64,000 nucleotides of DNA from the IMG/VR virus record IMGVR_UViG_3300027963_000035, positions 62,001 through 126,000 of that record; one strand, written 5' to 3'. The position numbers and the translations under genes are program-made. The notes under the pieces are model-generated. The model saw nothing but the letters and a program-made list of their open reading frames with translations. It had not been told where the DNA came from and did not search any database. This document shows positions 1 to 64,000 of this stretch, piece after piece; within the stretch, counting starts at the first letter, position 1, and the number at the start of each line of letters is the position of its first letter.

Positions 1-466
1 TCTTTCTCCAAAATCCTTTTTTTGTTGTTTTATAATCTATAATAAAACATTTTTCATCTTTTATTAAGATTCGGTCTATAACACCTGTGACAAATTTTTC
101 TTTTGGTGGCTCGAGATCATACTTAAAAAAGTATTCTGTTTCTCCATCGAATCCAATTCTGTCATTTAATTTTTTAATATTTGTTAGATGTTCTTTTAAT
201 TTATTTTTATAATCTTTTGTTAGTTCTACTTTCTTATTTTCAAGGAGCAATTCTCCCTTTAAATATGGGTGTAAAAAACTCTCTATCTCCACTTCTCCCT
301 TGTTTTTCACGTATTCTTCTGCTATCTTATGGACAAGTTTTCCGTATAAAAAGTACTCTGGTTCTGGTTCGGGTGACTTGATTTCAAGGTGGTATTTATA
401 TTTGTATGCTTGTTCGCATTGATCCCAAAGTTGTTTTCTGCTAACTGATATGTGTTGTATTTTCAT
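1..466 (-). CDS. PD-(D/E)XK nuclease family protein (RecB/AddB/Cas4-like fold), partial, runs off the left edge; not in the ORF track
   Basis: Manual translation from ATG at 466: MKIQHISVSRKQLWDQCEQAYKYKYHL...YGKLVHKIAEEY...GVIDRILIKDEKCFIIDYKTTKKG; open to base 1. The S-x-S...C...Y, G-x-x-x-H and G-x-I-D...I-I-D-Y-K-T motifs fit this family. Confidence 0.78.
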   Translation of the reverse strand, partial: MKIQHISVSRKQLWDQCEQAYKYKYHLEIKSPEPEPEYFLYGKLVHKIAEEYVKNKGEVEIESFLHPYLKGELLLENKKVELTKDYKNKLKEHLTNIKKLNDRIGFDGETEYFFKYDLEPPKEKFVTGVIDRILIKDEKCFIIDYKTTKKGFWRK

Positions 467-491
467 AAATATATTATAGTATAGTCTAAAC
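467..491. promoter_or_regulatory. Putative bidirectional AT-rich promoter between divergent nuclease and primase genes
   Basis: Only 25 nt separate the two divergent ATGs (aaatatattatagtatagtctaaac); contains the TATA-like element seen before many starts in this window. Confidence 0.4.
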
Positions 492-1550
492 ATGAGTGAT
501 ATTTTTGATAACTTTAAGAAGTGGGCTGAAAAAGCACTGGGCGATATAGTTGTTCACGGATCTGAGATCAGAGTTAATTCTGTTTTCGCAGAAGATTCAA
601 AGCACCATTTGTGGTGCTCTCCCTCTGGCGGTAAAACTAAAAGAAAGAATGGGGTATTCCATTGTTTCAAAACCGATAAGAAGGGAAGCCTGGTAAAATT
701 AATAAAGATAGTAGATAAGTGTTCTTATGAAGATGCCTATCTCACATTAAATGGCAGAAGCAGTATAAGAGAGCTGGAGGATAAACTTTATGACTTCTTT
801 GATAATTTGGATGATGACCAGGAATCTCCTAGTAAAGTTCAAGAAAAAAAGACAATATCCCTCCCAGAGGGAAGTAGCTTAATAAATAGTTTACCAAAAA
901 ATAATTTTTGGAGAAATTTAGCCGTTGAGTATCTAGAGAAAAGAAAGATACCCACTGATGGCCTATACATCTGCAGAACCGCACCATATAAAGCTAGAAT
1001 AGTTATTCCTTACTATGATAGAGATGGAGACTTATTCTATTTTAATGCTAGGCATATTGGTAAGTCTAGCCTCAGATACCTGGGGCCAGATAAGAGTATA
1101 GGTATTGGTAAAGGTGATGTTTTATTTATGGCCGGTGGAAGTTGGCCCGATAAAGATAATTTCGTCTATGTGTGTGAGGGAGAGTTTGATGCTTTGAGTA
1201 TTTTCCACTCTGGGTTAAACTCAATTGCATGTGGTGGAAAAAACCTTAGCGAAAAACAAATGTCTTTGATAAAAGACTATAAAATTGTAATCTGCTTAGA
1301 TAATGATAAAGCGGGTCTCCAGGGCAGTACATCAATGAGTATGATGGCTAGCCAGAACATGCAAACAAATGGATCCGACCAAAGACTGATGTTTGTCAGT
1401 CCGCATAAGCTGTATAAAGACTGGAATGAAATGTATGTTAAAGAGGGGCCAAGGATACTTAAAAATTATATTTTGGCCTCTAGGAAAAATTTAGATTTCC
1501 AGGCACCATTCGGGACGGGCGGAGACTATTTTAAGATCAAAACAATATAA
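492..1550 (+). CDS. DNA primase, DnaG-like (TOPRIM)
   Basis: TOPRIM motifs VCEGEFDALS and CLDNDKAG, RIVIPYYD...YFNAR catalytic-core motif, KDWNE C-terminal motif, N-terminal FHCFK Zn-binding-like segment. Confidence 0.85.
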   Translation: MSDIFDNFKKWAEKALGDIVVHGSEIRVNSVFAEDSKHHLWCSPSGGKTKRKNGVFHCFKTDKKGSLVKLIKIVDKCSYEDAYLTLNGRSSIRELEDKLYDFFDNLDDDQESPSKVQEKKTISLPEGSSLINSLPKNNFWRNLAVEYLEKRKIPTDGLYICRTAPYKARIVIPYYDRDGDLFYFNARHIGKSSLRYLGPDKSIGIGKGDVLFMAGGSWPDKDNFVYVCEGEFDALSIFHSGLNSIACGGKNLSEKQMSLIKDYKIVICLDNDKAGLQGSTSMSMMASQNMQTNGSDQRLMFVSPHKLYKDWNEMYVKEGPRILKNYILASRKNLDFQAPFGTGGDYFKIKTI

Positions 1551-1555
1551 AGGAA

Positions 1556-1927
1556 TTGATTATGGACTTGGAAAAATTTAGGTATTTTATAGGTAAGCCA
1601 ATAACTGTATTCACTGTTCATATAGGAAGGAAGTTTACAGAAAATCAATTCAATGATTATTTTACTGGCATATGTCAATCGGTTCATATTGATGGAATAG
1701 AAACCTTGCACCCAATAACAGGTTGTAAAAACTTTTTCTTTTTTAGTAATATTGTTGGGATCTGCGAAGAGCAGCAACTAGACCCAGATAATCCTGAGCA
1801 TCAGGAGATAATAAGTGAATTCAATAATAATAAATCTGAAAAGCCAGTTGATAAAAACATAGTCTTCAACAATGGAGATAATATAGATATTAATAATTTA
1901 AATATGCTTTTAAAGCCACAGAGGTAA
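1556..1927 (+). CDS. Hypothetical protein, possible Sm/LSm-like fold
   Basis: 123-aa ORF tightly following primase; FIGKPITVFT...FTG...DGI...FFF..IVGI pattern loosely resembles Sm-like beta barrels. Confidence 0.5.
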   Translation: MIMDLEKFRYFIGKPITVFTVHIGRKFTENQFNDYFTGICQSVHIDGIETLHPITGCKNFFFFSNIVGICEEQQLDPDNPEHQEIISEFNNNKSEKPVDKNIVFNNGDNIDINNLNMLLKPQR

Positions 1928-2662
1928 TTAGAAATCAAAATCAAAATCTGGGTTTTCTGATTTTAATTTATCTATTGCTTTTTTAACTGCCTCGGGAGAG
2001 TCAACTTTTTCTTCTGTGGTCGAGTCCTCAGTGTCTGCTTTTTCTTTTACCTTAGACTTTTTTGCTCTTGGTTTTCTTTGCTTTTTCTCCTTGGTCGCAA
2101 CTTCAGCCGCCGATGTTGCCTTTTCTTTTTCTTTTGGATCCGATGGGCCCACGGTAGGCTCAGATTTTCTAACACCTTCTCCCTCAACTGGAGCTACCGG
2201 AGTCGACTCAGCAGAATAAACCAAATCTAATATTACTTGTTTAAATTTCTTTCCCCAATCATCTATTATTCTGAATAATCTTAGATTCTTGAGATTTTCC
2301 GACTCTTCCTCATTTAGACTATCTTGATTTTTTTCTATAATTGTCTCTAAGATATCACAACTATCTTTAATAGCTCTATATTCTTGAAAAGAAAATTGAT
2401 AACACTCTGATTTTGGCTCATCCGCAGCCTTTGCTGTGTCTTTTTTTGCCTCTGGGTCCTGTTCAACCTGGGCTAGGTTGCCAAATTTACCATATCTAAA
2501 TTTATTCCACCAATTCTTAACGTGGTCCCATACACCCATCTTTCCATCGGGACCTGATGCTACAGGCGATGCCGATGTCAAGAATTTATTTTTGAGTTCT
2601 TTTATTAGTTCATCTATTTTAAGGGATAATTCTAATTTTTTCTTTTCAATATCAGTTATCAT
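1928..2662 (-). CDS. Hypothetical protein, charged low-complexity C-terminus
   Basis: 244-aa ORF, TATATA element 8 nt upstream, abuts the convergent gene with zero gap. Confidence 0.6.
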   Translation of the reverse strand: MITDIEKKKLELSLKIDELIKELKNKFLTSASPVASGPDGKMGVWDHVKNWWNKFRYGKFGNLAQVEQDPEAKKDTAKAADEPKSECYQFSFQEYRAIKDSCDILETIIEKNQDSLNEEESENLKNLRLFRIIDDWGKKFKQVILDLVYSAESTPVAPVEGEGVRKSEPTVGPSDPKEKEKATSAAEVATKEKKQRKPRAKKSKVKEKADTEDSTTEEKVDSPEAVKKAIDKLKSENPDFDFDF

Positions 2663-2675
2663 AATAACTTATATA

Positions 2676-3125
2676 TTAATTAGACTCGGAAATATATTCC
2701 CCGATTTTCTTTAAAGACATGAGGCAACTATCAAATCGGTGGAAATCGCTAGAAAGATACTCTAGGGCCAAACCTTGAAATTTACTATTGACTTCTTCAT
2801 TTTCTACTTCAAAGTATATTGATTTTCCACGTTTTCCAAGAACTTTATACTTGTGCATTAGAATATAAGCAGCAACACCCAGATCTGTTGCAAATCTGGT
2901 ATTTCTAGAATCAAAATTATATTCTTTTATCTTTTTGAGCGACATTATGCAGCTATCAAATCTATGGAATTCGCTAGAAAGATAATCCAAACAAAGCTCG
3001 TCGAATTTCTCTTCATTCTCTACTTCGAAGATTATTTCTTTGCCTTTGCGGCCAACAACACGATAGTTGTGCATTAATATATAGGCTGCTGAGCCTAGGT
3101 CGCTAACACTTTTATTTTTTTCCAT
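2676..3125 (-). CDS. Small protein made of two tandem copies of a DUF5659-like domain
   Basis: SDLGSAAYILMHNYRVVG...LDYLSSEFHRFDSCIMSLKKI is repeated as TDLGVAAYILMHKYKVLG...LEYLSSDFHRFDSCLMSLKKI. The family name is from recall only. Confidence 0.6.
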   Translation of the reverse strand: MEKNKSVSDLGSAAYILMHNYRVVGRKGKEIIFEVENEEKFDELCLDYLSSEFHRFDSCIMSLKKIKEYNFDSRNTRFATDLGVAAYILMHKYKVLGKRGKSIYFEVENEEVNSKFQGLALEYLSSDFHRFDSCLMSLKKIGEYISESN

Positions 3126-3181
3126 GTAATAATATAGTTATAAAGAAATTTATTTTGTGCTTTTTATGCCTAAAAATGCAA

Positions 3182-3203
3182 TCATCGCCCTTGCGGACGA
3201 TGA
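3182..3203 (-). terminator. Probable intrinsic terminator downstream of the actin-like gene
   Basis: Minus-strand RNA UCAUCGUCC-GCAA-GGGCGAUGA: 9-bp stem (one U-G) with GNRA loop, followed by UUGCAUUUUU. Confidence 0.55.
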
Positions 3204-3232
3204 AAGATTTCCTTCCACACATGGCGGATGAA

Positions 3233-4237
3233 TCATTTTGCGTTTTCTGCCGCTAACAAGCAACCCTTCGCAACAGAGTATAAATTATCTTCTGGTTTAA
3301 TAATCTGCCCTATTTTAACTGGTATTTCTGTTTGCTTCAAGCACTCTCCAAGCATTTCTTTGAATCCGTTTGGACTTGCAGTTCCACCAGCAACGACAAA
3401 GTCTACTTCGTCTTCTGTTCTTACGTTTTTCTGAACATTAGCGAAACCTTTTTTGATCTCAGTTACAGTGTGTTCTATCATTAATCTGTACTGAGTCTGT
3501 ATAGCTCTTTCAACAAGAGTTGTCGCAGGTCTTGTTAGATCTATTTTTGTTTTTTCTTTATTGATAAAAGTTGGACTTTCCCCAACGGCTTTTCCGGCCA
3601 TTTTGTCAATCCAATCGCCACTATTCACTATCGAGAAGCTAAATATTGGATTGCCAAACATTGCATAACAAACATTTACCATACCACCGCCAAAAGATGC
3701 TGCTATCCCCGTATATGATTTATGAGCCAGTTCAGCATATATTATAGCCAATGCCTCATTAATGGGCCTAGGATCGACTGAGAAGCCCTTCTCTGATCTA
3801 TATGACTTGAATATGGCTTCTAAGATTTTGCCGTGATAATCGGCGTCAGTCTCTTCGTTTATGGCATTTGCCGGAACGCTATAGTAGAGAAGTTCTTTGT
3901 CTTTTGAAACTTCTCCTATAAGACTGTGGATCATGATGCTCATTATCTGAAACGCATCTTTTTCTTTTGGATTAACACACCCCGCCACCATCGGTCTTTT
4001 TAATTCGAGGCTATTCATGGTATATGCCATGTTGACCGCTGCCTCTCCAAGGGCATAAGCAACCTTATCTCTCTCTATCAAAGGCACTCCGGCTTGTTTC
4101 ATCATATTGAAAACAAATCTGTTCTCCAGCGGGAGCTCTATGAATGCATTCACTTCTTTTTTATAAGAAAAATTATCTGCATCATCTCTTTTGCAATTGA
4201 TTAAATTATAAGTTCCAACATCTGCGCCAATAGCCAT
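3233..4237 (-). CDS. Actin-fold ATPase (MreB/ParM/MamK/FtsA superfamily)
   Basis: Phosphate-1 GADVGTYNL, connect-1 INEALA, phosphate-2 SFGGGMVNV, adenosine VAGGTA, connect-2 SVAKG. Start moved from 4288 to 4237 because AAGGAGA (SD) lies 6 nt upstream. Confidence 0.82.
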   Translation of the reverse strand: MAIGADVGTYNLINCKRDDADNFSYKKEVNAFIELPLENRFVFNMMKQAGVPLIERDKVAYALGEAAVNMAYTMNSLELKRPMVAGCVNPKEKDAFQIMSIMIHSLIGEVSKDKELLYYSVPANAINEETDADYHGKILEAIFKSYRSEKGFSVDPRPINEALAIIYAELAHKSYTGIAASFGGGMVNVCYAMFGNPIFSFSIVNSGDWIDKMAGKAVGESPTFINKEKTKIDLTRPATTLVERAIQTQYRLMIEHTVTEIKKGFANVQKNVRTEDEVDFVVAGGTASPNGFKEMLGECLKQTEIPVKIGQIIKPEDNLYSVAKGCLLAAENAK

Positions 4238-4362
4238 TTTATTTCTCCTTTTTTCTTTTATGGTTCTCAGAAATTCTTCTTTTTCCATCAGTGTCGTAAA
4301 CTACAGGTACAACTGGACCACCGGTAACATTCTTTTTAATTCCATATATCCCAACCACTGAA

Positions 4363-4593
4363 TCAACCGCCCTTTCCAAAGTTAATTTTTTCTGTTGGTG
4401 CAAAATCCGGGATTGCCCACTGGACTTTGTCTTCTTCTTTTTTGTTTATTTTTTCTTCAATATTACTCTTTAATATTCCAGCCCCACTAGAGATTTCTCC
4501 CATATTTATATTCAAATCCAAAGAGATAGATATTTTAACCTCTCCATCCTTTGTTATTATTTTTACATCACCTGGTTTAATGAGTTGAGGCAT
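4363..4593 (-). CDS. Hypothetical protein
   Basis: 76-aa ORF co-oriented and tightly packed between neighbours. Confidence 0.5.
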   Translation of the reverse strand: MPQLIKPGDVKIITKDGEVKISISLDLNINMGEISSGAGILKSNIEEKINKKEEDKVQWAIPDFAPTEKINFGKGG

Positions 4594-4595
4594 TA

Positions 4596-5138
4596 TTAAC
4601 TCCCTGATACTACATTCACCGATGCTATTACTTGAACGGGGACTGTTTCTTGGTTATCGTTTGAAAATTCTATTTTTTGGATGTTTAGATCACCTGTATT
4701 GAAGACTTGTGTTTCACTTCCTAAAAGTCCAAAAACTGCATCATTCGATGAATTTATTCTAACGCTGACAGTATCTGACCCTCTGTTTGATATTTGTACG
4801 AACTCGGCAAATTCACTAACACCCAAGTCTACTACATTGTTTTCAAAATCTCCCTCTACTGATAATATGTAAACTCTGGGGGCGTTATTATTTGTTTTAT
4901 CAACATAAACAGACCCGTCATCCTCTAGCACCTCTATGAACGCATCTTCTAATTTGGCTTGTGGATAAGCATATCTTTTCCAGTAATTGGAATCTGTGAA
5001 TATTTGACCATCCTTTAATTCTCTGTGCTTTCCAAGAGGGCCTGTAACATAAATACTTCTTTGAATGCTTATGTCTTCGTTATATATATCTAGCAATCCT
5101 TGGACTGCGTTCTTTAGTTTTACCTTGAATTTACTCAT
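4596..5138 (-). CDS. Hypothetical protein, beta-rich C-terminus
   Basis: 180-aa ORF with TATATATA element just upstream. Confidence 0.6.
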   Translation of the reverse strand: MSKFKVKLKNAVQGLLDIYNEDISIQRSIYVTGPLGKHRELKDGQIFTDSNYWKRYAYPQAKLEDAFIEVLEDDGSVYVDKTNNNAPRVYILSVEGDFENNVVDLGVSEFAEFVQISNRGSDTVSVRINSSNDAVFGLLGSETQVFNTGDLNIQKIEFSNDNQETVPVQVIASVNVVSGS

Positions 5139-5172
5139 ATATGTTATATATATTAATAAAATAAAAAATTAT
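5139..5172. promoter_or_regulatory. Putative bidirectional TATATATA element between divergent genes
   Basis: 34-nt spacer atatgttatatatattaataaaataaaaaattat between ATGs at 5138 (-) and 5173 (+). Confidence 0.4.
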
Positions 5173-5547
5173 ATGAACAAACAAAAAGATCTTAAAATTT
5201 TATGGCTTTATTTGGCAAAGAGAGATAAAAAAGGTGTACAGATACTAGCCAAATTATTATGTAGAGAAATTAATCCAATTGCTTTGTCTAGTATTAAAAT
5301 ACTTGGGCTTCCTCCAAGCTGGGAAGGCAAGATAGCCGATACCATCGAACAAAACAAAATATATTGGGAACCATGGGTCCAGACTGCCGAAACTTTTGAT
5401 GAAATAAAACTAAATCTAAAAGCCAGAGGATACTCCAATATCCCAGTCAATGGTAACCCTATGATACTTATAACCCCTCAGGTTGTTGTTAATATAAACA
5501 ATTTCCCAAAACAAAAAAACATGGTCCAGAAGGGGACGATTCAATAA
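5173..5547 (+). CDS. Hypothetical protein
   Basis: Likely start MNKQKDL at 5173 (the track start at 5065 overlaps the divergent gene). Confidence 0.55.
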   Translation: MNKQKDLKILWLYLAKRDKKGVQILAKLLCREINPIALSSIKILGLPPSWEGKIADTIEQNKIYWEPWVQTAETFDEIKLNLKARGYSNIPVNGNPMILITPQVVVNINNFPKQKNMVQKGTIQ

Positions 5548-5819
5548 ACGTATTTTTTGTTTATGTAAAAAGTTCCTGCGTTAACCTCTAGTCTCAGGAG
5601 ATCTTCCTCACTACCTATGACTGTCCCGCCACTTCTTATGAAATCTTTTTTTATTTCTTTGTGATTTCCCTCGTCTATTGTTATTTTAGTGCCAAGATTT
5701 TTTGTATTTTTTGGATAGACTCTTTCTTGGAGCTTTGGCATAGAGGGAACTTTGTCCTGTTTTATCCACTTATTAAATTCATTCAAAAATGAAAAGTTGT
5801 CGTCAAATGGTGTTTTCAT
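5541..5819 (-). CDS. Hypothetical protein, last gene of the tail operon
   Basis: 92-aa ORF overlapping the upstream gene end. Confidence 0.5.
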   Translation of the reverse strand: MKTPFDDNFSFLNEFNKWIKQDKVPSMPKLQERVYPKNTKNLGTKITIDEGNHKEIKKDFIRSGGTVIGSEEDLLRLEVNAGTFYINKKYVY

Positions 5820-6645
5820 CAGTTATAAATTCTTTCACGTCACTAAGTTGTATGTATCCAGCATTATCTAATTTTTTAGAATGCCCATAATATTTTATAT
5901 CCATTTTACCCTTTAACCAGTGAAGACAGCAATCTATTATTTCTGATATTAAATTTTGTTGAGGATAAGAATATAGGCCGCTTTCTAATTTAACGCTACC
6001 CGGCTTATTTTCAATAAAGGAATCATCACAAGATAACAACAGTAATTTCTTGCACTGAAATCTATATGCAAGATTAATGGCAGCGCATATTACATTTCTA
6101 TAATCATCTATTTGATACATATTTTCTTTTGATCCACTATAGTTCACCCTCTCTTCATTTACTGCATAGTATTTATATTTTATTCCATTGTATCTTTCTA
6201 AAAAAGTATGATTAGTCTTGCTTGAAGCTATGCATCTGGGGAGAGTTCTATTTGTTCTTGGCAAATAATTTAAACATTCATCATATGGATTGTTAACAAC
6301 ATAATAATTTGGAGATTTATTGTTTTTCCATTTCTTTAGAGTTCCATTTACTGCAAGCACGCATACGTTTTGATCTTCTAAGACTTTATGAGAGTTTTCA
6401 AAATCATAACCGTCCGATACTATTGCTACTGTTGGGTGATAGATATTTTCTGAATCTATCCATGAATATCTGTTTTTATTATTGTAGAATTCGTTCTCAA
6501 GAAAAAGAAAGTATTCTTTTTCAGATGTCGTGGAATTTATATCAACGTAAGGACAAGAATAATTACAAAAGTTTCTAACCCAAAAGTTATAACTTGGAGT
6601 CTTTATAAACTCGTTGTTTTTTATTTTTTTAGTTCTAGTTTGCAT
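5803..6645 (-). CDS. Hypothetical protein with divergent similarity to DUF115/MptE-like/Maf-type Rossmann proteins
   Basis: VAIVSDGYDF...VLAVNG...PNYYVV...N..CAAINLAYRFQCKKLLLLSCD resembles the IIGxGPS / IavN / PDy / A..LA...G.k.I.L.G.D pattern but is degenerate. Confidence 0.4.
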   Translation of the reverse strand: MQTRTKKIKNNEFIKTPSYNFWVRNFCNYSCPYVDINSTTSEKEYFLFLENEFYNNKNRYSWIDSENIYHPTVAIVSDGYDFENSHKVLEDQNVCVLAVNGTLKKWKNNKSPNYYVVNNPYDECLNYLPRTNRTLPRCIASSKTNHTFLERYNGIKYKYYAVNEERVNYSGSKENMYQIDDYRNVICAAINLAYRFQCKKLLLLSCDDSFIENKPGSVKLESGLYSYPQQNLISEIIDCCLHWLKGKMDIKYYGHSKKLDNAGYIQLSDVKEFITDENTI

Positions 6646-6648
6646 ATT

Positions 6649-8988
6649 TCACTTGCAGGGGACTATGCTGACGCAATTTAATTTATCACCTTCGCCAGTT
6701 ACCTTGCTGATATCAAGTTGTATTTTAACATCAATTGGTGCGCCCTTATAAACCATTTCTATTTCTGGTTTCTCAGGCATTACAAGTTGAATAGTATCAG
6801 GTATTGTTCCCTTTAATTCTATTACCGGAGGTATTCCTACGACCTGAATGGTATCAGGTATTCCTTCCGCATTCAATTTAATTTCGGACGGGAAGTCCCC
6901 AATTAATTTTAATCCTATACTTTCTGGAATATCCATATTGACAATTGGAATTGATTTAGGTAATTCCGACGCATCCAAAAGGATGCTAGATGGGATCTTG
7001 GCCTCACTTATTATCTTTATCTCAGAAGGTATGGGCATTATAGGAGGAATAATCTTAATTTCCGATATTCCTTCTATTCTTTCAACTTTTATTGAACTTG
7101 GAATTTCTGATGCGTCTATTTTTATGTCTGGGAATTTAGGGGCAACCACATTAATGACACTCGGTATCCCTATGTCACTGACTTGAATTTCCATTGTGTT
7201 ATCATCCATGCCGTCTAGGCCATTTGGCTTTACCATTCCGTATCCGCCGCCACTTGTGGGACATTGAACAGTAACGGTGCAGTTTAGTTCTGGCACCGGT
7301 CCCCAACTCACTGGAATATAGACTCCGTTCAAACCAGTTGGATCTATTTCTATGGGTGGCAAAGAAGTTCCATTAATATTTATAGAACTTGGTATAGTTG
7401 GTCCGTTGTAATTAATGTTAACCACATCAGGCAAATATATTAGCGGAGAATTTACCGTTATCACTGAAGGTATGCTGTCCTGAACATCTACATTTACAGT
7501 TATTGGATTTATATTTATCACACTAGGTATAGCCGCTCCGGCTGTATTTATATCAATTGATATAGGATCTACAGTTATATGACTTGGTATATTAATAGGA
7601 GATATTGTTATCGTGCTTGGTATTGGTATTCCACTCGATGTTATGTCCACTTGAACTGGATCTATGCTTATTCTTCCCGGTATATTAATTGGGCTAATTT
7701 CAATTTTACTTGGTATATTAAATGGAGTAGGAACAACAATCTCTACCTTTCCAGGTATATTAATTGGTGTTATTGATATTTTTCCTGGTATGTTGATTGG
7801 TGTTATGGTTATTAAAGATGGAACCTTCAGCGGAGGTACTATCTCTATTTTGCTGGGGATACTGGTGCCGGGGGTATTCTGAGCTATATCTAAACACGGG
7901 AAAACAATTGGAGGTATGTTATATTTGTTTGGAACAACTTGAAATGGAGTGATAAGTATAGGAGGAATTTGCGGAGGAGGAGGCACTGGTATATCCAAGC
8001 CATCTGTTATTGTCTGCTTCACCGGCTCTAGAGGAGTTAATCTCTCAGTAGGAGTCAATGTAAGTGAGCAATTATTATTAAATACACTCAGTGTGGGATC
8101 GTAATTAGATCCGATTGAATAAGTGTGTGTTCCCTGATATTCCGTTGTGGTGTATTGTCCATCTCCGAAGTCTAATCTGAAATTGGTACTTGCCGTACTG
8201 TTATCTATTGTTATAGAATATTGAGCTGTTATTCCTGTGGTTAAATTGTTATCTATAATATCGAACGTAAAGTTGACGCTTGGGCAAGAATGATCATCAA
8301 ATATTGTGGGCAATGAGTTTAAATTTCTTATTTTCCAATCTAAAGTGGATTGATTATCTGTAAAATTATAACCTATAAAGTTTTCTAAACTTATTATTGC
8401 ATCTACAATTTGATTGTGGTGTTCTGCCACTACAAATCCTCTGACCTTTGCTCCTGCATAATTTAATTTAGTTTGCTTTCCTCCCATGTTCCTGACACAT
8501 TCTTTAAACTTGCAAACTCTACCCACGACCAGAACGATTCCGCTGGTGTTTGATGAGCCTATGGGAGACAGTGCGGACCCATTCTTTTTGATCGAAAGTT
8601 TAAAATTATTCTGAGTCGCTTCTACAACATAATAATTTGTGCCTACTAAAAACGAGCTAGTTGCTGTTTGAAAATTAACTATAGAACCATCTATCAATCC
8701 GTGATTTTCTTTAACAAACACCCCAGAAGAATTCAGTAAAATATTTGATACATTTACTTCTGGATTGAAATTTAATTCTACTGAGTTGTAATAAAACAAT
8801 TCTCCGTTTATGTTTGCGAATCCATTGTTAGCCCATAACTCTTGAGGAGATGGTTTTATTTCTATGGTTTCTGACCAAGGAGGATTGTCCTTGATTAGTA
8901 TAGATTCAGATGTATTATAAACTAAAAAAAGAGTCTCATCTGAGTCATATTTTCTAGGATACAGTATATTTGGTGGTGGTTTACTCAA
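6649..8988 (-). CDS. Putative virion structural protein: shared N-terminal module, PKD-like domain, long Ile/Pro repeat tail
   Basis: VVAEHHNQIVDAIISLENFIG motif shared with the two upstream genes; LDFGDG...GTHTY PKD signature; about 400 aa of IPSxI repeats. Confidence 0.6.
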   Translation of the reverse strand: MSKPPPNILYPRKYDSDETLFLVYNTSESILIKDNPPWSETIEIKPSPQELWANNGFANINGELFYYNSVELNFNPEVNVSNILLNSSGVFVKENHGLIDGSIVNFQTATSSFLVGTNYYVVEATQNNFKLSIKKNGSALSPIGSSNTSGIVLVVGRVCKFKECVRNMGGKQTKLNYAGAKVRGFVVAEHHNQIVDAIISLENFIGYNFTDNQSTLDWKIRNLNSLPTIFDDHSCPSVNFTFDIIDNNLTTGITAQYSITIDNSTASTNFRLDFGDGQYTTTEYQGTHTYSIGSNYDPTLSVFNNNCSLTLTPTERLTPLEPVKQTITDGLDIPVPPPPQIPPILITPFQVVPNKYNIPPIVFPCLDIAQNTPGTSIPSKIEIVPPLKVPSLITITPINIPGKISITPINIPGKVEIVVPTPFNIPSKIEISPINIPGRISIDPVQVDITSSGIPIPSTITISPINIPSHITVDPISIDINTAGAAIPSVININPITVNVDVQDSIPSVITVNSPLIYLPDVVNINYNGPTIPSSININGTSLPPIEIDPTGLNGVYIPVSWGPVPELNCTVTVQCPTSGGGYGMVKPNGLDGMDDNTMEIQVSDIGIPSVINVVAPKFPDIKIDASEIPSSIKVERIEGISEIKIIPPIMPIPSEIKIISEAKIPSSILLDASELPKSIPIVNMDIPESIGLKLIGDFPSEIKLNAEGIPDTIQVVGIPPVIELKGTIPDTIQLVMPEKPEIEMVYKGAPIDVKIQLDISKVTGEGDKLNCVSIVPCK

Positions 8989-9006
8989 TTTATTTTTTCC
9001 TATAAA

Positions 9007-11355
9007 TTAATATATGGTAGAAAGCCATTGTTTTCCACTTGGTCTATTACCTATATATTTGAAAGTTAAGTCTATATCGTTGAATTTAATGAATGAATTT
9101 TCGCTATAGTCATAACTTATATATGCATTATGATCCTCATCGCTCGAAGCTAATAAGGTTTGTTTTTGGTCATCAAAGCCAGAGACATTCACATCTTGCA
9201 TACTTCTAAATTGATTAGAATTAGTTCCGGGGCCGCCTGTTATCCAAACATTTGTGTTGGAATTAAATACTCCCACACTACCGGAGTTATTAAACAGGAA
9301 TATCCCGTTAGTCATATTTAATAATTCTCCCTCAGCCTTGGTGGGGCCAGATAGGTCATTTATTTTCTTGATTCCTGTTACTTCATTGACCGTCGTGCCG
9401 GATGTTTTGTAAAATCCTCTGAATCTAAAAAATGTTCCTTGATCTTGATTTCTTAAGATATACCCAGCCCCATCCTTCCAAACAGACCTATAACAACTAT
9501 AGTATTCTTTTGATGCTGGATTTAAGGTGGTTGTGGTGGCTCCAGTATTCCATAAATCAAATATTGAGTTGGCCTTAAGTTCCTCGGCTCCATTTGAATA
9601 TGTTAAATCCGTGTAACTGCTCAGTGATTTGTTTGCTAAAGACAACTTTTGAACAGTCGTGTTTGTTTGAACCGATTTAGGATCAGACAAACCAAACAGG
9701 AAATACAAAGAAGTTTTTGAAGATAAACCAACCCAATTCCATTGTCTGTTTATCTCCGAATTAGCAGACCCCAAAACAGATAAAGATGAATAACAATCTG
9801 TAAAACCTGAATAATTTTGAAGTTTAATTTTTTCTTTGCTAATTGGTTCTGCCGCACCTCGGCCTGTAGACCAATAAACTATGCCAGATGATCCATCGCC
9901 CGACAACACCGCATCAGATTTTGAAAAACCATTATTTCTATTAAATTCTCTTATCTTTCTACATTTCTCTGATCGATAGTAATCGGGATCGGTGCAGGTT
10001 ATATAATTATTATTTCTTATAAAACTATCATCTATTTTTTCTATACTCTTAGTCGATAAAGTTTTAAAAGTTTCGCTAATTAATCCAAATTCATGAGGTG
10101 TTATTGAGTTTGATCCATTATTTATAGTCCACAACCACATATTTAATTTTTCTACAACATCTACTTGATTCTCAAGAGTTGTTATTCTGTAGTTTCCGAA
10201 CTTTGTGTCTACTCTTAATATTACGTCATACAATCCGCCCACACTAAATACTGCTCTTGTAACATTTGAGTTGAAGTGGTTGAGATCATCTGCTATTGAC
10301 CAAGTATAATTTGTTATATCATCATTTGCCTTGGCCCCAGCGTTTGTGACTTGGACATCAATTGGAACGTTGACAGGGGTTCTAAGGTTATTGTTAAAAA
10401 TAAATTGTGTTAATTTTGGAACAAAGATAATTTCGGCTTCATCTGGACAAGCTTCTTTTACATTGATTAATTTATCAAAAACTACTGTATCCTCACCAAA
10501 ATCATTTTCAACTTTAAGAGCGACTGTGTAAATTCCAGGATTGCAATAAATGTATTGTTTTACTTGATTATCAGCGACCGTAAGTCCATCGATTATGGTT
10601 TCGTAGGATAAGGTTTCTTCTGAATCATAATAAAAATCCATATTATTTAATGTTACATCTTTGTCATCACTTGCTTTGTTTATTGGAGCTCCATAGTCAT
10701 TCACTGTGGGTTTTAAATTAAAATACCAAGTGTGCTTTAGTCTCTCGCTAGATCCGTCCGTCCCTAGTCTGAAACTAAGATCGGTAAAATTTACAATCAA
10801 GCCTTTTTTGTTCTGACATTTATCACTTGAAATTGGGGATAAAACTCCGAGTCTTTTATCTACGCTAAACCATGCTTTTGGAATTAAAACTATGCTTCTT
10901 AGATAATTAATTCTTTCCTCTATAGTGCCTGTTAACGGCATTTCCGCCTTGGATCCCTGCAATCCAGCAAATTTTTCTATTGCTATAATAGAATCTTTTA
11001 ACGTATTGTGGTGCTGTGCCATCACATTTTGTGTTACATTAGTTAAATCTTTGTATTTTGCTACACTCTTGAATCCTGGGATTATTTTTATTCCTTCGAA
11101 TGTGGTTGTGGTTTTAGACGTGTATGTAAAAGATATTGCTCTTTCTTCTGGATTAGAGCATTGATCTGTTAATGTTATTATGCCACCGCCTTCTGCAGAC
11201 CCAGGGAATTTAGACATTACGCTGGCGTTCTCATACACAGTGATAGTTGTATCTCCTGGGTTATAGTCCTCAGCGAGTTTTAACCTCAAATAGTCGTGGA
11301 CAACATAAAGGTTTTGATTGTTGTCAAAATCATATGGGTAATTGCTTAGAGTCAT
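9007..11355 (-). CDS. Putative virion structural protein with PKD-like domains
   Basis: VMAQHHNTLKDSIIAIEKFAG motif; YCNPGIYTVALKVEN and FSVGGLYDVILRV PKD-like strands; inside the tail operon. Confidence 0.6.
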   Translation of the reverse strand: MTLSNYPYDFDNNQNLYVVHDYLRLKLAEDYNPGDTTITVYENASVMSKFPGSAEGGGIITLTDQCSNPEERAISFTYTSKTTTTFEGIKIIPGFKSVAKYKDLTNVTQNVMAQHHNTLKDSIIAIEKFAGLQGSKAEMPLTGTIEERINYLRSIVLIPKAWFSVDKRLGVLSPISSDKCQNKKGLIVNFTDLSFRLGTDGSSERLKHTWYFNLKPTVNDYGAPINKASDDKDVTLNNMDFYYDSEETLSYETIIDGLTVADNQVKQYIYCNPGIYTVALKVENDFGEDTVVFDKLINVKEACPDEAEIIFVPKLTQFIFNNNLRTPVNVPIDVQVTNAGAKANDDITNYTWSIADDLNHFNSNVTRAVFSVGGLYDVILRVDTKFGNYRITTLENQVDVVEKLNMWLWTINNGSNSITPHEFGLISETFKTLSTKSIEKIDDSFIRNNNYITCTDPDYYRSEKCRKIREFNRNNGFSKSDAVLSGDGSSGIVYWSTGRGAAEPISKEKIKLQNYSGFTDCYSSLSVLGSANSEINRQWNWVGLSSKTSLYFLFGLSDPKSVQTNTTVQKLSLANKSLSSYTDLTYSNGAEELKANSIFDLWNTGATTTTLNPASKEYYSCYRSVWKDGAGYILRNQDQGTFFRFRGFYKTSGTTVNEVTGIKKINDLSGPTKAEGELLNMTNGIFLFNNSGSVGVFNSNTNVWITGGPGTNSNQFRSMQDVNVSGFDDQKQTLLASSDEDHNAYISYDYSENSFIKFNDIDLTFKYIGNRPSGKQWLSTIY

Positions 11356-12789
11356 TTATATTATTTCTATTGTATTTTCTTTTTTGAGAAAGGCCTTTTT
11401 AATTACTTGATTTTTATACAAAACGAAAACGCTGGGTTGTGGTTGAGAGTATTGTTTTTCGTAAATAAAGTATGCAACATGTATGTTTGGATCAATTTCT
11501 CTGTAATTAAGAACGGAATCATTTTCAATCGCACCTATTTTTGCATTACTAACATTGAAGCCTGATAGATTTGCACTGGAGCCTCCGGCTATAGTAGCTA
11601 TAATTTCTGTTCTGTATATTGGAGTGGCTCCGTTTAGATCACAATGTGTTGAAATTTTTTCATCAACCTGCTCAGTATTTGTAGCTGTATCTGTGTAAAG
11701 TATGCCATACTTAATACTATTAATATTCATTGTGTAACAATTAGGCGGCTTCGCAGGGTCGCTATTATTAACAACTAATGCCAACTTCTTACCTTCAAAA
11801 TTATTTTTAACATTTTTTCCGTTTATGATGATTTTATAATTACCCCCAGAAGATAAAGAACCAGAACATTTATGCATTCTTTTGATCAACCTACCAGGTG
11901 AATTAAAGTTCCAATATCTCTCTTGTATGTCTCCGTCTGTTTGATCTATGAACTCAAAAATTGTAGGACCATACCCAGTGTTGGTGTTTAAATAATTTGC
12001 TATTATACCGCCTGATAGGTTGTCTGGTCTAGGATTGTTTATTAAAGATATGTAGAAAAATGGTTGTTTCTCTTCATTTGAAACCAAAACATAGTTGCTC
12101 TTGGTCATTATCGCTTGGCCACCCAACACACTCACAACAGTCAATTCTACACTATAAGAACCCTCTGTTACATAATGGTGTATTGGATTTTTCTCTGTAG
12201 ATGTTGTGCCATCTCCAAAATCCCAAAAATATCTAACTAGTGGCCCCGTGCTAAAATTTTGGAATGTTACAGATAATGGAGGAGCGCCACTTGTTGGATA
12301 TGCTCTGAATAATGGTTTTGGTGTTAAAAATCTATTTTCTTGAGTTTTTAGTATTCCATTAAGAGATATTGGATCTGGACTTTCTATTAATCCCAAATTT
12401 GTCTCTATCTTCATTATTGCATCTTTTACTGCATTATGATGCTCGGCACTAACAGTATTTCCAACTTTAGCGTTTATGTCCCACTGATTCTGCCTTGATC
12501 CTGCAAAACCACGAACTAAGTCTTTAAAGGTGTTTGCAGTTTTTGATCCATAATAAATTAATTCACCTTGTTTATCATTGTCTCCGCTTATTTTAATTAT
12601 TCCCTTGCTCGGAAAGCTGGATGTGTCGCCAACAATTACTCGAGTGCCGGAATAACTTAGACTCTGAGTTAACTTTGTCTCGGCATTATTCCTAACCTCG
12701 TACAGACTCTCCCTGCCATCCAGTGCTTCTGGATATAGTGATAAATCTCCTGTCTGGTAACCGTCTCTTAAGCTATCAATTCTCGCCAT
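11356..12789 (-). CDS. Putative virion structural protein with PKD domain
   Basis: Clear PKD domain GAPPLSVTFQNFS...YFWDFGDGTTSTEKNPIHHY...GSYSVELTV; VSAEHHNAVKDAIMKIETNLG motif. Confidence 0.7.
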   Translation of the reverse strand: MARIDSLRDGYQTGDLSLYPEALDGRESLYEVRNNAETKLTQSLSYSGTRVIVGDTSSFPSKGIIKISGDNDKQGELIYYGSKTANTFKDLVRGFAGSRQNQWDINAKVGNTVSAEHHNAVKDAIMKIETNLGLIESPDPISLNGILKTQENRFLTPKPLFRAYPTSGAPPLSVTFQNFSTGPLVRYFWDFGDGTTSTEKNPIHHYVTEGSYSVELTVVSVLGGQAIMTKSNYVLVSNEEKQPFFYISLINNPRPDNLSGGIIANYLNTNTGYGPTIFEFIDQTDGDIQERYWNFNSPGRLIKRMHKCSGSLSSGGNYKIIINGKNVKNNFEGKKLALVVNNSDPAKPPNCYTMNINSIKYGILYTDTATNTEQVDEKISTHCDLNGATPIYRTEIIATIAGGSSANLSGFNVSNAKIGAIENDSVLNYREIDPNIHVAYFIYEKQYSQPQPSVFVLYKNQVIKKAFLKKENTIEII

Positions 12790-13444
12790 TATTACCTATC
12801 TTTTCTTGAAACCCTTCTTTTATTTTTAACATGTTACTCTGTAGATAGTTAAGTTTGTTTAAAACTTGTTGTTTAATTGGGACATCATCCGGTAGAGATA
12901 GTGCTGTTTCAACAAGATCTATATCTACATTATTTTGAAGCAATATTTTCAAATTAATTTTTTCTAAAAGTTTAGTACCCCAATATTCTTTTTGTGAATC
13001 TAAGTCGTCAAAGTATTTTAAAGGTTCTGTTTTTTCTATATTCTCAAACGTTTGAATAAAGAACTCACACTCCTCCTCGGTATCCTTTTTCTTGCTCAAT
13101 AGTGATTGCACATTGTTTGAAATATTTGATATATTTCTCTTGATTTGTCTTTTCTTGATTTCTAATTCTCGTAAATCAAGTTCATCTTTTATTTCTTTTT
13201 CTTTACTATCTATTCTTAATAAACTAATATTGTATATCTCCAGATTATCTTTTTCCTCCTCTAACTGGAGATCTACGCTATTTAAAATCTCTTGTCTGGC
13301 CTTTAATTCCCGCAGACACTGCCACATTTTAGCTTGATTTGTGGGTTCTTTTCCAATTAGAAAATATTTCAATTGAAAATAACTGTGCCGAGAGACTACA
13401 TCGTTTTTCAAGAGTTCAGATACTTTTTCTTTTATTTCTGGCAT
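12776..13444 (-). CDS. Hypothetical coiled-coil protein in the tail operon
   Basis: 222-aa ORF, heptad-rich E/K/L composition, AGGAG SD upstream. Confidence 0.6.
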   Translation of the reverse strand: MPEIKEKVSELLKNDVVSRHSYFQLKYFLIGKEPTNQAKMWQCLRELKARQEILNSVDLQLEEEKDNLEIYNISLLRIDSKEKEIKDELDLRELEIKKRQIKRNISNISNNVQSLLSKKKDTEEECEFFIQTFENIEKTEPLKYFDDLDSQKEYWGTKLLEKINLKILLQNNVDIDLVETALSLPDDVPIKQQVLNKLNYLQSNMLKIKEGFQEKIGNNGEN

Positions 13445-13500
13445 TTTTATTTACTCCTAATAGGTATTCTATTATAGTAAAAATGCTAGAACATTGCATT

Positions 13501-15780
13501 TCAAGAAGAAGTTACTATTATGCTGCCGTGCATATTAAAACTATTTTCTGATATATAGTAATAAGTCCCTGGTTCGGATGGCACCCAGGTTATGGTTCCA
13601 TCATCTGTTCCGTTATTATTGATGCCTATTAAATCCGAACCAGAACCAGTAACATCATACTTTTTCAACCATACTGGGTGTCCAGAAGTTGAAATATTTA
13701 GTATTATTGCATCGCCAACCAAGACATTTATTGATAAATTATTCCCAGATAATACCCCATTATTATCTTTACCATTTAGCACATAAGCTGTGCCGGGGAT
13801 GGAGGTAATGTTTACATAGAATGCGTGTGGTCCTGGTCCTTGATTTTGTGGATCCCCGCCTGTTTCTCTTATCTGTCTTGTTTTTGGGCCAAATATGTAG
13901 GGATATGCGGGTGTATTTAAGTCTTCGCTTACAAATGTTAAGAAGTAAGCATATGTGCCATTTGGATATTCTGGCGTCACACAGTATCTTCCATTATACT
14001 CATCTAGGTATGGATTTGGCATGTAGTCTGCTTGGATATAATTATAATCTTCTATAAAAGAGCCCGAAGGATATTCATCGTAAGAGTAACCACGTCCAGA
14101 TTTCTCGGTCGTAGATGTTCTATAGGAGGATAACATTTGCACTACATTGCTGGAGGCGGACATTGAATTAGAATAGCCGTATGGACCATAAATAGGATAT
14201 CCATCAAAGCAGAATCCTACTATTTTTGAATGTCCGTTTCCGTGTCTAAAATGATCTCCCTGGTAGGTGCTTCCACTATAATAGGTATTTTTTCCGTAAA
14301 ACTTATTGACACTCCAACAATTTTTCAAGAATGATCCATCACGATAACTATACATTCCTTCTTCATTTGGACTACCACCACATTCATCAACACCAAATAA
14401 AGAGCTGTTGAGAACAGCATTAAATTGGTATCCCGTTCCTGGTAGGTCGGTCCCCCCGGGCAGTGATCCATACCCTGCAGATGGATTTAATAAAACAACT
14501 CCGTTTACTGTGACTCCCATTGCGCCCAAGCTTGTATCTTGGGGATTTTCCGAGTTATTCAAACCTCCCCTATAAGTAAACAAGAAATTGTGTGTTTGAT
14601 CAGCTATGCTGTTTGAATTCGAGAAGGTTCTAGAAATTAAACCATCATTGAATAATGGATTCCCGGCCAATGCTGGATAAGGGTCCCCATCACTAATTAT
14701 TTGTATCCTATTTCCCGCTGTTATTATATCTGTTATGCTCGGATAATTGCCGGCAACATCCGAGACAGATATTGAATTTAAATTAAATGGCGATAAAGTT
14801 GTTGTGGTCGGCGTCAAAGTTGTGGTGGTCACAGGCCGAGCTGTTGTGGTTGTTGCCGACTGCATTATTTCTATTTCATAGTCTACAAAAATTTTATCAT
14901 AACTTGATAAGGTTGAGGAAAGCATGAATTTTGCTTCATCATTCATCTCTGTGAAATACAAGTTATTCCATTGCGTATTTGGAGCTTTTAATTGTGGCGG
15001 CTGAGTTGTTACCGTGGAGCTAAATGCAGGATAATATATTCCGTCTGAAGCTGAACAATTCTGTGAGCACGATGGTATTCTGACTCCGTTAACATATACT
15101 CTTAAGGTATCTTTTTTGAATTCTTGAATGCCAGATATTTGATATTCTCCGTTTGCAAAAACAGGAGCAACTTCATAAAAATGTTTGTGATCAGTGGCAT
15201 TATTGAGTATGGGTTTAATTACTATGTTTTCATCGGAGGGATTGCTAATTTCCCAATAAATTCCATATGAGTCTTGGAATTCTATCATTCCTCCATCCAC
15301 CGGGGTACTCATGCCTGGAAATTGGAATGTTATATTATTGGCATCGGCAGTTATTTGTGAAAGCTTATCTCTCTCTGCTCTTAACATAACCACGAAATCT
15401 GGTGATGAATTTAAAGTATAACCTAAAGAATTATATTCATCCATTTCTTCTTGTGTTATCTGCTTACTTCCATTTGAGTGGTGTGCTATACTGTGATTGG
15501 CTTGATCTATTGCTCCTGGTTTTAAGTTTCCGTCCTTTTCCAAAGATTGATCTAGTCTCAAAGGGAGACTACCTGAATCACCGGCACCTTCTCTTAGTAT
15601 TTGTGAATTCTGGTTGATCTGACCAGACATTATCTGATCCCTCATCACTAGAGTTTTAATTGGCTTGTTGTCAAAGTCGTAATGATATGGATCATTTGGT
15701 TGATATAATGGAACTCCATAGGCTTCCAAAGAAGGAGGTACAGGTGGTCTTGCTATTGGGGCTATTGTTGTAGTTGGCAT
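13501..15780 (-). CDS. YHYH-domain protein with Thr-rich linker and C-terminal cupredoxin-like domain
   Basis: GVTVNGVVLLNP, FGVDECGG, HSKIVGFCFDGYPIYGPYG, LDEYNGR...TPEYPNGTYAYF are YHYH-family motifs; GHPVWLK...GTITWVP..PGTYYY...M.G.I is the cupredoxin-like tail. Confidence 0.72.
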   Translation of the reverse strand: MPTTTIAPIARPPVPPSLEAYGVPLYQPNDPYHYDFDNKPIKTLVMRDQIMSGQINQNSQILREGAGDSGSLPLRLDQSLEKDGNLKPGAIDQANHSIAHHSNGSKQITQEEMDEYNSLGYTLNSSPDFVVMLRAERDKLSQITADANNITFQFPGMSTPVDGGMIEFQDSYGIYWEISNPSDENIVIKPILNNATDHKHFYEVAPVFANGEYQISGIQEFKKDTLRVYVNGVRIPSCSQNCSASDGIYYPAFSSTVTTQPPQLKAPNTQWNNLYFTEMNDEAKFMLSSTLSSYDKIFVDYEIEIMQSATTTTARPVTTTTLTPTTTTLSPFNLNSISVSDVAGNYPSITDIITAGNRIQIISDGDPYPALAGNPLFNDGLISRTFSNSNSIADQTHNFLFTYRGGLNNSENPQDTSLGAMGVTVNGVVLLNPSAGYGSLPGGTDLPGTGYQFNAVLNSSLFGVDECGGSPNEEGMYSYRDGSFLKNCWSVNKFYGKNTYYSGSTYQGDHFRHGNGHSKIVGFCFDGYPIYGPYGYSNSMSASSNVVQMLSSYRTSTTEKSGRGYSYDEYPSGSFIEDYNYIQADYMPNPYLDEYNGRYCVTPEYPNGTYAYFLTFVSEDLNTPAYPYIFGPKTRQIRETGGDPQNQGPGPHAFYVNITSIPGTAYVLNGKDNNGVLSGNNLSINVLVGDAIILNISTSGHPVWLKKYDVTGSGSDLIGINNNGTDDGTITWVPSEPGTYYYISENSFNMHGSIIVTSS

Positions 15781-15798
15781 AAAATTATATAGAATTAG

Positions 15799-16275
15799 TT
15801 AGATGAAATTAATGCGCCAATTCCAGGTTATTTGAATGTCTTTTGTTTTCATTAAATCTGGAAATGCTACCATGCTGTATAAACTCTCATTGGCCATTTC
15901 TAGTGCCATTTCATTTATGGTTTGTCCTATTGCGTCATCAAAAGTCAGTACAGATGTAAAAGTTGCTTGTGTCGGTATATTTGGATCGATACTGGATATT
16001 ATTGGCTTTGATATTACCTCGGATCCAAACAACGACGATCGTTCTGCATTAACAGTTCTTAATTTACCTTCAATCATACCGCCATTGCCAAATATTATTT
16101 TATTTATATAAAAAGGATAATATTGTCCACTAATCTCGTTTGCTAAACTCATAGCAAGGGCAGATTTCCCAGACCTTAATATTGTATTGTTTATTCTGTA
16201 TAGGACTTTATTTTTCTTCCTATCTTCTATAGAAACATCTATAAAGCCTTTTACTTTTTGTTCATTGTTAATCAT
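15799..16275 (-). CDS. Putative baseplate/tail-collar-like structural protein
   Basis: NTILRSG...INKIIFGNGG...TFTSVL...INEMAL pattern typical of tail-fibre attachment/collar modules; position directly after the baseplate wedge genes. Confidence 0.5.
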   Translation of the reverse strand: MINNEQKVKGFIDVSIEDRKKNKVLYRINNTILRSGKSALAMSLANEISGQYYPFYINKIIFGNGGMIEGKLRTVNAERSSLFGSEVISKPIISSIDPNIPTQATFTSVLTFDDAIGQTINEMALEMANESLYSMVAFPDLMKTKDIQITWNWRINFI

Positions 16276-19200
16276 AATTCTTTTCTTTCTTTTGTTCCGT
16301 CTAGATTTGTTATAATTATTTGAATGTCTTCACTTTGTTCCGAGAAATCTGCTGGGCCATTTTTTGAATTAGCTTGGGCACTTAAGTTCTGCTTATCAAA
16401 CTTTTCTATTATCTCGTTGCTTGTTCTATTTATTTTTAGTTCTACTTCTTTCATGGTATAGTCATCTACTATTGTGGAGCTGTTTTTTGTGTACTTGTAT
16501 ATACTAACATTATTCTGTATTCCGCTTGTGTCCTGAGTTCCAAAATTATCAAAGACGCCAGATAGACTCATTACTGTTGTGTCTATACCTTCATAATAGT
16601 TTATTTCAGATATAAAGTAGTAGTTTCCATTGGAATTTAAGTATAGGGCATAATCTTCTTTAAAAGAATCTTCGGATGTTGCTTCTTCGTCTTCATTCTT
16701 TATGTTCAACTCTCCCTTTAAATCTCCGCTAATTTTTGCAACTATTCCATTGTAACCAAAATAACCCGATTTCTTTTCTGCTAAATTTTGACGGAATTTT
16801 ACTTGTATGCCCCCCAAATTAGCCCCATAAAACCCAGTAATATAAACATAATTTTCTTCTATCGACGTAACTTTACATAAATTCTCTGTTGATCCACTAT
16901 TGAAACTTAAGAAGTTATTGTAATTCTTTAATATTGTTTTATTTGGTATATTTTCATCGAAAACAACCTTTGAATTATTGGTATATTTTATGTTGCATCT
17001 TGAGATTTTTGATGTTCCCTTTATTATTATCTCTTGATTTAATGAATTTACTATTCGATAATTAGATGAGAGATTGCCATTAATTATTAAATTATTATTA
17101 TTTAATAATAATTTATTTTGATTCATTATTTTGATTAAGTCAAAATAATGATCTTGATTATTTATAGTTAATTTTATTTTATGTATGTCTTCTAAGTTAT
17201 TAAAATTAACTGATGTATCTTCGAGTTCAATCACATCGCTTCGCTCCAAAGAAGCGTTGGAGCTAAATATTTCATTATAGATATCGAAAATAAATGGAGA
17301 ATTATTTATTGGTTCCATTAATAAGTCTCTTCGATCATCGACATTGATTTGATTTTTATTTCCGTCAACAACCCCATACACCCCAGAGTTTATAGAAGAG
17401 AAAACTTCAATGTAACAATCTTCCCCCACTGACAGAGAGCTAAAATTGACATCAGGACAAAACAAAACCTTATCTTTATTATAAAAATTAATTAATTCTG
17501 TTTTTACAAAACTCTTAGTTGTTAGATCGCTTCTTCCTACAACATTCTCTAAAAATTTATTTCTATTAAATAAAGTTGCCCCTCCTGCAACTGAAGACTC
17601 CAGGTAATTGTGTGTTATTAATATCTCGTATTCTTCTAAGGGAGGTGTAACAAATTCACTATTGTTTCCAAATATATTTATTGTTTTAAGAACCGAATGG
17701 AAAGGTGCATTTTCTGTGACTATGTCCTTTACTTCTAATAATCTGTCTGAGGATAGGTTCTCTATTTCTAGATCAACATCGAATTTACCTGACCTACAAT
17801 AAGAGCACGGGTCAATGAAGTCTTTATCTATGTCACAGGGATTTGAAGAGTCCCTTATGCTTCCGTTGTACTCTTCCATGTTATAAACATTTTCAGAATA
17901 CGGGAATTCTGTTCTTACTTTTCCAAAAACTAAATCTTCATGAAATGGATGTCGTTCAACTAATATAGAATCTATTAATGGATCATCTTCTCTTATTAAA
18001 CGAACATTCCAATTTTTAAGCGGATATTGCCTGAAGACTTGTGAATCTTTTAGTATATTATATTCTTCCCTATCGTCTGCGAGAGGAAGCGATTTTATAT
18101 ACCTCTCCAGACTTCTCTCTTTTTCATTTATTGGCTCTTTATGATAATATTCAAACCTTATTATGTCATCTGCTTCTAGTTTGTGTTGAGTTGATATCCA
18201 ATTTAATTGAAATGGATTATCGGTAGATATTTCTACACTTTCATTAAAATTTAAAGATATTTCAACTTTAGATGTTGATTTAATTAAAAATAAATCGGGC
18301 AAATAGTTTTGACCGACTGGATTTAATAGAATTTTTTTTGAAAGAACAAATGATTCTTTCATCTCTGGTGTGTAAAAAAAAGAGTCTATATGGAAATAAG
18401 GCGATTTTATCTGCCAAAAATTCACTAATCTTAATAGTTTCATCCCGGCTTGAGAAAATGATTCTCTCATAGCTTGTATGGATCCTTTTTTCTTAAAAAG
18501 GGGCACCGCTTCTTTTATCTGCCTTCTCCATAAAGTAGGATCTGAACTCTTCAGCTTGAGATCTAAAGTATTTCCAAGATAACTTAAAAGTGATTCGCTT
18601 ATTACATTTGCATCAAATAAATCCACTATCTGATTAGTTAAATCCTCTAAAAATGTAAAACCCTTTGCAACCGATTTATTAAAATTATCTAAAACGTCTG
18701 GCGTTCTATCCTCGTCCGCTATTAGTGTTTTAAACATTTCGGGTAGGTATCTATCTAGTAATTCCTCATATTTCCCCGGAATTGTCTGATGGCTAGGTAT
18801 GCTTGTGTTTAATATCGTTGATCCGTTTAAGTAAAATCTCTCATGAATAGAAAGGGAAGATGCCCCAGCATAAGGGGTCCAGGTATAACATATGAAATAA
18901 TCACCCTCTCTTTTTCCGGAGGGATTCCATGTATAATTAAAAAGTCCCTCTGAGCAATCATCTTTTACAATTAAAGATTTTTCTTGATCTGTTGAAAGCC
19001 AAGCAGGAAAAGTTTCACTTCCAACTATCTCAACTGGCGTTGCTTCTTTATAATAAAAAAAGTCGTTGCCGTTAGGCATTTTGTATTCATAGTTAATTAT
19101 TATCTTATATGAACCTGGATCCTTATTCCAAGTTAAACTAATTTCTCCTGTGTCTAGGTTCACACTTCCGCAATTAACTTTAAATTCAGGAGAAATTCTA

Positions 19201-19583
19201 CCTGTTCTTATATCTGTTAATATGAATCTATTTTTCTTATCTAATGTAAATGTGTTAACTATATTCAGATCCTTAAATATAGTTCCACTTAGAGTTCCGC
19301 TTATAATCGGGGAGTGCTCTGTCATAAACTTAATGACTTTTTCGCCCGACCCAACGCCAGATGTTATTGCTTTGTGAATTTCTCCTTGAATATAATCATG
19401 GTTATAGTAACTCTCAGCAGAATATTCTTTATTATCTGTGCTGGCGAAATCTCTTTCAATAAAATATATTTTTAGTGTATCTACTTTATAGGGATCTATT
19501 GTTTTATTATTGACATCTTTTGTGTTAAATGTAAATAATATTTCATCCGTCACAGAAGGATTTTGATCTATTGTTAATATCAT
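16272..19583 (-). CDS. Baseplate wedge protein, P2 gpI / T4 gp7-like
   Basis: LLDRYLPEMF...DLFDA...LLSYLG...WRRQIKEAVPLFKKKGS matches the gpI-type core; follows the gp6/J-like gene. Confidence 0.7.
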   Translation of the reverse strand: MILTIDQNPSVTDEILFTFNTKDVNNKTIDPYKVDTLKIYFIERDFASTDNKEYSAESYYNHDYIQGEIHKAITSGVGSGEKVIKFMTEHSPIISGTLSGTIFKDLNIVNTFTLDKKNRFILTDIRTGRISPEFKVNCGSVNLDTGEISLTWNKDPGSYKIIINYEYKMPNGNDFFYYKEATPVEIVGSETFPAWLSTDQEKSLIVKDDCSEGLFNYTWNPSGKREGDYFICYTWTPYAGASSLSIHERFYLNGSTILNTSIPSHQTIPGKYEELLDRYLPEMFKTLIADEDRTPDVLDNFNKSVAKGFTFLEDLTNQIVDLFDANVISESLLSYLGNTLDLKLKSSDPTLWRRQIKEAVPLFKKKGSIQAMRESFSQAGMKLLRLVNFWQIKSPYFHIDSFFYTPEMKESFVLSKKILLNPVGQNYLPDLFLIKSTSKVEISLNFNESVEISTDNPFQLNWISTQHKLEADDIIRFEYYHKEPINEKERSLERYIKSLPLADDREEYNILKDSQVFRQYPLKNWNVRLIREDDPLIDSILVERHPFHEDLVFGKVRTEFPYSENVYNMEEYNGSIRDSSNPCDIDKDFIDPCSYCRSGKFDVDLEIENLSSDRLLEVKDIVTENAPFHSVLKTINIFGNNSEFVTPPLEEYEILITHNYLESSVAGGATLFNRNKFLENVVGRSDLTTKSFVKTELINFYNKDKVLFCPDVNFSSLSVGEDCYIEVFSSINSGVYGVVDGNKNQINVDDRRDLLMEPINNSPFIFDIYNEIFSSNASLERSDVIELEDTSVNFNNLEDIHKIKLTINNQDHYFDLIKIMNQNKLLLNNNNLIINGNLSSNYRIVNSLNQEIIIKGTSKISRCNIKYTNNSKVVFDENIPNKTILKNYNNFLSFNSGSTENLCKVTSIEENYVYITGFYGANLGGIQVKFRQNLAEKKSGYFGYNGIVAKISGDLKGELNIKNEDEEATSEDSFKEDYALYLNSNGNYYFISEINYYEGIDTTVMSLSGVFDNFGTQDTSGIQNNVSIYKYTKNSSTIVDDYTMKEVELKINRTSNEIIEKFDKQNLSAQANSKNGPADFSEQSEDIQIIITNLDGTKERKEL

Positions 19584-19585
19584 GA

Positions 19586-21136
19586 CTAATTGTTCTCATA
19601 TGTAAAATTGATCTGTATTGATTCTGGGCGTATAATCTCGTTGAATTTTGGTGTAATTATACTGCTGTTCCCATCGTCTGTGGTAAAAGACACCTCGTAT
19701 CTACTTGGGTCTTTGATATCAGATAGTTGTTTTATTATATCTATATCTCTTAATATTTTACCATAATCCCAATTTGAAATAAGGAAAAAGCTATTAATTC
19801 TTCTGTTTACTTTTTCTCTTACCTCGTCTTCGAATTTTCTATACAATCTGTCCATAAAGATATCCACACTAACAGCGGCGTTCAATACAGTTCCATCTCT
19901 TACACATACGTAATCTGTTATCATCTTTATTTGATCTATGTGACCCTTGAGTTCAGATTTTAGTTGGTCGCTAGCTAGCTCCAGATTACTTTCATCTTGT
20001 TTGGCTAGTATATATAAATCTACTATGTTTGCGGAGCACCCATAATTTCTTAGGACCGCTGTGGCCTTTCCAATCTGACCTTGATATGGACTAGTGAATT
20101 GCTCAGCAATTGTTTTATAGTCAGTGCCAGTTACGGCTCTATTTTGCGTTCTTAAGTATTGAGGGAGTTTCCTTCTTATATCCTCTATTGTATCTCCGTT
20201 GTATCCGTATTCTCCCTTTGTGTAATTATTAAATGTGACTGGAACACTAAGCTCATAACCAGTTGGATTAATAATAGTTTGAGTTTCAACAGATCCTGCA
20301 ACTATATTTCCGATGGTTCCGCCGCCTGTTCTGTACACTACCTCAATCACAGAGCCGCCAGAGGGCACCAGGCCTGCCCTGTTGTTGCCGAATATAACGA
20401 AAGCCGAATAATTGGAATCAAACTCTACTCTGTACTCCCTTCTGGGTTGGCTATCTGTAAAATAGTCCACCTTATTCCAGGAAACTCCGTCCACATAAAC
20501 TCTTATACTATCATATATTACCGATGGGTATGCCAAGCTTACTGTTTGATTTGGCGATCCGGTTCCATCTACTGTGTCTAATCTTGTTGTTCCTTCAAGG
20601 CCAACTACGCTTGCATTAACAAAGCCGCCTGCTGGAACCACTATGCTTTGATCAAATATTGGATTATTATTAGCATCTGCGGGGAATAATTCTATTCTTA
20701 TTAGTTGGTCGCCCGATGTTGTTGTTATATCAAATGGAGATGGTATATTTAAATCAAAATTTAAAACATTATTTATTTTGGCTGTCCAAAGTGATCGGGA
20801 ACAAATTGGCGGTTGAGGATTAAACCCTATTAATTTGCATAGTCTAAATGCATTCTCTACTTCTGTGACTGTGTCTATAAAGATTTCATTGGCAATTTGA
20901 TCCATTTTAAAACTAAGAGTATCTGCAAGAAACGCCCAGTTTTCTATCAGCATAATTGCCACAGAAGATTCTACGAAATCATTAAATTCTGTGGGGAACT
21001 TTTGCCTTATATATTCCACAAGTCTGGTCTTCATGGACCAGAAATCCTGATTAGTATAATTTAAATTAAATATATTGGGTTTACTTATGTTCTGTGATTG
21101 AGCATACGGGGTTATATCAAATGGGCAATTATTCAT
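19586..21136 (-). CDS. Baseplate wedge protein, T4 gp6 / P2 gpJ-like
   Basis: YTNQDFWSMKTRL...FNDFVESS...LIE...LSFKMD...FIDT N-terminus; VVYRTGGGTIGN; QNRAVTGTDY; IIRPESIQI end. Confidence 0.88.
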   Translation of the reverse strand: MNNCPFDITPYAQSQNISKPNIFNLNYTNQDFWSMKTRLVEYIRQKFPTEFNDFVESSVAIMLIENWAFLADTLSFKMDQIANEIFIDTVTEVENAFRLCKLIGFNPQPPICSRSLWTAKINNVLNFDLNIPSPFDITTTSGDQLIRIELFPADANNNPIFDQSIVVPAGGFVNASVVGLEGTTRLDTVDGTGSPNQTVSLAYPSVIYDSIRVYVDGVSWNKVDYFTDSQPRREYRVEFDSNYSAFVIFGNNRAGLVPSGGSVIEVVYRTGGGTIGNIVAGSVETQTIINPTGYELSVPVTFNNYTKGEYGYNGDTIEDIRRKLPQYLRTQNRAVTGTDYKTIAEQFTSPYQGQIGKATAVLRNYGCSANIVDLYILAKQDESNLELASDQLKSELKGHIDQIKMITDYVCVRDGTVLNAAVSVDIFMDRLYRKFEDEVREKVNRRINSFFLISNWDYGKILRDIDIIKQLSDIKDPSRYEVSFTTDDGNSSIITPKFNEIIRPESIQINFTYENN

Positions 21137-21150
21137 ATTATAATATAGTC

Positions 21151-21567
21151 TTAGGTTAAAGGAATTTGCAACCTTAATTCTTGAACTTCAGATATTTGAT
21201 CTGGATCTACAAATATAATTTTTATGCTTAATATATTTTCTATATCCTCGTAAGTATCGTAAGAATTTAGGTCACTTCTAGATGCTTGGCTCGAAACTTC
21301 TATTTGATTTACTACTATTCTGGGTTCCCACTTCTCTATAGAAGATATTATCATATTCCTGGCCAATGTCTCCAGAGCAGTATCATTTTGTTCAAATATT
21401 AGTCTTTTAAGAGGCGTTCCAAAATCTGGCAGGAATACACGTTCTCCTGGATTGGTTAGCAATAAAACCAACAAGTCAGATTTTATCTGATTTACTCCGC
21501 TTTGAGTTCTAAAAAATCCATGAGGACCTTTGGTAATTGGATATGGTGATCCTAAAAATTTATTCAT
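21151..21567 (-). CDS. Baseplate wedge protein, T4 gp25 / P2 gpW-like
   Basis: QIKSDL..LLLTNPGERVFLPDFGT.L..LIFE...I..WEPRI signature. Confidence 0.92.
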   Translation of the reverse strand: MNKFLGSPYPITKGPHGFFRTQSGVNQIKSDLLVLLLTNPGERVFLPDFGTPLKRLIFEQNDTALETLARNMIISSIEKWEPRIVVNQIEVSSQASRSDLNSYDTYEDIENILSIKIIFVDPDQISEVQELRLQIPLT

Positions 21568-21578
21568 ATTTGTAATTT

Positions 21579-23708
21579 CTAACTAGTTGGGCAGTTCACC
21601 AGTGGCTCTAGCATGAATATGCTCGCCGCCGGAGCCGACTTACTGGCGCTTGCAAAAACTCTATCGCTAAGTCTTACGCATCCGTTTACGTAAACTAATG
21701 CCGGACCCACACAAGGTGCAGGAGATCCATCCTCTGCGACACAGTCTTTACCTGCTAACAGGTATATATTTTCATCGGCTAAGAATAAATGAGATTTTTT
21801 AGTAACATTTATGTAATAATCTTCCGTAGACACGAGTTTTAATCTACTGACTATTTGGATATAATCTGATGGATTCTTTTCCTTGTCTCCCACTATATCT
21901 ATCTTATCTTTACAGGTAGATATTATATATCTTCCTCCTGCTCTCAAGAATATCAACGATCTCTCGGGAGATTGGCTTTCCTGCATTCTTAAGAAATGAG
22001 GTCCACAATCATTCGTATATTGAGGAGCTTTTATTTGTATGTATTGTTGTTGAGTTTCTGGTTCCTGTATATTGGAATCACTCATCATTATTTCTAGTCC
22101 ATAACCACTTCTAATTTTAACATACGCTTTTTTAGCCTTGGCTTCGGGTTTTCCGCCTTCTTTTCTACATGGAGAACATTGTTCGTTTGTATCATCACAC
22201 ATATCTATAGTGTGATTAGATGTGCTTTGTAGATGAATTCCTCTCTGACTACCGGCGATGTTGGGAGGACATCCAGGGCAGTTGGCACTTCCTACTGTAT
22301 GATCATTTAATTCTATTTTATTTCCTGTAGCACTTTTTATTCTTATGTAATTATTTTCGGCTCTTAATTTTGAATTGTTCAGACCAGTTTTTTCAACATC
22401 GCTCATTTCTATTAAATGACCTGTGGCTGATTTCCAATATGATCTTCCTGCAAAATTATCATTGCATCCAAAATCGAATGGCTTTATTGATCGCTCCCAC
22501 CCCAGAGTTCCTCCTGGTTCTTCTACGCTATCATCCATCACAAATGTATGTCCGCTTATGCTTGTGAATTGTATTCCTGTTTGAGGTAGATCGCATTTAT
22601 TATTTTGGGGGGTGCCTGGACCTTTATATGGTCTGCATTCATTTTCGTGTTTGAAATATGGATTGTCGCCTGACTGACTATCTGGATACTTTGATGATGG
22701 ATGCCCTGTGCTTGGATGTCCACCAATTACCTTGCTATTACTTTTTCTCCCAGAGCAACTTGTTTTTTCTTTGGGATTATATGAAAGAGCCCCAGCAGTA
22801 TCTGTTTGAGCCTCTTCTCCATTTTGAAATCTTGAGATTGAACCATATATTTTTGCCGTATCGTCAGACGGACTTCCTTCATCTTGACCTTCTACGCAAC
22901 TTACATCTCCTGGCTTGGCTCCACAACTTGGGTGTGCCCATTGCCCTGCATAATGAATATGATCATCTTTAAACATCATCCAATTTCCACAACTGGACAT
23001 TATTTCCAATCTTTTCCATCTTCTATTACATTTTGGATCTCCATCCACCATTTTTACCATATGTTTTTCTGGTGTTTTAAATCCATAAATATTTGGATAT
23101 GTTATTCTTTTTTGAGCCTCTGTATCGTTTGAAAAATCAACTATTGAATTTAGATCAAATCCGTTATAGCTCTCAGTATTCCATGGAGGTAAAACTTGTG
23201 ACTCATCATTTCTACCGGCGAGATATCCTTTTCTATGACCCTTATGTATATCTTGGTATTCTTTGATATTACCTGTCCAAGAGTCTCTTCCTTGTCCTCT
23301 ATCTCTATTCCATACTGTTCCGTGATAGTACGGGGATTCCCTATTTCCTCCTTCGAAAGAAACAACCACAGCCGACCCTGCCGGTGGAACCCAATTCAAT
23401 CCGCAGTCATCAAATCCCCCCATGCTTGATATTGGCATTGCCCAAGGAAGCTCATCAACAGGAGTTTTTGGATTATGTAATAATGGACAAAAGAATCGTA
23501 TTCTGTTCATTTTCCATATATCAATTGTCTCAACACAGAGTGCTATGTAAACACCAAATAAAGTCTCATCTTGCATGTGTATCTTCAATCCATCGTTCAA
23601 TTCACTTTGAACAACGGATTTGGTTTCATATCTCATTGCACCAAATCGTTCTTCTATTGTTGCAAGTCTGAGTTCGATCGCTTTTAATTCTTTATCATTG
23701 ACAAACAT
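21579..23708 (-). CDS. Central tail spike, gp5/VgrG-like (OB-fold plus beta-helix repeats)
   Basis: RIRFFCP...PWAMP...WVPPAGSAVVVSFEGG...PYYHG OB-fold motif; repeats SISGHTFVMDD, SATGHLIEMSD, SATGNKIELND, STSNHTIDMCD, SGYGLEIMMSD. Confidence 0.8.
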   Translation of the reverse strand: MFVNDKELKAIELRLATIEERFGAMRYETKSVVQSELNDGLKIHMQDETLFGVYIALCVETIDIWKMNRIRFFCPLLHNPKTPVDELPWAMPISSMGGFDDCGLNWVPPAGSAVVVSFEGGNRESPYYHGTVWNRDRGQGRDSWTGNIKEYQDIHKGHRKGYLAGRNDESQVLPPWNTESYNGFDLNSIVDFSNDTEAQKRITYPNIYGFKTPEKHMVKMVDGDPKCNRRWKRLEIMSSCGNWMMFKDDHIHYAGQWAHPSCGAKPGDVSCVEGQDEGSPSDDTAKIYGSISRFQNGEEAQTDTAGALSYNPKEKTSCSGRKSNSKVIGGHPSTGHPSSKYPDSQSGDNPYFKHENECRPYKGPGTPQNNKCDLPQTGIQFTSISGHTFVMDDSVEEPGGTLGWERSIKPFDFGCNDNFAGRSYWKSATGHLIEMSDVEKTGLNNSKLRAENNYIRIKSATGNKIELNDHTVGSANCPGCPPNIAGSQRGIHLQSTSNHTIDMCDDTNEQCSPCRKEGGKPEAKAKKAYVKIRSGYGLEIMMSDSNIQEPETQQQYIQIKAPQYTNDCGPHFLRMQESQSPERSLIFLRAGGRYIISTCKDKIDIVGDKEKNPSDYIQIVSRLKLVSTEDYYINVTKKSHLFLADENIYLLAGKDCVAEDGSPAPCVGPALVYVNGCVRLSDRVFASASKSAPAASIFMLEPLVNCPTS

Positions 23709-23722
23709 TGGTTGGTTATCCT

Positions 23723-25387
23723 TTATTTTCTATCACATCTATCTGGATCAGTCTCGGTACGGATACTGAAGGCTGGGCCATCGTCTCCTCCTCCTAATTT
23801 AGCATCGGGCTGCAACTCTGCTCCCGGTACCGCTAGGAATAACTTTAATGTAGTAGAAAATTGTCCTTCTCTTATTTGATGACTTATTCCATTTATTTGC
23901 CAATTTTTGTTGCTAAACACAGGATTGCATAATGGTTGAGATAACCAATCTATATTTGTTGCTCTTGTAATCGGATCTGACCCAGCTCGTTCATAATCAT
24001 CTACTGTATTATACTTTTTTATATGAAAGGGATTAATTACAACAAGAGCCAAGGATTTGCCTTTCATTCCCACGGGAAAGCAATAGCTGGGATCTCCAAG
24101 TATTCTTAATTCTGCCTCAATACTGTTCAGTCCTTCCATGTGACTATTGGCTGCTTGATGTGCTGCATCGGCTGCCGCCGTTTCTTTGGCTTGATTACTT
24201 GGATCTCTATAGTGCATTTGAGACCCTCCAGGTGCTGAATTTGTACTTGTTCCGCCTTTTGCACGCTTATCATCGCAATTGGTATTTCCTTCCATTTTGG
24301 CATATTTGCCACTTACTGCTGATTGTGCGCCACCCGATTTAGAAGAAAATGCAAATTGCCAGTTAACACTAGGATTGAAACTCAGAACGGGACTAAGATC
24401 TCCTCCGTTTACTATATATGTTCCAATGTTCCTGTCTTCGCATTTTATACTCTTATCGCATAGATCTGGGCCAGGGTCTTCTTGTATTATTATGGTTCCC
24501 GCTACTTTAGGATCTTTTCCTTCATTTTTACCATCCCAATGCATTACCAATCCCTTGTTATTTGTTGTCGTTAAAGGAGCTATCCACCTCCTAACAGCGG
24601 CTAATTTATTTTGTTGATTGGTGGTCCAGACAGATTTTGGTCCATTACCATTATCATCTCCGTCTTTCCCTCCATTCCCATCTGAGATTTTGAATTTAAA
24701 TTCACTTTTTCCATCTGCGCTTAAGAATTTTACTTTTAGTTGAGGGCCTGGTTCTTTTTTTTCAAATAAATCTTTTATAGCTTGTTTTAAATCAACTTTC
24801 TTTTGATCACTTCCTATAACGCATTCGACTCTTGCTTCGGCTATTCTTGTTTGTGCATCTGTTGCTTCTATTGTATATTTTATTTTACCTTGTTCGTAAG
24901 CTATTTTTGCACTTATTGGTATTAACCTTATCCATCCTCCATCTCCTCCGTGCAATGTAGATACTGATACCTTATCGAATCCCTTTGACAGAGTACCGCA
25001 CACTGAACCTTCTTTCTCCACTATCCATCCAAAATCTAATACAAAATTCATTGTCCCATCTTCTGTCGAATCGTAAAGAGATTTATTTAGAGCTGTGAAT
25101 GCTCTTTCAAAACTTCCTCCCATTTCATCAAATATCTCAATAACACAGCCCATGCCCTCTGATGTTCCAAATTCCATCGACTTTATAACAGCGGTATTTC
25201 CACTTTTTGGATAAGAATTATTTCCAACTGTTAACACATCTACACCAAATTTTTTACTAAACAATCTTAACTCAACAAAAGGTGCGAAAGAGTGGCCCCT
25301 TATTGGTTTTTTCACAGTATCTATTGTTGCATTGCACCCGTATTTTTGAATTCCTTCAAGAAAATTTTGATTTACTGGCATGTTCAC
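23723..25387 (-). CDS. Putative baseplate hub protein (T4 gp27 / late control D-like)
   Basis: Position between LysM and spike genes; AELRILGDP...WQINGISHQI..GQFSTTLKL C-terminal pattern typical of hub proteins. Confidence 0.62.
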   Translation of the reverse strand: MNMPVNQNFLEGIQKYGCNATIDTVKKPIRGHSFAPFVELRLFSKKFGVDVLTVGNNSYPKSGNTAVIKSMEFGTSEGMGCVIEIFDEMGGSFERAFTALNKSLYDSTEDGTMNFVLDFGWIVEKEGSVCGTLSKGFDKVSVSTLHGGDGGWIRLIPISAKIAYEQGKIKYTIEATDAQTRIAEARVECVIGSDQKKVDLKQAIKDLFEKKEPGPQLKVKFLSADGKSEFKFKISDGNGGKDGDDNGNGPKSVWTTNQQNKLAAVRRWIAPLTTTNNKGLVMHWDGKNEGKDPKVAGTIIIQEDPGPDLCDKSIKCEDRNIGTYIVNGGDLSPVLSFNPSVNWQFAFSSKSGGAQSAVSGKYAKMEGNTNCDDKRAKGGTSTNSAPGGSQMHYRDPSNQAKETAAADAAHQAANSHMEGLNSIEAELRILGDPSYCFPVGMKGKSLALVVINPFHIKKYNTVDDYERAGSDPITRATNIDWLSQPLCNPVFSNKNWQINGISHQIREGQFSTTLKLFLAVPGAELQPDAKLGGGDDGPAFSIRTETDPDRCDRK

Positions 25388-25393
25388 CGGCCT

Positions 25394-25720
25394 TTAAAAT
25401 AATATATTGTTTGGTATGACTATATTTTCGCCGCTCTTAAATTCAAAAATATCTTTCATCCCATTGGCTTCTAATATTTTCCACCAAAAATCAGGAGTTC
25501 CGTAAGCTTGATTTGACATCAAGTCAGGTCTATACTCATATCCCTTTGTTATAACTGCATACCTATCACTCTTACTTGGAATATAATTCTTCTTTTTATA
25601 TGTTTTAAATGTTAAAAGTTTATTTTCTGTATAATACACGACCCCACTCTCTGCATATCTGCTTGAGAATCCTACAAATTTAGAAGGCTGTATATTTGTT
25701 TCTTCATAATAGTTTGACAT
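25394..25720 (-). CDS. LysM-like baseplate protein (T4 gp53 / P2 gpX-like)
   Basis: YEYRPDLMSNQAYGTPDFWWKILEAN...GENIVIP signature. Confidence 0.85.
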   Translation of the reverse strand: MSNYYEETNIQPSKFVGFSSRYAESGVVYYTENKLLTFKTYKKKNYIPSKSDRYAVITKGYEYRPDLMSNQAYGTPDFWWKILEANGMKDIFEFKSGENIVIPNNILF

Positions 25721-25722
25721 TT

Positions 25723-26256
25723 TTATCCACCTACCCTGAATATTCTTCCTTGTCCGGGCAAATCACTACTTTCATAAACAACTTCCCATGTCATATCCAC
25801 ACTAAATTTATAAGGAAGTTTTGTCTCGCTATCCCAAGCAACATCTGTTGGATATTTTACGCTGTATGTCCTCAGAACTGCGCAGGTGTCAAGTATTTCA
25901 CCGCCGGGCTTTAACAAATGTCCACATCTTAAAGCACATACTGGCGGCGGTGCGTATGGTTCAAAATTACCTACTCTCGGGTAAACTGCACTTTCAATTG
26001 TTCTTAAAGCAGTTAAATTTTTTTGTATGTCGCTATCTTGTGTTACTACAAAATAAGCAGTCCAATTTATGGATCTATTTTCTGAGTGACTATAGGTTTT
26101 CATGGGAAAACTTCGACCAATCACTGGCTCATCGTTGTAAGCAGCAGATTTACTATCTGATATATCGGGTAGCACATTCATGTATATTGTGCGTCCCTCT
26201 ATTTTAATATAACAGTCTTTTATATTATTAAGTATTTTTCCTGTTGTTGCATTCAT
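25723..26256 (-). CDS. Putative tail tube initiator (gp48/gp54-like)
   Basis: ISDSKSAAYNDEPVIGRSFP...YSHSENRSINW...YP...PPPVC motif; located between tape measure and LysM genes. Confidence 0.65.
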   Translation of the reverse strand: MNATTGKILNNIKDCYIKIEGRTIYMNVLPDISDSKSAAYNDEPVIGRSFPMKTYSHSENRSINWTAYFVVTQDSDIQKNLTALRTIESAVYPRVGNFEPYAPPPVCALRCGHLLKPGGEILDTCAVLRTYSVKYPTDVAWDSETKLPYKFSVDMTWEVVYESSDLPGQGRIFRVGG

Positions 26257-26259
26257 TTT

Positions 26260-29200
26260 TTAGCCTACTGTTCCTATGCTTGTTATTCCCTTAGATGCGC
26301 CTTGTCCGTGTTTACCTGTTTTCCATTTATAATATTTTGGAGGACTAGAGGAAACATAATTGGTCGCAGTGCTGGCTGCTGATTGCCCACCCTCTCCCGA
26401 TCCTTGTGATGGTTTCATGAATCCCACCATCTGCTGTAATAGAGTTATCATATTTTCTAATTTTTCAACTTGAGTCTGACCGGATTCTGCAATTGTGCTA
26501 AGTTCGGAAGTTTCCGCTGTTGCCGCTCCCGAAGTCACAGCGTCTCTTTGTAAAGACTCACCAATATCGGTAACCCGTGCGGTTGACGCCGGAACTGATC
26601 CGCTTGTAGTATTGTTTAATGGATATATCGGACTTGGCATACTCATCTTATTGGCCGTAGCAGCCCCTGTTTCTGCTGCTTTATTTGCACCTCCGAAGAA
26701 CCCGGCAATTTTCCCTCCTGCCCATCCGGCAGCAGATGCAAGTGTTCTGGCTGGTAGTGTTGCTGCATCCAGAGCAAACTTACCTACTGATAATGCGCCT
26801 TTGCCTATCATCTTCCAGCCATCAATATATTTTTGACCTAACCACATGGCGCCCTCACCAACAGTTTTTGCCCCATCCCACAGTTTAGACCCTAGATTTT
26901 TTGCACCTTCCCATAATGTTGATCCAAGATTTTTTGCACCTTCCCACGCACTGCTTGCTATTGACTTTGCACCTTCCCATGCACTACTCGCTAGTTTTCC
27001 TGCACCGCTTATTAATCCGTCCCCAAAGAAGTCGATACCTGCCGATAGAACTGGCCCTATAAAAGGAATCGCACCAGCTAGCCCACTTGCTAATTCTTTT
27101 ACCGCTCCTCCAACGTTTCCTTGAACCAATGCCGACAAAGCAAAACCAGCGCCGGCTAATGCGCCTATTCCCGGTAATTTTTTCAATAAACTTTTACCCA
27201 CTCCGCCCAATCCGGCTTTTGCTATAAAACCTCCGGCCTTGCCGAACATGCTTCCCATCAAACCGCCGCCCTTACTAAATAATGAACCTGCCTTGGCAGC
27301 AACTCCGCTTGCTTTGCCAAATAACCCACTCATTAAGCCTGTTCCTTTACTCAAAATTCCTCCGGCTTTGCTTGCTCCACCAGCTTTACCAAACATGCTT
27401 CCTACTATCCCTTTGCCAGACTTAATGCCTGAATCAACCTTGCTTTTTAATCCTCCTAAGAATCCTTTACTCGACTTGCCAGCTATTTTTTCAGCTGCAT
27501 TGCCTAAACTTTTTGTATTTTGATTCTTTAAATTTTTCATTCCTTTTAATAGAGGAATTTCAAGAGATTGTGCTGCCTCTGCACTGCAAGCACATGCATC
27601 ATCTCCTCCTCCATCTAATAGGGATCCAAACATAGATCCTACTCCACCAAGTAATTTGCCTGCTTTTCCTTTAATCCCACCAAGCAGATTACCGGCTGTT
27701 CCTAATGCTGCGTTCTTTCCTTTATTGGCGACTCCTAATACTCCTCTGCCAGCGGATGTTGATTTTACTTGACTTGTTAAACCCTTTCCAAGAGACGATA
27801 GTATTCCTCCTCCTTGTTCTCTTGACCTTGAGTACCCCTTAGCAAGAGGACTAAATGTTTCTTTTATTTTTGATCCTATTCCTTTAAAGAAATCTCCTAT
27901 CTTGGCGGCACCACCCGTCCCGGTCATACTTGAGAATCCTTTTGCAATTGATGAGAAAAATCCTTCTTGAGCTTGTCTGGCACCTGAGAATCCTTTTACA
28001 AAACCTGAAAATAAATTGGAGGTCAAGTTCATAGCCTGCCCAGCTACACTCTTTACTCCATTGAAAGAACTTGTTAATATTCCTGATAAACTCGACATTG
28101 CCTTCATAGCTAAACTTGGCAAACCAGTAACATAGCCTATAATTGTATAGGCCATCACAGAGAATATAGAAACCATCGCAGTTGCTAGATCAGGTATTAT
28201 CGAATGACCTACAAGCGTGTCATAGAGCCAAAAGAATGGAGCGAATATAGCCTTGACTAAATTAGAGGCCCAAGTTATTAATCCATTGAAAAAGTTTATT
28301 ATCATATACACAGGCGCTGTAAAGGCTTTCCAAATTCCTTTTGTTATTCTTGATAAATCAAAAGTTAATAAACCTTCAAAAAATTCAAGTACTCCAAATC
28401 CTATATCATAAATAAGTTCAAATACGGGACCAAATACATAGGAAATTAAACTAGCAATTGCTCCTATTATTCTTAAAGCATATGCAATAGGTTCCACGAT
28501 TACAGTCACTATTGCTCCTATTAACATTCCAACTGTCTTCAAAACAAATCTTAATATTTTGCCTATTGCCCCGAACATCTTGGAGAATATAGTAAACAGA
28601 CTACCAGTTTCTTCTAGTGTGGCATTGAAATCAAATATCGGATTAAGTATTGCGTATATTACATCGCCAATTGCGGTTAGTATTGATCCGAAGGGCGCCA
28701 ATGCGTAATATACAAGTTCTCCCACACCCATTAAGACATCACCAATAGTAGTGATTACACCCCAAATAGCTCCTGCTATTGCATCTATAATTCCCATTAC
28801 AACACTTAATATGGGTATCATTTTATTAAACTTTGCCAATGCTATAGTCAGCGTTCCTGTCGATCCTAACAGACTGTCAAAAATTCCAAAAGTTAAATAA
28901 TTTAATGCTCCTGTAACAGCGCCCGCACCCTTAGCAGCATAATATTCGGCAGTAGTTAATTTTTCTTGAGAGATTCCAAATATTTCAGCAGCTTGCTCCC
29001 CTGCTGCCATACTTCCCATTATAGCTCCTGCTATACCTACCAATATCGCCGCCCCTGCTGCTATCCCGGGCAGTGCTGCTACTATGGCACTCGCCGCCGT
29101 TCCACCTGCGCCGCCGGCGCTAGCTGTGCCATAGATTATTGCCTCTAATTTATTAATCTGATAATCTGTGGCTTTGCCCATTATGTCTGCTATGCCACCG

Positions 29201-31308
29201 GCAGCGCCAAAAACCCCTGTCAATGTCTTAGCCAAACCAGACTGATTTAATAGTCCGCCTATAACTCCGAGAGATGTTACTCTTAAGGTATCGTTCAATT
29301 CATTTAAAGATTGATTTACATCGGTCAACGCATCTACTTGACTCTTTTCTTTTACGCCAAGTTCTGCATTGGCATCACCCATTGTTTTAACTAGTTCTCT
29401 ATATGACTTGGGATCTTTTAAGGCGTTCTCTATTTGACTCGAAGTTATATTTAATTCTTTTTTCTTAGCCTTTTTTAAGCCTTCATTTATACCCTTTAAC
29501 GCAGTCTCTATAGATTGTTTCGCAACACCCTTAGAGTCAGTTGCAGTTATGCCAAGAGCTTTTAAGTCTTTGTCCATTCCTGGAAGTTTTGATCCAAATT
29601 TATCAAATGCTGCATCCATATTTCCAGCACTCTTAGCAACTTCGTCAAGTTGCGACATTATGTCTAAAGAACCTCCTGTGGTTAATGATCTTTGCTGATC
29701 CAGAAGGAGATTTTTTTCACCCAGAGTTAAGTTTTGTTTTTGCTTGGTTGTTATGTCACTTAATTTTTCGTCTAGTCCCTTTGAGGCTTCTCTTGTTGCT
29801 TCTATGCTCTTCTGGAATTCTCCCAATCCCATGCCATACCCAGATCTTAATTGTGCATCTAGTGTGGACTTCTGTTCATCGCTCATGTTGGCTATTTGAT
29901 CTAAGGAGGTTACTCCAAAGTTGCCAAGGATGCTTTCCATTCCTCCTGCTAGCTTTTTCATTCCTTCTTTAGTGCTCAATAGAGTGCCCGACATGAGTTC
30001 ACTTGTTGCTCCCATAGCGCCTGCAGCCTGATATAACAATGCCTTTTGTTGAGATGATGCTTCCATCAATCCACTCAATCCTTTGGTTGCAACACCTGCT
30101 ATTGAGCCCATCTGCTCGGATACTCCAAATTTTTCTGCGCTAGCCATCATTTCGACCATATTAGAAGCGGCAGACGTAGTTAATCTGGCTCCATTTCTTA
30201 GATTTTTTATAAATTGATCACTTTGTTTGACTGCGTTAGCAAGATTATCTCCTGTTACTCCTGTATTCCTTGCCGTTTCCTTTATGCTTCTTCCGAATTG
30301 TGCTAATTGATTTTCAGTCATACCTGTCGATAAAGCCATCCCGGAGAAAGTATCCCCTAACACTCCAGCTTCCACGCCTATCATCTTCTCTGTGTTTAAC
30401 TGGGTTTTAGATACATTTAAAGCTGCTTTTTGATCTTTGAATCCTTTCTTTAGATTAGAAATATAAGATGCTTGTGTCTTATCTCTTTCAAAACCTGTTA
30501 TTTTTGAAACCCTTCCTATATCTTCATAGGTTTTCTGCAAGCTTCTTGAATTTTTTGTGACGCCTTCTGTTTCATATGCAACCGCTCTGACACTCTGAGA
30601 GAATTCTCTTTCTTTCTTGACAATGCCATCTGTGACTTTGCTGAAAGCCGTATACCCAAGCATCGTTTCCTGAGACACTGCCAGGCTTCTGGATATATCT
30701 CCAATTGATTGCTTTTTTCTTCTGAGTGAGTTTAAGGCTGCGAGTTGATCTGGATCTTCTCTTCCGTAGCCTCCATATCCACCACCACCACCACCACCAC
30801 CACCACCTCCACCTCCACCACCTCCACCGGTTCCTCCACTACCTGTCCCACCTGTCATTGCACCAAAACCTTTTCTCAGGCTCTTTGCCAACGATTTCAT
30901 TATTTCCCCTAATTTGAAATCGTGTGTAAATATACTTCCCTTTTTTAGCCCGTGCTCAGCCAGTTTGGTCATCGAAGCTTCCATCTTCTTGTTTCCGGGA
31001 TTTTTTCTTCCCATGTCTCTAGGTAGCATAGGTCCGAATTTATTATTGCCGCCACTCGATGCTTTAGTGGATGATTTCAAAAAATCACCAACTGCAACCG
31101 CTAATTTTTTTGTTTCTTGTATCGATGACCGAAACTCTTTAGAAAGAGTTTCCATATCTTTTAGTAATTTAGTTGTGGGATCATTATCGTTTTTTTTGCC
31201 AAATGGCTTTGCTGGACCCGTGTCTTGTTTTGCTAATGATGAAATTAATCCACGGAGATCCTGCGCATTTAATCCCGAATCAATATTTCTCCCTAGATTG
31301 TCTATCAT
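26260..31308 (-). CDS. Tail tape measure protein
   Basis: 1682 aa, Ala/Gly-rich helical composition, central hydrophobic stretch, 11-residue Trp repeats (AWEGAKSIASS / AWEGAKNLGST / LWEGAKNLGSK / LWDGAKTVGEG); first gene of the baseplate operon. Confidence 0.85.
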   Translation of the reverse strand: MIDNLGRNIDSGLNAQDLRGLISSLAKQDTGPAKPFGKKNDNDPTTKLLKDMETLSKEFRSSIQETKKLAVAVGDFLKSSTKASSGGNNKFGPMLPRDMGRKNPGNKKMEASMTKLAEHGLKKGSIFTHDFKLGEIMKSLAKSLRKGFGAMTGGTGSGGTGGGGGGGGGGGGGGGGGYGGYGREDPDQLAALNSLRRKKQSIGDISRSLAVSQETMLGYTAFSKVTDGIVKKEREFSQSVRAVAYETEGVTKNSRSLQKTYEDIGRVSKITGFERDKTQASYISNLKKGFKDQKAALNVSKTQLNTEKMIGVEAGVLGDTFSGMALSTGMTENQLAQFGRSIKETARNTGVTGDNLANAVKQSDQFIKNLRNGARLTTSAASNMVEMMASAEKFGVSEQMGSIAGVATKGLSGLMEASSQQKALLYQAAGAMGATSELMSGTLLSTKEGMKKLAGGMESILGNFGVTSLDQIANMSDEQKSTLDAQLRSGYGMGLGEFQKSIEATREASKGLDEKLSDITTKQKQNLTLGEKNLLLDQQRSLTTGGSLDIMSQLDEVAKSAGNMDAAFDKFGSKLPGMDKDLKALGITATDSKGVAKQSIETALKGINEGLKKAKKKELNITSSQIENALKDPKSYRELVKTMGDANAELGVKEKSQVDALTDVNQSLNELNDTLRVTSLGVIGGLLNQSGLAKTLTGVFGAAGGIADIMGKATDYQINKLEAIIYGTASAGGAGGTAASAIVAALPGIAAGAAILVGIAGAIMGSMAAGEQAAEIFGISQEKLTTAEYYAAKGAGAVTGALNYLTFGIFDSLLGSTGTLTIALAKFNKMIPILSVVMGIIDAIAGAIWGVITTIGDVLMGVGELVYYALAPFGSILTAIGDVIYAILNPIFDFNATLEETGSLFTIFSKMFGAIGKILRFVLKTVGMLIGAIVTVIVEPIAYALRIIGAIASLISYVFGPVFELIYDIGFGVLEFFEGLLTFDLSRITKGIWKAFTAPVYMIINFFNGLITWASNLVKAIFAPFFWLYDTLVGHSIIPDLATAMVSIFSVMAYTIIGYVTGLPSLAMKAMSSLSGILTSSFNGVKSVAGQAMNLTSNLFSGFVKGFSGARQAQEGFFSSIAKGFSSMTGTGGAAKIGDFFKGIGSKIKETFSPLAKGYSRSREQGGGILSSLGKGLTSQVKSTSAGRGVLGVANKGKNAALGTAGNLLGGIKGKAGKLLGGVGSMFGSLLDGGGDDACACSAEAAQSLEIPLLKGMKNLKNQNTKSLGNAAEKIAGKSSKGFLGGLKSKVDSGIKSGKGIVGSMFGKAGGASKAGGILSKGTGLMSGLFGKASGVAAKAGSLFSKGGGLMGSMFGKAGGFIAKAGLGGVGKSLLKKLPGIGALAGAGFALSALVQGNVGGAVKELASGLAGAIPFIGPVLSAGIDFFGDGLISGAGKLASSAWEGAKSIASSAWEGAKNLGSTLWEGAKNLGSKLWDGAKTVGEGAMWLGQKYIDGWKMIGKGALSVGKFALDAATLPARTLASAAGWAGGKIAGFFGGANKAAETGAATANKMSMPSPIYPLNNTTSGSVPASTARVTDIGESLQRDAVTSGAATAETSELSTIAESGQTQVEKLENMITLLQQMVGFMKPSQGSGEGGQSAASTATNYVSSSPPKYYKWKTGKHGQGASKGITSIGTVG
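30778..30828. repeat. Trinucleotide microsatellite encoding a poly-Gly run in the tape measure gene
   Basis: Perfect (ACC)9 at 30781-30807 inside 17 consecutive ACC/TCC triplets (Gly codons on the minus strand). Confidence 0.85.
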
Positions 31309-31399
31309 TTATTAAAAAATTACTTAGAGTTGAGTACAAAACATATATATCAATATAATAATTTATTTTAAATTATATCTTGTTTTAATATATATATTT

Positions 31400-32083
31400 A
31401 TGAAAAAATTCATCGAGTGGGTTGAAGCAAACGAATCATTTTTTGGTAATCTTGCAACTGATATTGGTAAGATCGGAGGTATAGTTGCAAATACGATTCA
31501 AGGAAAAGAAAATGATCTACACAATGTTATGCGAGGAGATATTGTAAAAACTCCTCAAGGACAAAGAACTGTTGGTGGAATTAAAAATACAATTGTCAAT
31601 CCTTTGAAATATGGTGCATGTGGCGGAAGATCTTGTAGTAGAGGATCGGCCCCATCCTATGACTTTGACAGTGTGGATACTTCCCAGGGACATCAGCAGC
31701 TAGTTAACATCAAAGAAGCAGCTGTTTTTATCGAACAAAATACATATAACAGATTCATAGAAGAAAGAAAGTTAGAATCTAAAGTAAAATATCTTCCGCA
31801 AGAACTTGCGATACATGTTCATATACAAGGAGACTCTTCAACTGTAGGAAGTATCGAGGCCCTTGTTCAAAAGATTTATAATGAACTTAAAATAGATCCT
31901 TCTGTTAAATACGAACCTAATCTAATAACTGTAGGCCAGCAATTAGTTAAAAATAAAAAATCTGGTATTACAATCAACATACCAGCAGCAAAAACTGGCA
32001 GTTCTAGGCCTATAGCAACGCCGCCAAGTGTTGGTGTTGGTGCCGCCGCAGCCAGAAGACGAGATGCTGCCCGTAGACGATAA
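31400..32083 (+). CDS. Hypothetical protein with capsid-targeting-like N-terminus
   Basis: Starts MKKFIEWVEANE; TATATATA immediately upstream. Confidence 0.6.
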   Translation: MKKFIEWVEANESFFGNLATDIGKIGGIVANTIQGKENDLHNVMRGDIVKTPQGQRTVGGIKNTIVNPLKYGACGGRSCSRGSAPSYDFDSVDTSQGHQQLVNIKEAAVFIEQNTYNRFIEERKLESKVKYLPQELAIHVHIQGDSSTVGSIEALVQKIYNELKIDPSVKYEPNLITVGQQLVKNKKSGITINIPAAKTGSSRPIATPPSVGVGAAAARRRDAARRR

Positions 32084-32117
32084 TTTTTATTCAGAATAAT
32101 CTATATTAAGATTAATC

Positions 32118-33809
32118 ATGAATAAAAATATTACCCTTGTCACAGGTCTTTGGGATCTTAATCGAGAAAGCTTAGACGGCTGGGCACAAAGAAACTTTAG
32201 CGACTACAAGGCCAGATTTTTTGAGATGTTGGAAGTTGATGCTCAAATGTGTATTTGGATTCCAAAATCTCTGGAGCAGGAGGTTTTGGATATAAGAAAG
32301 GATAAGCCAACAAGAATATATTTTAAAGAAAATGAAGACTTTAAAACTTGGAATCCTTTCTTTGATAAAATACAAGAAATAAGAAAAAATGAGGAATGGC
32401 TATCTAGAGCAGGTTGGCTTAGAGAATCCCCTCAAGCAGCGTTGGAATTTTACAATCCAATGATGTTCACAAAAATGTTCATGTTAAATGATTCGTCCAT
32501 TTACAATCCATTTAAATCTGATTATTTCTTTTGGATAGATGGAGGATTGACAAATACAGTCCACCAGGGAACTTTTACACATGATAAGGTTCTCGATAAT
32601 CTTGATAATTATTGTAAAATTCAAAAGAAGTTTGTGCACATAACATATCCATATACCGCTAACGATGAAATACATGGCTTTGAAAGAAATGCTATGGCAA
32701 AATATTGCGGTGTTAATTATGTAGATTATGTTGCAAGAGGGGGATTCTTTGGCGGAAGAAAAGAACTAGTATCTCAAATTAATAGCCTTTATTATGGGGT
32801 TATGGAATCAACCCTCAGAGAAGGGAATATGGGCGCAGATGAGTGTTTATTTACAATACTATGCCATAGGCACCCTGCTTTGATTCATAGATACGAAATA
32901 CCGGGAAACGGTTTAGTTTATCCTTTCTTTGAGAATCTTAAAGAATTTACAAACGAGAAGGTAAAAGAAAATAAATTAAATTGTCAATCAGATACAGATA
33001 ACACTGCGCTTTACGTAATAACTTTTAACAGCCCCAATCAATTTAGAACATTATTAAAAAGCATGGAAGCATACGACTCTGATTTTCTTATAAAACCCAA
33101 GAAAAGATTTCTTCTCAATAACTCAACAGACTTGTCGAAGAATGATGAATACATCAAACTATGTGAAGAATATAATTTCGAGCATATTAAAAAAGATAAC
33201 TTGGGGATATGTGGTGGCCGACAATTCATAGCAGATCATGCGGAACAAAACGAATTTGATTTTCATTGGTTTTTCGAAGATGATATGTTCTTCTATTCAA
33301 ATAAAAATGAACCTCTTTGTAAAAATGGCTTCAATAGAATAACAGAGAATCTTTATTCTAAGTCAATGGAAATAGCAAACAAAGAAAGTTTTGATTTTTT
33401 AAAATTAAACTATACTGAGTTTTTCGGAGACAATGGAACTCAATGGAGTTGGTATAACGTGTCCCAAGATGTCAGAGAAAAGTATTGGCCAAATAATAAA
33501 AAGCTTCCTCAATTAGGAACCGATCCAAATGCTCCTAAGACTGTTTATAATAACATAAAAAGTCATCGAGGAGTTCCGTATACAAATGGAGAAGTTTACT
33601 ATTGCAATTGGCCCCAAGTAGTCTCCAGAGAAGGAAACAAAAAAATGTTTTTAGAAACTACTTGGGCTCATTCATACGAACAAACTTGGATGAGTTATAT
33701 TTACCAAGAAACTAAAAAAGGTAATATTCAAGGTGGACTTTTGCTCATGACACCAACCGAACACAATAGATTCGAACACTACTCGGCAGAATTAAGAAAA
33801 GAATCTTGA
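32118..33809 (+). CDS. HtrL/YibB-like domain fused to a GT-A glycosyltransferase-like domain
   Basis: ITLVTGLWDL, MFTKMFMLND...NPFKSDYFFWIDGG, ARGGFFGG, ADECLFT (HtrL/YibB-like); second domain with WFFEDDMFF DxD-type motif. Confidence 0.65.
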   Translation: MNKNITLVTGLWDLNRESLDGWAQRNFSDYKARFFEMLEVDAQMCIWIPKSLEQEVLDIRKDKPTRIYFKENEDFKTWNPFFDKIQEIRKNEEWLSRAGWLRESPQAALEFYNPMMFTKMFMLNDSSIYNPFKSDYFFWIDGGLTNTVHQGTFTHDKVLDNLDNYCKIQKKFVHITYPYTANDEIHGFERNAMAKYCGVNYVDYVARGGFFGGRKELVSQINSLYYGVMESTLREGNMGADECLFTILCHRHPALIHRYEIPGNGLVYPFFENLKEFTNEKVKENKLNCQSDTDNTALYVITFNSPNQFRTLLKSMEAYDSDFLIKPKKRFLLNNSTDLSKNDEYIKLCEEYNFEHIKKDNLGICGGRQFIADHAEQNEFDFHWFFEDDMFFYSNKNEPLCKNGFNRITENLYSKSMEIANKESFDFLKLNYTEFFGDNGTQWSWYNVSQDVREKYWPNNKKLPQLGTDPNAPKTVYNNIKSHRGVPYTNGEVYYCNWPQVVSREGNKKMFLETTWAHSYEQTWMSYIYQETKKGNIQGGLLLMTPTEHNRFEHYSAELRKES

Positions 33810-33851
33810 AATAAAATATATTAATTGTTATAATACAAAAAAGGAAAAATA

Positions 33852-34715
33852 ATGAGTGAAAAATTATTGACTATCGGAATGGCGACCTATGATGATTATG
33901 ATGGAGTGTATTTCTCTCTCCAAGCACTTCGCATGTATCACGAAGTATGCAACACTGATCAGGTTGAATTTTTAGTCATAGATAATAACCCAAAAGGTAA
34001 ACATGCCGAACCGGTTAAATCTTTTGTTAATAGTTGGGCCAGAGGAAGATATATCCCATATGAAGAAAAGAAAAGCACTGCAGTAAGAAATGAAATATTC
34101 AAGCAAGCAAAGGGCAAGTATACCATATCAATGGATTGCCACGTTTTATTTCAAAAGGGTGCAATAGAAAGTCTTTTGAAATATTATGAACAAAACCCTG
34201 ATTGCAAAAACATAGTTCAGGGACCTCTTCTTTATGACGATTTGCGAAATGAATCTACAAGCTTTTCTCCGGTCTGGAATCATTCCATGTATGGGACCTG
34301 GCACACAGATCATGAAAACTTGAAAAAAGGTGAGCCTTTTGAGATTCTCATGCATGGTCTTGGTGTTTTTTCATGCGAGACCAAGAATTGGGTCGGATTC
34401 AACCAGCACTTTAAGGGATTTGGCGGAGAAGAAGGTTATATTCATGAAAAATTTAGAACACGTGGGGGCAAAGCAATTTGTATCCCTCAATTAAAGTGGG
34501 TTCACCGGTTTGGTAGGCCCGAAGGCGTTAAATACCCTCTTGTTCTAGAGGATAGAATTTGGAATTATTTTGTAGGTTGGCTTGAATTAACATGCAACCC
34601 GGAACATGAAATGATAAAAGGAGCTTACAATCACTTCAAAGATAAGATACCTGCGGGAAGCATAGACAAGATTCTAAACAATGCTAAAAAGCTGGTCCTA
34701 GAATCACCAGGCTGA
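33852..34715 (+). CDS. Glycosyltransferase, GT2-like (GT-A fold)
   Basis: LTIGMATY, EFLVIDNNP, RNEIF..AKGKYTISMDCH, FKGFGGEEG. Confidence 0.82.
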   Translation: MSEKLLTIGMATYDDYDGVYFSLQALRMYHEVCNTDQVEFLVIDNNPKGKHAEPVKSFVNSWARGRYIPYEEKKSTAVRNEIFKQAKGKYTISMDCHVLFQKGAIESLLKYYEQNPDCKNIVQGPLLYDDLRNESTSFSPVWNHSMYGTWHTDHENLKKGEPFEILMHGLGVFSCETKNWVGFNQHFKGFGGEEGYIHEKFRTRGGKAICIPQLKWVHRFGRPEGVKYPLVLEDRIWNYFVGWLELTCNPEHEMIKGAYNHFKDKIPAGSIDKILNNAKKLVLESPG

Positions 34716-35909
34716 TGTTGAATATATCTTTTTCCACTTATTAACTTTGTTATCAGAAAGTCCGCAAGGAGTTGAAACCTGCTGGTAATTATTTCTTTCT
34801 GCTTGATACATGCTGATAAGATGTGCGATATCTTCTACTTCTCTTGATTCCCACCCCGCTGATAGTAAAGCAAATTTAACTTGTTCTATTGCTTTATCTT
34901 TCATCAACCAAGCAGAAGTTAAAAATCTATCATTGTAAGCTTTTTCTGGCACGTCGTCCACAGCTAAATTATCTAAAGGATAAACTGTATTTAAAAGACC
35001 TGTGTTTTTATACATATCCAAATATTTTCTGTCATTTATTTCGGGATTCTCGAGACCAAGAATGTATTCCCTTTTATAGTTTTTATTTAGATCGTTTATT
35101 TTTCCCATAGATTCGATGTGATCTTCAGGGATGTCTTCATTTCCGTATCTGGCTTGCATTCTTATATATCTATGTGCTGTCATTGGGTCATCTTCAACTC
35201 TTTTTGAGAACTTCCCGATAGAGATTATTTGACCATTTTTAAGATGATGAGCACCACCATAAACATCAAGTAGTTCTGTGTTTTCTCCTTCACTATTTTT
35301 AAGTGGAATATACATTGCATTTATTGTAAAGTCTCTTGATGCTGCATCGTCTTCTAAGCTTGATGTTGCTGAAAATCCATCAACATTTAAATTCCTATTC
35401 TTAATGGATTTTGACAAAGGAGATAATTCAAAGTTTTCTCCGTTAATAACAACTGTGAATTCTACGGGCTTATTTTTATCATCCATCCTACTGGCAAAGA
35501 AACTCTTGTTACTTCTCGGAGTCTGAGTTTCCTCAAAACCATTTCCCTTTAAAATTAATTTAATTTCGCTTGATGTGGCATCTGTTACAAGATCATAGTT
35601 TCTCGGGGTCTTTCCTTTTAGATGATCACGAACTGCCCCACCTGTTAAGTAGACGACTTTCTTTTTAAGTTTTGGTTCAACCTCACCATCTGTTTTATCC
35701 ATGGTGGTGTAACCAACACCTATTTGTGGGCTATTTTCGAAAGCTTTTATAAGCAATCTTAAACTGGGGTGGTTGTCTTTATCGATTACGAATGGTTGGA
35801 AATCTTCTACTCCTGGATTCCTAGCCAATTTAACTTTTGAAACTACCGGAATATTGTTCTCTTTGTAGTTGTTCTCTTTGTATAAAACGTAATCTTGAAA
35901 TTTTCCCAT
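34704..35909 (-). CDS. Class II tRNA nucleotidyltransferase/poly(A) polymerase-like protein with altered catalytic motifs
   Basis: GGAVRDHL and RDFTINAMY are present, but the catalytic DxD reads NYD and the EDxxR template reads DDPMT; N-terminus MGKFQDYVLYKE. Confidence 0.8.
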   Translation of the reverse strand: MGKFQDYVLYKENNYKENNIPVVSKVKLARNPGVEDFQPFVIDKDNHPSLRLLIKAFENSPQIGVGYTTMDKTDGEVEPKLKKKVVYLTGGAVRDHLKGKTPRNYDLVTDATSSEIKLILKGNGFEETQTPRSNKSFFASRMDDKNKPVEFTVVINGENFELSPLSKSIKNRNLNVDGFSATSSLEDDAASRDFTINAMYIPLKNSEGENTELLDVYGGAHHLKNGQIISIGKFSKRVEDDPMTAHRYIRMQARYGNEDIPEDHIESMGKINDLNKNYKREYILGLENPEINDRKYLDMYKNTGLLNTVYPLDNLAVDDVPEKAYNDRFLTSAWLMKDKAIEQVKFALLSAGWESREVEDIAHLISMYQAERNNYQQVSTPCGLSDNKVNKWKKIYSTSAW

Positions 35910-35954
35910 TTTTTCACCTTTTGTTATTGTTATATATTGTTTTAATTTATTTTT

Positions 35955-36230
35955 TCACACTGAAGGGCTTTGTATTCCCAATTTATACAATAGATATGAA
36001 GCAACAACCACCCAGAATATCTTGACTATAAAATCAATCAGTTGATCCCAATTTTGTTGAGATCTTGATGTCCTAAGATTAATTCCTTCCATTTTAATTT
36101 CAAATTCTTGAATTTTCTTTGAGAAAGAATCCATCTCCGATGACATTTCTTTTATTTTATCTTCAAAATGCTCGATTTTGTGCTCGATGCGACCCAAGTC
36201 CCCAGATTGATTTTTTCTTTTTTCGACCAT
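35955..36230 (-). CDS. Small coiled-coil protein with a C-terminal transmembrane segment (holin/XhlA-like architecture)
   Basis: Heptad N-terminal region, then hydrophobic LIDFIVKIFWVVVASYLLY. Confidence 0.5.
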   Translation of the reverse strand: MVEKRKNQSGDLGRIEHKIEHFEDKIKEMSSEMDSFSKKIQEFEIKMEGINLRTSRSQQNWDQLIDFIVKIFWVVVASYLLYKLGIQSPSV

Positions 36231-36279
36231 TTTTTGTTATATACTTAAACTTTATAAACTTTCACTAATATATATAGTT

Positions 36280-36753
36280 ATGGAAAATCAAGATCAAATT
36301 ATAATAAGTCAAATAGATGATGCAAAAGAATTAATACCTCAAATGAACGTAGACCTTCCGTCCGTTCAGAATCAAAATGATCTCTCTCACATAGTTTCTG
36401 ATGAAGAATTGGCTGGAGTCTACAGCGAGATTCTAAATAATATAAGAGAAGATAGAAAACAAATAGATGAATTTATAGGTAATTTTGCCGATCTCGTAAT
36501 AAATGAGGGCGACAGCACCAGTGCAAGCAAAGAAGCTCTTGTAAGTTTGGTTAAGATAAAAAGCGATGTAGCGGATAAAATGGCTAAAATGGCAGATTTA
36601 ATGACAAGAATAAAGTTAAAAGATAAGGATACCTTCCCTAAATACTTAGCAGCCAATCAAAATAATACAATAAATATAAATTCAGGAAACAATAAAAGAC
36701 AGTTACTAGAAGCGATAAATAAAGCAAAGAAAGAAGCAAAAGATGAAAATTAA
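36280..36753 (+). CDS. Hypothetical helical protein
   Basis: 157-aa ORF, AATATATATAG directly upstream. Confidence 0.6.
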   Translation: MENQDQIIISQIDDAKELIPQMNVDLPSVQNQNDLSHIVSDEELAGVYSEILNNIREDRKQIDEFIGNFADLVINEGDSTSASKEALVSLVKIKSDVADKMAKMADLMTRIKLKDKDTFPKYLAANQNNTININSGNNKRQLLEAINKAKKEAKDEN

Positions 36754-38053
36754 TACTTTAAATTGGTTTAATGAAGAACTTGGAAATCCAGGCGAAGCCG
36801 CAGGAGGACAGCCTCCTTCCGATGCTACTGGCGGCAATCAGGTGGTGATGCAAAACAACACCTCCGAAGAACCACCACAGGACCAAAATACAGATGGGGC
36901 CCCAGAGGAGACAGAGATAGAACTCCCAAAACAAGATTCTCCGCAAGATTTATCGCAAGAACCACAATCTCCCGACATCCCAGAAGAACAAGAGGAATCA
37001 GAAGATTTTGAAACTTGGAAAATAAGCTATTTTAAAAATCTAGTTAAAGGCGACACAAGTCTTTTATTAAATGATATTCATAAAATCAGGGATTATGATT
37101 TAGAGGCTTATCCAAGAAAGTTTGTTGAAGACAATTTACAGATTCTTTTTTTAAGACAAAATTCTAATATAGAAAAAGCTGGTAAGGATATAAGAAAATC
37201 TATCAGACAGGAATTGGATAACAATAATCCCTCGATGTCAGTTGTCAACCACATCTTCACCTCACTTCAGAGTTATTCTGATTTAACAAATGTATTTATT
37301 AAGCTGAAGGGAACACTGGGCATGAAGAGTGACCTTCACAGAAAATATTTGGCCTCATTATTAGGTGCGGCCCAAGTTGGCAGTGGAGGAAACTCCGAAG
37401 ATATCATTTACAATGAAAGAACATATTCAATAAAGATATCAACAAGATTCAATGAAAAATGGGGAATGATAGATTTAGGAAAATGGTCCTTAAGGGAAGA
37501 CGACCCAGAAAGATTTTTGGAGGATCCCGAACTCAAGAGGCTAGAAGAAGGCAGCCCAGAAGAGAGAGATGTTCTAAGAAGAAGAGTTATCATGGAAGCT
37601 ATTGCAGATAATTTCAAGCAAAGATCTTTCCTCATAAACGTAGTGGGAGTAGATGGAACCGTTTATTTTGTAGGTTTAGATCTCGGAAGCTGTCTAAGCA
37701 CCGCTTATGCAGACGGTAAATTGTCAGTAAGAACAATACAGTCGGAAAACAGTGAGGCTATGATAGATGATGATGGAAATGTTGTTCCGTATGTAGATTT
37801 AAAGATCAAGTATTTATATGAAACAGGGGAGATTGATGAGAATGGATTTCCTAAAAAAGGAGAGTCCGACTTCATTGAGAGGATAGATGGAATTTTATTT
37901 GTGACAGCTCAACTAGATACTCTTAAGCAGGCTGCTGCAAGTTTTCCTGGAGTCATTGTTAAAGAACTTCCCTTTAACGGTAACCCATCAGACTTGAAAG
38001 TCATACAGAGATGTGTGCCCAGTGCAGCTGAAATAATTTTAAGGAACTGCTAA
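36743..38053 (+). CDS. Hypothetical protein with acidic Pro/Glu/Gln-rich N-terminus; possible internal head protein
   Basis: 436 aa; starts MKINTLNWFNEE; about 85 aa low-complexity acidic leader. Confidence 0.6.
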   Translation: MKINTLNWFNEELGNPGEAAGGQPPSDATGGNQVVMQNNTSEEPPQDQNTDGAPEETEIELPKQDSPQDLSQEPQSPDIPEEQEESEDFETWKISYFKNLVKGDTSLLLNDIHKIRDYDLEAYPRKFVEDNLQILFLRQNSNIEKAGKDIRKSIRQELDNNNPSMSVVNHIFTSLQSYSDLTNVFIKLKGTLGMKSDLHRKYLASLLGAAQVGSGGNSEDIIYNERTYSIKISTRFNEKWGMIDLGKWSLREDDPERFLEDPELKRLEEGSPEERDVLRRRVIMEAIADNFKQRSFLINVVGVDGTVYFVGLDLGSCLSTAYADGKLSVRTIQSENSEAMIDDDGNVVPYVDLKIKYLYETGEIDENGFPKKGESDFIERIDGILFVTAQLDTLKQAAASFPGVIVKELPFNGNPSDLKVIQRCVPSAAEIILRNC

Positions 38054-38063
38054 GGGATTAAAA

Positions 38064-38570
38064 ATGTATAAATTTTTTGATTATATTAACCAATCGGAAA
38101 TGCAGGCTCATAGGAAGCTTAAGATAATAAGCGATCTATTGAAGAGTCAAAAGATAAAAAATAAACTATTTGACTCGGACCAAGAACCTCATATTTTTGT
38201 ATTTTCAACTAATCCCGATACTTATTTTCAAGGAGTTAGAGTATATCCTATTGCTAATTCTATAGCATTCAAGGTTCAAAACAAGACGAATACTCATCCT
38301 TATGGAAAGCCATATCTGCTGGACTTTGAGAAAATGTATAATAATCTCATGGGACAAAAAGATGCAACAGAAGATGACTGTGCAAAAAATATAATTGAAT
38401 ACATATGTGCTGAACTTAAAAAATTCTTCACTATGAGTGCCAAATATCAATATGAAAAGAATCCTGAAAACATTAAATTAATGGTCAGATCACAAGGAAC
38501 AGACTACTCAACTAAGTTGTTTGGTGGTGCATCCGGAGATTATTCCTCTAAAGTTTACAATGGGTATTAA
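38064..38570 (+). CDS. Hypothetical protein with capsid-targeting-like N-terminus
   Basis: Starts MYKFFDYINQSE. Confidence 0.6.
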   Translation: MYKFFDYINQSEMQAHRKLKIISDLLKSQKIKNKLFDSDQEPHIFVFSTNPDTYFQGVRVYPIANSIAFKVQNKTNTHPYGKPYLLDFEKMYNNLMGQKDATEDDCAKNIIEYICAELKKFFTMSAKYQYEKNPENIKLMVRSQGTDYSTKLFGGASGDYSSKVYNGY

Positions 38571-38571
38571 A

Positions 38572-38958
38572 ATGATAAGTTTAAATGATTATAAAAATTC
38601 TAAAAGCGTCAAGAGCCTAGTTCAGAAAATGTTTGAGGCACGCCAAGTGGCTCATGTTCACCATTTACAAACTAAAAGTTATAGTCAACATAAAGCCTTA
38701 AATGGATTTTATGATGGTATTCTGGATCTAGCGGATTCTTTTATTGAAACATATCAAGGTCAATATGGAATATTAAACGGATATGGAGATATTAGTATTT
38801 CTGATGTTGATATTGAAGATTATCTCCAAGATTGTGCAAAGATATTCATGCTTGGAAAAGATAGCATGAATGATAAAGACACTCATCTCAAAAATATTAT
38901 GGATGAGGTTGTAGCGCTAACTTACAGAACAATATATAAGATAAAGTATTTAAAGTAA
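38572..38958 (+). CDS. Ferritin-like four-helix protein (DUF5856-like)
   Basis: QVAHVHHLQTKSYSQHKALNGFYD.....ADSFIETYQGQYG...LKNIMDE....TIYKIKYLK; start moved to the ATG just after the upstream stop. Confidence 0.72.
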   Translation: MISLNDYKNSKSVKSLVQKMFEARQVAHVHHLQTKSYSQHKALNGFYDGILDLADSFIETYQGQYGILNGYGDISISDVDIEDYLQDCAKIFMLGKDSMNDKDTHLKNIMDEVVALTYRTIYKIKYLK

Positions 38959-38977
38959 CTCCAATTAAAGGAGAAAG

Positions 38978-39412
38978 ATGGACCTTATACAGGATGTTAA
39001 AAAAGGTAGTTTAGTTTCTTTTAACTACATGTTCCATAAGGCTGGTCATGATCCCAATCCAAATGTAATGGTAACAGCCGCAGACTCTTTTTATGTTTGG
39101 GGAATCAACGTTCATTATTTAACTTTCCCATATATAAGAAATCTATTACAAAAAAATTGTAATAATATTATGTTTGGTTACCCAAATATAAAGAGCGACA
39201 AATTTGTAACTTCGGCTTTTAGACAATACAAGAAAAATGGTATAAGGTCTTTAAAAAAACTTGATTGTGAATTTGTGTTAAATTTATTGGGATCTGCAAG
39301 GGCTCTCACTCCGGGAGAAGTTGAGGCTATAAGAAATACAATTAATGATCAAGTGAATCAGGCCATTAATCAAGTATCTGCGTTGAATCCCAATTCTAAT
39401 ATTTTAAGATAA
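38978..39412 (+). CDS. DNA end protector-like protein (T4 gp2-like)
   Basis: G..V.F.Y...DP.P.V...WGINVHYL...AFRQY...IRS pattern recalls the gp2 G(L/I)NxHYL motif. Confidence 0.6.
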   Translation: MDLIQDVKKGSLVSFNYMFHKAGHDPNPNVMVTAADSFYVWGINVHYLTFPYIRNLLQKNCNNIMFGYPNIKSDKFVTSAFRQYKKNGIRSLKKLDCEFVLNLLGSARALTPGEVEAIRNTINDQVNQAINQVSALNPNSNILR

Positions 39413-42285
39413 TCGCTAAATGATACCGCTTCCTCCATAGATTTGGAGGCAGCCTTTGCTATTAAATTCTTAATTTCTTCATCTATTTTATTTGCTTCTA
39501 CTTGAGTATCAATTAGCTTCTGTAGCAGCTTTTCATCGGCCTGAACATCTTGGTATTCTTTTCTGTATCTTTGGATAATTTCTGCAAGCTTCCTTTTACG
39601 CTGAACTGCTTCATAGATTTCGGTGTCTAGACCCGGTGCTAGTGTATAATCTATCTTAACGGAGTGGTTGGTGTTGATTCTGTATATTCTTCCCTCACTC
39701 TGCTCAGAGCTTTCAGGAGTCCAATCAAAGTCATTGACGATCATATTCTGAGCTGCGTTGGGAAAACTTATCCCAGTTCCACCCATTTTCATACTCATTA
39801 CAAGTGCTTTTGCATTGGGATCATTTGTAAATAGTTCTTTAACCTTTTCTCTTTCTGCTTTCTTTGTGCTAGAAAGGTATGTTATTACTTTAAAATTAGG
39901 ATTAATTTCTTTTAATTTAGCTGATAACTTGTTGTTTATTTGTTCGCCGGATTGAACGAAGTTTGTAAATATGACAACTTTACTTGCTGCGTAATTGTTT
40001 TCTGATTTTTCTTTATTTGAATTTATTATTTTCAAGGCTTTATCTACTGTGGAATCCACCTTTAGATGAGCAAGGATTTCTCTTGAGGCTATTAATTCTG
40101 ATATTGCTAAATTGGGATCCTTATAAGCCTTGAGTTTTTCTTTTAATTTTTTACTAAATTCTGATGTGTCTACGTCAGTTGTGTATGCATTAACTTCAAG
40201 ATTGGGCATTTCTCTTAATTCATTCTTTGTTCTTCTGACATAGACTCCCGATAGATTTAACCATCGATTTAGTTTCTCAGCGGCTTTGATCTTATCTCTA
40301 AATGTTCCTTCAATATAACTTCCACCATAACCACCGGGCACCATGCCCGCAAAATCTTTTTTAAACTTTCCTTCTTTTATGGAGCCGAGTGGGTGGCCGA
40401 TCATAATCAATTGATTCTTTACGTCCATAGGCTTGTTTGCACTTATTGTTGCACTGGCGCCCCATTTATAAGGTATGTTCTGAGTTGCGACGAGTATGTT
40501 CTGGCTTCTTTTGGACGTGCTGTGTTTTAGTTTGTGAAGTTCATCAAATATTGCTATTTCAAAATTTGTCCCGCTGACTGACTTGACAACATTATCCACT
40601 TGTTTTCCACTTGAAAAATTGTCGTAGTACAGAACGGTCCACTTCTTTGGATTCAATGCATCAGTTGAGATTTCGGATTTATCTCCTACAACATTTTTTA
40701 TCTCATCTACCCACTGCTGTTGAACCGATTTCAATGTAATCACAAGAGTTTTTGCGCCAGGAGTGTCTTGCATCTTCAACTCCGCAGCACTTATAAGCAT
40801 TGCAGTTTTTCCATATCCTGTTTCATCACCAAGTATTGCGTGATGTCTGCCGTACAAGAAGGTCACTCCATCTTTTTGCTGATCATATAATTCAAACTTA
40901 GATTCAGGTAGTTTTTCTTCTATTTTATCTTTTAATCCTTCTGGAACTTCCCCTTCGTATTTTGTCTTTTTGACTCCGCCATTTTTAAGTTTAGTTTGTA
41001 GGATTAGTTTAAGACTATTTGGGTTCTGCGTGTAATTGTCTGTTATTTCAAACATGTAACCGAATTTTTTAAGTGTTGCACCAAAAGATACATATTGTTT
41101 AAAATTACCCCTAACGATATAAGAATAGTTGTCTCTATCCCATTCGTAATTTGGAAATGTGTATTGCACAAGTTCCCTAAGGAACTCTTTTTGTTGAGGA
41201 GATACTCTTGTGTATAATATTTTTATATGAAGTTTATCGTCTCTTCCCTTGGAAGGATCTGTAAACTCTATTCTCTCACTGGCAGGCGCACTCTCGGATC
41301 CTTTTGTTGGTTTTTCTTCTTCTGAAGGATCGTCCGCAGATTGAACTGATAATTGATTCTTTTCCACAAAATCATCTATTGGTTTGGCATCTATTCCAAA
41401 TTCACTGAACTTTTTGATTACTTGGTCGTGAATCTTTCTATCCAATGATAATAAGAATCTTGTTGGGTTTCTTTCGTATGCCATTCCACTTGGAGAAAGT
41501 CCTGCTGCCTTAACCGCATCAAATAAGGCTTTACTTTTTTCAAACGGAACATTAAACTGTATGGCAAGCCTTTTGCCATATCTCTGGGTTTCTTCTACTC
41601 CTATAACATTAACATCTGAGGATGATCCGGTGTTTATTCCCGGGGCGGCAACTGCAGCCGATGCTCCTATTTTTTTAACGCCTATCTTTTTCTCACCCGC
41701 TACTAGTTCCACTATCTCATCAATGACTTCGGGCGAAACATAGTATGTATCTAGTGTGTTTTTATCTTGACTGAAGTATCGCCATGCTTCATATTGATGT
41801 TTTCCAAATTTATTTAAAGTTTTTTGGAGATTCTTTTTTTGTACTATTATCGCTTCTATTCTCCTGGATAGAGCTTTATCTATGCCTCCGGGAATTAAAA
41901 CTTTCACCTTGCCGTATTGTTTAGGAGCATTGTTATCAATTGTTATTTTGTCATCTTCTTGATCATGGAGCGACAATGAGTCTTTTATGTCTTTATTAAC
42001 TGCTGCCTTGATATCTTCATAATGAGTTACTTGGGTCTTTTTATATCTGTTTAATATTGATAAAATATTATTTGCCATTGCAACGGGTATGGTGTCTTCA
42101 TGATATTTTGGATCGCTAGTTATTCTCTTAAAAGACATAAAATCAGGCTTATTAAATCCTGTATCATCATATTCTACTGGGGCTCCTCTGCTGAACATTC
42201 CATCAAATGTGGATTTAAGCAATTGTATGCCAGGACCACCGACAAGATTTTCTTGATTCTCTACATAATTTTTAAATAAACTCAT
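39370..42285 (-). CDS. SNF2-family helicase/ATPase with a long N-terminal extension
   Basis: LYDQQKDG (Q motif), GDETGYGKT (Walker A), IFDELH (Walker B), SAT, KVVIFTNF, GGTGISF, DFDWTP...QSEGRIYR; N-terminus MSLFKNYVENQE. Confidence 0.9.
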   Translation of the reverse strand: MSLFKNYVENQENLVGGPGIQLLKSTFDGMFSRGAPVEYDDTGFNKPDFMSFKRITSDPKYHEDTIPVAMANNILSILNRYKKTQVTHYEDIKAAVNKDIKDSLSLHDQEDDKITIDNNAPKQYGKVKVLIPGGIDKALSRRIEAIIVQKKNLQKTLNKFGKHQYEAWRYFSQDKNTLDTYYVSPEVIDEIVELVAGEKKIGVKKIGASAAVAAPGINTGSSSDVNVIGVEETQRYGKRLAIQFNVPFEKSKALFDAVKAAGLSPSGMAYERNPTRFLLSLDRKIHDQVIKKFSEFGIDAKPIDDFVEKNQLSVQSADDPSEEEKPTKGSESAPASERIEFTDPSKGRDDKLHIKILYTRVSPQQKEFLRELVQYTFPNYEWDRDNYSYIVRGNFKQYVSFGATLKKFGYMFEITDNYTQNPNSLKLILQTKLKNGGVKKTKYEGEVPEGLKDKIEEKLPESKFELYDQQKDGVTFLYGRHHAILGDETGYGKTAMLISAAELKMQDTPGAKTLVITLKSVQQQWVDEIKNVVGDKSEISTDALNPKKWTVLYYDNFSSGKQVDNVVKSVSGTNFEIAIFDELHKLKHSTSKRSQNILVATQNIPYKWGASATISANKPMDVKNQLIMIGHPLGSIKEGKFKKDFAGMVPGGYGGSYIEGTFRDKIKAAEKLNRWLNLSGVYVRRTKNELREMPNLEVNAYTTDVDTSEFSKKLKEKLKAYKDPNLAISELIASREILAHLKVDSTVDKALKIINSNKEKSENNYAASKVVIFTNFVQSGEQINNKLSAKLKEINPNFKVITYLSSTKKAEREKVKELFTNDPNAKALVMSMKMGGTGISFPNAAQNMIVNDFDWTPESSEQSEGRIYRINTNHSVKIDYTLAPGLDTEIYEAVQRKRKLAEIIQRYRKEYQDVQADEKLLQKLIDTQVEANKIDEEIKNLIAKAASKSMEEAVSFSDYLKILELGFNADT

Positions 42286-43012
42286 GATGAAATATATATG
42301 AGTTTAATTTGAATTTTGGCCTCAAAACTTTTCTTTTAACATTTTTAAATTTTAGTAATCTTTCCCAATTATGTGTGTATGTATGGAATATTATCGCATC
42401 CATATATTCAAAGTCATTGATATTTTCTGGTATCTTAACATGATTTCTTTTAAAATAATTTTTATTTATATTATCATCATGAACTATTTGACTCATTAGG
42501 AATTCTTCCCTCACCCATTTATTATATCTCTCAAGCCAAACCCATAGTTCGGGGTGGGTTTCTTTTATTTTATTGAGCTTATCATTAAAGTCTTTGTATA
42601 TTTTTTTGTTAGATCCATTTCTAAACAATAGCACGCCTGAATTAATGGGCTTAAATAATTTAAAGTCTGCACTATAGGCCCACTTGTTCTCACAGCCCAC
42701 AATATCTTCTGGGTATTTATTTATTATTTTTTCTATATCATCAAATATAAAAGTGTCACTATCTATGTAAAATATATTGTCAAAGTCCAAATCGGCTAGA
42801 TATTGTTTGTTTGCTGGGAAGTATTCTGGGTCTATGTTCTTCACATACTTTGTTTCAACCATCAATTCTTCTGGAAACATGGTCTCATCATGTGTGCAAA
42901 AACATATTATTCTTATATTTTTGTTGAATTTTCTAAGCATTTTGATGCTATTAAGAGCCATTTTATGGTAATTTAGATTACCGTTTATTATGTAAACTAC
43001 CACAGAAGTCAT
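42272..43012 (-). CDS. Glycosyltransferase, GT8-like
   Basis: MALNSIKMLRKFN, FYIDSDTFIF (DxD), INSGVLLF, IIFH. Confidence 0.72.
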   Translation of the reverse strand: MTSVVVYIINGNLNYHKMALNSIKMLRKFNKNIRIICFCTHDETMFPEELMVETKYVKNIDPEYFPANKQYLADLDFDNIFYIDSDTFIFDDIEKIINKYPEDIVGCENKWAYSADFKLFKPINSGVLLFRNGSNKKIYKDFNDKLNKIKETHPELWVWLERYNKWVREEFLMSQIVHDDNINKNYFKRNHVKIPENINDFEYMDAIIFHTYTHNWERLLKFKNVKRKVLRPKFKLNSYIFHHEFI

Positions 43013-43033
43013 AAACTAATTATAGTTCAAATT

Positions 43034-44368
43034 TCAAGGACTTCCGCCATCTATATCCCCCCAAACTGGGTAGTTACCTTCGATCACCAATACTTTTCCC
43101 GGAGATCCTAGTCCGGCATTTGATATGCTATTTAGATTTTGACTATATGGCATGGCATCTGTTATCCCATAGCCAGCGAGAGTGGTTGGATTTGATCCTC
43201 CTACAACTCTACCATAATAATCCACTATGACCTTTGAATAAGGGCCGGAAACTAATCCGGGTATGACGGCTAGATCAATACCAGAAGGAGTTACGACTAT
43301 CCTACCCAGAGTTCCTCTGGCCGAAAAAGAATTCCCAGTCCTAGTCAACCCATCTCCAGCAGTTAATTGGTTGGCTCCATTAAACAAACTAAAGACTAAA
43401 TCTGTTACTCCCAAGTTGATGGTGTCGTTGGTTATTAACAGCCAACCAGTGTCCATATTTGCTGTGCCCTCTGACGCAAAGACAAAAAGTCCAGTAGTAA
43501 CATTATTGTTAGAATTAGCGTCAGAAGATCTCGCCCAGGCGCCTATTTTAACATCATATATTCCGTTTTCATATGGAAGAATTTGATTCTTAACCAACAC
43601 CCTGTCGCCAGCTACTAAAGAAATATTATCTATTGTTTGAAGACCGGTTAGATTTATATCAGCCGTTGTTGCAGCCCTGACAGATTGCTTTATATCAAAA
43701 CTTCTTCTTGAATTATCGACATATTCTTCGGTTGCTATTTTTTTATTATTTGAATAGAAACTTCCCGATGATCTTATATCCCCGACTGAAGTTAATGCCC
43801 CGGTTAAAGATAGATGTCCCAATCCAGACAAATTTAAATTACTATCGACAAATAATGGTTTATTTACGGTGGCTGTTCCTGGAGTTACCTCGTGAAGATA
43901 GTTTAATTCTGCTGCCGTCGAATTAACAGTAACAGATCCAACCCTAAAAGTCCCAGTTATATCAACCATACCAGCAAATGTATTGCTATACTGTGAGGCA
44001 AATACATTGTTTTGATTTTTTCTCGCATATTGTTCGAGTATTGCTGACCCGCCCACTGCCCCTGTTGCACCTGTAAGGCTCGACCTGGTTATAATTTCAT
44101 CATCGTTTACATACGCTTTACCTGTTCCGTTGGGCCGAAGGTATATATTTCCATTAACATCCTGAGAACTTATTGTGTTGCCATTTACGTAGATATTATC
44201 GAATTGTTTAGAAGAATAGGGAAGATTGTTCCATCGAGATATTCCATTGCCTGTTTTCTTTCTATTTGTGTCTGTTTCTAGGCCCTCTTCCCCCTCAAGA
44301 AGCAAAGGATTAACCAGTGCCCAGTTAGACGATAATGCTCTTTTTAATTGAATTAATGTATCGGCCAT
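43034..44368 (-). CDS. Tail fibre-like protein (Mtd-N/hyaluronidase-type N-terminal domain)
   Basis: IQLKRA...W...NPLLLEGE.GLETDT...KTGNG...WNNLPY; KQSVRAATT..I.LTGLQTID...GDRVLVKNQ...NGIY; VIVDYYGRV....PTTLAGYGITDA fibre motifs. Confidence 0.8.
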   Translation of the reverse strand: MADTLIQLKRALSSNWALVNPLLLEGEEGLETDTNRKKTGNGISRWNNLPYSSKQFDNIYVNGNTISSQDVNGNIYLRPNGTGKAYVNDDEIITRSSLTGATGAVGGSAILEQYARKNQNNVFASQYSNTFAGMVDITGTFRVGSVTVNSTAAELNYLHEVTPGTATVNKPLFVDSNLNLSGLGHLSLTGALTSVGDIRSSGSFYSNNKKIATEEYVDNSRRSFDIKQSVRAATTADINLTGLQTIDNISLVAGDRVLVKNQILPYENGIYDVKIGAWARSSDANSNNNVTTGLFVFASEGTANMDTGWLLITNDTINLGVTDLVFSLFNGANQLTAGDGLTRTGNSFSARGTLGRIVVTPSGIDLAVIPGLVSGPYSKVIVDYYGRVVGGSNPTTLAGYGITDAMPYSQNLNSISNAGLGSPGKVLVIEGNYPVWGDIDGGSP

Positions 44369-44442
44369 TTTTACCTTTCAGAATCTAAAATATATAGTTG
44401 TATTTTTCTTTAAAAATAATTAATAAGTAACTAATATAATTT

Positions 44443-46728
44443 ATGAAAAAAATAGTAGTTGCTCAATTTTATACAAAGAATCTATCCTATGGAAAATTTT
44501 CAGAGGAAATAAACAAAAAGTACTGTGAAGAAAAAGGGTACACTTATCATGTTGAGAAAGACACGGATAAGATAAAAACCTATATAGAAGACAGGGCGCA
44601 TACTTGGGCTAAACCCAGATTAATATCAGATGTAATGAAAAAGTATGATTGTGATTATGTTTTATTTTTAGATATGGATGCCGTTGTCTCAGATAATACA
44701 ATAAGAATAGAAGAATTTATAGATGATGACTTTGATCTAATAGCAACAGAGGACTATAGCTCACACAGCAAAATGAATGCTGGGGTTCTATTGTTTAAGA
44801 ACTCCGAATGGTCCAGAAACTTTATGAATGATTGGTGGGAAGCTGGAAATTATTTGAGAGGCGGAGATTGTTCATTTTTGGTAACAAACAATAATCAAGA
44901 AGGTTATTTTAAAAACAATCTTTGGCACGATCAAACTTGTTTAACTGTTCTCTACGACAGAAGTTCCAATGTTAGGAATAAAGTCAAGATAATAACCAAT
45001 AGAAGTTTAAATTGGCGTGAATACAATGATGGAAATTTTATTTTTCATGCCTTCGGATACGGACATATCAGAAATAGAAAAATAGATAAAATCTATTATG
45101 ATGTATTCAATATAAAAATGGACCCCAACAATAAGAGCTTAGCAGATATATCGGAATTTTACCATACTGATAAGGAATCATCTCATAAGTATATTTCTAA
45201 TTATTATGAAGATTTATTCAATCCAATAAAAGAAAATTTAAAAAGATTTTGTGAAATAGGCACAGATGGCGAGTCTCTTAAAATGTGGCGTGACTTTTTC
45301 AATAATGCCGAAATTATTGGATGTGACATTAACCCAATAAAAATTAATGAAAAGAGAATTAACTGTGTCCAGATGGATCAAAGCAAGGAAGAAGATCTTG
45401 AGAAATTTGCTTTAACTCAAGAAGATTTTGATGTCATATTGGATGATGCTTCTCATAAAATGAGAGATCAACAAATAACTTTTGCCAAACTTTTTAGGAA
45501 ACTAAAACCAGGCGGGTTATTTATTATAGAGAACCTACAGACCAGTCATGAAGCTAAGATGTCTGGGAAGCAAATATTTAATTGGGGAGATCCTAATAAA
45601 ACCACCACTCTTGAGATGCTTCAAAATTTAATATTATTAAACAACAATGTCCAATCAGATTACATATCTGATGCCGATAAAGAATATCTTAAAAACAATA
45701 TTGATTATTGTAAATTGTTGTATGAGCGGGGAGAAGAATTATCGAGTGTGACATCTGTTATTAAAAAACGAGTTAGTCCTTCTCAAATAGAAAAGACTGG
45801 CTTAGAAGGTAAAACTTTTGACAATGAAGATCTTTCTAACTCTAATGAAGATCTTCATAGTGCTAATTATGGCGGCAAGGATGTTAAAGATATTCTAACT
45901 AGAAAAATGATAAATGGAAGTTTGTCAATTGTCGTTGGAAACGAATTGTTTGGAGATCCAAATCCAGGAGTCTTCAAGAGTTTGGTTGTTAATTATAAAA
46001 ACGAAACCATGACGATCCCAGAGGGAAAAAAATTGGTATTAGGTAAAAAAGATTCCTCCCACAAGAGTCTTTCGGATATCTCTAAAAAATACCCCACCGA
46101 CAAAGATTTTACTCACAATTACTACGAATCTGTTTACGAAGAATTTTTTTACCCAATAAAAGACAATGTGAAGCTTGTTTGTGAAATTGGAATTGGTGGT
46201 TTTTTAAAGGAAGCAGGATGGGAGCCTGGAAATTCGCTAAGGGTTTGGCGTGATTATTTTAAAAATGCTCAAATTTTAGGACTGGATATTGTGAGACATC
46301 AATTGAGAGATTTGGAGAGAATAACTATAGACTGGTTGGATCAATCCAAAAAAGAACTTGTTTCCGACTATGCTGCTAAATTAAGAGAATACGACATCAT
46401 CATAGATGATGGTTCTCACAATATACATGACCAACAGATAACCTTCGTTTCTTTTATGAAATCATTAAAGAGTGGAGGGCTATTTATAATAGAAGATCTG
46501 CATTCTAGCATAGAGGTGAAAATACCAGAAAAACGTGATGTTTGGGGTTGGGGAGATCCGACAAAAATCACTACATTGGAATTGTTAGAAAATTTTATAG
46601 ATAAAAAAGAAATAATATCAGATTATTTAGATGAAGAAGAAAAAGAATATTTAAAGAATAATATAAAATCTATTCAAATTTTTAAATTAGGTCCTACTAG
46701 CATTACCTCCGTAATAGTAAAGACATAA
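44443..46728 (+). CDS. Multidomain protein: GT34-like glycosyltransferase, two class I SAM methyltransferase domains and a lectin-like insert
   Basis: WAKPRLI, LFLDMDAVV, MNAGVLLF, WHDQT; two repeats of TDK...H.Y...YE / EIG / DDxSH...DQ / GGLFIIExL; FGDPNPGVFKSL insert between them. Confidence 0.78.
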   Translation: MKKIVVAQFYTKNLSYGKFSEEINKKYCEEKGYTYHVEKDTDKIKTYIEDRAHTWAKPRLISDVMKKYDCDYVLFLDMDAVVSDNTIRIEEFIDDDFDLIATEDYSSHSKMNAGVLLFKNSEWSRNFMNDWWEAGNYLRGGDCSFLVTNNNQEGYFKNNLWHDQTCLTVLYDRSSNVRNKVKIITNRSLNWREYNDGNFIFHAFGYGHIRNRKIDKIYYDVFNIKMDPNNKSLADISEFYHTDKESSHKYISNYYEDLFNPIKENLKRFCEIGTDGESLKMWRDFFNNAEIIGCDINPIKINEKRINCVQMDQSKEEDLEKFALTQEDFDVILDDASHKMRDQQITFAKLFRKLKPGGLFIIENLQTSHEAKMSGKQIFNWGDPNKTTTLEMLQNLILLNNNVQSDYISDADKEYLKNNIDYCKLLYERGEELSSVTSVIKKRVSPSQIEKTGLEGKTFDNEDLSNSNEDLHSANYGGKDVKDILTRKMINGSLSIVVGNELFGDPNPGVFKSLVVNYKNETMTIPEGKKLVLGKKDSSHKSLSDISKKYPTDKDFTHNYYESVYEEFFYPIKDNVKLVCEIGIGGFLKEAGWEPGNSLRVWRDYFKNAQILGLDIVRHQLRDLERITIDWLDQSKKELVSDYAAKLREYDIIIDDGSHNIHDQQITFVSFMKSLKSGGLFIIEDLHSSIEVKIPEKRDVWGWGDPTKITTLELLENFIDKKEIISDYLDEEEKEYLKNNIKSIQIFKLGPTSITSVIVKT

Positions 46729-46729
46729 A

Positions 46730-47950
46730 ATGACAGAAAAAATTAATTTTATAGAAAGTGCCGTTTATGGAAGTAAGGATGTCACAGATATACTTAATGA
46801 TAAAATAAAGAAAGGATTATCTTTTGTATTAGTGGGAAATGATTTATTTGGAGATCCTACTCCCGGAGTATTTAAATATCTAGATTTAATTCACGACGGC
46901 AAAAAATTAAAGATCCCAGAAAATCAAACTTTAATTTTAAGTGATCATGTGTTGGAGGAAGAGGGTGATAAAAGCGTAATAGTTGTCATATTTTGTTGGG
47001 CAGTAAATGATTGGAAAGATAGACTTATCGCAAAGATAAATAGAATGATAAATTCTGGATTGTATGACGCTGCCGATGAGATTTATTTAACCATAACGGA
47101 TACCAACAATCAAGAAGAAGACATAAGAACAACTTTTAATAAATATAATAAATTAATAATAGAATACCACACAGATAATATACCAGAATATTGGGGAATA
47201 AAGAAAATAGATGATTTAGGAAAAACTAGAAATAATACAAATTTATTATACAGTCATGTAAAAGGTGTTTATAATAAATTTAAGAATTTTTCAACGAAAG
47301 AAATATCTCAACAAAAAATAAACAGCATAAATGACTGGGCTGAATCACTTGATTACTTCACAATTGATAGGTGGAAGGATTGTGTTGATAAATTAAACAA
47401 TGGATTCGATACAGTTGGCGTCACAAATATATTTGGCTGGTGGTGGGGTAATTTTTGGTGGACCAAATCTTCTCATATAAAGAAAAACATAGAATACAAA
47501 TACAGGGATAGGTGGTATGGAGAGGCGTGGCTACATGAGGGCAACATAAGTCCAAGCGAAATAAAGAAATATGAGATGTGGCACTATGAGTTTGATCCAC
47601 AAGGAACCGACTGCCCTAGATTTTTTTATGATGGATCATATTCATTTGAAGAAAAAAAACCAGAAATTATTTCAGCGTTTTTTGGTTTTGATGGTATCCA
47701 GCGAGATGAAGCCCAGCCACCAGGTCCTGAAAATTTAGTCGATGTTACAAATAAAGTTAAAGATTTGATCTCGGAAAAAGAGTTGAGTTTTGTTGCCGAT
47801 GAGCATGTTTTGTGCATATCTGACCCCAGTATAAATTCATTGCCTCCACACAATAAATGTTTAATAATAAACTATAAACTACCTGATATACCAGATAGAA
47901 CATTTAGATTAAAAACTTTTTCTGGGTTCAGGACAAAAATAGGTTGGTGA
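46730..47950 (+). CDS. Putative glycan-modifying protein: lectin-like N-terminal domain and a glycosyltransferase-like core
   Basis: SAVYG.KDVT...FGDPTPGVFKYL; LLYSHVKGV...DW...W.DCV.KL..GFDTVG...GNFWWTKSSHI; degenerate lectin-like repeat at the C-terminus. Confidence 0.55.
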   Translation: MTEKINFIESAVYGSKDVTDILNDKIKKGLSFVLVGNDLFGDPTPGVFKYLDLIHDGKKLKIPENQTLILSDHVLEEEGDKSVIVVIFCWAVNDWKDRLIAKINRMINSGLYDAADEIYLTITDTNNQEEDIRTTFNKYNKLIIEYHTDNIPEYWGIKKIDDLGKTRNNTNLLYSHVKGVYNKFKNFSTKEISQQKINSINDWAESLDYFTIDRWKDCVDKLNNGFDTVGVTNIFGWWWGNFWWTKSSHIKKNIEYKYRDRWYGEAWLHEGNISPSEIKKYEMWHYEFDPQGTDCPRFFYDGSYSFEEKKPEIISAFFGFDGIQRDEAQPPGPENLVDVTNKVKDLISEKELSFVADEHVLCISDPSINSLPPHNKCLIINYKLPDIPDRTFRLKTFSGFRTKIGW

Positions 47951-47981
47951 TATTTTAATTAGTTCTGCATATATAATTATT

Positions 47982-48302
47982 ATGAACTTCTACAAACTAA
48001 ACAAATTGATAAACGAAATGGCTCCCCCTGCTGTTGGACTTCAACAACCTATGGCAACCAATTCTTCCAACGACGTAACCCCAGGACAAAATACACAACA
48101 ACCTGCTCCCGAGGTTCATTCAAAACAGCAAATGAATAAAAACCTAGCTAAGATTTCCAGCAATCTTGGCGAAAAAGGAAATAAATATCAAAAACTGATT
48201 CAGTTTGTGGGAAGAAACCCTGAGATGCTTGCTCTTCTCGATGATTTATTAGGCAACGTCGGTGGCATGCAGGGATCTAAATTTGGAAATATTTACAAGT
48301 AA
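47982..48302 (+). CDS. Hypothetical Gln/Pro-rich protein
   Basis: Starts MNFYKLNKLINE; TATATA upstream. Confidence 0.55.
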   Translation: MNFYKLNKLINEMAPPAVGLQQPMATNSSNDVTPGQNTQQPAPEVHSKQQMNKNLAKISSNLGEKGNKYQKLIQFVGRNPEMLALLDDLLGNVGGMQGSKFGNIYK

Positions 48303-48303
48303 T

Positions 48304-48753
48304 TTAATCTCCAAATACTGCACACCAATAAATTTTACCTTCTGCTGAGAAGTACCCAAAACCTATATGTCCATACTCCGATGACATAATATTGGATCTA
48401 TGACCATAGGATCCCATCCAAGCTTTGACTACCTCCTCAGGCGTTCTTTGCCCAAAGGCAATGTTTTCCGCACAAGCATTATGATCCTTTAATAAAACCG
48501 ATATATTGGAATGTCTGAGAGTATTATTATTTGCCATATATTCGGCATGATTCTGGGCATATTTATTTAAACCATCATCTAATTCCAATGATTTTATGCC
48601 TCTACTATTTCTTTCAAAATTATGTAATTTAAGCAATATTAAAGTTACAGAAGCTTTCTGTGACTTTTGTTGTGTCTCTGGAGGTTTTTCTGGAATATTG
48701 GGTTCTTTATAACATCCCGCCAGTAAACAAATCGATAATAACAATTTCTTCAT
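48304..48753 (-). CDS. CAP/SCP-domain lipoprotein
   Basis: Lipobox MKKLLLSICLLAG-C; LHNFER...L...AQNHAEYM...HS, AENIAFG, WMGSYGHRSNIM, IGFG; AGGAGG SD. Confidence 0.88.
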   Translation of the reverse strand: MKKLLLSICLLAGCYKEPNIPEKPPETQQKSQKASVTLILLKLHNFERNSRGIKSLELDDGLNKYAQNHAEYMANNNTLRHSNISVLLKDHNACAENIAFGQRTPEEVVKAWMGSYGHRSNIMSSEYGHIGFGYFSAEGKIYWCAVFGD

Positions 48754-48821
48754 TTTTGCCTCCTTGCAAGTATGAAATTGATCTATATTTATATATGCAT
48801 CAAATACAGGTAACTTAAAAA

Positions 48822-49265
48822 CTATTTTTTAATATGTTTTATGTTCCATATGCCACCGTCTCCTGAATCTGGAACAAAATCCTTATTTTTCGTGTAAGAA
48901 GGTTTTCCGGGTATTTTTTTTATGCTCCAGGGCTTTCCTTCTCCATATTTTGCCGAGAACCCATCTTTATTACTTTTTGGCTCAGAGGATTCGCCACCTA
49001 TGCCCTTTATACTCCACAAACCAGACTCGCCGCTATTTAATTTTGTATTTGACTCCCCAGGTATATGAGTTATATCAAACGATGTCTTATCTGTTGAATT
49101 GTAGATTCTTTCGTCTACGGACAGGTAAAAGATTGCATCCGCACTTCTTGTGAGGTACCACTGGGGCGGGTATAATCCTATTCCACCGTATCCCAATGGA
49201 TACAAACCAGTTTTGCCGCCAGGATTAGAACCTTCACTTATAAGCCAATCTTTAAAATTTAACAT
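48822..49265 (-). CDS. Hypothetical protein with capsid-targeting-like N-terminus and short internal repeats
   Basis: Starts MLNFKDWLISE; repeats FDITHIPG / WSIKGIGG / WSIKKIPG / WNIKHIKK. Confidence 0.6.
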   Translation of the reverse strand: MLNFKDWLISEGSNPGGKTGLYPLGYGGIGLYPPQWYLTRSADAIFYLSVDERIYNSTDKTSFDITHIPGESNTKLNSGESGLWSIKGIGGESSEPKSNKDGFSAKYGEGKPWSIKKIPGKPSYTKNKDFVPDSGDGGIWNIKHIKK

Positions 49266-49270
49266 ATAAT

Positions 49271-49633
49271 TTATCTATAAATTTTATTTAGTTTTTCTCT
49301 CCAATTTTTAGCATCTTCTAATATATTTGGATTAAATCTAACCCAATTTTTTAGATGGCCGAAAAATAGATGGCAGTTAAATGTGGGCGTTTCACATAAA
49401 ACTATAAAATTATCATTATCAAGTTCTTTTGTTGGGTCCACATGAACAGGCACTATATGATGCACAACCAAATTTTTTGTTGCGCCACATACGGCACATT
49501 CTTTACGCTCAATCGGAAGTGATTCAAGATAATTTTTTCTGACCGTCCTCCACTTCCCAGATCTTGGTGCAGATAAAGCTTGAATTTCTTCTTTTGATAA
49601 TTTAAAGAATATACTTTTAATAAAGTTGAACAT
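49271..49633 (-). CDS. HNH endonuclease
   Basis: CAVCG...VVHHIVP...LDNDNFIVLCE...CHLFFGH. Confidence 0.85.
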   Translation of the reverse strand: MFNFIKSIFFKLSKEEIQALSAPRSGKWRTVRKNYLESLPIERKECAVCGATKNLVVHHIVPVHVDPTKELDNDNFIVLCETPTFNCHLFFGHLKNWVRFNPNILEDAKNWREKLNKIYR

Positions 49634-49653
49634 CTAATAATATATAGTATATC
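49634..49653. promoter_or_regulatory. Putative bidirectional TATATA promoter element
   Basis: 20-nt spacer ctaataatatatagtatatc between divergent ATGs at 49633 (-) and 49654 (+); no SD on either side. Confidence 0.45.
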
Positions 49654-50472
49654 ATGAATTTTAAACTTTGGCTTGTCGAATCTAGTCTTAGGGATTTACT
49701 TAAGGATGTCCCTCAAAATCCCGAACACCACGCAGAGGGCGATGTTTTTAAACATACTAGAATGGTTAGAAACTCTCTTGATATTGCTAAAAGACTACTT
49801 AAGAAAGAGCAAGGAATTTTTCCCTTTTCAAAAATAAACTTTGATCTGTCTGATAAAGAGGAAAAGATTCTTAAGATTTGTGCTTGGCTTCACGATATTG
49901 GAAAAGCAAGTGCGACAACTGTAGACGGCATTCATTGGAAAGATGCCGCCGACACATCCGGTAAGATATCAGCACACCAGCACGATCAATCCCACCATTA
50001 CGAGCCAATGATAGATAAGCTTGGTTCAATGTGGAGTCCTATGTTATCGGCACTATCCCCTGATGAAATACAAGATATATACTTCTGTATTGATTATCAC
50101 ATGAGTCTTGGAAATGGATCTTTTTCCAAGAAGGTGTCTTCTGTTGTTTTCGATCAAGATGGAAATTATAAAAATGAAAGAAAAGTTAAACTTCTTCTTT
50201 ATATAATAACAATGGATTGGACTGGAAGAATATCTGGGAATAAGGGCGGTGAAAATGGGGCGCTAGACGCCATACAAGGTTTTAAAAATTCTGCGTATAA
50301 ATTATTAGAAAAAAATAAAATTATTAATAGCAGAAAGAAAACTTCCATAGATGATCCAAAAGAATTTATCTTATCCTTAAAAGGCAAGCCGATAGAAGTT
50401 ATCAAAAAAGCATTTATTAATAAATTCGGTAGAGAAATATCTGATGATGAGATTTCTTTAGTTGATTTTTAA
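49654..50472 (+). CDS. Stand-alone HD-domain phosphohydrolase of the CCA-enzyme/Pnkp-associated type
   Basis: QNPEHHAEGDVFKHT, AWLHDIGKA, HH, YHM, MD..GR; N-terminus MNFKLWLVES. Confidence 0.82.
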   Translation: MNFKLWLVESSLRDLLKDVPQNPEHHAEGDVFKHTRMVRNSLDIAKRLLKKEQGIFPFSKINFDLSDKEEKILKICAWLHDIGKASATTVDGIHWKDAADTSGKISAHQHDQSHHYEPMIDKLGSMWSPMLSALSPDEIQDIYFCIDYHMSLGNGSFSKKVSSVVFDQDGNYKNERKVKLLLYIITMDWTGRISGNKGGENGALDAIQGFKNSAYKLLEKNKIINSRKKTSIDDPKEFILSLKGKPIEVIKKAFINKFGREISDDEISLVDF

Positions 50473-50499
50473 TTATTTTTGCATTATAATAATATCATT

Positions 50500-50931
50500 A
50501 TGCTACAAGAAATAATATACTCTTGGCAAGATTTTGATTCAGATATGAGAATCTTATCTGGTCGTGTATCTGGGTCGGGTGTAATGCCTGATTTCATAAT
50601 TGGTATTAAACGAGGAGGATTAGTTCCTTCTATTAAATTCAGCCACATACTCTCTGTTCCTCTTAGAGTTGCAACAATTTATAAAGATAATATAACCATA
50701 GAATTAGAAGATGTGTCTAAATCTTCTAATCTACTATTGGTAGACGAAATTTGTGATAGCGGGGATACTCTACAAAGAATAAGATCACGTCTGACTTCAG
50801 AAGGTTTTTCAAACATATATTCGGCATGCCTGTTCTACAATATAAGACAATCTTTTACAGTAGACTACACTGCAAGAAAAATAGATCGAGAAAAAGAAAA
50901 TAGATGGATAGTTTTTCCTTGGGAAAACTAA
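50500..50931 (+). CDS. Type I phosphoribosyltransferase (purine PRT-like)
   Basis: IIGIKRGGLVP, LLLVDEICDSGDTL (PRPP loop), WIVFPWE. Confidence 0.88.
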   Translation: MLQEIIYSWQDFDSDMRILSGRVSGSGVMPDFIIGIKRGGLVPSIKFSHILSVPLRVATIYKDNITIELEDVSKSSNLLLVDEICDSGDTLQRIRSRLTSEGFSNIYSACLFYNIRQSFTVDYTARKIDREKENRWIVFPWEN

Positions 50932-51018
50932 TTCTTTAAGTTTCTTTTTGGTACGGTATCTTGAATATCCATCCTGTGAGGAGTAGTATTTCTCCACACA
51001 CTATACCAAGGTGCCGCA

Positions 51019-51552
51019 ATGAATTTGGAATCGTTTGATTTTGATATCAACAAATATAAAATTGAAGACAATTCTTCTAAGACAAAGAAAAAGAAGCGAA
51101 AATATTACCCATTATATGAAAACTATGATAATGGCAGTGAAAAGTATTACAAGAGAATAGTGGATGAAGATCCTGTTTGGGATGGTACTCGAATCTTTTT
51201 CATGAATGACACTGGCTATCTTTCTTACTTGATGAAGCATCCTTTATTGAAGAAGTTTCAAAATATAGATTGCACCGTTTTTGAATCTAAGAATACAAGT
51301 AAACTGGACATTGATTTCGCCAAATTCAAGCCCGATATAATTGTTGCTGTCGGTAAGTCCGCACCATTTGCTCTCAAATTGAATGATAAGATCCCTGTCG
51401 TGCTAGTTGATCCCGAAGGATTTTTCATGGACGAAGAACGCAAGTCAATCATCCTGAACTCTAAGAGAGACATATACGACCAGCTAAGGACTATTATTGA
51501 CTTCATAGAGACAGATGTTTCACCAGACAAATATCCTCTTTATGCTTTTTAA
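51019..51552 (+). CDS. Hypothetical protein
   Basis: 177-aa ORF; no longer ORF on the opposite strand; KPDIIVAVG...IPVVLVDP alpha/beta-like segment. Confidence 0.5.
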   Translation: MNLESFDFDINKYKIEDNSSKTKKKKRKYYPLYENYDNGSEKYYKRIVDEDPVWDGTRIFFMNDTGYLSYLMKHPLLKKFQNIDCTVFESKNTSKLDIDFAKFKPDIIVAVGKSAPFALKLNDKIPVVLVDPEGFFMDEERKSIILNSKRDIYDQLRTIIDFIETDVSPDKYPLYAF

Positions 51553-52646
51553 TTTTTTCGGATTAATATCCACTTGTTTTTATTGATTTCTAATAATTCT
51601 ATATTTTCTTTAATATTGTCTGTGATCTCTGAGCCGGGATAGATTTCAAATATTCTGTCTCTGTACAAATCGGAATCGGGAATATATGCCAAACCATTTT
51701 CTTTTAAAGAAGATATGTGTTCTCTGAATACAGCCTCTTCAGGTTGATGTTCTAGATTATAATCAAAATTATAAAACATCAATCTGGACAATGCCCCCTC
51801 CCCAAATGGGCAGCATTGCCTGTGTTCATATTGGCATCTTGTTTGACCCGTATAATATTCCCAATTATAAATATCTTTTTCATAAGAATACCAAAATGGT
51901 GTTCCTCCCCAATCCCAATTCCAAGTCTTGACGGGGAATAGTTTTCCAAAATTTGCGGGACTGTTCACCACAACTTTTCTATCTACTGGATTTCCGCCAT
52001 AGTAATAATCTAATATATTATTTACAAAATATTGTCTTTTGCCATTTGTGTAATGAATAGAGAATAGTTTTTCACCAAGTATGTAAAAACAAGATAATAA
52101 ATTAGTGACTTTTGTTTTAAACTTTTTAATTGCTAAAAAATTAAAAAAAGCAATATCTTCTAATGTTATATTTGAGGTATTTTCAAATTTTATAAATTCT
52201 CGACAAACTTCTTTGGACATTAAAATTCCACCGCCGCCACCAAATTTTGCCCTCAATACATCGAATCCTTCCATCTCCTTCATTAAATCATCTATCACGT
52301 AATGATTTAAATAAGATCCATCGTCTGTCCTGAATATGTAATCAAACTCTTCGTTTTTTAACGACCATAGTACAGCCTCTTTCAATCTTTCAATCATAAA
52401 CGACCCCAGTCCAGTATTGGGATAGTCGTAAGATTCATTAGCTATTAAGTGTAGTATCTTGTTGTCTTTATCATAAGATACTTCTTTGTTGCCTCCATCA
52501 AAAAATATCACTTTGTGGCCCAAAGACTCTATTTTTGGGACCCATGTCTCTAAACAAGACATTTTTCGTGTCAGTCCAGGATTCTCTATTTTAATCCCAC
52601 TCCCATTATAATATTTGCTAGTATAGGCTAAAAAAAGTATTTTCAC
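51549..52646 (-). CDS. Glycosyltransferase, GT31/Fringe-like
   Basis: CLETWV, FDYIFRTDDGSYLN, GGGGILMS, LEDIAF, FSIH. Confidence 0.68.
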   Translation of the reverse strand: MKILFLAYTSKYYNGSGIKIENPGLTRKMSCLETWVPKIESLGHKVIFFDGGNKEVSYDKDNKILHLIANESYDYPNTGLGSFMIERLKEAVLWSLKNEEFDYIFRTDDGSYLNHYVIDDLMKEMEGFDVLRAKFGGGGGILMSKEVCREFIKFENTSNITLEDIAFFNFLAIKKFKTKVTNLLSCFYILGEKLFSIHYTNGKRQYFVNNILDYYYGGNPVDRKVVVNSPANFGKLFPVKTWNWDWGGTPFWYSYEKDIYNWEYYTGQTRCQYEHRQCCPFGEGALSRLMFYNFDYNLEHQPEEAVFREHISSLKENGLAYIPDSDLYRDRIFEIYPGSEITDNIKENIELLEINKNKWILIRKN

Positions 52647-52689
52647 TTAATAACATAGTAATTTTAGATGAAAACAATATATATCCTTA

Positions 52690-54078
52690 ATGACAGACAC
52701 ACTAAGAACAAGAACAGATATATTATCCTTATTTTACAATAATTCTTCTGGCGATATATCCGCCCAGGATATGAGAGATTTTGTAACTAGTATTTTCTTA
52801 TCTGCCGATAATCAATTGGTAATAGGCTCTTTGAATACAAGTGACCTTGGTGCGGATCAAAGTGGAATCAAGGTAAATGCGGCAACCCCTAAAACCATAT
52901 TATTCGACTATACCAAACATTCTTGGACAAGTAGTGAAAGCTTTAATTTAAGTCTTTATAAGTCATATAAAATTGATGGGGACTTAGTGTTGGATCAATA
53001 CTCCCTGGGAGATACCGTTAGTTATTCTAAACTAACGCAAGTCGGAACCATTCTCTCTGGCACGTGGGAAGCCACCCCAGTTGATGTTTCTTGGGGAGGA
53101 ACAGGCAGATCATCTCTTAATCTAGGCAGCTTCTTAGTCGGTGATGGAGCCAATCCGGTAAGTGTAACAGACGATGTTGTTTGGAGTAAATCGGAAAAAT
53201 CTCTTCATGTTAAGGGCTATGTATCTATAGAGAATAATAGTGATCCGTTCTCAGAAAATCAGAATTCAATAATTTTAGAAAAAAGAAACAATCTATCTAA
53301 AAGCATAACGTACTCGGGCACGGCAACAACAATTGGAAATAGCGAAAAAACTTTTTTTGAATTTGATGTCCCTGATAATCTTTTGGCCAAGTTTAGAATA
53401 TCATGTAGCGGCACTAACTTCGACAGAAATGCCGCAATATCATCTGATATAGAAGTGACATATAGGAGATCAATAAACCCTGATACTCCATTAAGTCCAA
53501 CTCAATACATATATCTTGTGGGCGAAGAAAATAAATCATTAAATACTGATAATGACGATTGGGATGTTAACATTAGAGTTGAAGATGATAAGATTAGATT
53601 AAAGGTTTTGGGGAGCGATGTTAATTGGATAGCTGAAATAGATGTTCACTTCATGTACACTCCGACAGTTACTACAACCACGATTGGCCCGACCACAACC
53701 ACACTAGAGCCGACAACCACAACCACGACCACCACAGGACCAACAACAACCATGGCACCAACCACTACCACAACCACTACGACAACAACTGTTTTCTTGA
53801 ATACATCTATTACTACTGTGTTGGGGGCAAATCCCCTATCACCTAGTTACTGGTTCGTGGAATCTACTGGGGTCACAGTAACATCGGAAAGCGAAACTAT
53901 ATTTGAGTTTAATGCTTTAAGTAGCTCGGGAATTCCATATAACATGGATATTAAAGCAGAAGGAATTTTAATAGCTTCTGTGTCTTTTTCTCCAAGCTAC
54001 TTATCTTTGCCATTTAGAATCACAAAATCAGGAAGCACTTATTCTGGATTTTTTACAAATGGCGACGTGAATTTTTAA
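52690..54078 (+). CDS. Putative virion fibre/structural protein with a Thr-rich linker
   Basis: 462 aa; TPVDVSWGGTG fibre-like motif; TTTTIGPTTTTLEPTTTTTTTTGPTTTMAPTTTTTTTTTT linker. Confidence 0.6.
   Translation: MTDTLRTRTDILSLFYNNSSGDISAQDMRDFVTSIFLSADNQLVIGSLNTSDLGADQSGIKVNAATPKTILFDYTKHSWTSSESFNLSLYKSYKIDGDLVLDQYSLGDTVSYSKLTQVGTILSGTWEATPVDVSWGGTGRSSLNLGSFLVGDGANPVSVTDDVVWSKSEKSLHVKGYVSIENNSDPFSENQNSIILEKRNNLSKSITYSGTATTIGNSEKTFFEFDVPDNLLAKFRISCSGTNFDRNAAISSDIEVTYRRSINPDTPLSPTQYIYLVGEENKSLNTDNDDWDVNIRVEDDKIRLKVLGSDVNWIAEIDVHFMYTPTVTTTTIGPTTTTLEPTTTTTTTTGPTTTMAPTTTTTTTTTTVFLNTSITTVLGANPLSPSYWFVESTGVTVTSESETIFEFNALSSSGIPYNMDIKAEGILIASVSFSPSYLSLPFRITKSGSTYSGFFTNGDVNF
53658..53790 (+). repeat. 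Poly-Thr/Pro low-complexity coding tract
   Basis: ACN-rich coding run seen directly. Confidence 0.8.
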
Positions 54079-54111
54079 TTTTATGTGCTTCACTTTGAGG
54101 TTAGAACTAAA

Positions 54112-57096
54112 ATGATAATTAATAAATTATATCAAATAATAAGTTCAAGAGAAAGTTATAATCTATCCGGTTTATCTCAAGTCGATATAGTATATGGAGA
54201 ATCCGCTAGTGGCAATAATCTTTTATCTTGGACCCCAACAGGACTTCCTGGATTTAGTACGTTGGGTCCTGAAAAATCATACATAATAAAAAATGCAAGT
54301 AATTTTTCTGATTATATTTTGAATATTAATTCAAATTCTCCTGATCAAAGTGGAGCTATAAATAAAAAATTTCAATTTATTACCTACAAAGCGGAATCTA
54401 ATTTTAATATTTCCAACCTTTCATCCGAAGTAAAGAATAGGATCACCGCAATTATTGCAGAATCCCCCAGTGGAAATAATTTGTTATCTTGGACGCCCAG
54501 TGGATTTCCTGGCTTTTCTCAGCTTGTTTGTGGAAAAACATACCTTGTAATAAGCAGGTCAAATAATTTTTCTCCTTATGATTTAGATTTGCCTCCCCCT
54601 CAAGTCTCATATCCAGTGTCCGCCTATTATGTTGGTGGATATTTTAGATTAAAAAATCCAAACACAAACAACTACACCTCTAATTTATCGTCTTCTTATT
54701 TTTATGAATCAGATATTGGTGACTATAATCTAATTGATAGAAAATTTTCCGGAACATCATTTGACTTTAATTATTCTAACTCAATCGATAAAGCAAAAGA
54801 AGACTTTCCCGAATTCACAGAAGTTGATTATGCATCATTTGAAGTTGTGTTAATTGACTCTTCTAGTAAAGTTGTCGGATGGGCCACCACTAGCACAGAT
54901 GCAGCAGAAGTTCCTACTCATGGAGCCGGGGGTTCTTATTTAAATATAAGATTATTTGATTTTCCAACAATATATGATGAAGAATCTTGGACATTGGGAT
55001 CCTTATCCAGCGGACCTTCTTCTATTGTTTTTAATAATATTAGTCCATATAAGATATTATCCCCCTCTGTTGTTTCCACCCCTACTCCCACGCTTACTCC
55101 CACGCTTACTCCCACATTAACCCTAACACCAACTCTCACAAGAACAAATACTAGAACCCCAACTGCAACACTTACAAGCACACCTACGCTAACAAGTACT
55201 CAGACGCTCACTTCAACTAATACTCAAACTCCAACTTTAACCTCAACCAACACTCAAGCATCTACTCCCACTTATACTCCTATTCCGACAAATACTCCAA
55301 CTTTAACAATAACCCCCACACTAACAGAGACTCCAACTTTAACAAGTACTCCCACACTAACAGAGACTCCAACTTTAACAAATACCCCCACATTAACAGA
55401 AACTTCTGCCCCAACGAATACTCCTACTCCTACGAATACTCCTACTCCTACGAATACTCCTACATTAACAAACACACAAACATCAACAAGTACTCCTACA
55501 CTAACTCCCACAATAAGTTTAACAAACACCAATACTCAAACACCAATTAAAACCAGTACTCCGACTTTAACAAATACTCCTACACTAACAGAAACTCCCA
55601 CTTTAACTAGTACTCCCACTTTAACAAATACTCCGACAATAACTGGCACTCAAACCCTGACCAGTACTCAAACATTAATTTTAACTCAGACGGCAACCTT
55701 AACAAGCACTCCAACACTCACTCCGACTTTAACTCCCACACTAACTAATACTCCTACTTTAACGGGAACTCCAACTTTAACTAGTTCTCAAACACCGACC
55801 AATACTAGCACTCCTACACAAACTAGTACCACAACATTAACTAACACTCCAACTTTAACATTAACTAGCACTCCAACTTTAACCAACACTAGAACATCAA
55901 CTAATACTCCAACATTAACTAACACCAAAACATTAACTAACACTCCAACATTAACTAGAACCAACACCAGAACTCCCACCAATACTCAAACTCCTACTTC
56001 AACTAAAACCCCAACATTAACCCAAACAGTAACAGGCACATATTTGTCTTCTGTTAATGGGTTAGTTCTACATCTAGATGCCGGGGATATATCGAGTTAC
56101 CCTGGCACTGGCTATGTGTGGAGAGATCTTAGCGGTCTTGGTAATCACGCAACACTCATAAGTCAGCCAATTTATAGTGCTAATCATGGTGGAATTTTGA
56201 TATTTAATTCCAATAGCACCACTCAATGGGCGGAGGTTACCAACAATGCTTCGATCAATAATTTGAGCGGTGACTTTGCTTATGAAATATGGGTTTATCC
56301 AAAGAATGGAGGTTTTACTTATGGTAAAATCTTTGGTAAAGGAAAATACTCGGCGGGGGCCGGATTCAATGGTGTTTTAAACAATATAAATAGTAATACC
56401 ACCGAGTGGCAATACCAAGATGCCGGCGGCAATCCGATTTCTCTCTTGACGGACAGTACTGATTTTAATACTTGGGTTCATCTCGTATACACCAGAACTA
56501 AGGGCGTGTTTAGATTATATAAAAATTCAGTAAAAATGTTTACCGATAATAGCCCGTTGATAAATAATTATGACTTTAGTAGCAATTATCCTCTTAGAAT
56601 TGCAGCCAACAGCCAACCAGTTCCAGATTGGTCACAACAAAGAGTAGGGGTATTTAAACAATACAATAGGGGATTATCTGCAGTCGAGGTTCTTCAAAAT
56701 TTCGAGATGTTGCGAGGTCGTTATGATATACCCTTCCCGACACCAACTCCAACAAAAACTTTAACTCCTACACCTACAATCACATTGACGGCAACGCCCA
56801 CATATACGCCGAATGTTATTTTTACTGATCCTATTAATCTAAGATCAAGATATGGTGCACCAAGTACACTGGCGTGGGATCAGAGAAACCTAGACTATAT
56901 AGCCAGCATAGAATCACCTAGGAATTATAAAATATTATCCGTATCTCAAAAAGCACCCGGATCAGGAAATAAATCAAATTACACGAGTTGCGGAGACAAT
57001 AATCACTGTTATTGGAATGGAAGTGGCTGGACTTTGGTAGGTGCTTGCTCGTCCAACTGGATCGGCAGCATGACACTAACTAAGATTTGCTGTTAA
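54112..57096 (+). CDS. Mucin-like Thr/Pro repeat protein with LamG/concanavalin-like jelly-roll domain; putative fibre/adhesin
   Basis: Duplicated N-terminal module ([18 protein letters not shown] twice), about 320 aa of TPT/TLT repeats, [25 protein letters not shown] LamG signature; start moved to ATG 54112 (GAGG upstream). Confidence 0.75.
55075..56037 (+). repeat. Degenerate 6-residue (18-nt) T-P-T-L-T-x coding repeat array
   Basis: Recurrent actccaactttaacaaat-like units through the region. Confidence 0.82.
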
Positions 57097-57099
57097 TAA

Positions 57100-57735
57100 T
57101 TATTTGAAAAAAGCAACGATAGAGCAGCGGGCATTGGCCCCAGAATCTTCGTCTACTCTATTTATTTGATGCCAAACCCCACCTCTTGTTGCAACAATTC
57201 TGTTGGGCTTTGGTTGAATATAATACCCACATGCAACATAGTTCATTATTTTATCTGTCCACCAAGTCTCTAAAGGTCCGCCTACATTTTCCTTTTTATA
57301 CTCTATGTTTGGGGTCTCGGCCAACATTAACTCGCCACCCCATCCTGCTCCCCAATAGGGATGAGTATAAAATATAACTGCTGCTGTATAGCCAGTGTCG
57401 TTGTGCCAATTTATTTTAGTTCCTCTTCCATAGATATATGCTCTTAAAAAGACTTCTTTCCATTTGCCAAAAATTTCTGGATGGTTATTATTAATTTCGT
57501 TTATTTTTTCATAAACCTTATCAAGTGGGTTTTTGAATGGGTAATCTTTAGCATTATATTCCTTACTCCCCATGGGATTCCCGTCAGTCAATTTCCAAAC
57601 TTTCATGAATCCATTTGAGTTTATAGAAGAATAATCTATGGTTTGAAACCAATCCCACATAACTTTAAACTCTTCTGGAGTGAGGACGTTATCGTAGATT
57701 ACGAATTTATCTTCATTTTGTAATATTTTATCCAT
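57100..57735 (-). CDS. 2OG-Fe(II) oxygenase, prolyl-4-hydroxylase-like
   Basis: HxD (WHND), WGGEL, PKPNRIV, distal His (WHQI) and RxS (RCS). Confidence 0.85.
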   Translation of the reverse strand: MDKILQNEDKFVIYDNVLTPEEFKVMWDWFQTIDYSSINSNGFMKVWKLTDGNPMGSKEYNAKDYPFKNPLDKVYEKINEINNNHPEIFGKWKEVFLRAYIYGRGTKINWHNDTGYTAAVIFYTHPYWGAGWGGELMLAETPNIEYKKENVGGPLETWWTDKIMNYVACGYYIQPKPNRIVATRGGVWHQINRVDEDSGANARCSIVAFFK

Positions 57736-57790
57736 TCTTTAATTATAGATTATTTTTAGTTCAAATCAATATATATTAAAAAGGATAAAA

Positions 57791-58141
57791 ATGAACGATA
57801 TATTAAAACTCGCCGGTTTAACTGAACAAGTTGAAAAATTTAATAATTTCTCAGAAAAAAGATTTGATGGTGCAAAAAAGATATCTGAGATGGCTGAAGA
57901 AAAAGGTGGTCCCGCCCTTCTTACACATTATCACTTTGCCGTCAAACTTCCCTACTACAAAAAAGCCTTAGAAGGAAAGATGGACTTTGAAAAAAGCAAA
58001 GAAGAATATAAAAAGCTTTGTGAAAAACTTCATTCAATGATGGATAAAATAGAAGATGTAAACCAAAAAACATTCCAGGAACTACTTGGTAAAATGGAAG
58101 TTTTAGGAGAACTATTAATACAAGAAAAAAATTCTAAATGA
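57791..58141 (+). CDS. Hypothetical helical protein
   Basis: 116-aa ORF, AAGGA SD and AATATATATT upstream. Confidence 0.6.
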   Translation: MNDILKLAGLTEQVEKFNNFSEKRFDGAKKISEMAEEKGGPALLTHYHFAVKLPYYKKALEGKMDFEKSKEEYKKLCEKLHSMMDKIEDVNQKTFQELLGKMEVLGELLIQEKNSK

Positions 58142-58959
58142 ACTTCAAAGATTTTATCAACGAGTCGCCTGTAACCAATTTTGAACTAATGGGTCAATGG
58201 GGACCTGAAGCTAAGAGAAAATACGGATATAACACACAAGACTCGGGAATACTAGAAAATCCCAAGGCGGTTGAAAAAATACATAAGCACTGGAGCAACA
58301 GCAAGAGTAATTTTGAATTTTACTTTTTAAGAAGTTTTAAGGCAAGTAAACATGTCGAAGTCGGTCAAGTGACCCCGGAATGGGTTAAAGAGAATTTAGA
58401 AGTTGATATAAAGCCAAAAGAAGATTCTATAACCGTTATATTCACAAATAATACTGGGGCAGAAAAAATACCTATGACAGCTTGGTCCATGGCACATAGA
58501 TTAGGCCATGCGATTAGACGTGATAAAACTTTTGAAAGACATTTTAATGAAGAAGTCAGAAGAGACTTCGATGAAATATTACAATATGTATATGGAATAA
58601 GCACAGACAGATATAACACCCTGCGGCCAGACTATGAGAAGCAGAGAAAAGCAATCTTCTTAGCTGTAGGCACTATGAAAAGTGCAAGAAATAATATCCT
58701 GAGGAATAGTGATGAGTTCGTATATGAACTATTGGCCCAGTATATTATATCAGGTAAAATAACATTCAATGACCTTCCTAAAAGCCTCATAATAGACAGA
58801 AAGATGGCCTGGGGCAGACCCAACTATAGAACAAAGAATATGGTAGATGAAACAGCATACAGAGAATATAATGAAATGCTACACAATAATGCCGTTAAAT
58901 ACGAATATAATCTTGATACTATCTTCAATGGTCTTGAGGGATTGATGTTTGTAATGTGA
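58138..58959 (+). CDS. Hypothetical protein with capsid-targeting-like N-terminus and zincin-like HRxxH motif
   Basis: Starts MNFKDFINES; WSMAHRLGHAI followed later by YELLAQY. Confidence 0.62.
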   Translation: MNFKDFINESPVTNFELMGQWGPEAKRKYGYNTQDSGILENPKAVEKIHKHWSNSKSNFEFYFLRSFKASKHVEVGQVTPEWVKENLEVDIKPKEDSITVIFTNNTGAEKIPMTAWSMAHRLGHAIRRDKTFERHFNEEVRRDFDEILQYVYGISTDRYNTLRPDYEKQRKAIFLAVGTMKSARNNILRNSDEFVYELLAQYIISGKITFNDLPKSLIIDRKMAWGRPNYRTKNMVDETAYREYNEMLHNNAVKYEYNLDTIFNGLEGLMFVM

Positions 58960-59377
58960 TATCAGAGGTGCAATAAGGACATTTTTTCGCTTCAGGGTCT
59001 ATTTCTTTGCAACAATACTCACATTTTTTACCTTTTATGGGCTCTTCTTTTCTTTTTAATCTACCCAATCCCTTTTGACAAATTAAATACAAAATAAAAG
59101 AAATTAAAATAAAATCTACAAGCACACCTATCATTCTTCCCACTTCAAACTCAAGTCCGTTAAACGGAATGAATGCCCAGTTTCTCCATCCATCTCCTGT
59201 CTTTGAAACTAAAAACTTAAAAATAGGCATTAATAGATAGTCAGATATTCCATTTATAACTTTATTGAAAGAATTTCCAAGTATAACCCCAACAGCAAAC
59301 TTCATCATATCTTCACGAAATGCGAAGTCTCTATATTCCTTTATATTTTTACTATTGAGAAAATCTCTTTCATCCAT
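58925..59377 (-). CDS. mscL: Large-conductance mechanosensitive channel with C-terminal Zn ribbon
   Basis: FAFREDMMKFAVGVILGNSFNKVI....DYLLMP (TM1), G..IG.LVDFILISFILYL (TM2), CEYCCKEI...AKKCPYCTS; start moved to ATG 59377. Confidence 0.85.
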   Translation of the reverse strand: MDERDFLNSKNIKEYRDFAFREDMMKFAVGVILGNSFNKVINGISDYLLMPIFKFLVSKTGDGWRNWAFIPFNGLEFEVGRMIGVLVDFILISFILYLICQKGLGRLKRKEEPIKGKKCEYCCKEIDPEAKKCPYCTSDITLQTSIPQDH

Positions 59378-59395
59378 ACTACTATATATTAACAT

Positions 59396-59476
59396 ACAAC
59401 ATTGTTTGGTGTTCCGGGTATGGGAACAAAGGTGTTGACCTTGGCAGGAAAGCAGAAATGCTTTCCTGTTTTTTTT
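59396..59476 (+). ncRNA. Candidate small structured RNA (about 80 nt)
   Basis: Long hairpin CAACATT...TGTTCC-loop-GGAACA...GGTGTTG followed by a strong plus-strand terminator inside a divergent intergenic region; no RNA family recognised. Confidence 0.3.
59445..59476 (+). terminator. Intrinsic terminator
   Basis: Perfect 10-bp stem CAGGAAAGCA / TGCTTTCCTG, GAAA loop, then 8 T. Confidence 0.8.
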
Positions 59477-59489
59477 ACTATACTATGTT

Positions 59490-60428
59490 ATGAAAACCTT
59501 AATTTATTTAATTATATTCTTACTAACCTCCTCTAGTCTATTTGCTGAAGTCAAAGAAACAGGATTATCTTTTGATTATGGTGAAAGTAATCTCGCAGGG
59601 TTGTTTACAATGACTAATGAAAATGGTAGGCTGAAAAACCTTGAATTAATAGACGGAGTTTTTTCTGATGGTAAACTTGGGTTCAAATCAGAGAAATATC
59701 ATAACGTTAGTTCCACAGAGATATATAAAAAAATATCGGAGTTAACAGGCAAGTTGAGTGATAATGGAACTCTATTGCTTTACTTGAATAGTCACGGAGG
59801 AGGTAGTAATCAAAATTTTGCAATGACAGCTGCTGGAGGAAGTTTTAAATTTAGCAAAGCTTTAAAAGCAATAGCATCTGTGAAAAAAGTAAAGAGATTG
59901 GTTGTTCTTATAGATACATGCCATGCTGCAGGAGGGATACAAGAAGGATTTGATGTTAATGGTGAATTACTTAGAAATCTCCAGAGTGCAAAACCTGCAT
60001 CGGTACTTCCTGAACTTCCAAAAGAGTATAGGAGCAACACAAGACCATTTATTGGAATATTTGATATTCTGAAGAATAACGATGTAGACTATGGCGAGGA
60101 CAGCGGAGCATATGAAGAAGCTCTTATTATAAGCTCGTCTAGCGTAGAAGATTTATCCATAAGAGGTGTTTTTGCAAGTAGGCTAAAAACAACTTTCGAT
60201 AAAGTCAAAAATAACAGAGATGTAACAGTGGGACAATTTTTGAAAATGTTTGCAGATAGTCACTCTCAATCCGGACAACAACCATATTATAAAGTCGTAC
60301 CTGATAAAAGTATGTTAAATGAATTTTTATTCAGAAACTACCCAGCAGAAGAAATACCAATATATGACTATAAAACAAGAGAAAAAATCCCAGGTAAGGG
60401 AAATATTTTAATACCTAGTCAAGAATAG
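59490..60428 (+). CDS. Exported caspase-fold (clan CD, C14/C13-like) cysteine peptidase
   Basis: Signal peptide MKTLIYLIIFLLTSSSLFA; His-Gly in LLLYLNSHGG and Cys in VLIDTCHAAG; IISSS...S...G.F later. Confidence 0.75.
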   Translation: MKTLIYLIIFLLTSSSLFAEVKETGLSFDYGESNLAGLFTMTNENGRLKNLELIDGVFSDGKLGFKSEKYHNVSSTEIYKKISELTGKLSDNGTLLLYLNSHGGGSNQNFAMTAAGGSFKFSKALKAIASVKKVKRLVVLIDTCHAAGGIQEGFDVNGELLRNLQSAKPASVLPELPKEYRSNTRPFIGIFDILKNNDVDYGEDSGAYEEALIISSSSVEDLSIRGVFASRLKTTFDKVKNNRDVTVGQFLKMFADSHSQSGQQPYYKVVPDKSMLNEFLFRNYPAEEIPIYDYKTREKIPGKGNILIPSQE

Positions 60429-61058
60429 TTTAAAAACTTTTTTATATTTATTGTGCAGTTCTTTTTTTGTTCTGACGCTCTTGCATAACTCAGCATCCAT
60501 TTCTGTAGCCATATATGCTTGAATTTCATCTTTAATAACTTTGGGATTATATCCAAGGTCGGTTAAACATTTTTTCATTTTATTGAAATCTTTTTTACTT
60601 ATTGTGTTGGTTATATCGTCCATCTGATTTTTATAAGCCTCATCAGAATAATAAAATGCATGACAAAGCTCATGTCTAAATGTGACGCTGTTAAGTGATC
60701 TGATTCCTATAATATATCCTATTTCTTTTTTGTTTATACTTGATATTTTTCTTAGTATTTCATTCATTATCAAATCATATGGAGTCTCAACAACACTTTT
60801 TTTCTGACAGTCTACAGCGGTCTTTAAAGGTAAATTAAAACCAGACCAGTCAGAAGCATAGGTGAAACTGTCCCCGTGCTTTTTACTATACCATCTATAA
60901 TAATCAAAAATAGAGAATGCCTTGCCGGCGAACTCTTCATTTTTTGATTCATAATATTCTTGGACACGGCAGAATAAATTTGCTCTATCGTAATTATCTT
61001 TTATAATTACCGCAAAAATTCTTGGATATATTTGTTTTAAACTATATTCAATATTCAT
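60408..61058 (-). CDS. Hypothetical phage protein with HExxH motif
   Basis: FRHELCHAFY and later DEIQAY; LFCRVQEYYES...WSGFN.P N-terminal part. Confidence 0.6.
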   Translation of the reverse strand: MNIEYSLKQIYPRIFAVIIKDNYDRANLFCRVQEYYESKNEEFAGKAFSIFDYYRWYSKKHGDSFTYASDWSGFNLPLKTAVDCQKKSVVETPYDLIMNEILRKISSINKKEIGYIIGIRSLNSVTFRHELCHAFYYSDEAYKNQMDDITNTISKKDFNKMKKCLTDLGYNPKVIKDEIQAYMATEMDAELCKSVRTKKELHNKYKKVFKLFLTRY

Positions 61059-61094
61059 GAATATAATTCTATATGTTTATTGACAAACAGTCAA

Positions 61095-61298
61095 CTAGTA
61101 AAATATATTTCGGTATACAAACCAGAAGAATTGTATTATGGAGCATATTGCAGATATTACCATGATCATAGTAATTACCCCAATTGTGCATCCTCCTGCT
61201 ATTACAAATGATTTCTTCTTCTGATGATTTAAATACAAGTAAGAAAAAAGACAAGAAAAGAAAACTATTATCGGTAACGTGTAAATTAAATTATTCAT
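61095..61298 (-). CDS. Small membrane protein (two hydrophobic segments)
   Basis: 67 aa, two long hydrophobic stretches separated by KKK; co-oriented with neighbours. Confidence 0.45.
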   Translation of the reverse strand: MNNLIYTLPIIVFFSCLFSYLYLNHQKKKSFVIAGGCTIGVITMIMVISAICSIIQFFWFVYRNIFY

Positions 61299-61303
61299 AT
61301 AAA

Positions 61304-62536
61304 TTATGTATTATTTCTAAAATTAGAATATTCATCATCATTCATTCTGTCGCTTATTTCTTTTCCTTTTAAATGCATATAATCTTCTGATTTTGTGACT
61401 TGCTTATACATTAAAAAATATTTGATCTCTCTCTGTAGACCACTTATCTTACCAAATTCCATAAAAGATTTTTTAAGCTTGTCGCTTAAATTATCCCTCA
61501 TCCTTATCATTCTTATGATATTAGATTTATTTAAATCATAAGCTACTTTTAGAATAAACGCAACTGTGTCTGCTATTTCATTTGAATATTTTAATTCATT
61601 TAGTTTTGATCTTAATTTATTTGGATCATTATTTTTAAAAATTAGACTCATCACCGCAATTGGATCGTGAGAATCTATCTCTGAGCTTAAATCAACATTC
61701 AATCCGGGAAAAATTGTTGACAATAAATCTAACGCCTTATAGTTCATAATATAATTTTTAACATTCTTGCATTTACTCAACCCCGACAAAAATTCATTTG
61801 CAATTCTTTCTCCACTAACACCTTTTAAATCTTTGAATTTCTCAACTGCACTTATTGTTTTTTGATCTAAATGACTTGTAATAATGTCATCGTTGAATCT
61901 AGAGAAGAATCTAACAAGTCTCAACACTCTAAGTTTATCCTCTCTGAATCTTTCCTCGGGATCACCAACACTTCTAACAGAAAGATTCTTTATATCTTTG
62001 AATCCCTCGCCCTCTCCTTTGTGATCGAGGTTATAATCACGGATTTGCTTATCTTTTAAATCATAAAAGAGGGCGTTAATGTTGAGATCTCTGCGTTTTG
62101 CATCCAAACCCGGGCTGCTATATGAGACTTTATCGGGTCTTCTTCCATCTCCTTTTTCTGGATCGTAAAACTCGGTCCTGAATGTTGCTATTTCGAATTC
62201 TTTTCCATTTATAATGGCGCTTATTACACCAAAACTTTCTCCTTTTGGAAAAACTTTTATTCCATTCTCTACTGCTTCTTTAGAACTCAGTATTTTGATC
62301 ACCTGATCCGGTGTTTGATCCGTTGCCAGGTCAACATCTTTCGGATTATACGGAACATGCTTTTGATGAAATATGTGATACAAGTAATCTCTTATTGCGC
62401 CACCAACTGCGTATAATTTTGCTCCAAATTTTTTAAATATATCACTTAAAATGTCTACTTCTGATGGCATTGGTATGGAAGCACTCATTGCATGGTACTG
62501 TTCTTCCTCTTTTAGTAGCCAATTTTTGAATTTCAT
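61304..62536 (-). CDS. cca: CCA-adding tRNA nucleotidyltransferase (class II), catalytic motifs intact, no HD domain
   Basis: GGAIRD...KDVDLAT (DxD), FEIATFR, RRDLNINALFY, RFREDKLRVLRLVRF (EDxxR), VSGERI; start moved to MKFKNWLLKEE at 62536. CCA vs poly(A) specificity cannot be proven from sequence alone. Confidence 0.82.
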   Translation of the reverse strand: MKFKNWLLKEEEQYHAMSASIPMPSEVDILSDIFKKFGAKLYAVGGAIRDYLYHIFHQKHVPYNPKDVDLATDQTPDQVIKILSSKEAVENGIKVFPKGESFGVISAIINGKEFEIATFRTEFYDPEKGDGRRPDKVSYSSPGLDAKRRDLNINALFYDLKDKQIRDYNLDHKGEGEGFKDIKNLSVRSVGDPEERFREDKLRVLRLVRFFSRFNDDIITSHLDQKTISAVEKFKDLKGVSGERIANEFLSGLSKCKNVKNYIMNYKALDLLSTIFPGLNVDLSSEIDSHDPIAVMSLIFKNNDPNKLRSKLNELKYSNEIADTVAFILKVAYDLNKSNIIRMIRMRDNLSDKLKKSFMEFGKISGLQREIKYFLMYKQVTKSEDYMHLKGKEISDRMNDDEYSNFRNNT

Positions 62537-62687
62537 GTTATTTTTGCTCAACATTTGATGGTTTCCAATATATACTATGGAAATAGTAATAAAATTGATC
62601 AAAATCACTAAAATCAATTGAATATTAGCTTAAAATATACAAATATAAAAGTAAAATTGCTTTACATAGGCCAAAAAAGGATAAAAA

Positions 62688-63317
62688 ATGAAAATTTTCA
62701 AGAGCTTAGTCTTAATTTTGTTGATTTCTTGTGCAATTTTGTGTTTTTTAAATGAAAATCACACCAAACAGAGCAATATCAAGCAATCTTTTGAGGTAAA
62801 TAAGCCCTATCTTAGTGTTTTGAAGGATTTTTCAACAAAAAATTCACTAGAAAAAATAGTTGAGCAAAACAATGCTGTTCTACTGGACAAAAAATGGGAG
62901 TATTTAAATCTTGAAGTGGTGAGAATCCGCAAACCAAGACAATGGAACGTTGATGGAAGATTAATTTTTACTATTGAGACCAAGGATAGCGACTTGGGCA
63001 AACAAAAATTAAAGTTTTATCAAGATATTAATCTAAAAAACAACGTTATGATCATAAAAACTAGTCTAGTTTCACCTGGCAAGAACATAATTGTATGTGA
63101 AAGAACTATAAAATTCTTTGAAGAAGACCAAAAAGATAAAACCTTAGTTGAAATCGAGAGTAAACTCTTGGTAAAGAAAATGGTTCCAAAGTTTTTTATT
63201 AAGAATATGGATAAAAAAGTTGATGAAAACAATATGAAAGAAGTCGAGAACTTAAAGAATAATATTTTAGAAGCAACTAAAGGCCAAAATGCCATAATTA
63301 GCATACCAATCAATTGA
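62688..63317 (+). CDS. Hypothetical protein with N-terminal signal/membrane anchor
   Basis: MKIFKSLVLILLISCAILCFL; AAGGA SD upstream. Confidence 0.6.
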   Translation: MKIFKSLVLILLISCAILCFLNENHTKQSNIKQSFEVNKPYLSVLKDFSTKNSLEKIVEQNNAVLLDKKWEYLNLEVVRIRKPRQWNVDGRLIFTIETKDSDLGKQKLKFYQDINLKNNVMIIKTSLVSPGKNIIVCERTIKFFEEDQKDKTLVEIESKLLVKKMVPKFFIKNMDKKVDENNMKEVENLKNNILEATKGQNAIISIPIN

Positions 63318-63384
63318 ATATTCTCTAAAATATTACTATATAAGATTAAGCATCTTATACAATCAAAGCAAAATGAGGATAAAA

Positions 63385-64000
63385 ATGTCTTTTTTTCAAA
63401 ATTTATTTAATTCGGAATTCAGGGGAAACTGGACCTTAGACGATAAGAAATATTCACTAACGTTCACATGTCCTGCAAATAAAAATAGCTCTAATTTTCA
63501 ATCAACTTATAATGTTGGTCCATGGGATTTAGACGGTAAAGAAATTTTGACATTAAATTACGCATATGACACCGAATTTAGAAATTACTCAGCTCTTTCA
63601 ATTGATGTGTCGGGAACAAATTCATCGGCTACGACACCAAAAGAAATTTGTGATGCATTGAACTCAAATGTAACATTCTCAAGTATGTTTTATGCCAATG
63701 TGAATGGATCCGCTGTAGTTATTACTGCTAAACAAAACAGAAATACAAGAGAAATAAAGTTATGGATAAGCAATACCGGGGCTGAACAATTGTTGGGCTT
63801 TAATAAAAAGGCTGGGGTTTCTGAATTACCCTCTTATTTTGCAAGACACACAATCGAAAACAGATTTAATTTTCCTGATTCGGCTGGACAACTCGTTCTT
63901 CTTGATGAAAATGATTCGGCAGATCAAGATATCATAGAGAGTGCCGGATTCTCGCCTTCCGATATGAAACAAGACTGGGAATTGATAGCAGGCAGAGCAT
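63385..64000 (+). CDS. Hypothetical (probably structural) protein, partial, runs off the right edge; not in the ORF track
   Basis: GAGGA SD then ATG 63385; open to the end: MSFFQNLFNSEFRGNWTLDDKKYSLTF...TTPKEICDALN...AEQLLGF...DWELIAGRA. Confidence 0.7.
   Translation, partial: MSFFQNLFNSEFRGNWTLDDKKYSLTFTCPANKNSSNFQSTYNVGPWDLDGKEILTLNYAYDTEFRNYSALSIDVSGTNSSATTPKEICDALNSNVTFSSMFYANVNGSAVVITAKQNRNTREIKLWISNTGAEQLLGFNKKAGVSELPSYFARHTIENRFNFPDSAGQLVLLDENDSADQDIIESAGFSPSDMKQDWELIAGRA

What the first reader, a model, noticed from the sequence alone, without database searches (positions are those of the whole stretch)
3233..4593. Phage-encoded actin-fold ATPase near replication genes
All five actin-superfamily motifs are visible. 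Cytomotive filaments in large phages are mostly known as tubulin-type PhuZ, with few actin-type examples (e.g. AlpC of corynephage CGP3). This protein could position replicating phage DNA or assembly sites; small co-oriented neighbours are candidate adaptors. No centromere-like repeat array was seen nearby.
Basis: partly seen in the sequence, partly recalled or inferred. Interest (0 to 1): 0.6.

Follow-up and report, generated by a model that had tools for sequence, protein, structure and literature searches.

The report
Volactin-type actin gene in huge phage
A huge freshwater bacteriophage carries a highly conserved gene for a filament-type actin of the 'volactin' family, always next to the same small phage-only partner genes, which suggests these tubulin-less giant phages build their own actin cytoskeleton inside the host.

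Summary
The actin-fold protein is real, but the coordinates merge two genes. The actin gene is 3233-4237 (-), 334 aa. 4363-4593 (-) is a separate 76-aa gene in another frame. The ~125 nt between them is debris of a GIY-YIG homing endonuclease.

The window lies in a 251-kb fragment (about 50% complete) of a freshwater huge phage. Relatives reach 527-595 kb, each with one copy and no tubulin. The gene is 65-98% identical across 154 viral contigs. It always sits in a phage-specific cassette: s76, actin, a tandem DUF5659-like protein, and an acidic protein. No centromere-like repeats, integrase or ParA were found.

Most likely it forms an ATP-driven cytomotive filament used during lytic infection. 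What it moves is unknown. Predicted actin-s76 binding got only weak support (0.40 against 0.00 for controls). I found no published report of it.

The parts
3233..4237 (-). Phage volactin-family actin gene (334 aa, 36.9 kDa; stop codon 3233-3235). Motifs: phosphate-1 4211-4228, connect-1 3731-3760, phosphate-2 3674-3697, GDWID 3605-3619, adenosine 3362-3388, connect-2 3263-3274.
4238..4362 (-). Intergenic remnant of a GIY-YIG homing-endonuclease gene. It includes the spurious 17-codon N-terminal extension of the longest ORF (4238-4288) and the AAGGAG ribosome-binding site of the actin gene.
   Evidence: Alignment with L002 and L009, which keep about 500-560 more bases here. Intact GIY-YIG/NUMOD3 genes lie at the same place in L024 and L026.
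4363..4593 (-). s76: conserved 76-aa protein with a beta-rich N-terminus (4501-4593), a variable low-complexity linker and a conserved C-terminal peptide W-x-IPDF-x4-K-I-x-FGK (4366-4419). Candidate filament adaptor or regulator.
   Evidence: Immediately upstream of the actin gene on the same strand in 80 of 84 loci; all four exceptions are three loci with too little upstream flank and the second-clade locus L083. Alignment A3. Complex prediction with actin: weak support, 0.40 against 0.00 for controls.
3182..3203 (-). Terminator-like hairpin (9-bp stem, 5 G-C pairs, followed by a T-tract) between the actin stop codon and the d149 start.
   Evidence: Consensus scan; sequence read. Function is inferred only.
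2676..3125 (-). d149: tandem duplication of a ~72-aa DUF5659-like alpha+beta domain. As conserved as the actin (median 72% identity).
1928..2662 (-). Acidic, charge-rich protein (244 aa here, up to 737 aa in relatives) with a conserved N-terminal region and a variable, low-complexity C-terminal part.
   Evidence: Cluster 7 has members in 73 of the loci, on the actin strand downstream of d149 in every case where its position was measured. Composition. No Pfam or PHROG family.
4596..5138 (-). g180: conserved 180-aa acidic protein whose stop codon lies 2 nt before the s76 start, so it is probably co-transcribed. It may belong to the upstream structural module rather than to the actin system.
   Evidence: Upstream on the same strand in 77 loci. 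Junction read. No family hit.

Best explanation
The gene at 3233-4237 encodes a phage version of volactin, a prokaryotic actin. Most likely it binds ATP and polymerises into dynamic filaments inside the infected bacterium. It probably works with phage-specific partners encoded around it: s76, whose conserved C-terminal peptide on a flexible linker would dock on the actin; a tandem DUF5659-like protein; and an acidic, partly disordered protein. Together they would organise some step of the lytic cycle of a ~0.5-Mb phage, such as placing the replication or assembly site or moving large cargo, the job that PhuZ tubulin does in other jumbo phages.

Shown: family membership, the fold, intact nucleotide-binding motifs, strong conservation, single copy, the conserved cassette, and the absence of tubulin.

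Inferred: polymerisation, the partner contacts, and the cellular role.
For: - Family: full-length PF25216 match, 213.9 bits against a cut-off of 35. The volactin-specific phosphate-2 motif is shared with Haloferax. The family is monophyletic against MreB, support 100*.
- Filaments in the family: Haloferax volactin forms dynamic filaments in vivo (PMC10869688).
- Motifs: nucleotide-binding and connect motifs are invariant in 21 sequences from two phage clades.
- Conservation: median 70% identity for the actin and 72% for d149, against 26-50% for the other neighbours, including the primase.
- Copy number: one copy in 5 of 5 large genomes, two of them CheckV-complete.
- Selfish elements: an intein sits exactly in the phosphate-2 motif in one relative, and homing endonucleases flank the gene. 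Both are typical of indispensable conserved genes.
- Cassette: s76, actin and d149 are co-oriented and adjacent in almost every locus with enough flank, usually followed by the acidic protein, and are absent from cellular volactin loci.
- No tubulin in this record or in four large relatives.
- Actin-s76 prediction: 0.40 against 0.00 for the best control (weak support).
- Strong AAGGAG ahead of the gene, where only 15 of 55 genes have any SD core.
Against: - No experiment shows polymerisation, ATPase activity or expression. No RNA run holds the sequence.
- Phosphate-2 lacks the usual Asp and Thr (S-F-G-G-G-M-V-N against MreB D-I-G-G-G-T-T-E). The consequence for hydrolysis is unknown, although this holds for the whole volactin family.
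- The complex test gave only weak support: runs of 0.54, 0.18 and 0.40, with partner pLDDT about 42. By the tool's own calibration such a pass is more often wrong than right unless the guess was likely beforehand.
- The partners have no recognisable function or DNA-binding features, so the cargo is unknown.
- The second phage clade has the actin in a different gene context, so a single shared role is not assured.
- The host is unknown.
Confidence: 0.6

Rival explanations
1. ParM/AlpC-like DNA segregation. The filament pushes or positions copies of the phage genome (or an extrachromosomal prophage) through a DNA-binding adaptor bound to a centromere-like site.
For: The gene order, a small adaptor-like gene directly upstream of the actin gene, resembles alpA-alpC of prophage CGP3, where AlpA links phage DNA to AlpC filaments (PMC4446434). 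Volactin dynamics were described as ParM-like. A Toprim primase lies about 1.7 kb away.
Against: No direct-repeat array lies near the cassette, and there is no intergenic tandem array anywhere in the window. All cassette proteins are acidic to neutral, pI 4.5-6.1. d149 has no known DNA-binding fold and s76 has no family match. There is no ParM/StbA Pfam match. No tyrosine integrase and no ParA occur in this record or in two complete relatives. The cassette continues the tail-gene strand rather than forming a separate early operon.
Confidence: 0.12
2. Manipulation of host cell shape or envelope. The phage actin interferes with or replaces the host's morphogenetic cytoskeleton, for example to enlarge the cell or block division for a very large virion burst.
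For: The only studied family member, Haloferax volactin, acts in cell-shape transitions. Structurally it is also close to MreB. In most relatives, glycosyltransferase-like genes (GT9, MptE/Maf-like) lie in the same gene block.
Against: The protein starts directly at the phosphate-1 motif, so it has no N-terminal extension that could form a membrane-binding helix as in many MreBs. No envelope-synthesis partner was found in the cassette. The partner genes are phage-specific and absent from cellular volactin loci. The glycosyltransferase genes are absent from this window's cassette and more plausibly serve virion glycosylation.
Confidence: 0.15
3. A non-cytoskeletal actin-fold ATPase (Hsp70-like chaperone, sugar kinase, EutJ/BadF-type activase) used for folding or metabolism.
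For: In the viral structure library the nearest named hits include viral Hsp70 homologs. There is a marginal BcrAD_BadFG hit at E 0.098. The phosphate-2 motif is atypical.
Against: The viral Hsp70 hits are weak (TM by target 0.26-0.42). The protein lacks a substrate-binding domain (334 aa). In the PDB the top 30 chains are filament actins and EutJ is at rank 33. The Pfam assignment to Volactin is about 180 bits above the cut-off.
Confidence: 0.05

Closest known systems
Volactin (VolA, HVO_2015) of Haloferax volcanii; Pfam PF25216
   Same: Same Pfam family over the full length. Same signature motifs, including the S-x-G-x-G-M-x-N phosphate-2. About 33-35% identity. One clade against MreB.
   Different: Encoded by a bacteriophage, not an archaeal chromosome. 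It forms a deep, separate branch with small clade-specific insertions. It is embedded in a phage-only partner cassette absent from cellular loci. The cell-shape role known for VolA is unlikely to transfer directly.
AlpC/AlpA of Corynebacterium prophage CGP3
   Same: A phage-encoded actin with a small co-transcribed partner gene directly upstream, and a proposed role in organising the phage's intracellular cycle (PMC4446434).
   Different: No alpS-like repeat array and no basic DNA-binding partner. Lytic-type huge phage without an integrase. A different actin family; sequence relatedness to AlpC was not tested because no AlpC sequence was available from a tool.
PhuZ tubulin spindle of nucleus-forming jumbo phages (Chimalliviridae)
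   Same: A phage-encoded cytoskeletal polymer in a very large phage, conserved across a lineage. This is the functional analogy proposed here.
   Different: Actin fold, not tubulin fold. No tubulin gene in this record or in four large relatives. Whether a phage nucleus exists here was not tested.
MamK (magnetosome actin) and MreB
   Different: Only 15-19% identity. No significant Pfam MreB_Mbl match for this protein. It separates from MreB by a long branch. There is no magnetosome or elongasome context.
ParM/ParR/parC type II plasmid partition
   Same: An actin-like ATPase with small neighbouring genes. ParR binds ParM through a C-terminal peptide (my own knowledge), which is the model for the proposed s76 peptide.
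   Different: No StbA/ParM family match, weaker structural similarity (TM 0.53), no parC-like repeats, and no recognisable ParR-like DNA-binding adaptor.

Membership tests
Volactin family (Pfam PF25216) | Full-length match to the family HMM above the curated cut-off | tested here: met
   213.9 bits against a cut-off of 35; residues 1-330 on profile 1-321 of 321. 213.4 bits in the genome search.
Volactin family (Pfam PF25216) | Groups with Haloferax volactin to the exclusion of MreB | tested here: met
   Quick IQ-TREE of 115 rows with 5 MreB as outgroup: volactin clade 100*, window clade 96* inside it. The root lies on a long branch, so the branching order within the family is uncertain.
Volactin family (Pfam PF25216) | Family-specific phosphate-2 motif S-x-G-x-G-M/L-x-N, plus G-G-D-W-I-D | tested here: met
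   SFGGGMVN and GDWID in the window; GVSFGAGMTN and GGDWID in Haloferax; DIGGGTTE in MreB.
Volactin family (Pfam PF25216) | Forms dynamic filaments in vivo | not testable with these tools
   Known only for H. volcanii VolA (PMC10869688). No volactin structure has been solved.
ParMRC type II partition system | ParM/StbA-type actin sequence | tested here: not met
   No PF06406 or other ParM-type hit at E <= 0.1. ParM TM is only 0.53-0.55.
ParMRC type II partition system | Centromere (parC-like) repeat array next to the operon | tested here: not met
   Only the internal coding duplication of d149 was found. No intergenic arrays.
ParMRC type II partition system | Small DNA-binding adaptor (ParR-like) | tested here: inconclusive
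   s76 and d149 are small conserved neighbours, but they are not basic (pI 5.4 and 6.1) and d149 has no known DNA-binding fold. DNA binding was not measured.
MreB | Match to PF06723 MreB_Mbl and placement within MreB | tested here: not met
   No PF06723 hit for this protein at E <= 0.1. Some homologs carry weak precomputed hits. MreB is separated by a long branch. A PDB profile search reaches MreB only at E 0.03.
AlpC/AlpA phage actin system | Small co-transcribed adaptor that binds the actin | tested here: inconclusive
   s76 is adjacent upstream in 80 of 84 loci. The complex prediction gave weak support: 0.40, best control 0.00.
AlpC/AlpA phage actin system | Adaptor-binding repeats (alpS) upstream of the operon | tested here: not met
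   No repeat array.
PhuZ/TubZ phage tubulins | Tubulin/FtsZ fold GTPase | tested here: not met
   The protein has an actin fold. No PF00091 match in this record or in four large relatives.

The most novel reading that the evidence does not exclude
A lineage of globally distributed freshwater huge phages (about 0.5 Mb, no tubulin) runs its own actin cytoskeleton as a core module. The module would be a volactin-type polymer with three phage-only partners: a tethered-peptide adaptor, a tandem DUF5659 protein and an acidic disordered protein. It would be an actin-based counterpart of the PhuZ system. The phage clade is a deep sister branch to all cellular volactins sampled, so viruses may have been an old reservoir or vehicle of this actin family between archaea and bacteria.
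Probability: 0.3. Interest if true: 0.8.

Novelty: new variant of a known kind. Interest (0 to 1): 0.66.

Why it matters
Phage-built cytoskeletons are known almost only from PhuZ tubulin in nucleus-forming jumbo phages, and from a single actin example in a cryptic prophage (AlpC).

Here an actin of the recently named volactin family turns out to be one of the most conserved genes of a very widespread huge-phage lineage. There are thousands of database proteins and genomes up to about 0.6 Mb. The gene is single-copy, has a fixed set of unknown partner genes, and comes with no tubulin.

That makes a concrete question testable: how do the largest phages outside Chimalliviridae organise replication and assembly in the cell?

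It also extends the volactin family from haloarchaea to bacteria (Planctomycetota, Omnitrophota, Patescibacteria) and to viruses. And it offers a soluble, non-halophilic family member for the first structure and biochemistry of a volactin filament.

Tried and rejected
- One long ORF over 3233-4593: rejected, stops and a frame change.
- The ORF start at 4288: rejected in favour of 4237 (endonuclease debris, SD site, homolog N-termini).
- PHROGs: no family for the actin or its partners, except a weak hit for d149.
- PDB sequence searches: nothing real with the single sequence (potassium-channel noise). The profile reaches MreB only at E 0.03.
- Megablast of 20 kb against GenBank phages: no match.
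- Rfam on the window and on the L002 insert: nothing. No tRNAs.
- Sigma-70-like promoter scan: count not above shuffles (19 against 19.9), so the promoter-like site at 5195-5168 is not evidence.
- Expression: no RNA run holds the sequence.
- Complex prediction for actin + s76: weak support only (0.40, best control 0.00, 58 of 80 solved complexes and 2 of 110 mismatched pairs reach the mark; at or below 0.60 such passes are more often wrong than right). It is not used as proof.
- The search for homologous proteins only sees proteins of 0.55-1.75 times the query length, so intein-bearing or fused copies are not counted.
- Literature: no mention of actin homologs in the huge-phage papers checked.
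- One malformed paper query returned an error.

Full report
**What is at the coordinates**

The reported span 3233-4593 does not hold one gene. Translated in one frame on the minus strand it is broken by many stops. ORF listing gives two minus-strand ORFs in different frames: 3233-4288 (351 aa) and 4363-4593 (76 aa).

Inside the first ORF, an ATG at 4237 is preceded by AAGGAG and opens with M-A-I-G-A-D-V-G-T, the phosphate-1 motif. Every homolog starts at this point.

The ~125 nt between the two genes aligns to the two ends of a longer insert present in the 98%-identical relative L002 and in L009. In L024 and L026 the same position holds an intact GIY-YIG/NUMOD3 homing endonuclease. So 4238-4362, including the 17-codon 'extension' of the longest ORF, is endonuclease debris. 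The actin gene is 3233-4237 (334 aa, 36.9 kDa, pI 5.6).

**Identity of the protein**

Pfam places it full-length in PF25216 Volactin: 213.9 bits against a cut-off of 35, residues 1-330 on profile positions 1-321 of 321. The only other hit is marginal (BcrAD_BadFG, E 0.098). There is no match to the ParM/StbA, MreB_Mbl, FtsA, Hsp70 or actin families. PHROGs has no family for it.

Volactin (HVO_2015) is the actin homolog of Haloferax volcanii. It forms long filaments that grow and depolymerise rapidly, spans the cytoplasm with its tips at the membrane, was compared by its authors to ParM dynamics, and is needed for the timely rod-to-disk transition (PMC10869688).

All five actin-superfamily motifs are present and invariant across 21 sequences from two phage clades.

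Phosphate-2 reads S-F-G-G-G-M-V-N rather than the usual D-x-G-G-G-T-x-D/E. That looked like a defect at first. An alignment with Haloferax, Natronomonas, Thermoplasmatota, Archaeoglobaceae, Planctomycetota, Omnitrophota and MreB sequences shows it is a signature of the whole volactin family: Haloferax has GVSFGAGMTN and MreB has DIGGGTTE.

**Fold**

An AlphaFold2 model built on the alignment is confident (mean pLDDT 90.7, pTM 0.88).

Foldseek against the PDB ranks the MamK filament first (TM 0.72/0.74), then MreB (0.63-0.73) and BeeR (0.73), with ParM and eukaryotic actin lower. The non-filament EutJ appears only at rank 33.

- BeeR: 28.1
- MreB: about 26
- F-actin and crenactin: about 25

No volactin-family structure has been solved. 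A family profile reaches MreB only at E 0.03. Viral proteins with predicted structures are more distant: TM at most 0.66, among them viral Hsp70 homologs and Bacillus phage G gp506.

**The genome**

The window is bases 62001-126000 of a 251,265-bp IMG/VR virus record that CheckV rates about 50% complete. It encodes baseplate and tail proteins (Phage_base_V, Tail_P2_I), several PKD-domain proteins, a YHYH protein, a Toprim primase, an SNF2 helicase and a PolyA_pol-family nucleotidyltransferase.

The DNA occurs in freshwater and lake metagenomes from 12 studies. All are DNA runs and none is RNA, so expression could not be examined.

Only 15 of 55 genes have any Shine-Dalgarno core. The actin gene is one of 8 with a strong one.

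**Distribution**

- The word-based protein search found 1,819 relatives. The best 120 are 69-94% identical, all PF25216, on contigs up to 673 kb.
- IMG/VR holds 154 loci at 65-98% identity, on contigs up to 533 kb.
- GenBank phages hold only two homologs, both in uncultured huge phages: LR756511 (595 kb, 59.6% identity) and LR745208 (485 kb, 32.6%).
- The latter represents a second large phage clade: 1,191 relatives on contigs up to 473 kb.
- The gene is single-copy in all five large genomes examined, two of them CheckV-complete at 533 and 527 kb. None of these, nor the window's record, has a tubulin gene.

In cellular genomes, 431 relatives were confirmed. At 33-38% identity they are Halobacteria (including Haloferax), Thermoplasmatota and Archaeoglobaceae, but also Planctomycetota, Omnitrophota and Patescibacteria.

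The few hits above 55% identity lie in MAGs of unrelated phyla (Chloracidobacterium, Acidimicrobiaceae, Nitrosotalea, Neisseriaceae). They carry phage cassette genes (all of them d149, three of them most of the cassette), so they are mis-binned phage contigs.

**Phylogeny**

The tree is a quick IQ-TREE of 115 rows (LG+C20+F+G4, SH-aLRT support), rooted on five MreB sequences fetched from genomes that also hold volactin homologs.

- The volactin family is one clade (100*).
- The window's phage clade (96*) is sister to all other members.
- The second phage clade groups with the Planctomycetota/Omnitrophota proteins (97*).
- The archaeal proteins form their own clade (95*).

The outgroup branch is long, so the order of these deep branches is not secure. 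What is safe to say is that the window's clade is not nested within any sampled cellular group, so it is not a recent host acquisition.

**The cassette**

I called ORFs in 84 loci, clustered them and measured their positions relative to the actin gene.

- s76 lies directly upstream on the same strand in 80 loci.
- d149 lies directly downstream on the same strand in 81 loci.
- The exceptions are loci with too little flank, plus the second-clade locus L083.
- The acidic protein follows d149.
- A 180-aa acidic protein precedes s76, and its stop codon is 2 nt from the s76 start.

Median identity to the window's proteins is 70% for the actin and 72% for d149. It is 48% for s76 and g180, about 50% for the primase and PKD proteins, and 27% for the acidic protein.

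HMMs of the four partners find nothing in the archaeal, planctomycete or other cellular volactin loci. The second phage clade has other neighbours: a VWA protein, a 207-241-aa protein overlapping the actin start, and a 372-aa protein plus a Zn-ribbon protein downstream.

**The partners**

s76 has three parts:
- a conserved beta-rich N-terminus, M-x-Q-L-I-K-P-x-x-V-K-V-x-T-K-D-G-E...L-D-L-N-I-N;
- a linker that varies in length and sequence;
- a conserved C-terminal peptide, W-x-I-P-D-F-x4-K-I-x-F-G-K.

This is the layout of a tethered short-peptide ligand.

A two-chain complex prediction of actin plus s76 reached a median score of 0.40 (runs 0.54, 0.18, 0.40), with all three controls at 0.00. 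Partner pLDDT was about 42, and the runs agreed in at least 69% of contacts. The tool calls this weak support. The mark was reached by 58 of 80 solved complexes and 2 of 110 mismatched pairs, but passes at or below 0.60 are more often wrong than right unless the guess was likely beforehand. My own alignments were used, so those counts hold only roughly. I treat it as a lead.

None of the cassette proteins is basic: pI 4.5-6.1.

**Signals and selfish elements**

A terminator-like hairpin (9-bp stem plus T-tract) lies at 3203-3182, between the actin stop and d149. It could set a higher level of actin than of the downstream partners, but this is inference. Promoter-like matches are no more frequent than in shuffled sequence.

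There is no repeat array near the cassette and no intergenic tandem array in the window.

The gene attracts selfish elements:
- GIY-YIG endonucleases between s76 and actin, intact, decayed or (here) almost deleted;
- another GIY-YIG near the actin gene of the second clade;
- in L087, a ~372-aa Hint/LAGLIDADG intein inserted exactly within the phosphate-2 motif...G-I-S | intein | C-G-A-G-M-V-N.

Such elements usually home into conserved sites of genes that the phage cannot lose.

**Mechanism**

The best-supported reading is a phage-encoded cytomotive actin filament. It rests on family membership, with a member shown to polymerise in vivo, on structural proximity to filament formers only, on intact nucleotide-binding motifs, and on very strong purifying selection.

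It would be used in lytic infection. No integrase or ParA was found, and the only ParB_N-domain proteins lie far from the locus in the complete relatives. The cassette continues the strand of the tail-gene block.

What the filament moves or positions is not known. I consider a role in organising replication or assembly sites, or in transporting large cargo in a cell filled by a ~0.5-Mb phage, to be the most likely. The reasons are the analogy with PhuZ and AlpC and the absence of tubulin.

The rivals:
- ParM/AlpC-like DNA segregation is disfavoured by the lack of repeats and of basic or recognisable DNA-binding partners.
- Host-shape manipulation remains possible, since volactin's only known role is morphogenetic.
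- A non-filament enzyme or chaperone is unlikely.

**Novelty**

Volactin is a known family and phage-encoded actins are known (AlpC). But the literature I could search does not report actin homologs in huge phages. That includes the original huge-phage paper, which mentions only PhuZ tubulin. Some JGI records carry the automatic label 'actin-like ATPase involved in cell morphogenesis'.

The phage-specific partner cassette, the scale of the distribution, and the presence of the family in bacteria and viruses appear undescribed. I rate it a new variant of a known kind.

**Limits**

- No biochemical, structural or expression evidence.
- Host unknown.
- The tree was a quick search with a long outgroup branch.
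- Only one protein pair could be tested in silico.
- The word-based search is blind to much longer or shorter relatives.
- The exhaustive representative search was deliberately not run.

Noticed in passing
window 4238-4362 (compare L002:5309-5928, L009, L024:5254-5970, L026:2966-3595): The s76-actin intergenic region is the deletion scar of a GIY-YIG/NUMOD3 homing-endonuclease gene. Relatives show it intact, decayed or absent, a snapshot of the gain and loss cycle of a homing endonuclease next to a conserved gene.
   Followed up: yes
L087:4001-6136 (contig RXKI01000042.1, binned as Neisseriaceae): The phage volactin gene carries a ~372-aa intein (Hint plus LAGLIDADG endonuclease) inserted exactly inside the phosphate-2 nucleotide-binding motif (S | intein | CGAGM). 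Such long copies are invisible to the length-limited homolog search.
   Followed up: yes
L084, L085, L086, L087 (MAGs labelled Chloracidobacterium, Acidimicrobiaceae, Nitrosotalea, Neisseriaceae): These 'genome' contigs carry the huge-phage cassette genes (g180, GT9, s76, actin, d149, acidic protein; L086 only actin and d149) at 55-71% actin identity. They are most likely phage contigs mis-binned into MAGs of four unrelated phyla.
   Followed up: partly
L088-L163 (for example L089, L098, L106, L157): Volactin-family genes occur not only in Halobacteria but also in Thermoplasmatota and Archaeoglobaceae, and in bacteria (Planctomycetota, Omnitrophota, Patescibacteria). At least an Omnitrophota and a Phycisphaeraceae genome have both MreB and a volactin homolog.
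   Followed up: partly
L015, L016, L019, L022, L026, L029-L031, L035, L037, L040, L042, L080, L081 (between actin and d149): About 14 relatives (cluster 30) have an extra co-oriented gene of 200-350 aa, with no Pfam family, inserted between the actin gene and d149. L082 has an unrelated insert at the same place. It could be a further partner or another mobile gene.
   Followed up: partly
L083, L172, L173, L174: A second huge-phage clade from groundwater and soil (high G+C, about 33% identity to the window's actin) has its volactin gene in a different conserved context: a VWA protein upstream, a 207-241-aa protein overlapping the actin start, and a 372-aa protein plus a Zn_ribbon_8 protein downstream. 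It again has a GIY-YIG endonuclease nearby.
   Followed up: partly
window 5803-6645; L020:4732-5676 and equivalents: An MptE-like (PF01973) protein lies next to the PKD-domain tail proteins. In most relatives, but not in this window, a GT9 heptosyltransferase-like gene and another conserved gene sit between g180 and s76. This may reflect virion protein glycosylation.
   Followed up: no
window 54085-57096: A 1003-aa ORF holds a long block of imperfect 18/36/72-nt repeats (about 55083-56033) that encode Thr/Pro/Asn-rich units, like a mucin-type linker. The strong negative GC skew at 54-56 kb coincides with it.
   Followed up: no
window 26260-31308: A 1682-aa ORF in the tail/baseplate block has no Pfam match and holds a (CCA)n run of about 17 copies at 30779-30828. 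It may be a tape-measure or giant structural protein.
   Followed up: no
whole window: Only 15 of 55 genes have a Shine-Dalgarno core upstream (background 11%), and most starts sit in A/T-rich leaders. This fits a host with weak SD usage, but the host was not determined. No tRNA genes or Rfam families were found in the window.
   Followed up: partly

What the first reader, a model, noticed from the sequence alone, without database searches (positions are those of the whole stretch)
31400..62536. Shared N-terminal tag on ~10 unrelated proteins resembles the T4 capsid-targeting sequence: a predicted packaged and injected protein set
N-termini: MKKFIEWVEANE (31400), MGKFQDYVLYKE (35909-), MKINTLNWFNEE (36743), MYKFFDYINQSE (38064), MSLFKNYVENQE (42285-), MNFYKLNKLINE (47982, weaker), MLNFKDWLISE (49265-), MNFKLWLVES (49654), MNFKDFINES (58138), MKFKNWLLKEE (62536-). 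The common pattern M-x(1-2)-F-x-x-[WFY]-[LIV]-x(0-3)-E matches the T4 internal-protein signal (MKTYQEFIAE), which directs prohead packaging and is cleaved after Glu by the prohead protease. Tail, glycosyltransferase and membrane genes here lack it. The tag sits on enzymes (two nucleotidyltransferases, HD hydrolase, SNF2 ATPase), which predicts an enzyme cargo delivered with the DNA before any phage transcription.
Basis: partly seen in the sequence, partly recalled or inferred. Interest (0 to 1): 0.85.

Follow-up and report, generated by a model that had tools for sequence, protein, structure and literature searches.

The report
T4-like capsid-targeting tags in huge phage
About ten unrelated proteins of this uncultured huge freshwater phage start with nearly the same 10-12-residue tag that phage T4 uses to load proteins into its head, so the phage's packaged and probably injected protein set, which includes several enzymes, can be predicted from sequence alone.

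Summary
Eight of 57 window ORFs start with M-x(1-2)-F-x-x-[WFY]-[LIVM]-x(0-3)-E, against 0.03-0.06 expected. Two more (36743, 47982) are weaker variants. Beyond the tag only the two nucleotidyltransferases are related.

The tag matches the T4 capsid-targeting sequence, which I fetched (IPII/IPIII MKTYQEFIAE, IPI MKTFKEF...). It has aromatics at positions 4 and 7, an aliphatic residue at 8 and Glu near 10, the residues reported to control T4 targeting and processing.

The same genome, 0 mismatches over an 11.5-kb overlap, encodes a T4 gp21-family prohead protease (PF03420), a gp23-type capsid protein and about nine more tagged genes, three of them small basic ones beside the head genes. A 595-kb relative has 37 tagged genes against about 4 expected.

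Homologues occur with and without the tag. An HD-nucleotidyltransferase fusion found elsewhere is split here, and both halves are tagged. Tagged genes share a T4-late-like promoter box with structural genes. In unrelated high-GC phages the same motif starts the scaffold-like segment of capsid proteins.

Packaging, cleavage and injection are untested, because no relative is cultured. I read this as a new member of a known kind, with unusually large and enzyme-rich cargo.

The parts
31400..32083 (+). Tagged gene, 227 aa, no family hit. Tag MKKFIEWVEANE is nt 31400-31435.
   Evidence: Strict regex hit. No Pfam or PHROG hit. TATATA box 9-11 nt before the ATG.
34704..35909 (-). Tagged nucleotidyltransferase, 401 aa, PolyA_pol/CCA type. 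Tag MGKFQDYVLYKE is nt 35874-35909.
   Evidence: PF01743 E=1e-19, starting at residue 86. Tagged orthologues sit in syntenic blocks of L025 and LR756511.1.
36743..38053 (+). Weaker tag variant (MKINTLNWFNEE) on a 436-aa protein with restriction-endonuclease-like hints.
   Evidence: Fails the strict regex. Orthologues keep L-x-x-W-[FL]-x-E. ESM-Atlas nearest named clusters are restriction endonucleases, at low score.
38064..38570 (+). Tagged gene, 168 aa, unknown function. Tag MYKFFDYINQSE.
   Evidence: Strict regex hit. Orthologues are tagged: MLEFKEFIDKKE in LR756511.1 and MRFSSFLD... in L025.
39370..42285 (-). Tagged SNF2-family ATPase/helicase, 971 aa. Tag MSLFKNYVENQE.
   Evidence: PF00176 and PF00271 from residue 470, phrog_62. 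TATATA box 13 nt before the ATG.
47982..48302 (+). Doubtful tag (MNFYKLNKLINE) on a 106-aa basic protein.
   Evidence: Fails the regex but has L-I-N-E at residues 9-12, pI 9.5 and a TATATA box at -12.
48822..49265 (-). Tagged 147-aa Gly/Pro/Tyr-rich protein. Tag MLNFKDWLISE, then a conserved GSNPG...KTGLYP core.
   Evidence: 199 metagenomic homologues, 114 of the 120 listed tagged. F4 and E11 are invariant and W7 is at least 90% conserved. The linker varies by 0-12 residues but always ends in [LIVF]-x-E.
49654..50472 (+). Tagged HD-like protein, 272 aa. Tag MNFKLWLVE.
   Evidence: ESM-Atlas feature and structure matches to HD domains of CCA enzymes. Homologous tag+HD modules are fused to the nucleotidyltransferase in P0247, P0250, P0258, P0279, P0288 and P0358.
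58138..58959 (+). Tagged gene, 273 aa, unknown function. Tag MNFKDFINE.
   Evidence: Strict regex hit. No Pfam, PHROG or PDB hit.
61304..62536 (-). Tagged nucleotidyltransferase, 410 aa, CCA-adding type. Tag MKFKNWLLKEE.
   Evidence: PF01743 E=3e-22. Aligns to solved CCA enzymes only from residue 28-34. Some homologues are tagged and others start directly at the conserved IPxPxEV segment.
492..1550 (+). Primase with a tag-like N-terminus (MSDIFDNFKKWAE). Uncertain member.
   Evidence: The primase profile starts at residue 21. The LR756511.1 orthologue MVDFDSFVDWCE matches the strict regex.

Best explanation
The shared N-terminus is a T4-type capsid-targeting sequence (CTS).

Proposed mechanism:
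1. A short amphipathic helix (consensus M-K-[TSN]-F-x-[EQD]-[WFY]-[LIVF]-x(0-3)-E) docks the protein onto the scaffolding core of the assembling prohead.
2. The gp21-family prohead protease of this phage then cuts after the Glu of a hydrophobic-x-Glu site and releases the mature protein inside the head.
3. The protein is stored with the DNA and probably ejected with it.

Shown here: the tag itself, how far it exceeds chance, that it comes and goes independently of the cargo, its near-identity to the T4 signal, the T4-type head genes and protease in the same genome, and that tagged genes share a promoter type with structural genes.

Inferred: docking, cleavage, presence in virions and injection.

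The predicted cargo in the window is two CCA/poly(A)-type nucleotidyltransferases, an HD-like protein, an SNF2 ATPase, a nuclease-like protein and several small proteins of unknown function.
For: 1. Enrichment. 8 of 57 window ORFs against 0.03-0.06 expected. 11 of 95 ORFs over 92 kb of the same genome against 0.13 expected. 37 of 1087 in LR756511.1 against about 4 expected.

2. Match to T4. IPII/IPIII are MKTYQEFIAE and IPI is MKTFKEF.... T4 targeting depends on residues 4 and 7 and processing on residues 8 and 10; gp21 cuts after L/I-x-E (PMC9026906). When N-termini are selected only on F-x-x-aromatic, the unselected positions still follow the T4 pattern: K2, T/S/N3 and E/Q/D6, a hydrophobic residue after the aromatic in 75% against 30% background, and Glu within the next 2-5 residues in 67% against 24%. 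The regex hits only IPII and IPIII among 131 T4 ORFs.

3. Same genome. A PF03420 protease 32% identical to T4 gp21 has aligned GELxHP and SSRG motifs. There is a PF07068 capsid protein and a scaffold-like gene. Three small basic tagged genes lie just downstream of the head operon. This arrangement recurs in 8 other loci.

4. Independence from the cargo. The tagged proteins are unrelated to one another. Homologues exist with and without the tag, and both halves of the split HD and nucleotidyltransferase pair are tagged. Cellular CCA enzymes lack the extension.

5. Cleavage-site signature. In the 147-aa family the linker length varies, but [LIVF]-x-E directly before the conserved core is kept and the Glu is invariant.

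6. Promoter type. The box TA[AC]ATA/TATATA lies 8-16 nt before the ATG in 26 of 37 tagged against 53 of 1050 untagged genes of LR756511.1 (odds ratio 44, p=2e-23). The untagged genes that have it include baseplate and tail genes.

7. Independent capsid link. In high-GC phages MKTF[EA]EWL begins the roughly 200-residue scaffold-like segment fused to an HK97/Mu-type capsid domain.
Against: - There are no virion or N-terminomic data and no cultured relative. The nearest GenBank capsid protein after LR756511.1 is 36% identical.
- Four of the ten window tags lack L/I/V at P3 of any nearby Glu.
- The number of tagged genes is far above T4's handful, roughly 15-20% of ORFs in this 92 kb.
- Some carriers are odd cargo: tRNA-end enzymes, and possibly the primase.
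- The late-promoter reading rests on analogy. No gp55, gp33 or gp45 homologue was found by phmmer in LR756511.1.
- AlphaFold2 gave only a low-confidence helix for the tag (pLDDT about 60).
Confidence: 0.7

Rival explanations
1. The tag takes proteins into the prohead, but they act there as internal, scaffold-like or DNA-condensing components, or are degraded, and are not delivered to the next cell as working enzymes.
For: T4 core proteins gp22, gp67 and gp68 are cut into fragments rather than delivered. Many tagged proteins are small, basic and of unknown function. The motif also heads scaffold-like segments of capsid proteins.
Against: Several carriers are full-size enzymes with intact catalytic domains. 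A single predicted cut near residue 10-12 would leave them whole, as it does T4 Alt and the IPs.
Confidence: 0.12
2. The tag is a docking peptide for a different phage hub, such as a late-phase enzyme complex or compartment, and not for the prohead.
For: The primase N-terminus is tag-like in two phages. Many carriers are RNA-end repair enzymes that could act together: CCA nucleotidyltransferase, HD, a 2H phosphodiesterase, and what look like a P-loop kinase and a Nudix protein from their N-terminal motifs in L017 (not family-searched).
Against: This does not explain the near-identity to the tested T4 signal, the conserved hydrophobic-x-Glu before mature domains, the clustering beside head genes, or the motif on capsid-protein scaffold segments.
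Confidence: 0.1
3. The conserved start reflects mRNA-level constraints on translation of leaderless late transcripts, not a protein signal.
For: Most tagged genes have a promoter-like box so close to the ATG that the mRNA would be leaderless. Tag codons are slightly A-rich: GAA 87% against 69% genome-wide.
Against: - F codons follow genome usage, and 12 different codons serve the hydrophobic position.
- The tag persists from 25% to 72% GC.
- It also occurs behind Shine-Dalgarno leaders and in overlapping genes.
- Untagged genes use the same box.
- In T4 the signal was mapped at the amino-acid level by amber suppression.
Confidence: 0.04
4. Chance, composition bias of an AT-rich genome, or hidden paralogy.
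For: K, N, F, I, L and E are common at N-termini in a 35% GC genome.
Against: Shuffles and internal controls give at most 0.13 expected against 8-11 seen. The only paralogues are the two nucleotidyltransferases.
Confidence: 0.01

Closest known systems
[quoted passage not shown]
   Same: An N-terminal 10-19-residue propeptide with M-K-T-[YF]-x-E-F-[IT]..E: aromatics at 4 and 7, aliphatic at 8, Glu at about 10. It sits on unrelated cargo, in a genome with a gp21-family protease and a gp23-type head.
   Different: The capsid protein is only 30% identical to T4's. Trp is the preferred second aromatic. The spacing from Met varies by one residue, and the Glu lies 1-5 residues after the hydrophobic pair. 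There are dozens of carriers per genome instead of a handful, many of them enzymes. Nothing has been tested experimentally.
T4 Alt and gp24 N-terminal propeptides
   Same: Ten-residue propeptides with hydrophobic residues at 4, 7 and 8 and Glu at 10 (MELITELFDE, MAKINELLRE). Alt is a packaged, injected enzyme, which is a precedent for enzyme cargo.
   Different: Those use aliphatic rather than aromatic residues. No Alt-like ADP-ribosyltransferase was seen among the tagged proteins examined.
phiKZ, 201phi2-1 and SPN3US head-protein propeptides (PMC5694885)
   Same: Giant phages whose gp21-related protease cuts many head and ejection proteins after Glu, with propeptides thought to target them into proheads.
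   Different: Those propeptides are mostly 80-130 residues long, the cleavage motif is A/S/G-x-E, and no common short N-terminal motif is reported. Here the tag is short, shared and T4-like.
P1 Dar system (DarB helicase/methylase packaged through Hdf and DarA)
   Same: A large helicase-type enzyme carried in the head to act on entry. The window's tagged SNF2 protein hits phrog_62.
   Different: P1 uses dedicated adaptor proteins and not a shared cleavable N-terminal tag. Whether P1 DarB belongs to phrog_62 rests on my recollection and was not tested.
HK97-type delta domain or Mu-type nested protease-scaffold-capsid genes
   Same: An N-terminal scaffold segment that lies inside the procapsid and is removed by the prohead protease. 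In high-GC phages this segment begins with MKTF[EA]EWL.
   Different: There the motif heads a roughly 200-residue scaffold fused to the capsid protein, with no Glu right after it. It is not a short tag on separate cargo.

Membership tests
T4-type capsid-targeting sequence (CTS) cargo | Short propeptide (about 10-19 residues) at the extreme N-terminus of otherwise unrelated proteins | tested here: met
   The motif starts at residue 1 in 8-10 window ORFs. Internal occurrences are about 100-fold rarer, and the carriers are unrelated.
T4-type capsid-targeting sequence (CTS) cargo | Hydrophobic or aromatic residues at positions 4 and 7 (targeting determinants in IPIII) | tested here: met
   F or Y at position 3-4 and W, F or Y three residues later in all strict hits. 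F4 is invariant and W7 at least 90% conserved in 59 aligned homologues. Determinants taken from PMC9026906.
T4-type capsid-targeting sequence (CTS) cargo | Aliphatic residue at 8 and Glu at about 10, forming an L/I-x-E site for gp21 | tested here: inconclusive
   Hydrophobic after the aromatic in 75% and Glu within 2-5 residues in 67%, against 30% and 24% background. [LIVF]-x-E is kept despite variable linkers in the 147-aa family. However, 4 of the 10 window tags have Glu without L/I/V at P3.
T4-type capsid-targeting sequence (CTS) cargo | Genome encodes a gp21-family prohead serine protease | tested here: met
   PF03420 Peptidase_S77 at L047:7338-8027(-), on a contig identical to the window over 11,550 bp. 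32% identity to T4 gp21, E=1e-24.
T4-type capsid-targeting sequence (CTS) cargo | T4-type head: gp23 capsid protein with a scaffolding core | tested here: met
   PF07068 capsid protein, 30% identical to gp23 (E=5e-41), with an adjacent 298-aa scaffold-like gene.
T4-type capsid-targeting sequence (CTS) cargo | The tag is separable from the cargo and portable between proteins | tested here: met
   This is comparative evidence only. Nucleotidyltransferase homologues occur with and without the tag, and both halves of the split HD and nucleotidyltransferase pair carry one. Solved cellular enzymes lack it.
T4-type capsid-targeting sequence (CTS) cargo | Expression at the time of head assembly | tested here: inconclusive
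   Tagged genes share a TATAAATA-like box with tail and baseplate genes. There are no transcript data, and no gp55 homologue was found.
T4-type capsid-targeting sequence (CTS) cargo | Protein present in proheads and virions with the tag removed, and ejected on infection | not testable with these tools
   No cultured relative exists. This needs proteomics or reporter fusions.
phiKZ/SPN3US-type propeptides | Long (about 80-130 residue) propeptides cut at A/S/G-x-E | tested here: not met
   Conserved domains start 12-30 residues from the N-terminus. P3 is mostly L/I/V.
Sec or lipoprotein signal peptide | Hydrophobic core of about 10 or more residues, with or without a lipobox | tested here: not met
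   The tags are amphipathic and acidic. True signal-like N-termini in the window (48304-48753, 59490-60428, 62688-63317) look entirely different.

The most novel reading that the evidence does not exclude
M-K-T-F-x-E-W-L may be an ancient, general 'inside the procapsid' address used well beyond T4.

- It would label dozens of cargo proteins per genome across a clade of uncultured 250-670-kb phages whose capsid protein forms more than 7,800 clusters.
- It also heads the scaffold segments of HK97/Mu-type capsid proteins in high-GC phages.
- If so, the injected proteome, here rich in tRNA-end repair, nuclease, helicase and peptidase activities that could pre-empt host defences, could be read directly from metagenomes.
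Probability: 0.35. Interest if true: 0.85.

Novelty: new member of a known kind. Interest (0 to 1): 0.7.

Why it matters
Which proteins a phage carries into the cell decides the first minutes of infection, and it is normally known only from virion proteomics of cultured phages. These huge phages are uncultured. The only host indication is indirect: a possibly related group of bS21-encoding freshwater phages of up to 331 kb is predicted to infect Bacteroidetes (PMC9723584), and I did not establish that this phage belongs to it.

If the T4 address label works the same way here, a simple N-terminal motif gives a testable list of packaged proteins for thousands of metagenomic genomes. It would also point to enzymes that may act before any phage gene is expressed: CCA-adding and HD enzymes, an SNF2 ATPase, nucleases, a 2H phosphodiesterase, a C39 peptidase and a phosphatase.

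It would show that the T4 signal is far older and more widespread than the T-even phages. It could also offer new tags for loading foreign proteins into phage heads.

Tried and rejected
Searches that found nothing:
- Megablast of 25 kb against GenBank phages gave no match.
- tblastn of the 272-aa, 147-aa and L005 797-aa tagged proteins against GenBank phages gave no match. No cultured carrier was found, so no published virion proteome can be used.
- PDB sequence searches for 49654 and 58138 gave nothing significant.
- Literature searches found no report of a CTS-like tag outside T-even phages, and no paper naming LR756511.

Analyses that did not help:
- AlphaFold2 of the 147-aa family with 59 sequences gave pLDDT 51, useless beyond a helix at residues 4-10, so no fold search was run.
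- phmmer with T4 gp55, gp33 and gp45 found nothing in LR756511.1 or the 92-kb region, so the late-sigma link could not be made.
- I suspected the conserved block 34.7-39.4 kb was a head module. It is not: the 436-aa protein looks nuclease-like, not capsid-like.

Explanations rejected: chance or composition, hidden paralogy, a signal peptide, and a nucleotide-level signal.


Full report
**What the window is.**
- The window is densely coding under the standard bacterial code (table 11) at about 35% GC.
- A baseplate and tail block lies on the minus strand at 5.5-31.3 kb.
- The sequence is part of IMG/VR contig 3300027963_000035 (251 kb). A 99% identical twin of 323 kb exists.
- There is no nucleotide match in GenBank phages.
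- The nearest record is the uncultured 595-kb phage LR756511.1, with baseplate J 44% and capsid protein 75% identical.

**The observation.**
Expected counts are 0.03 from internal frequency or composition and 0.06 from shuffling, and no shuffle exceeded 2.
- 36743 and 47982 do not fit the regex. Orthologues of 36743 in two other phages keep L-x-x-W-[FL]-x-E, so it is probably a variant. 47982 is doubtful.
- With the first 15 residues removed, only the two nucleotidyltransferases resemble each other.
- Pfam confirms two PolyA_pol/CCA-type nucleotidyltransferases and an SNF2 ATPase.
- The 272-aa protein has no Pfam hit but resembles HD domains of CCA enzymes in the ESM Atlas. The 436-aa protein has weak restriction-endonuclease-like hints.
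- No tail, glycosyltransferase or membrane gene has the tag.

**A protein-level signal, not a nucleotide one.**
- Upstream regions differ among tagged genes: a TATATA box, a Shine-Dalgarno leader, or overlap with the preceding gene.
- F codons follow genome usage, and twelve different codons fill the hydrophobic position.
- The tag recurs in phages from 25% to 72% GC.

**Comparison with T4.**
- I fetched the T4 genes. IPII and IPIII begin MKTYQEFIAE and IPI begins MKTFKEF.... gp24 begins MAKINELLRE and Alt begins MELITELFDE.
- The review PMC9026906 reports that the first 10 residues of IPIII suffice for encapsidation, that residues 4 and 7 carry targeting and residues 8 and 10 carry processing, and that gp21 cuts after L/I-x-E.
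- I then selected N-termini of this phage and LR756511.1 only on F-x-x-aromatic. The positions that were not selected still follow the T4 pattern:
  - K at 2, T/S/N at 3, E/Q/D at 6;
  - a hydrophobic residue after the aromatic in 75% against 30% background;
  - Glu within the next 2-5 residues in 67% against 24%.
- Tags such as MKTFNEFIEQ and MKTFYEWLNE in the same genome are almost the T4 sequence.
- The regex derived from this phage hits only IPII and IPIII among 131 T4 ORFs.

**The head machinery.**
- I walked left from the window with exact-protein look-ups and reached a JGI contig that matches the window with 0 mismatches over 11,550 bp.
- About 20-23 kb left of the window lie, in order, a 595-aa head-operon gene, a PF03420 (gp21-family) protease, a 298-aa scaffold-like gene and a PF07068 (gp23) capsid protein.
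- The protease is 32% identical to T4 gp21, with the GELxHP and SSRG motifs aligned. The capsid protein is 30% identical to gp23 and has three L/I-x-E sites in its first 48 residues.
- That 28 kb holds about nine more tagged genes. Three are consecutive small basic proteins (pI 9.1-9.5) just beyond the capsid gene, reminiscent of T4 internal proteins.
- LR756511.1 has the same T4-type portal, protease and capsid genes.
- LR756511.1 has 37 tagged ORFs of 1087 against about 4 expected. These include a 1076-aa protein just downstream of the capsid gene, a C39 peptidase and a 2H phosphodiesterase.

**The tag is separable from its cargo.**
- The 147-aa protein belongs to a family of 199 metagenomic homologues, and 114 of the 120 listed start with the tag. 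The spacer to the conserved core varies by 0-12 residues yet always ends in [LIVF]-x-E, with the Glu invariant. This is what a retained cleavage site would look like.
- Among 150 representatives of the nucleotidyltransferase family, some carry the tag and others begin directly at the conserved IPxPxEV segment.
- Six representatives are tag-HD-nucleotidyltransferase fusions. In the window the HD and nucleotidyltransferase parts are separate genes, and each has its own tag.
- Solved cellular CCA enzymes align only from residue 28-34 of the phage protein.

**Co-regulation.**
- TATATA is 10.7-fold enriched upstream of genes. It sits 8-15 nt before the ATG of tagged genes and also of a tail-fibre gene, usually with no Shine-Dalgarno sequence.
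- In LR756511.1 the box TA[AC]ATA/TATATA occupies that position in 26 of 37 tagged genes against 53 of 1050 untagged genes (odds ratio 44, p=2e-23).
- The untagged genes with the box include baseplate J and the 1640-aa tail protein, as well as several more loosely tagged genes.
- The box resembles the T4 late promoter TATAAATA (from my own knowledge). Its placement implies leaderless mRNAs. I could not find a gp55 homologue, so 'late' remains an inference.

**Spread.**
- A scan of IMG/VR for MNFKDW[LF] gave 20 loci, several of them true gene starts with tagged neighbours.
  - 53 of the 85 matches in the stored loci are true ORF starts.
  - 48 further tagged ORFs occur among 1104 neighbouring ORFs.
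  - Eight loci carry the same-clade capsid, scaffold and protease genes beside the tagged gene.
- The capsid clade itself exceeds 7,800 protein clusters, on contigs of up to 673 kb.
- In high-GC phages the same heptad, with its own Shine-Dalgarno sequence, starts a roughly 200-residue scaffold-like segment fused to an HK97/Mu-type capsid domain, nested behind a weak Peptidase_S78 match. About 0.03 chance matches are expected in such DNA, by my own estimate. This ties the motif to the procapsid interior independently of T4.

**Verdict.**
- The finding is a T4-type capsid-targeting tag in a deep-branching, uncultured huge-phage clade, with a much larger and more enzymatic predicted cargo than in T4.
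- All testable predictions held. Packaging, cleavage and injection remain inferred.
- Points that weaken the case:
  - imperfect L/I-x-E sites in four of the ten window tags;
  - the very large number of carriers;
  - some odd cargo, including a tag-like primase N-terminus;
  - the complete lack of proteomic data.
- No paper in the searchable library describes such a tag outside T-even phages.

Noticed in passing
Window, e.g. 31389-31394, 42296-42301, 47970-47975, 49641-49646, 15789-15794; also LR756511.1 and loci L060, L081, L099, L114, L115: A promoter-like box (TATATA here, CTAAATA in LR756511.1, CTAGATAGGGC in other phages) ends only 4-9 nt before the ATG of many genes that have no Shine-Dalgarno sequence. 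This implies leaderless transcripts from a T4-late-like promoter. It is strongly associated with tagged genes (odds ratio 44).
   Followed up: partly
window 49654-50472 (+) and 61304-62536 (-): The HD-like protein and the CCA-type nucleotidyltransferase are separate genes here, 11 kb apart. In other phages they form one tag-HD-nucleotidyltransferase protein (P0247, P0250, P0258, P0279, P0288, P0358). After the split each half carries its own tag.
   Followed up: partly
L050:829-3477, L083:7345-9561, L106:316-2226, L107:385-2586: In high-GC phages (62-72% GC) MKTF[EA]EWL, with its own Shine-Dalgarno sequence, begins a roughly 200-residue scaffold-like stretch fused to a PF25209/Mu-gpT capsid domain. 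It is nested in frame behind an N-terminal part with a weak Peptidase_S78 match. The long ORF of L050 also starts with MTFAEW.
   Followed up: partly
window 48822-49265 (-): This 147-aa Gly/Pro/Tyr-rich family has a very conserved core (GSNPGxKTGLYPLGYGGIGLYPPQWY) and 199 metagenomic homologues. It has no homologue in GenBank phages and no confident AlphaFold2 model (pLDDT 51).
   Followed up: partly
window 492-1550 (+) and 5541-5819 (-): The primase starts MSDIFDNFKKWAE, and its LR756511.1 orthologue starts MVDFDSFVDWCE. A 92-aa protein at the end of the tail block has FNKWIKQD at residues 15-22, and its orthologue has DFRKWMSKQ. Both are tag-like motifs in unexpected places or registers.
   Followed up: no
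window 3233-4288 (-): An actin-like protein is annotated PF25216 (Volactin) in the precomputed Pfam table of the matching JGI contig. It sits between the replication and tail genes.
   Followed up: no
window 32118-34715, 44443-46728, 57100-57735: A cluster of glycosyltransferases (HtrL_YibB-like with a weak TET-associated glycosyltransferase hit, GT2, GT34-like fused to a SAM methyltransferase) and a 2OG-Fe(II) oxygenase. This may serve glycan or DNA hypermodification.
   Followed up: no
window 58925-59395 (-) and 48304-48753 (-): The phage encodes an MscL-type mechanosensitive channel homologue (PF01741, E=4e-18) and a CAP-domain lipoprotein with a lipobox.
   Followed up: no
LR756511.1 242240-243133 (-): There is a second, diverged gp21-like protease paralogue (E=6e-7 to T4 gp21) far from the head module. 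This recalls the protease paralogue reported for SPN3US.
   Followed up: no
window 34704-39412, L025:12776-19242, L027:1763-14200: A conserved block is syntenic in three distant phages: tagged nucleotidyltransferase, coiled-coil protein, a roughly 150-aa protein, a nuclease-like protein of about 430 aa, a tagged protein of about 165 aa and another of about 150 aa. In two of the phages it runs straight into the 1640-1994-aa giant tail-module protein.
   Followed up: partly

What the first reader, a model, noticed from the sequence alone, without database searches (positions are those of the whole stretch)
32118..57735. Candidate self-encoded virion glycosylation system: many glycosyltransferases interleaved with Thr-rich fibre genes
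At least six GT-like genes (32118 HtrL+GT-A, 33852 GT2, 42272 GT8-like, 44443 GT34+2 methyltransferases, 46730, 51549 GT31-like) lie among fibre genes (43034, 52690, 54112), and three structural proteins carry long Thr/Pro tracts (about 14797-14856, 53658-53790, 55075-56037) that look like O-glycan acceptor sites. Virion glycosylation by phage-encoded GTs is known in some mycobacteriophages and in giant viruses; a multi-step, methyl-capped glycan on mucin-like fibres would go further. No sugar-nucleotide synthesis genes are in the window. Alternatives are DNA glycosylation or host-surface conversion.
Basis: partly seen in the sequence, partly recalled or inferred. Interest (0 to 1): 0.7.

Follow-up and report, generated by a model that had tools for sequence, protein, structure and literature searches.

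The report
Megaphage mucin-type glycosylation of fibre proteins
A very large freshwater phage encodes a set of sugar-adding enzymes, one of them shaped like the animal enzyme that starts mucin glycosylation. In related phages these genes sit right next to genes for threonine-rich fibre-like proteins, so the phage most likely coats its own proteins with methylated sugar chains.

Summary
The window lies in a 251-kb fragment of a freshwater phage whose full genome is about 500 kb. It encodes six soluble GT-A glycosyltransferase genes, two sugar-type methyltransferase domains and three proteins with long Thr/Pro tracts. Nine such proteins lie on the whole contig.

- **w33852**, which Pfam calls GT2, folds closest to polypeptide GalNAc-transferases (GT27), the enzymes that start mucin-type O-glycosylation. 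It keeps a DxH motif.
- **w51549** has a GT31 fold, like core-1/Fringe enzymes.
- **Cassette in relatives.** The window's scattered GT31-like, GT34-methyltransferase, DUF8361-like and HtrL genes form one contiguous cassette in diverged relatives. There it is headed by a PF11397 enzyme (by my knowledge CAZy GT60, a polypeptide GlcNAc-transferase).
- **Neighbours.** A Thr-tract gene is the cassette's direct neighbour in 15 of 23 IMG/VR loci, against 0 of 80 control loci.
- **Rival pathways.** About 330 kb of this phage holds no hydroxymethylase, TET enzyme or lipid-carrier priming enzyme.

Glycosylation itself, the sugars used and the virion location are all inferred, not shown. I rate it a new variant of a known kind, with confidence about 0.6.

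The parts
32118..33809 (+). HtrL_YibB domain (aa 4-258) plus a second GT-A-like domain. It is the most conserved member of the cassette.
   Evidence: Pfam E 1.2e-12. Homologues in L106-L108 match at E 1e-237. It is the last gene of the contiguous cassette in relatives.
33852..34715 (+). ppGalNAc-T-like GT-A enzyme (Pfam GT2) with D95-x-H97, FGGEEGY and H218. Proposed initiating transferase.
   Evidence: The AF2 model has pLDDT 95.8. The Foldseek PDB top 50 are all GT27. VIA gives Z 22.1 and 21.4 for GalNAc-T1 and TgGalNAc-T3 against 18.5 or less for other GT2 enzymes. The Swiss-Prot top 30 are all GALNT.
42272..43012 (-). GT8/Nucleotid_trans-like GT-A enzyme.
   Evidence: phrog_1962, E 5.5e-7. 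Atlas features 0.96-0.97 and TM 0.70-0.82 to GT8/Nucleotid_trans clusters. Its position beside the fibre gene is kept in L024.
43034..44368 (-). Tail-fibre-like protein with no Thr tract, transcribed divergently from the GT34 gene.
   Evidence: Mtd_N, E 1.3e-5. Many tail-fibre PHROGs, E down to 1e-37. Synteny is kept in relatives of 63-72% identity.
44443..45087 (+). GT34/DUF273-like GT-A domain of the 761-aa protein.
   Evidence: Pfam E 2.2e-12. Weak match to PBCV-1 A64R, 2p6w, E 0.26. Two stretches pass the GT34 cut-off.
45139..45573 (+). Methyltransferase domain 1 (class I SAM).
   Evidence: Methyltransf_31, E 5.9e-14. tblastn hits mycobacteriophage methyltransferases that lie next to GTs after the capsid gene.
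45853..46044 (+). Cys-free module, about 65 aa, resembling SUEL/rhamnose-binding lectins.
   Evidence: Shared by w46730 and g185042, E 1e-13 to 1e-15. Weak match to 5h4s, E 0.0049.
46045..46713 (+). Methyltransferase domain 2, a paralogue of domain 1. MycE/TylE-type sugar O-methyltransferase.
   Evidence: PDB 3ssm, E 1.3e-20, and 8ia9, E 1.8e-18. It is 48% identical to domain 1.
46730..47950 (+). Lectin-like module (46751-46942) plus a DUF8361-type GT-A domain (46976-47926).
   Evidence: 5h4s, E 6.3e-7. Atlas DUF8361 0.95, and TM 0.62 to a GT34 cluster. The GT part is homologous to the 322-324-aa cassette gene of relatives, E 1e-57 to 1e-72.
51549..52646 (-). GT31-like (Fringe / beta3-GT / C1GalT1-like) enzyme. 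It is the divergent neighbour of the Thr-tract gene w52690, 43 nt away.
   Evidence: The model has pLDDT 92.8. The top PDB matches down to C1GalT1 at rank 37 are GT31-type enzymes such as B3GalT6, B3GNT2, Manic Fringe and C1GalT1. Invariant D108-D109 and E163-D164, with T34-W35.
52690..54078 (+). Thr-tract structural-type protein. The tract is at 53629-53853.
   Evidence: phrog_6002 'virion structural protein', E 4.6e-13. Its ortholog in L133 has a longer tract and still abuts the GT31-like gene.
54085..57096 (+). 1003-aa modular protein with a 340-aa (T-x)n tract (55042-56061) and a second tract (56719-56835).
   Evidence: phrog_8510 'virion structural protein', E 1.4e-12. It is 94% identical with 10 gaps in the 98%-identical relative.
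13501..15780 (-). Thr-tract protein inside the baseplate module, with YHYH domain. The tract is at 14761-14889.
   Evidence: YHYH, E 4.6e-30. Baseplate-wedge and virion-structural PHROGs, E 1e-36 to 1e-95.

Best explanation
The phage encodes a cytoplasmic, mucin-type protein O-glycosylation pathway. Its acceptors are the long Thr/Pro tracts of its own large modular proteins, which are fibre-, baseplate- or decoration-like.

Proposed steps, all inferred from folds and families:
1. **Initiation.** The ppGalNAc-T-like enzyme w33852 puts a first sugar, probably a HexNAc, on tract threonines. In most related phages a PF11397 enzyme (by my knowledge CAZy GT60) holds this place.
2. **Elongation.** The GT31-like w51549, the GT34-like domain of w44443, the DUF8361-type w46730, the two-domain HtrL protein w32118 and the GT8-like w42272 extend the chain. 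Lectin-like modules on two of these enzymes may hold them on the growing glycan.
3. **Capping.** The two sugar-type O-methyltransferase domains of w44443 methylate the chain.

Nucleotide sugars would come from the host or from the unsequenced part of the genome. The result would be mucin-like, methyl-capped glycoprotein stalks on the particle. Their role (shielding, stiffness, protease resistance or adhesion) is open.
For: **Shown by tools**
- All six GT genes are real.
- w33852 is closest in fold to GT27 in three searches, over its full length. D95-x-H97, FGGEEGY and H218 are invariant in 40 homologues.
- w51549 has a GT31 fold and motifs.
- The C-terminal methyltransferase matches the deoxysugar O-methyltransferases MycE and TylE, E 1e-20.
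- In 6 of 6 metagenome loci and 19 of 23 IMG/VR loci the cassette PF11397 / GT31-like / GT34-MT / (DUF8361-like) / HtrL is contiguous.
- Thr-tract ORFs occur in 19 of 23 cassette loci against 13 of 80 control loci (P 6.6e-9).
- A Thr-tract ORF is the direct neighbour in 15 of 23 against 0 of 80 (P 1.2e-12). After removing duplicate loci this is 9 of 15 (P 4.3e-9). Density is 8.9 against 1.4 per 100 kb.
- A 340-kb distant relative has neither tracts nor the core enzymes.
- Neither the enzymes nor the tract proteins have a signal peptide or membrane segment, so they share a compartment.
- GT and fibre genes carry the same TATATA-like box 5-14 nt before the ATG.
- The methyltransferase's relatives in mycobacteriophages lie with GTs right after the capsid gene.

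**From the literature**
- GT60 enzymes initiate mucin-type O-glycosylation in protists (PMC8724618).
Against: - No glycan has been observed, and every enzymatic step is inferred.
- w33852 is not a GT27 or GT60 member by sequence. The profile against GalNAc-T7 gives E 0.12, and hhalign against the PF11397 proteins gives E 0.015 over the DxH region only. GT-A folds do not fix the acceptor.
- No PF11397 gene was found in about 330 kb of this phage.
- In this phage the cassette is scattered among unrelated genes.
- The TATATA-like box also precedes helicase, CCA-enzyme and nuclease genes.
- Virion location rests on PHROG domain labels and gene position only. The relatives' tract proteins get no structural label.
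- Some cassette loci have no tract gene in the flanks held (L142, L144, L145).
- Loci in the statistics are related by descent, so the P values overstate independence.
- Profile hits of w33852 also include the wall-teichoic-acid transferases TarP and TarS.
- HtrL and GT8 families are classically linked to LPS.
Confidence: 0.6

Rival explanations
1. The enzymes remodel host envelope glycans (LPS, capsule, teichoic-acid-like polymers or host glycoproteins) during infection, for example to block superinfection. The Thr tracts are then plain flexible linkers.
For: - HtrL_YibB, and by my knowledge GT8 and GT2, are common in LPS and cell-wall pathways.
- The w33852 profile hits TarP and TarS.
- Large cyanophages with 13 GTs are interpreted this way in the literature (PMC12801897).
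Against: - None of the GTs has a membrane segment.
- About 330 kb holds no Bac_transf or WecA-type primase.
- This idea does not explain why Thr-tract genes are the cassette's direct neighbours.
- It does not explain the GT27-like fold or the PF11397 enzyme in relatives.
Confidence: 0.15
2. The enzymes do glycosylate the Thr-tract proteins, but these proteins are not part of the particle. They could be released or intracellular phage proteins.
For: - Several tract proteins carry adhesin-type modules with no virion label: DUF5122 propeller, fn3, and CotH with a lamin-tail domain.
- The relatives' tract proteins get no structural PHROG.
Against: - w13501 lies inside the baseplate module and matches baseplate and virion PHROGs.
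- w52690, w54085 and g126234 match 'virion structural protein' PHROGs.
- None has a signal peptide.
- In L106 the cassette lies beside a crAss ring protein gene.
Confidence: 0.12
3. The enzymes glycosylate hydroxymethylated bases in the phage DNA, as in T-even phages or TET-associated systems.
For: The second domain of w32118 gives weak hits to TAGT (19 bits, under the 27.5 cut-off) and to phrog_842.
Against: - No ThyA-type hydroxymethylase was found in about 330 kb.
- No Tet_JBP match was found either, but that search's controls did not ring, so this negative is weak.
- The enzyme families here (GT27-like, GT31, GT34, and PF11397 in relatives) are not known DNA glycosyltransferases (my own knowledge).
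- It offers no reason for the adjacency to tract genes.
- The genome is only about 64% covered, so this is not excluded.
Confidence: 0.04

Closest known systems
Mycobacteriophage virion glycosylation (Che8, Corndog, Myrna; Freeman et al. 2023, cited in PMC12619734; details from my own knowledge)
   Same: Phage-encoded GTs, with methyltransferases beside them, modify the phage's own structural proteins in the cytoplasm. The methyltransferase domain here is 26-36% identical to those phages' methyltransferases, which lie next to GTs after the capsid gene.
   Different: In the mycobacteriophages the acceptors are short C-terminal tails of capsid and tail-tube subunits. Here they are internal tracts of 40 to 340 aa in fibre-like modular proteins. 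The enzyme families also differ: GT27-like, GT31, GT34, DUF8361 and HtrL here. The phage is a freshwater phage of about 500 kb with an unknown host.
Eukaryotic mucin-type O-glycosylation (GT27 ppGalNAc-Ts or GT60 pp-GlcNAc-Ts, then the GT31 core-1 synthase)
   Same: There is an initiating enzyme of GT27-like fold with DxH, and a PF11397 enzyme in relatives. A GT31-fold enzyme is present. The acceptors are dense Thr/Pro repeats.
   Different: The enzymes are cytoplasmic and soluble, with no ricin lectin domain and no Golgi anchor. No significant sequence similarity to GT27 was found. Further GT34, HtrL and methyltransferase steps have no counterpart in mucin synthesis.
Chlorovirus PBCV-1 A064R (two rhamnosyltransferase domains plus a 2-O-methyltransferase acting on the capsid glycan; my own knowledge)
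   Same: A multidomain viral protein joins a GT-A domain to a sugar methyltransferase, giving methyl-capped glycans on a virion protein. There is a weak sequence match to A64R domain 1 (2p6w, E 0.26).
   Different: The match is not significant. The PBCV-1 glycans are N-linked on the major capsid protein. The domain order and the duplicated methyltransferase with a lectin-like insert are peculiar to this phage.
Mimivirus fibril glycosylation (my own knowledge)
   Same: A large virus-encoded set of many GTs decorates surface fibres with methylated, bacterial-type sugars.
   Different: Mimivirus also encodes the nucleotide-sugar pathways. None were found here. The enzymes and acceptors are unrelated.
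Cytoplasmic Skp1 hydroxyproline glycosylation (Gnt1, GT60) in protists
   Same: A soluble cytoplasmic GT60-type enzyme starts a short glycan that further GT-A enzymes then extend (PMC8724618). PF11397 enzymes head the cassette in relatives.
   Different: There it acts on one hydroxyproline of one protein. Here it would act on long Thr/Pro repeats. Only a weak 2OG-oxygenase-like hit turned up, in relative L024.

Membership tests
GT27 polypeptide GalNAc-transferases (for w33852) | GT-A catalytic domain closest in fold to GT27 over its whole length | tested here: met
   The Foldseek PDB top 50 are all GT27, TMq 0.63-0.73. VIA gives Z 22.1 and 21.4 with 266 and 259 of 287 residues aligned, 3-4 Z units above other GT2 enzymes. 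The Swiss-Prot top 30 are all GALNT.
GT27 polypeptide GalNAc-transferases (for w33852) | DxH metal motif plus a later His and a Gal/GalNAc-T-type GGE motif | tested here: inconclusive
   D95, H97, G191-E193-E194 and H218 are invariant in 40 homologues. Their equivalence to GT27 residues was judged from motif order and spacing, not from a residue-level superposition.
GT27 polypeptide GalNAc-transferases (for w33852) | Significant sequence similarity to GT27 members | tested here: not met
   phmmer finds no PDB match. The profile gives only GalNAc-T7 at E 0.12, while TarP scores 5.7e-7.
GT27 polypeptide GalNAc-transferases (for w33852) | C-terminal ricin-type lectin domain and type II membrane anchor | tested here: not met
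   The protein is 287 aa, a catalytic domain only, with no hydrophobic segment.
PF11397 / CAZy GT60 polypeptide GlcNAc-transferases | Match to the PF11397 model | tested here: not met
   No match in G000 or G001 by HMM or phmmer. hhalign of w33852 against the family gives E 0.015. It is met in relatives, E 1e-68 to 1e-72. The equation of PF11397 with GT60 is from my own knowledge.
GT31 (Fringe, beta3-GTs, C1GalT1), for w51549 | GT-A fold nearest to GT31, with a DxD-type motif and an ED motif | tested here: met
   pLDDT 92.8. The top PDB matches down to C1GalT1 at rank 37 are GT31-type enzymes, E 1e-7 to 2e-5. Invariant D108-D109 (DDG), E163-D164 and T34-W35.
GT31 (Fringe, beta3-GTs, C1GalT1), for w51549 | Match to the Pfam Galactosyl_T or Fringe models | tested here: not met
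   No Pfam hit for the protein or for any of 49 homologues.
GT34 (for the w44443 N-terminus) | Match to Glyco_transf_34 over the curated cut-off | tested here: met
   47.7 bits against a cut-off of 23. Two stretches pass the cut-off.
MycE/TylE-type sugar O-methyltransferases (for the w44443 C-terminus) | Significant sequence similarity to characterised members | tested here: met
   3ssm, E 1.3e-20, and 8ia9, E 1.8e-18, over aa 525-693. Metal and substrate residues were not examined.
SUEL / rhamnose-binding lectin domain (module in w44443, w46730 and g185042) | Domain-length similarity and the conserved disulfide cysteines | tested here: inconclusive
   5h4s scores E 6.3e-7, but the matched stretch is only about 23 aa. 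No Pfam Gal_Lectin hit. The cysteines are absent. The fold was not modelled.
Mycobacteriophage-type virion glycosylation | Glycans shown on capsid or tail-tube C-termini, made by GTs encoded in the structural module | not testable with these tools
   Only gene content and context can be read. The acceptors proposed here are internal tracts of other proteins.
Phage DNA glycosylation (T-even GTs, TET-associated TAGT) | A hydroxymethyl-pyrimidine source (ThyA-type hydroxymethylase or TET/JBP) plus a DNA GT | tested here: not met
   PF00303 is absent from about 330 kb. PF12851 gave no match, but the search's controls did not ring. The TAGT hit is 19 bits, under the 27.5 cut-off. The genome is incomplete.
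Host-surface glycan conversion (Gtr-type or O-antigen/capsule type) | Membrane-embedded GT or flippase, or a lipid-carrier priming transferase | tested here: not met
   None of the GTs has a membrane-like segment. No Bac_transf or Glycos_transf_4 match. GtrA and Wzx/Wzy were not searched.

The most novel reading that the evidence does not exclude
A widespread lineage of freshwater megaphages, with contigs up to 513 kb, carries a eukaryote-like mucin-type O-glycosylation pathway. It would run from ppHexNAc-transferase initiation (GT27-like or GT60) through GT31 extension and GT34/HtrL/DUF8361 elongation to O-methyl capping. With it these phages would build true mucin-like glycoprotein fibres in the bacterial cytoplasm. 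The variable tailoring genes next to the GT34 gene would give strain-specific glycan 'serotypes'. These enzymes may share ancestry with, or have been exchanged with, those of giant viruses and protists.
Probability: 0.4. Interest if true: 0.85.

Novelty: new variant of a known kind. Interest (0 to 1): 0.75.

Why it matters
Virion glycosylation by phage-encoded enzymes has been shown only in some mycobacteriophages. Among large viruses it is known from chloroviruses and mimiviruses.

If this reading is right:
- Mucin-like O-glycoproteins are made in bacterial cytoplasm by a common group of environmental megaphages.
- The enzymes resemble those that start and extend mucin glycans in eukaryotes.

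That would:
- extend where mucin-type glycosylation is known to occur;
- offer soluble, compact ppHexNAc-transferase-like enzymes and matched TPT-repeat acceptors for glyco-engineering in bacteria;
- give a concrete, testable function for the many unexplained glycosyltransferases of huge phages;
- identify a probable determinant of particle stability, adhesion or recognition in lakes.

The cassette-plus-tract signature can also be searched for directly in metagenomes.

Tried and rejected
- **Complex prediction.** Folding w33852 with a 40-aa tract peptide gave no verdict. It counts neither for nor against.
- **RNA evidence.** No RNA sequencing run was listed for w32118-34715, so expression could not be checked.
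- **Motif discovery.** An EM motif search drifted to an A-rich motif. It was replaced by k-mer and regex counts.
- **Uninformative searches.**
  - PDB sequence searches gave nothing for w32118, w42272, w51549 and w33852.
  - A megablast against known phages found nothing.
  - PHROGs gave no structural label for the relatives' tract proteins.
  - The contexts of two w33852 homologues showed a T4-like fragment with GT32-like and sulfotransferase genes, and a 1.6-kb contig.
- **Moraphages.** I considered membership in the aquatic jumbo 'moraphages', which have four core GT groups (PMC12619734). I could not test it. Their genomes reach 307 kb, whereas this lineage has contigs up to 513 kb.
- **GT2 count.** The number of GT2 genes does not track the Thr tracts. 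A 340-kb relative has five GT2 hits and no tracts. I therefore dropped 'many GTs' as an argument and used only the core cassette.
- **DNA glycosylation and host-surface conversion** are kept as low-probability rivals.

Full report
**What the sequence is**

The window is bases 62,001-126,000 of a 251,265-bp IMG/VR virus record that CheckV rates about 50% complete. It uses the standard code and is 91.6% coding. It is a tailed phage. Baseplate-wedge and virion PHROGs lie at w13501-21136.

Its baseplate wedge protein has over 1,000 homologues at 61-89% identity, on contigs up to 513 kb. At least 550 related IMG/VR loci exist. A 98%-identical relative of 323 kb (G001) extends the sequence available to about 330 kb. 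Near-identical DNA occurs in many freshwater and lake metagenomes from 2017 to 2025.

**Check of the observation**

All six GT-like genes are supported:
- **w32118** matches HtrL_YibB over cut-off. A second GT-A-like part has only sub-threshold hits.
- **w33852** matches Glycos_transf_2.
- **w42272** matches a glycosyltransferase PHROG and GT8/Nucleotid_trans clusters in the Atlas.
- **w44443** has a GT34/DUF273 domain, a class I methyltransferase, a lectin-like module of about 65 aa, and a second methyltransferase. That second domain matches the deoxysugar O-methyltransferases MycE and TylE at E 1e-20. The two methyltransferase domains are 48% identical.
- **w46730** carries the same lectin-like module plus a DUF8361-type GT-A.
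- **w51549** has no HMM hit, nor do its 49 homologues. Its alignment shows ETW, FRxDDGSYVN and ED motifs. A confident model (pLDDT 92.8) finds GT31-type enzymes as its top PDB matches, down to C1GalT1 at rank 37.

Six more tract proteins lie elsewhere on the contig. The tract proteins are modular, with these domains:
- YHYH
- LamG
- DUF5122 propeller
- fn3
- CotH with a lamin-tail domain

A second group of glycan genes lies outside the window, at g167-186 kb:
- two GT2 genes
- two methyltransferases
- a weak sulfotransferase
- a paralogue of w46730
- a third lectin-module protein

**The initiating-type enzyme**

w33852 belongs to a very large family, with 1,046 clusters at E under 1e-30. D95-x-H97, FGGEEGY and H218 are invariant in the 40 sequences aligned.

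Its model (pLDDT 95.8) is nearest to polypeptide GalNAc-transferases in three searches:
- The first 50 Foldseek PDB matches are all GT27.
- An independent aligner run over 48,161 representative chains puts mouse GalNAc-T1 (Z 22.1) and Toxoplasma GalNAc-T3 (Z 21.4) first. They cover 266 and 259 of 287 residues, and generic GT2 enzymes follow at Z 18.5 or lower.
- The first 30 Swiss-Prot models are all GALNTs.

By sequence it is not a GT27 or GT60 member. I say it looks like, and may work like, a ppHexNAc-transferase. I do not say it is one.

Some homologues are fused to PqqD-type peptide-recognition domains, GT25 domains and sulfotransferases.

**The cassette in relatives**

In relatives of 63-72% identity the window's gene order is kept. 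The genes just after the GT34-methyltransferase differ, however, and include a GT6-like gene and a weak 2OG-oxygenase-like gene. That stretch therefore behaves as a variable tailoring island.

In six more distant metagenome loci (GT31-like gene 34-51% identical) the scattered genes form one same-strand cassette:
1. a PF11397 'GlcNAc' transferase
2. the GT31-like gene
3. the GT34-methyltransferase
4. sometimes the DUF8361-type gene
5. HtrL

The order of the middle genes varies in one locus, L109. The PF11397 match is strong, E 1e-68 to 1e-72. By my own knowledge PF11397 corresponds to CAZy GT60. GT60 enzymes are polypeptide GlcNAc-transferases that start mucin-type O-glycosylation in protists (PMC8724618).

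No PF11397 gene is found in about 330 kb of this phage. There, w33852 follows HtrL directly, so a functional replacement is plausible but unproven.

**Link to the Thr tracts**

All six metagenome loci have a Thr-tract ORF within 10 kb, and in three it abuts the cassette.

A scan of IMG/VR with the GT31-like alignment gave 23 loci. The control is 80 baseplate-centred loci of the same lineage with the same flank length, 1,056 kb in all.

| Measure | Cassette loci | Control loci | One-sided Fisher P |
|---|---|---|---|
| Any Thr-tract ORF | 19 of 23 | 13 of 80 | 6.6e-9 |
| Tract ORF is direct neighbour (8-66 nt) | 15 of 23 | 0 of 80 | 1.2e-12 |
| Direct neighbour, duplicates removed | 9 of 15 groups | 0 of 80 | 4.3e-9 |
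| Tract ORFs per 100 kb | 8.9 | 1.4 | not tested |

In several cassette loci a tract ORF flanks the cassette on both sides. The loci are related by descent, so these P values overstate independence. Even so, the pattern holds across GT31-like identities of 35-99% and across different tract proteins.

A conserved protein of about 280 aa follows HtrL in many loci. It has a constant N-terminal domain, then Thr blocks, then a variable C-terminus.

A distant 340-kb relative (GC 47.8%, 41 of 352 proteins shared) has no tract proteins and none of the core enzymes, yet it has five GT2 hits. It is therefore the core cassette, not the number of GTs, that goes with the tracts.

**Alternatives**

- **DNA glycosylation.** No ThyA-type hydroxymethylase is present in about 330 kb. 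No Tet_JBP match was found either, though that search's controls did not ring.
- **Host-surface conversion.** No Bac_transf or WecA-type primase is present. None of the GTs or tract proteins has a membrane-like segment or signal peptide.
- **Sugar supply.** No Epimerase or NTP_transferase family gene was found. Relatives do carry NTP_transferase and epimerase-like genes near the cassette. Sugar supply here must come from the host or from the missing part of the genome.

**Regulation**

Two upstream motif classes exist on the contig. A long motif, GTTTCCCTCCGGTACGGT, precedes about 60 small minus-strand genes at g146-247 kb. A TATATA-like box lies 5-14 nt before the ATG and is enriched at g25-125 kb. 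The GT genes and the fibre and baseplate genes of the window share the second class. So do helicase and nuclease genes, so this is only weak support.

**Verdict**

The best reading is a phage-encoded, cytoplasmic, mucin-type O-glycosylation of the phage's own Thr-tract proteins, with methyl capping (confidence about 0.6).
- **Shown:** gene identities, folds, cassette structure and adjacency statistics.
- **Inferred:** acceptor, sugars, order of steps, virion location and biological role.

It is a new variant of a known kind, virus-encoded glycosylation of virion proteins. It differs from the mycobacteriophage and giant-virus cases in its enzymes and its acceptors.

Noticed in passing
G000 146,000-247,500 (outside the window); one copy at window 50951: A long conserved motif, (A)GTTTCCCTCCGGTACGGT, occurs about 60 times. 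Almost all copies are on the minus strand, 10-70 nt upstream of small genes. It looks like the promoter of an early-gene block, perhaps read by a phage-specific polymerase or sigma factor.
   Followed up: partly
window-wide, e.g. 13, 8 and 6 nt upstream of w32118, w52690 and w13501: A TATATA-like box peaks 5-14 nt before start codons. It occurs at 50-60% of genes in g50-125 kb, against 9% in coding controls. This suggests near-leaderless transcripts of a second promoter class.
   Followed up: partly
L024 19490-22435: In a 72%-identical relative the GT31-like gene is split into two pieces. An inserted serine-resolvase plus TnpB (Cas12f1-like) element, IS607-like, lies between them.
   Followed up: partly
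window 46045-47950 compared with L024 11300-15900: The genes just downstream of the GT34-methyltransferase core differ between close relatives. Here they are a lectin module, a second methyltransferase and a lectin-GT. In L024 they are a longer C-terminus, a 213-aa weak 2OG-oxygenase-like protein, a 313-aa protein and a GT6-like protein. It behaves as a variable glycan-tailoring island.
   Followed up: partly
window 45853-46044 and 46751-46942; G000 185675-185870 (minus strand): A Cys-free module of about 65 aa (AxYGGKDV...GDPxPGVFKxLxV) is shared by three glycan enzymes. It resembles the conserved core of rhamnose-binding (SUEL) lectins.
   Followed up: partly
window 39370-42285: The SNF2-family helicase gene between the GT8-like gene and upstream genes is present here and in one relative but absent from L024. 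It is therefore an insertion/deletion polymorphism inside the region.
   Followed up: no
G000 248354-250708 (L014:16354-18708, minus strand): A Thr-tract protein combines a CotH kinase domain with a lamin-tail domain, an unusual pairing for a phage protein.
   Followed up: no
homologues P0294 and P0297 of w33852: Some members of the w33852 family are fused to PqqD-type peptide-recognition (RRE) domains, GT25 domains and sulfotransferase domains. This hints at peptide substrates elsewhere in the family.
   Followed up: no
L134, L135, L139, L147-L152 and L154, directly downstream of HtrL: A conserved protein of about 280 aa has a constant N-terminal domain (MDFFIKKNATLPVLKLQVV...), TTTTTT blocks with Cys pairs, and a C-terminus that differs between loci. 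It is a candidate dedicated acceptor and has no homologue in this phage outside the tract.
   Followed up: partly
window 54085-57096 compared with L025 7990-10968: The 1003-aa tract protein is 94% identical with 10 gaps in the otherwise 98-99% identical relative. The tract region therefore changes faster than its neighbours.
   Followed up: no
window 34704-35909, 48304-48753 and 50479-50931: A CCA-adding/poly(A) polymerase-family enzyme is present although the window holds no tRNA gene. A CAP (cysteine-rich secretory protein) domain protein and a phosphoribosyltransferase are also present.
   Followed up: no
Atlas clusters for w46730, w51549 and w42272: The nearest Atlas clusters are labelled partly Nucleocytoviricota and partly Uroviricota. 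Either giant viruses and megaphages share these GT families, or megaphage contigs are mislabelled.
   Followed up: no
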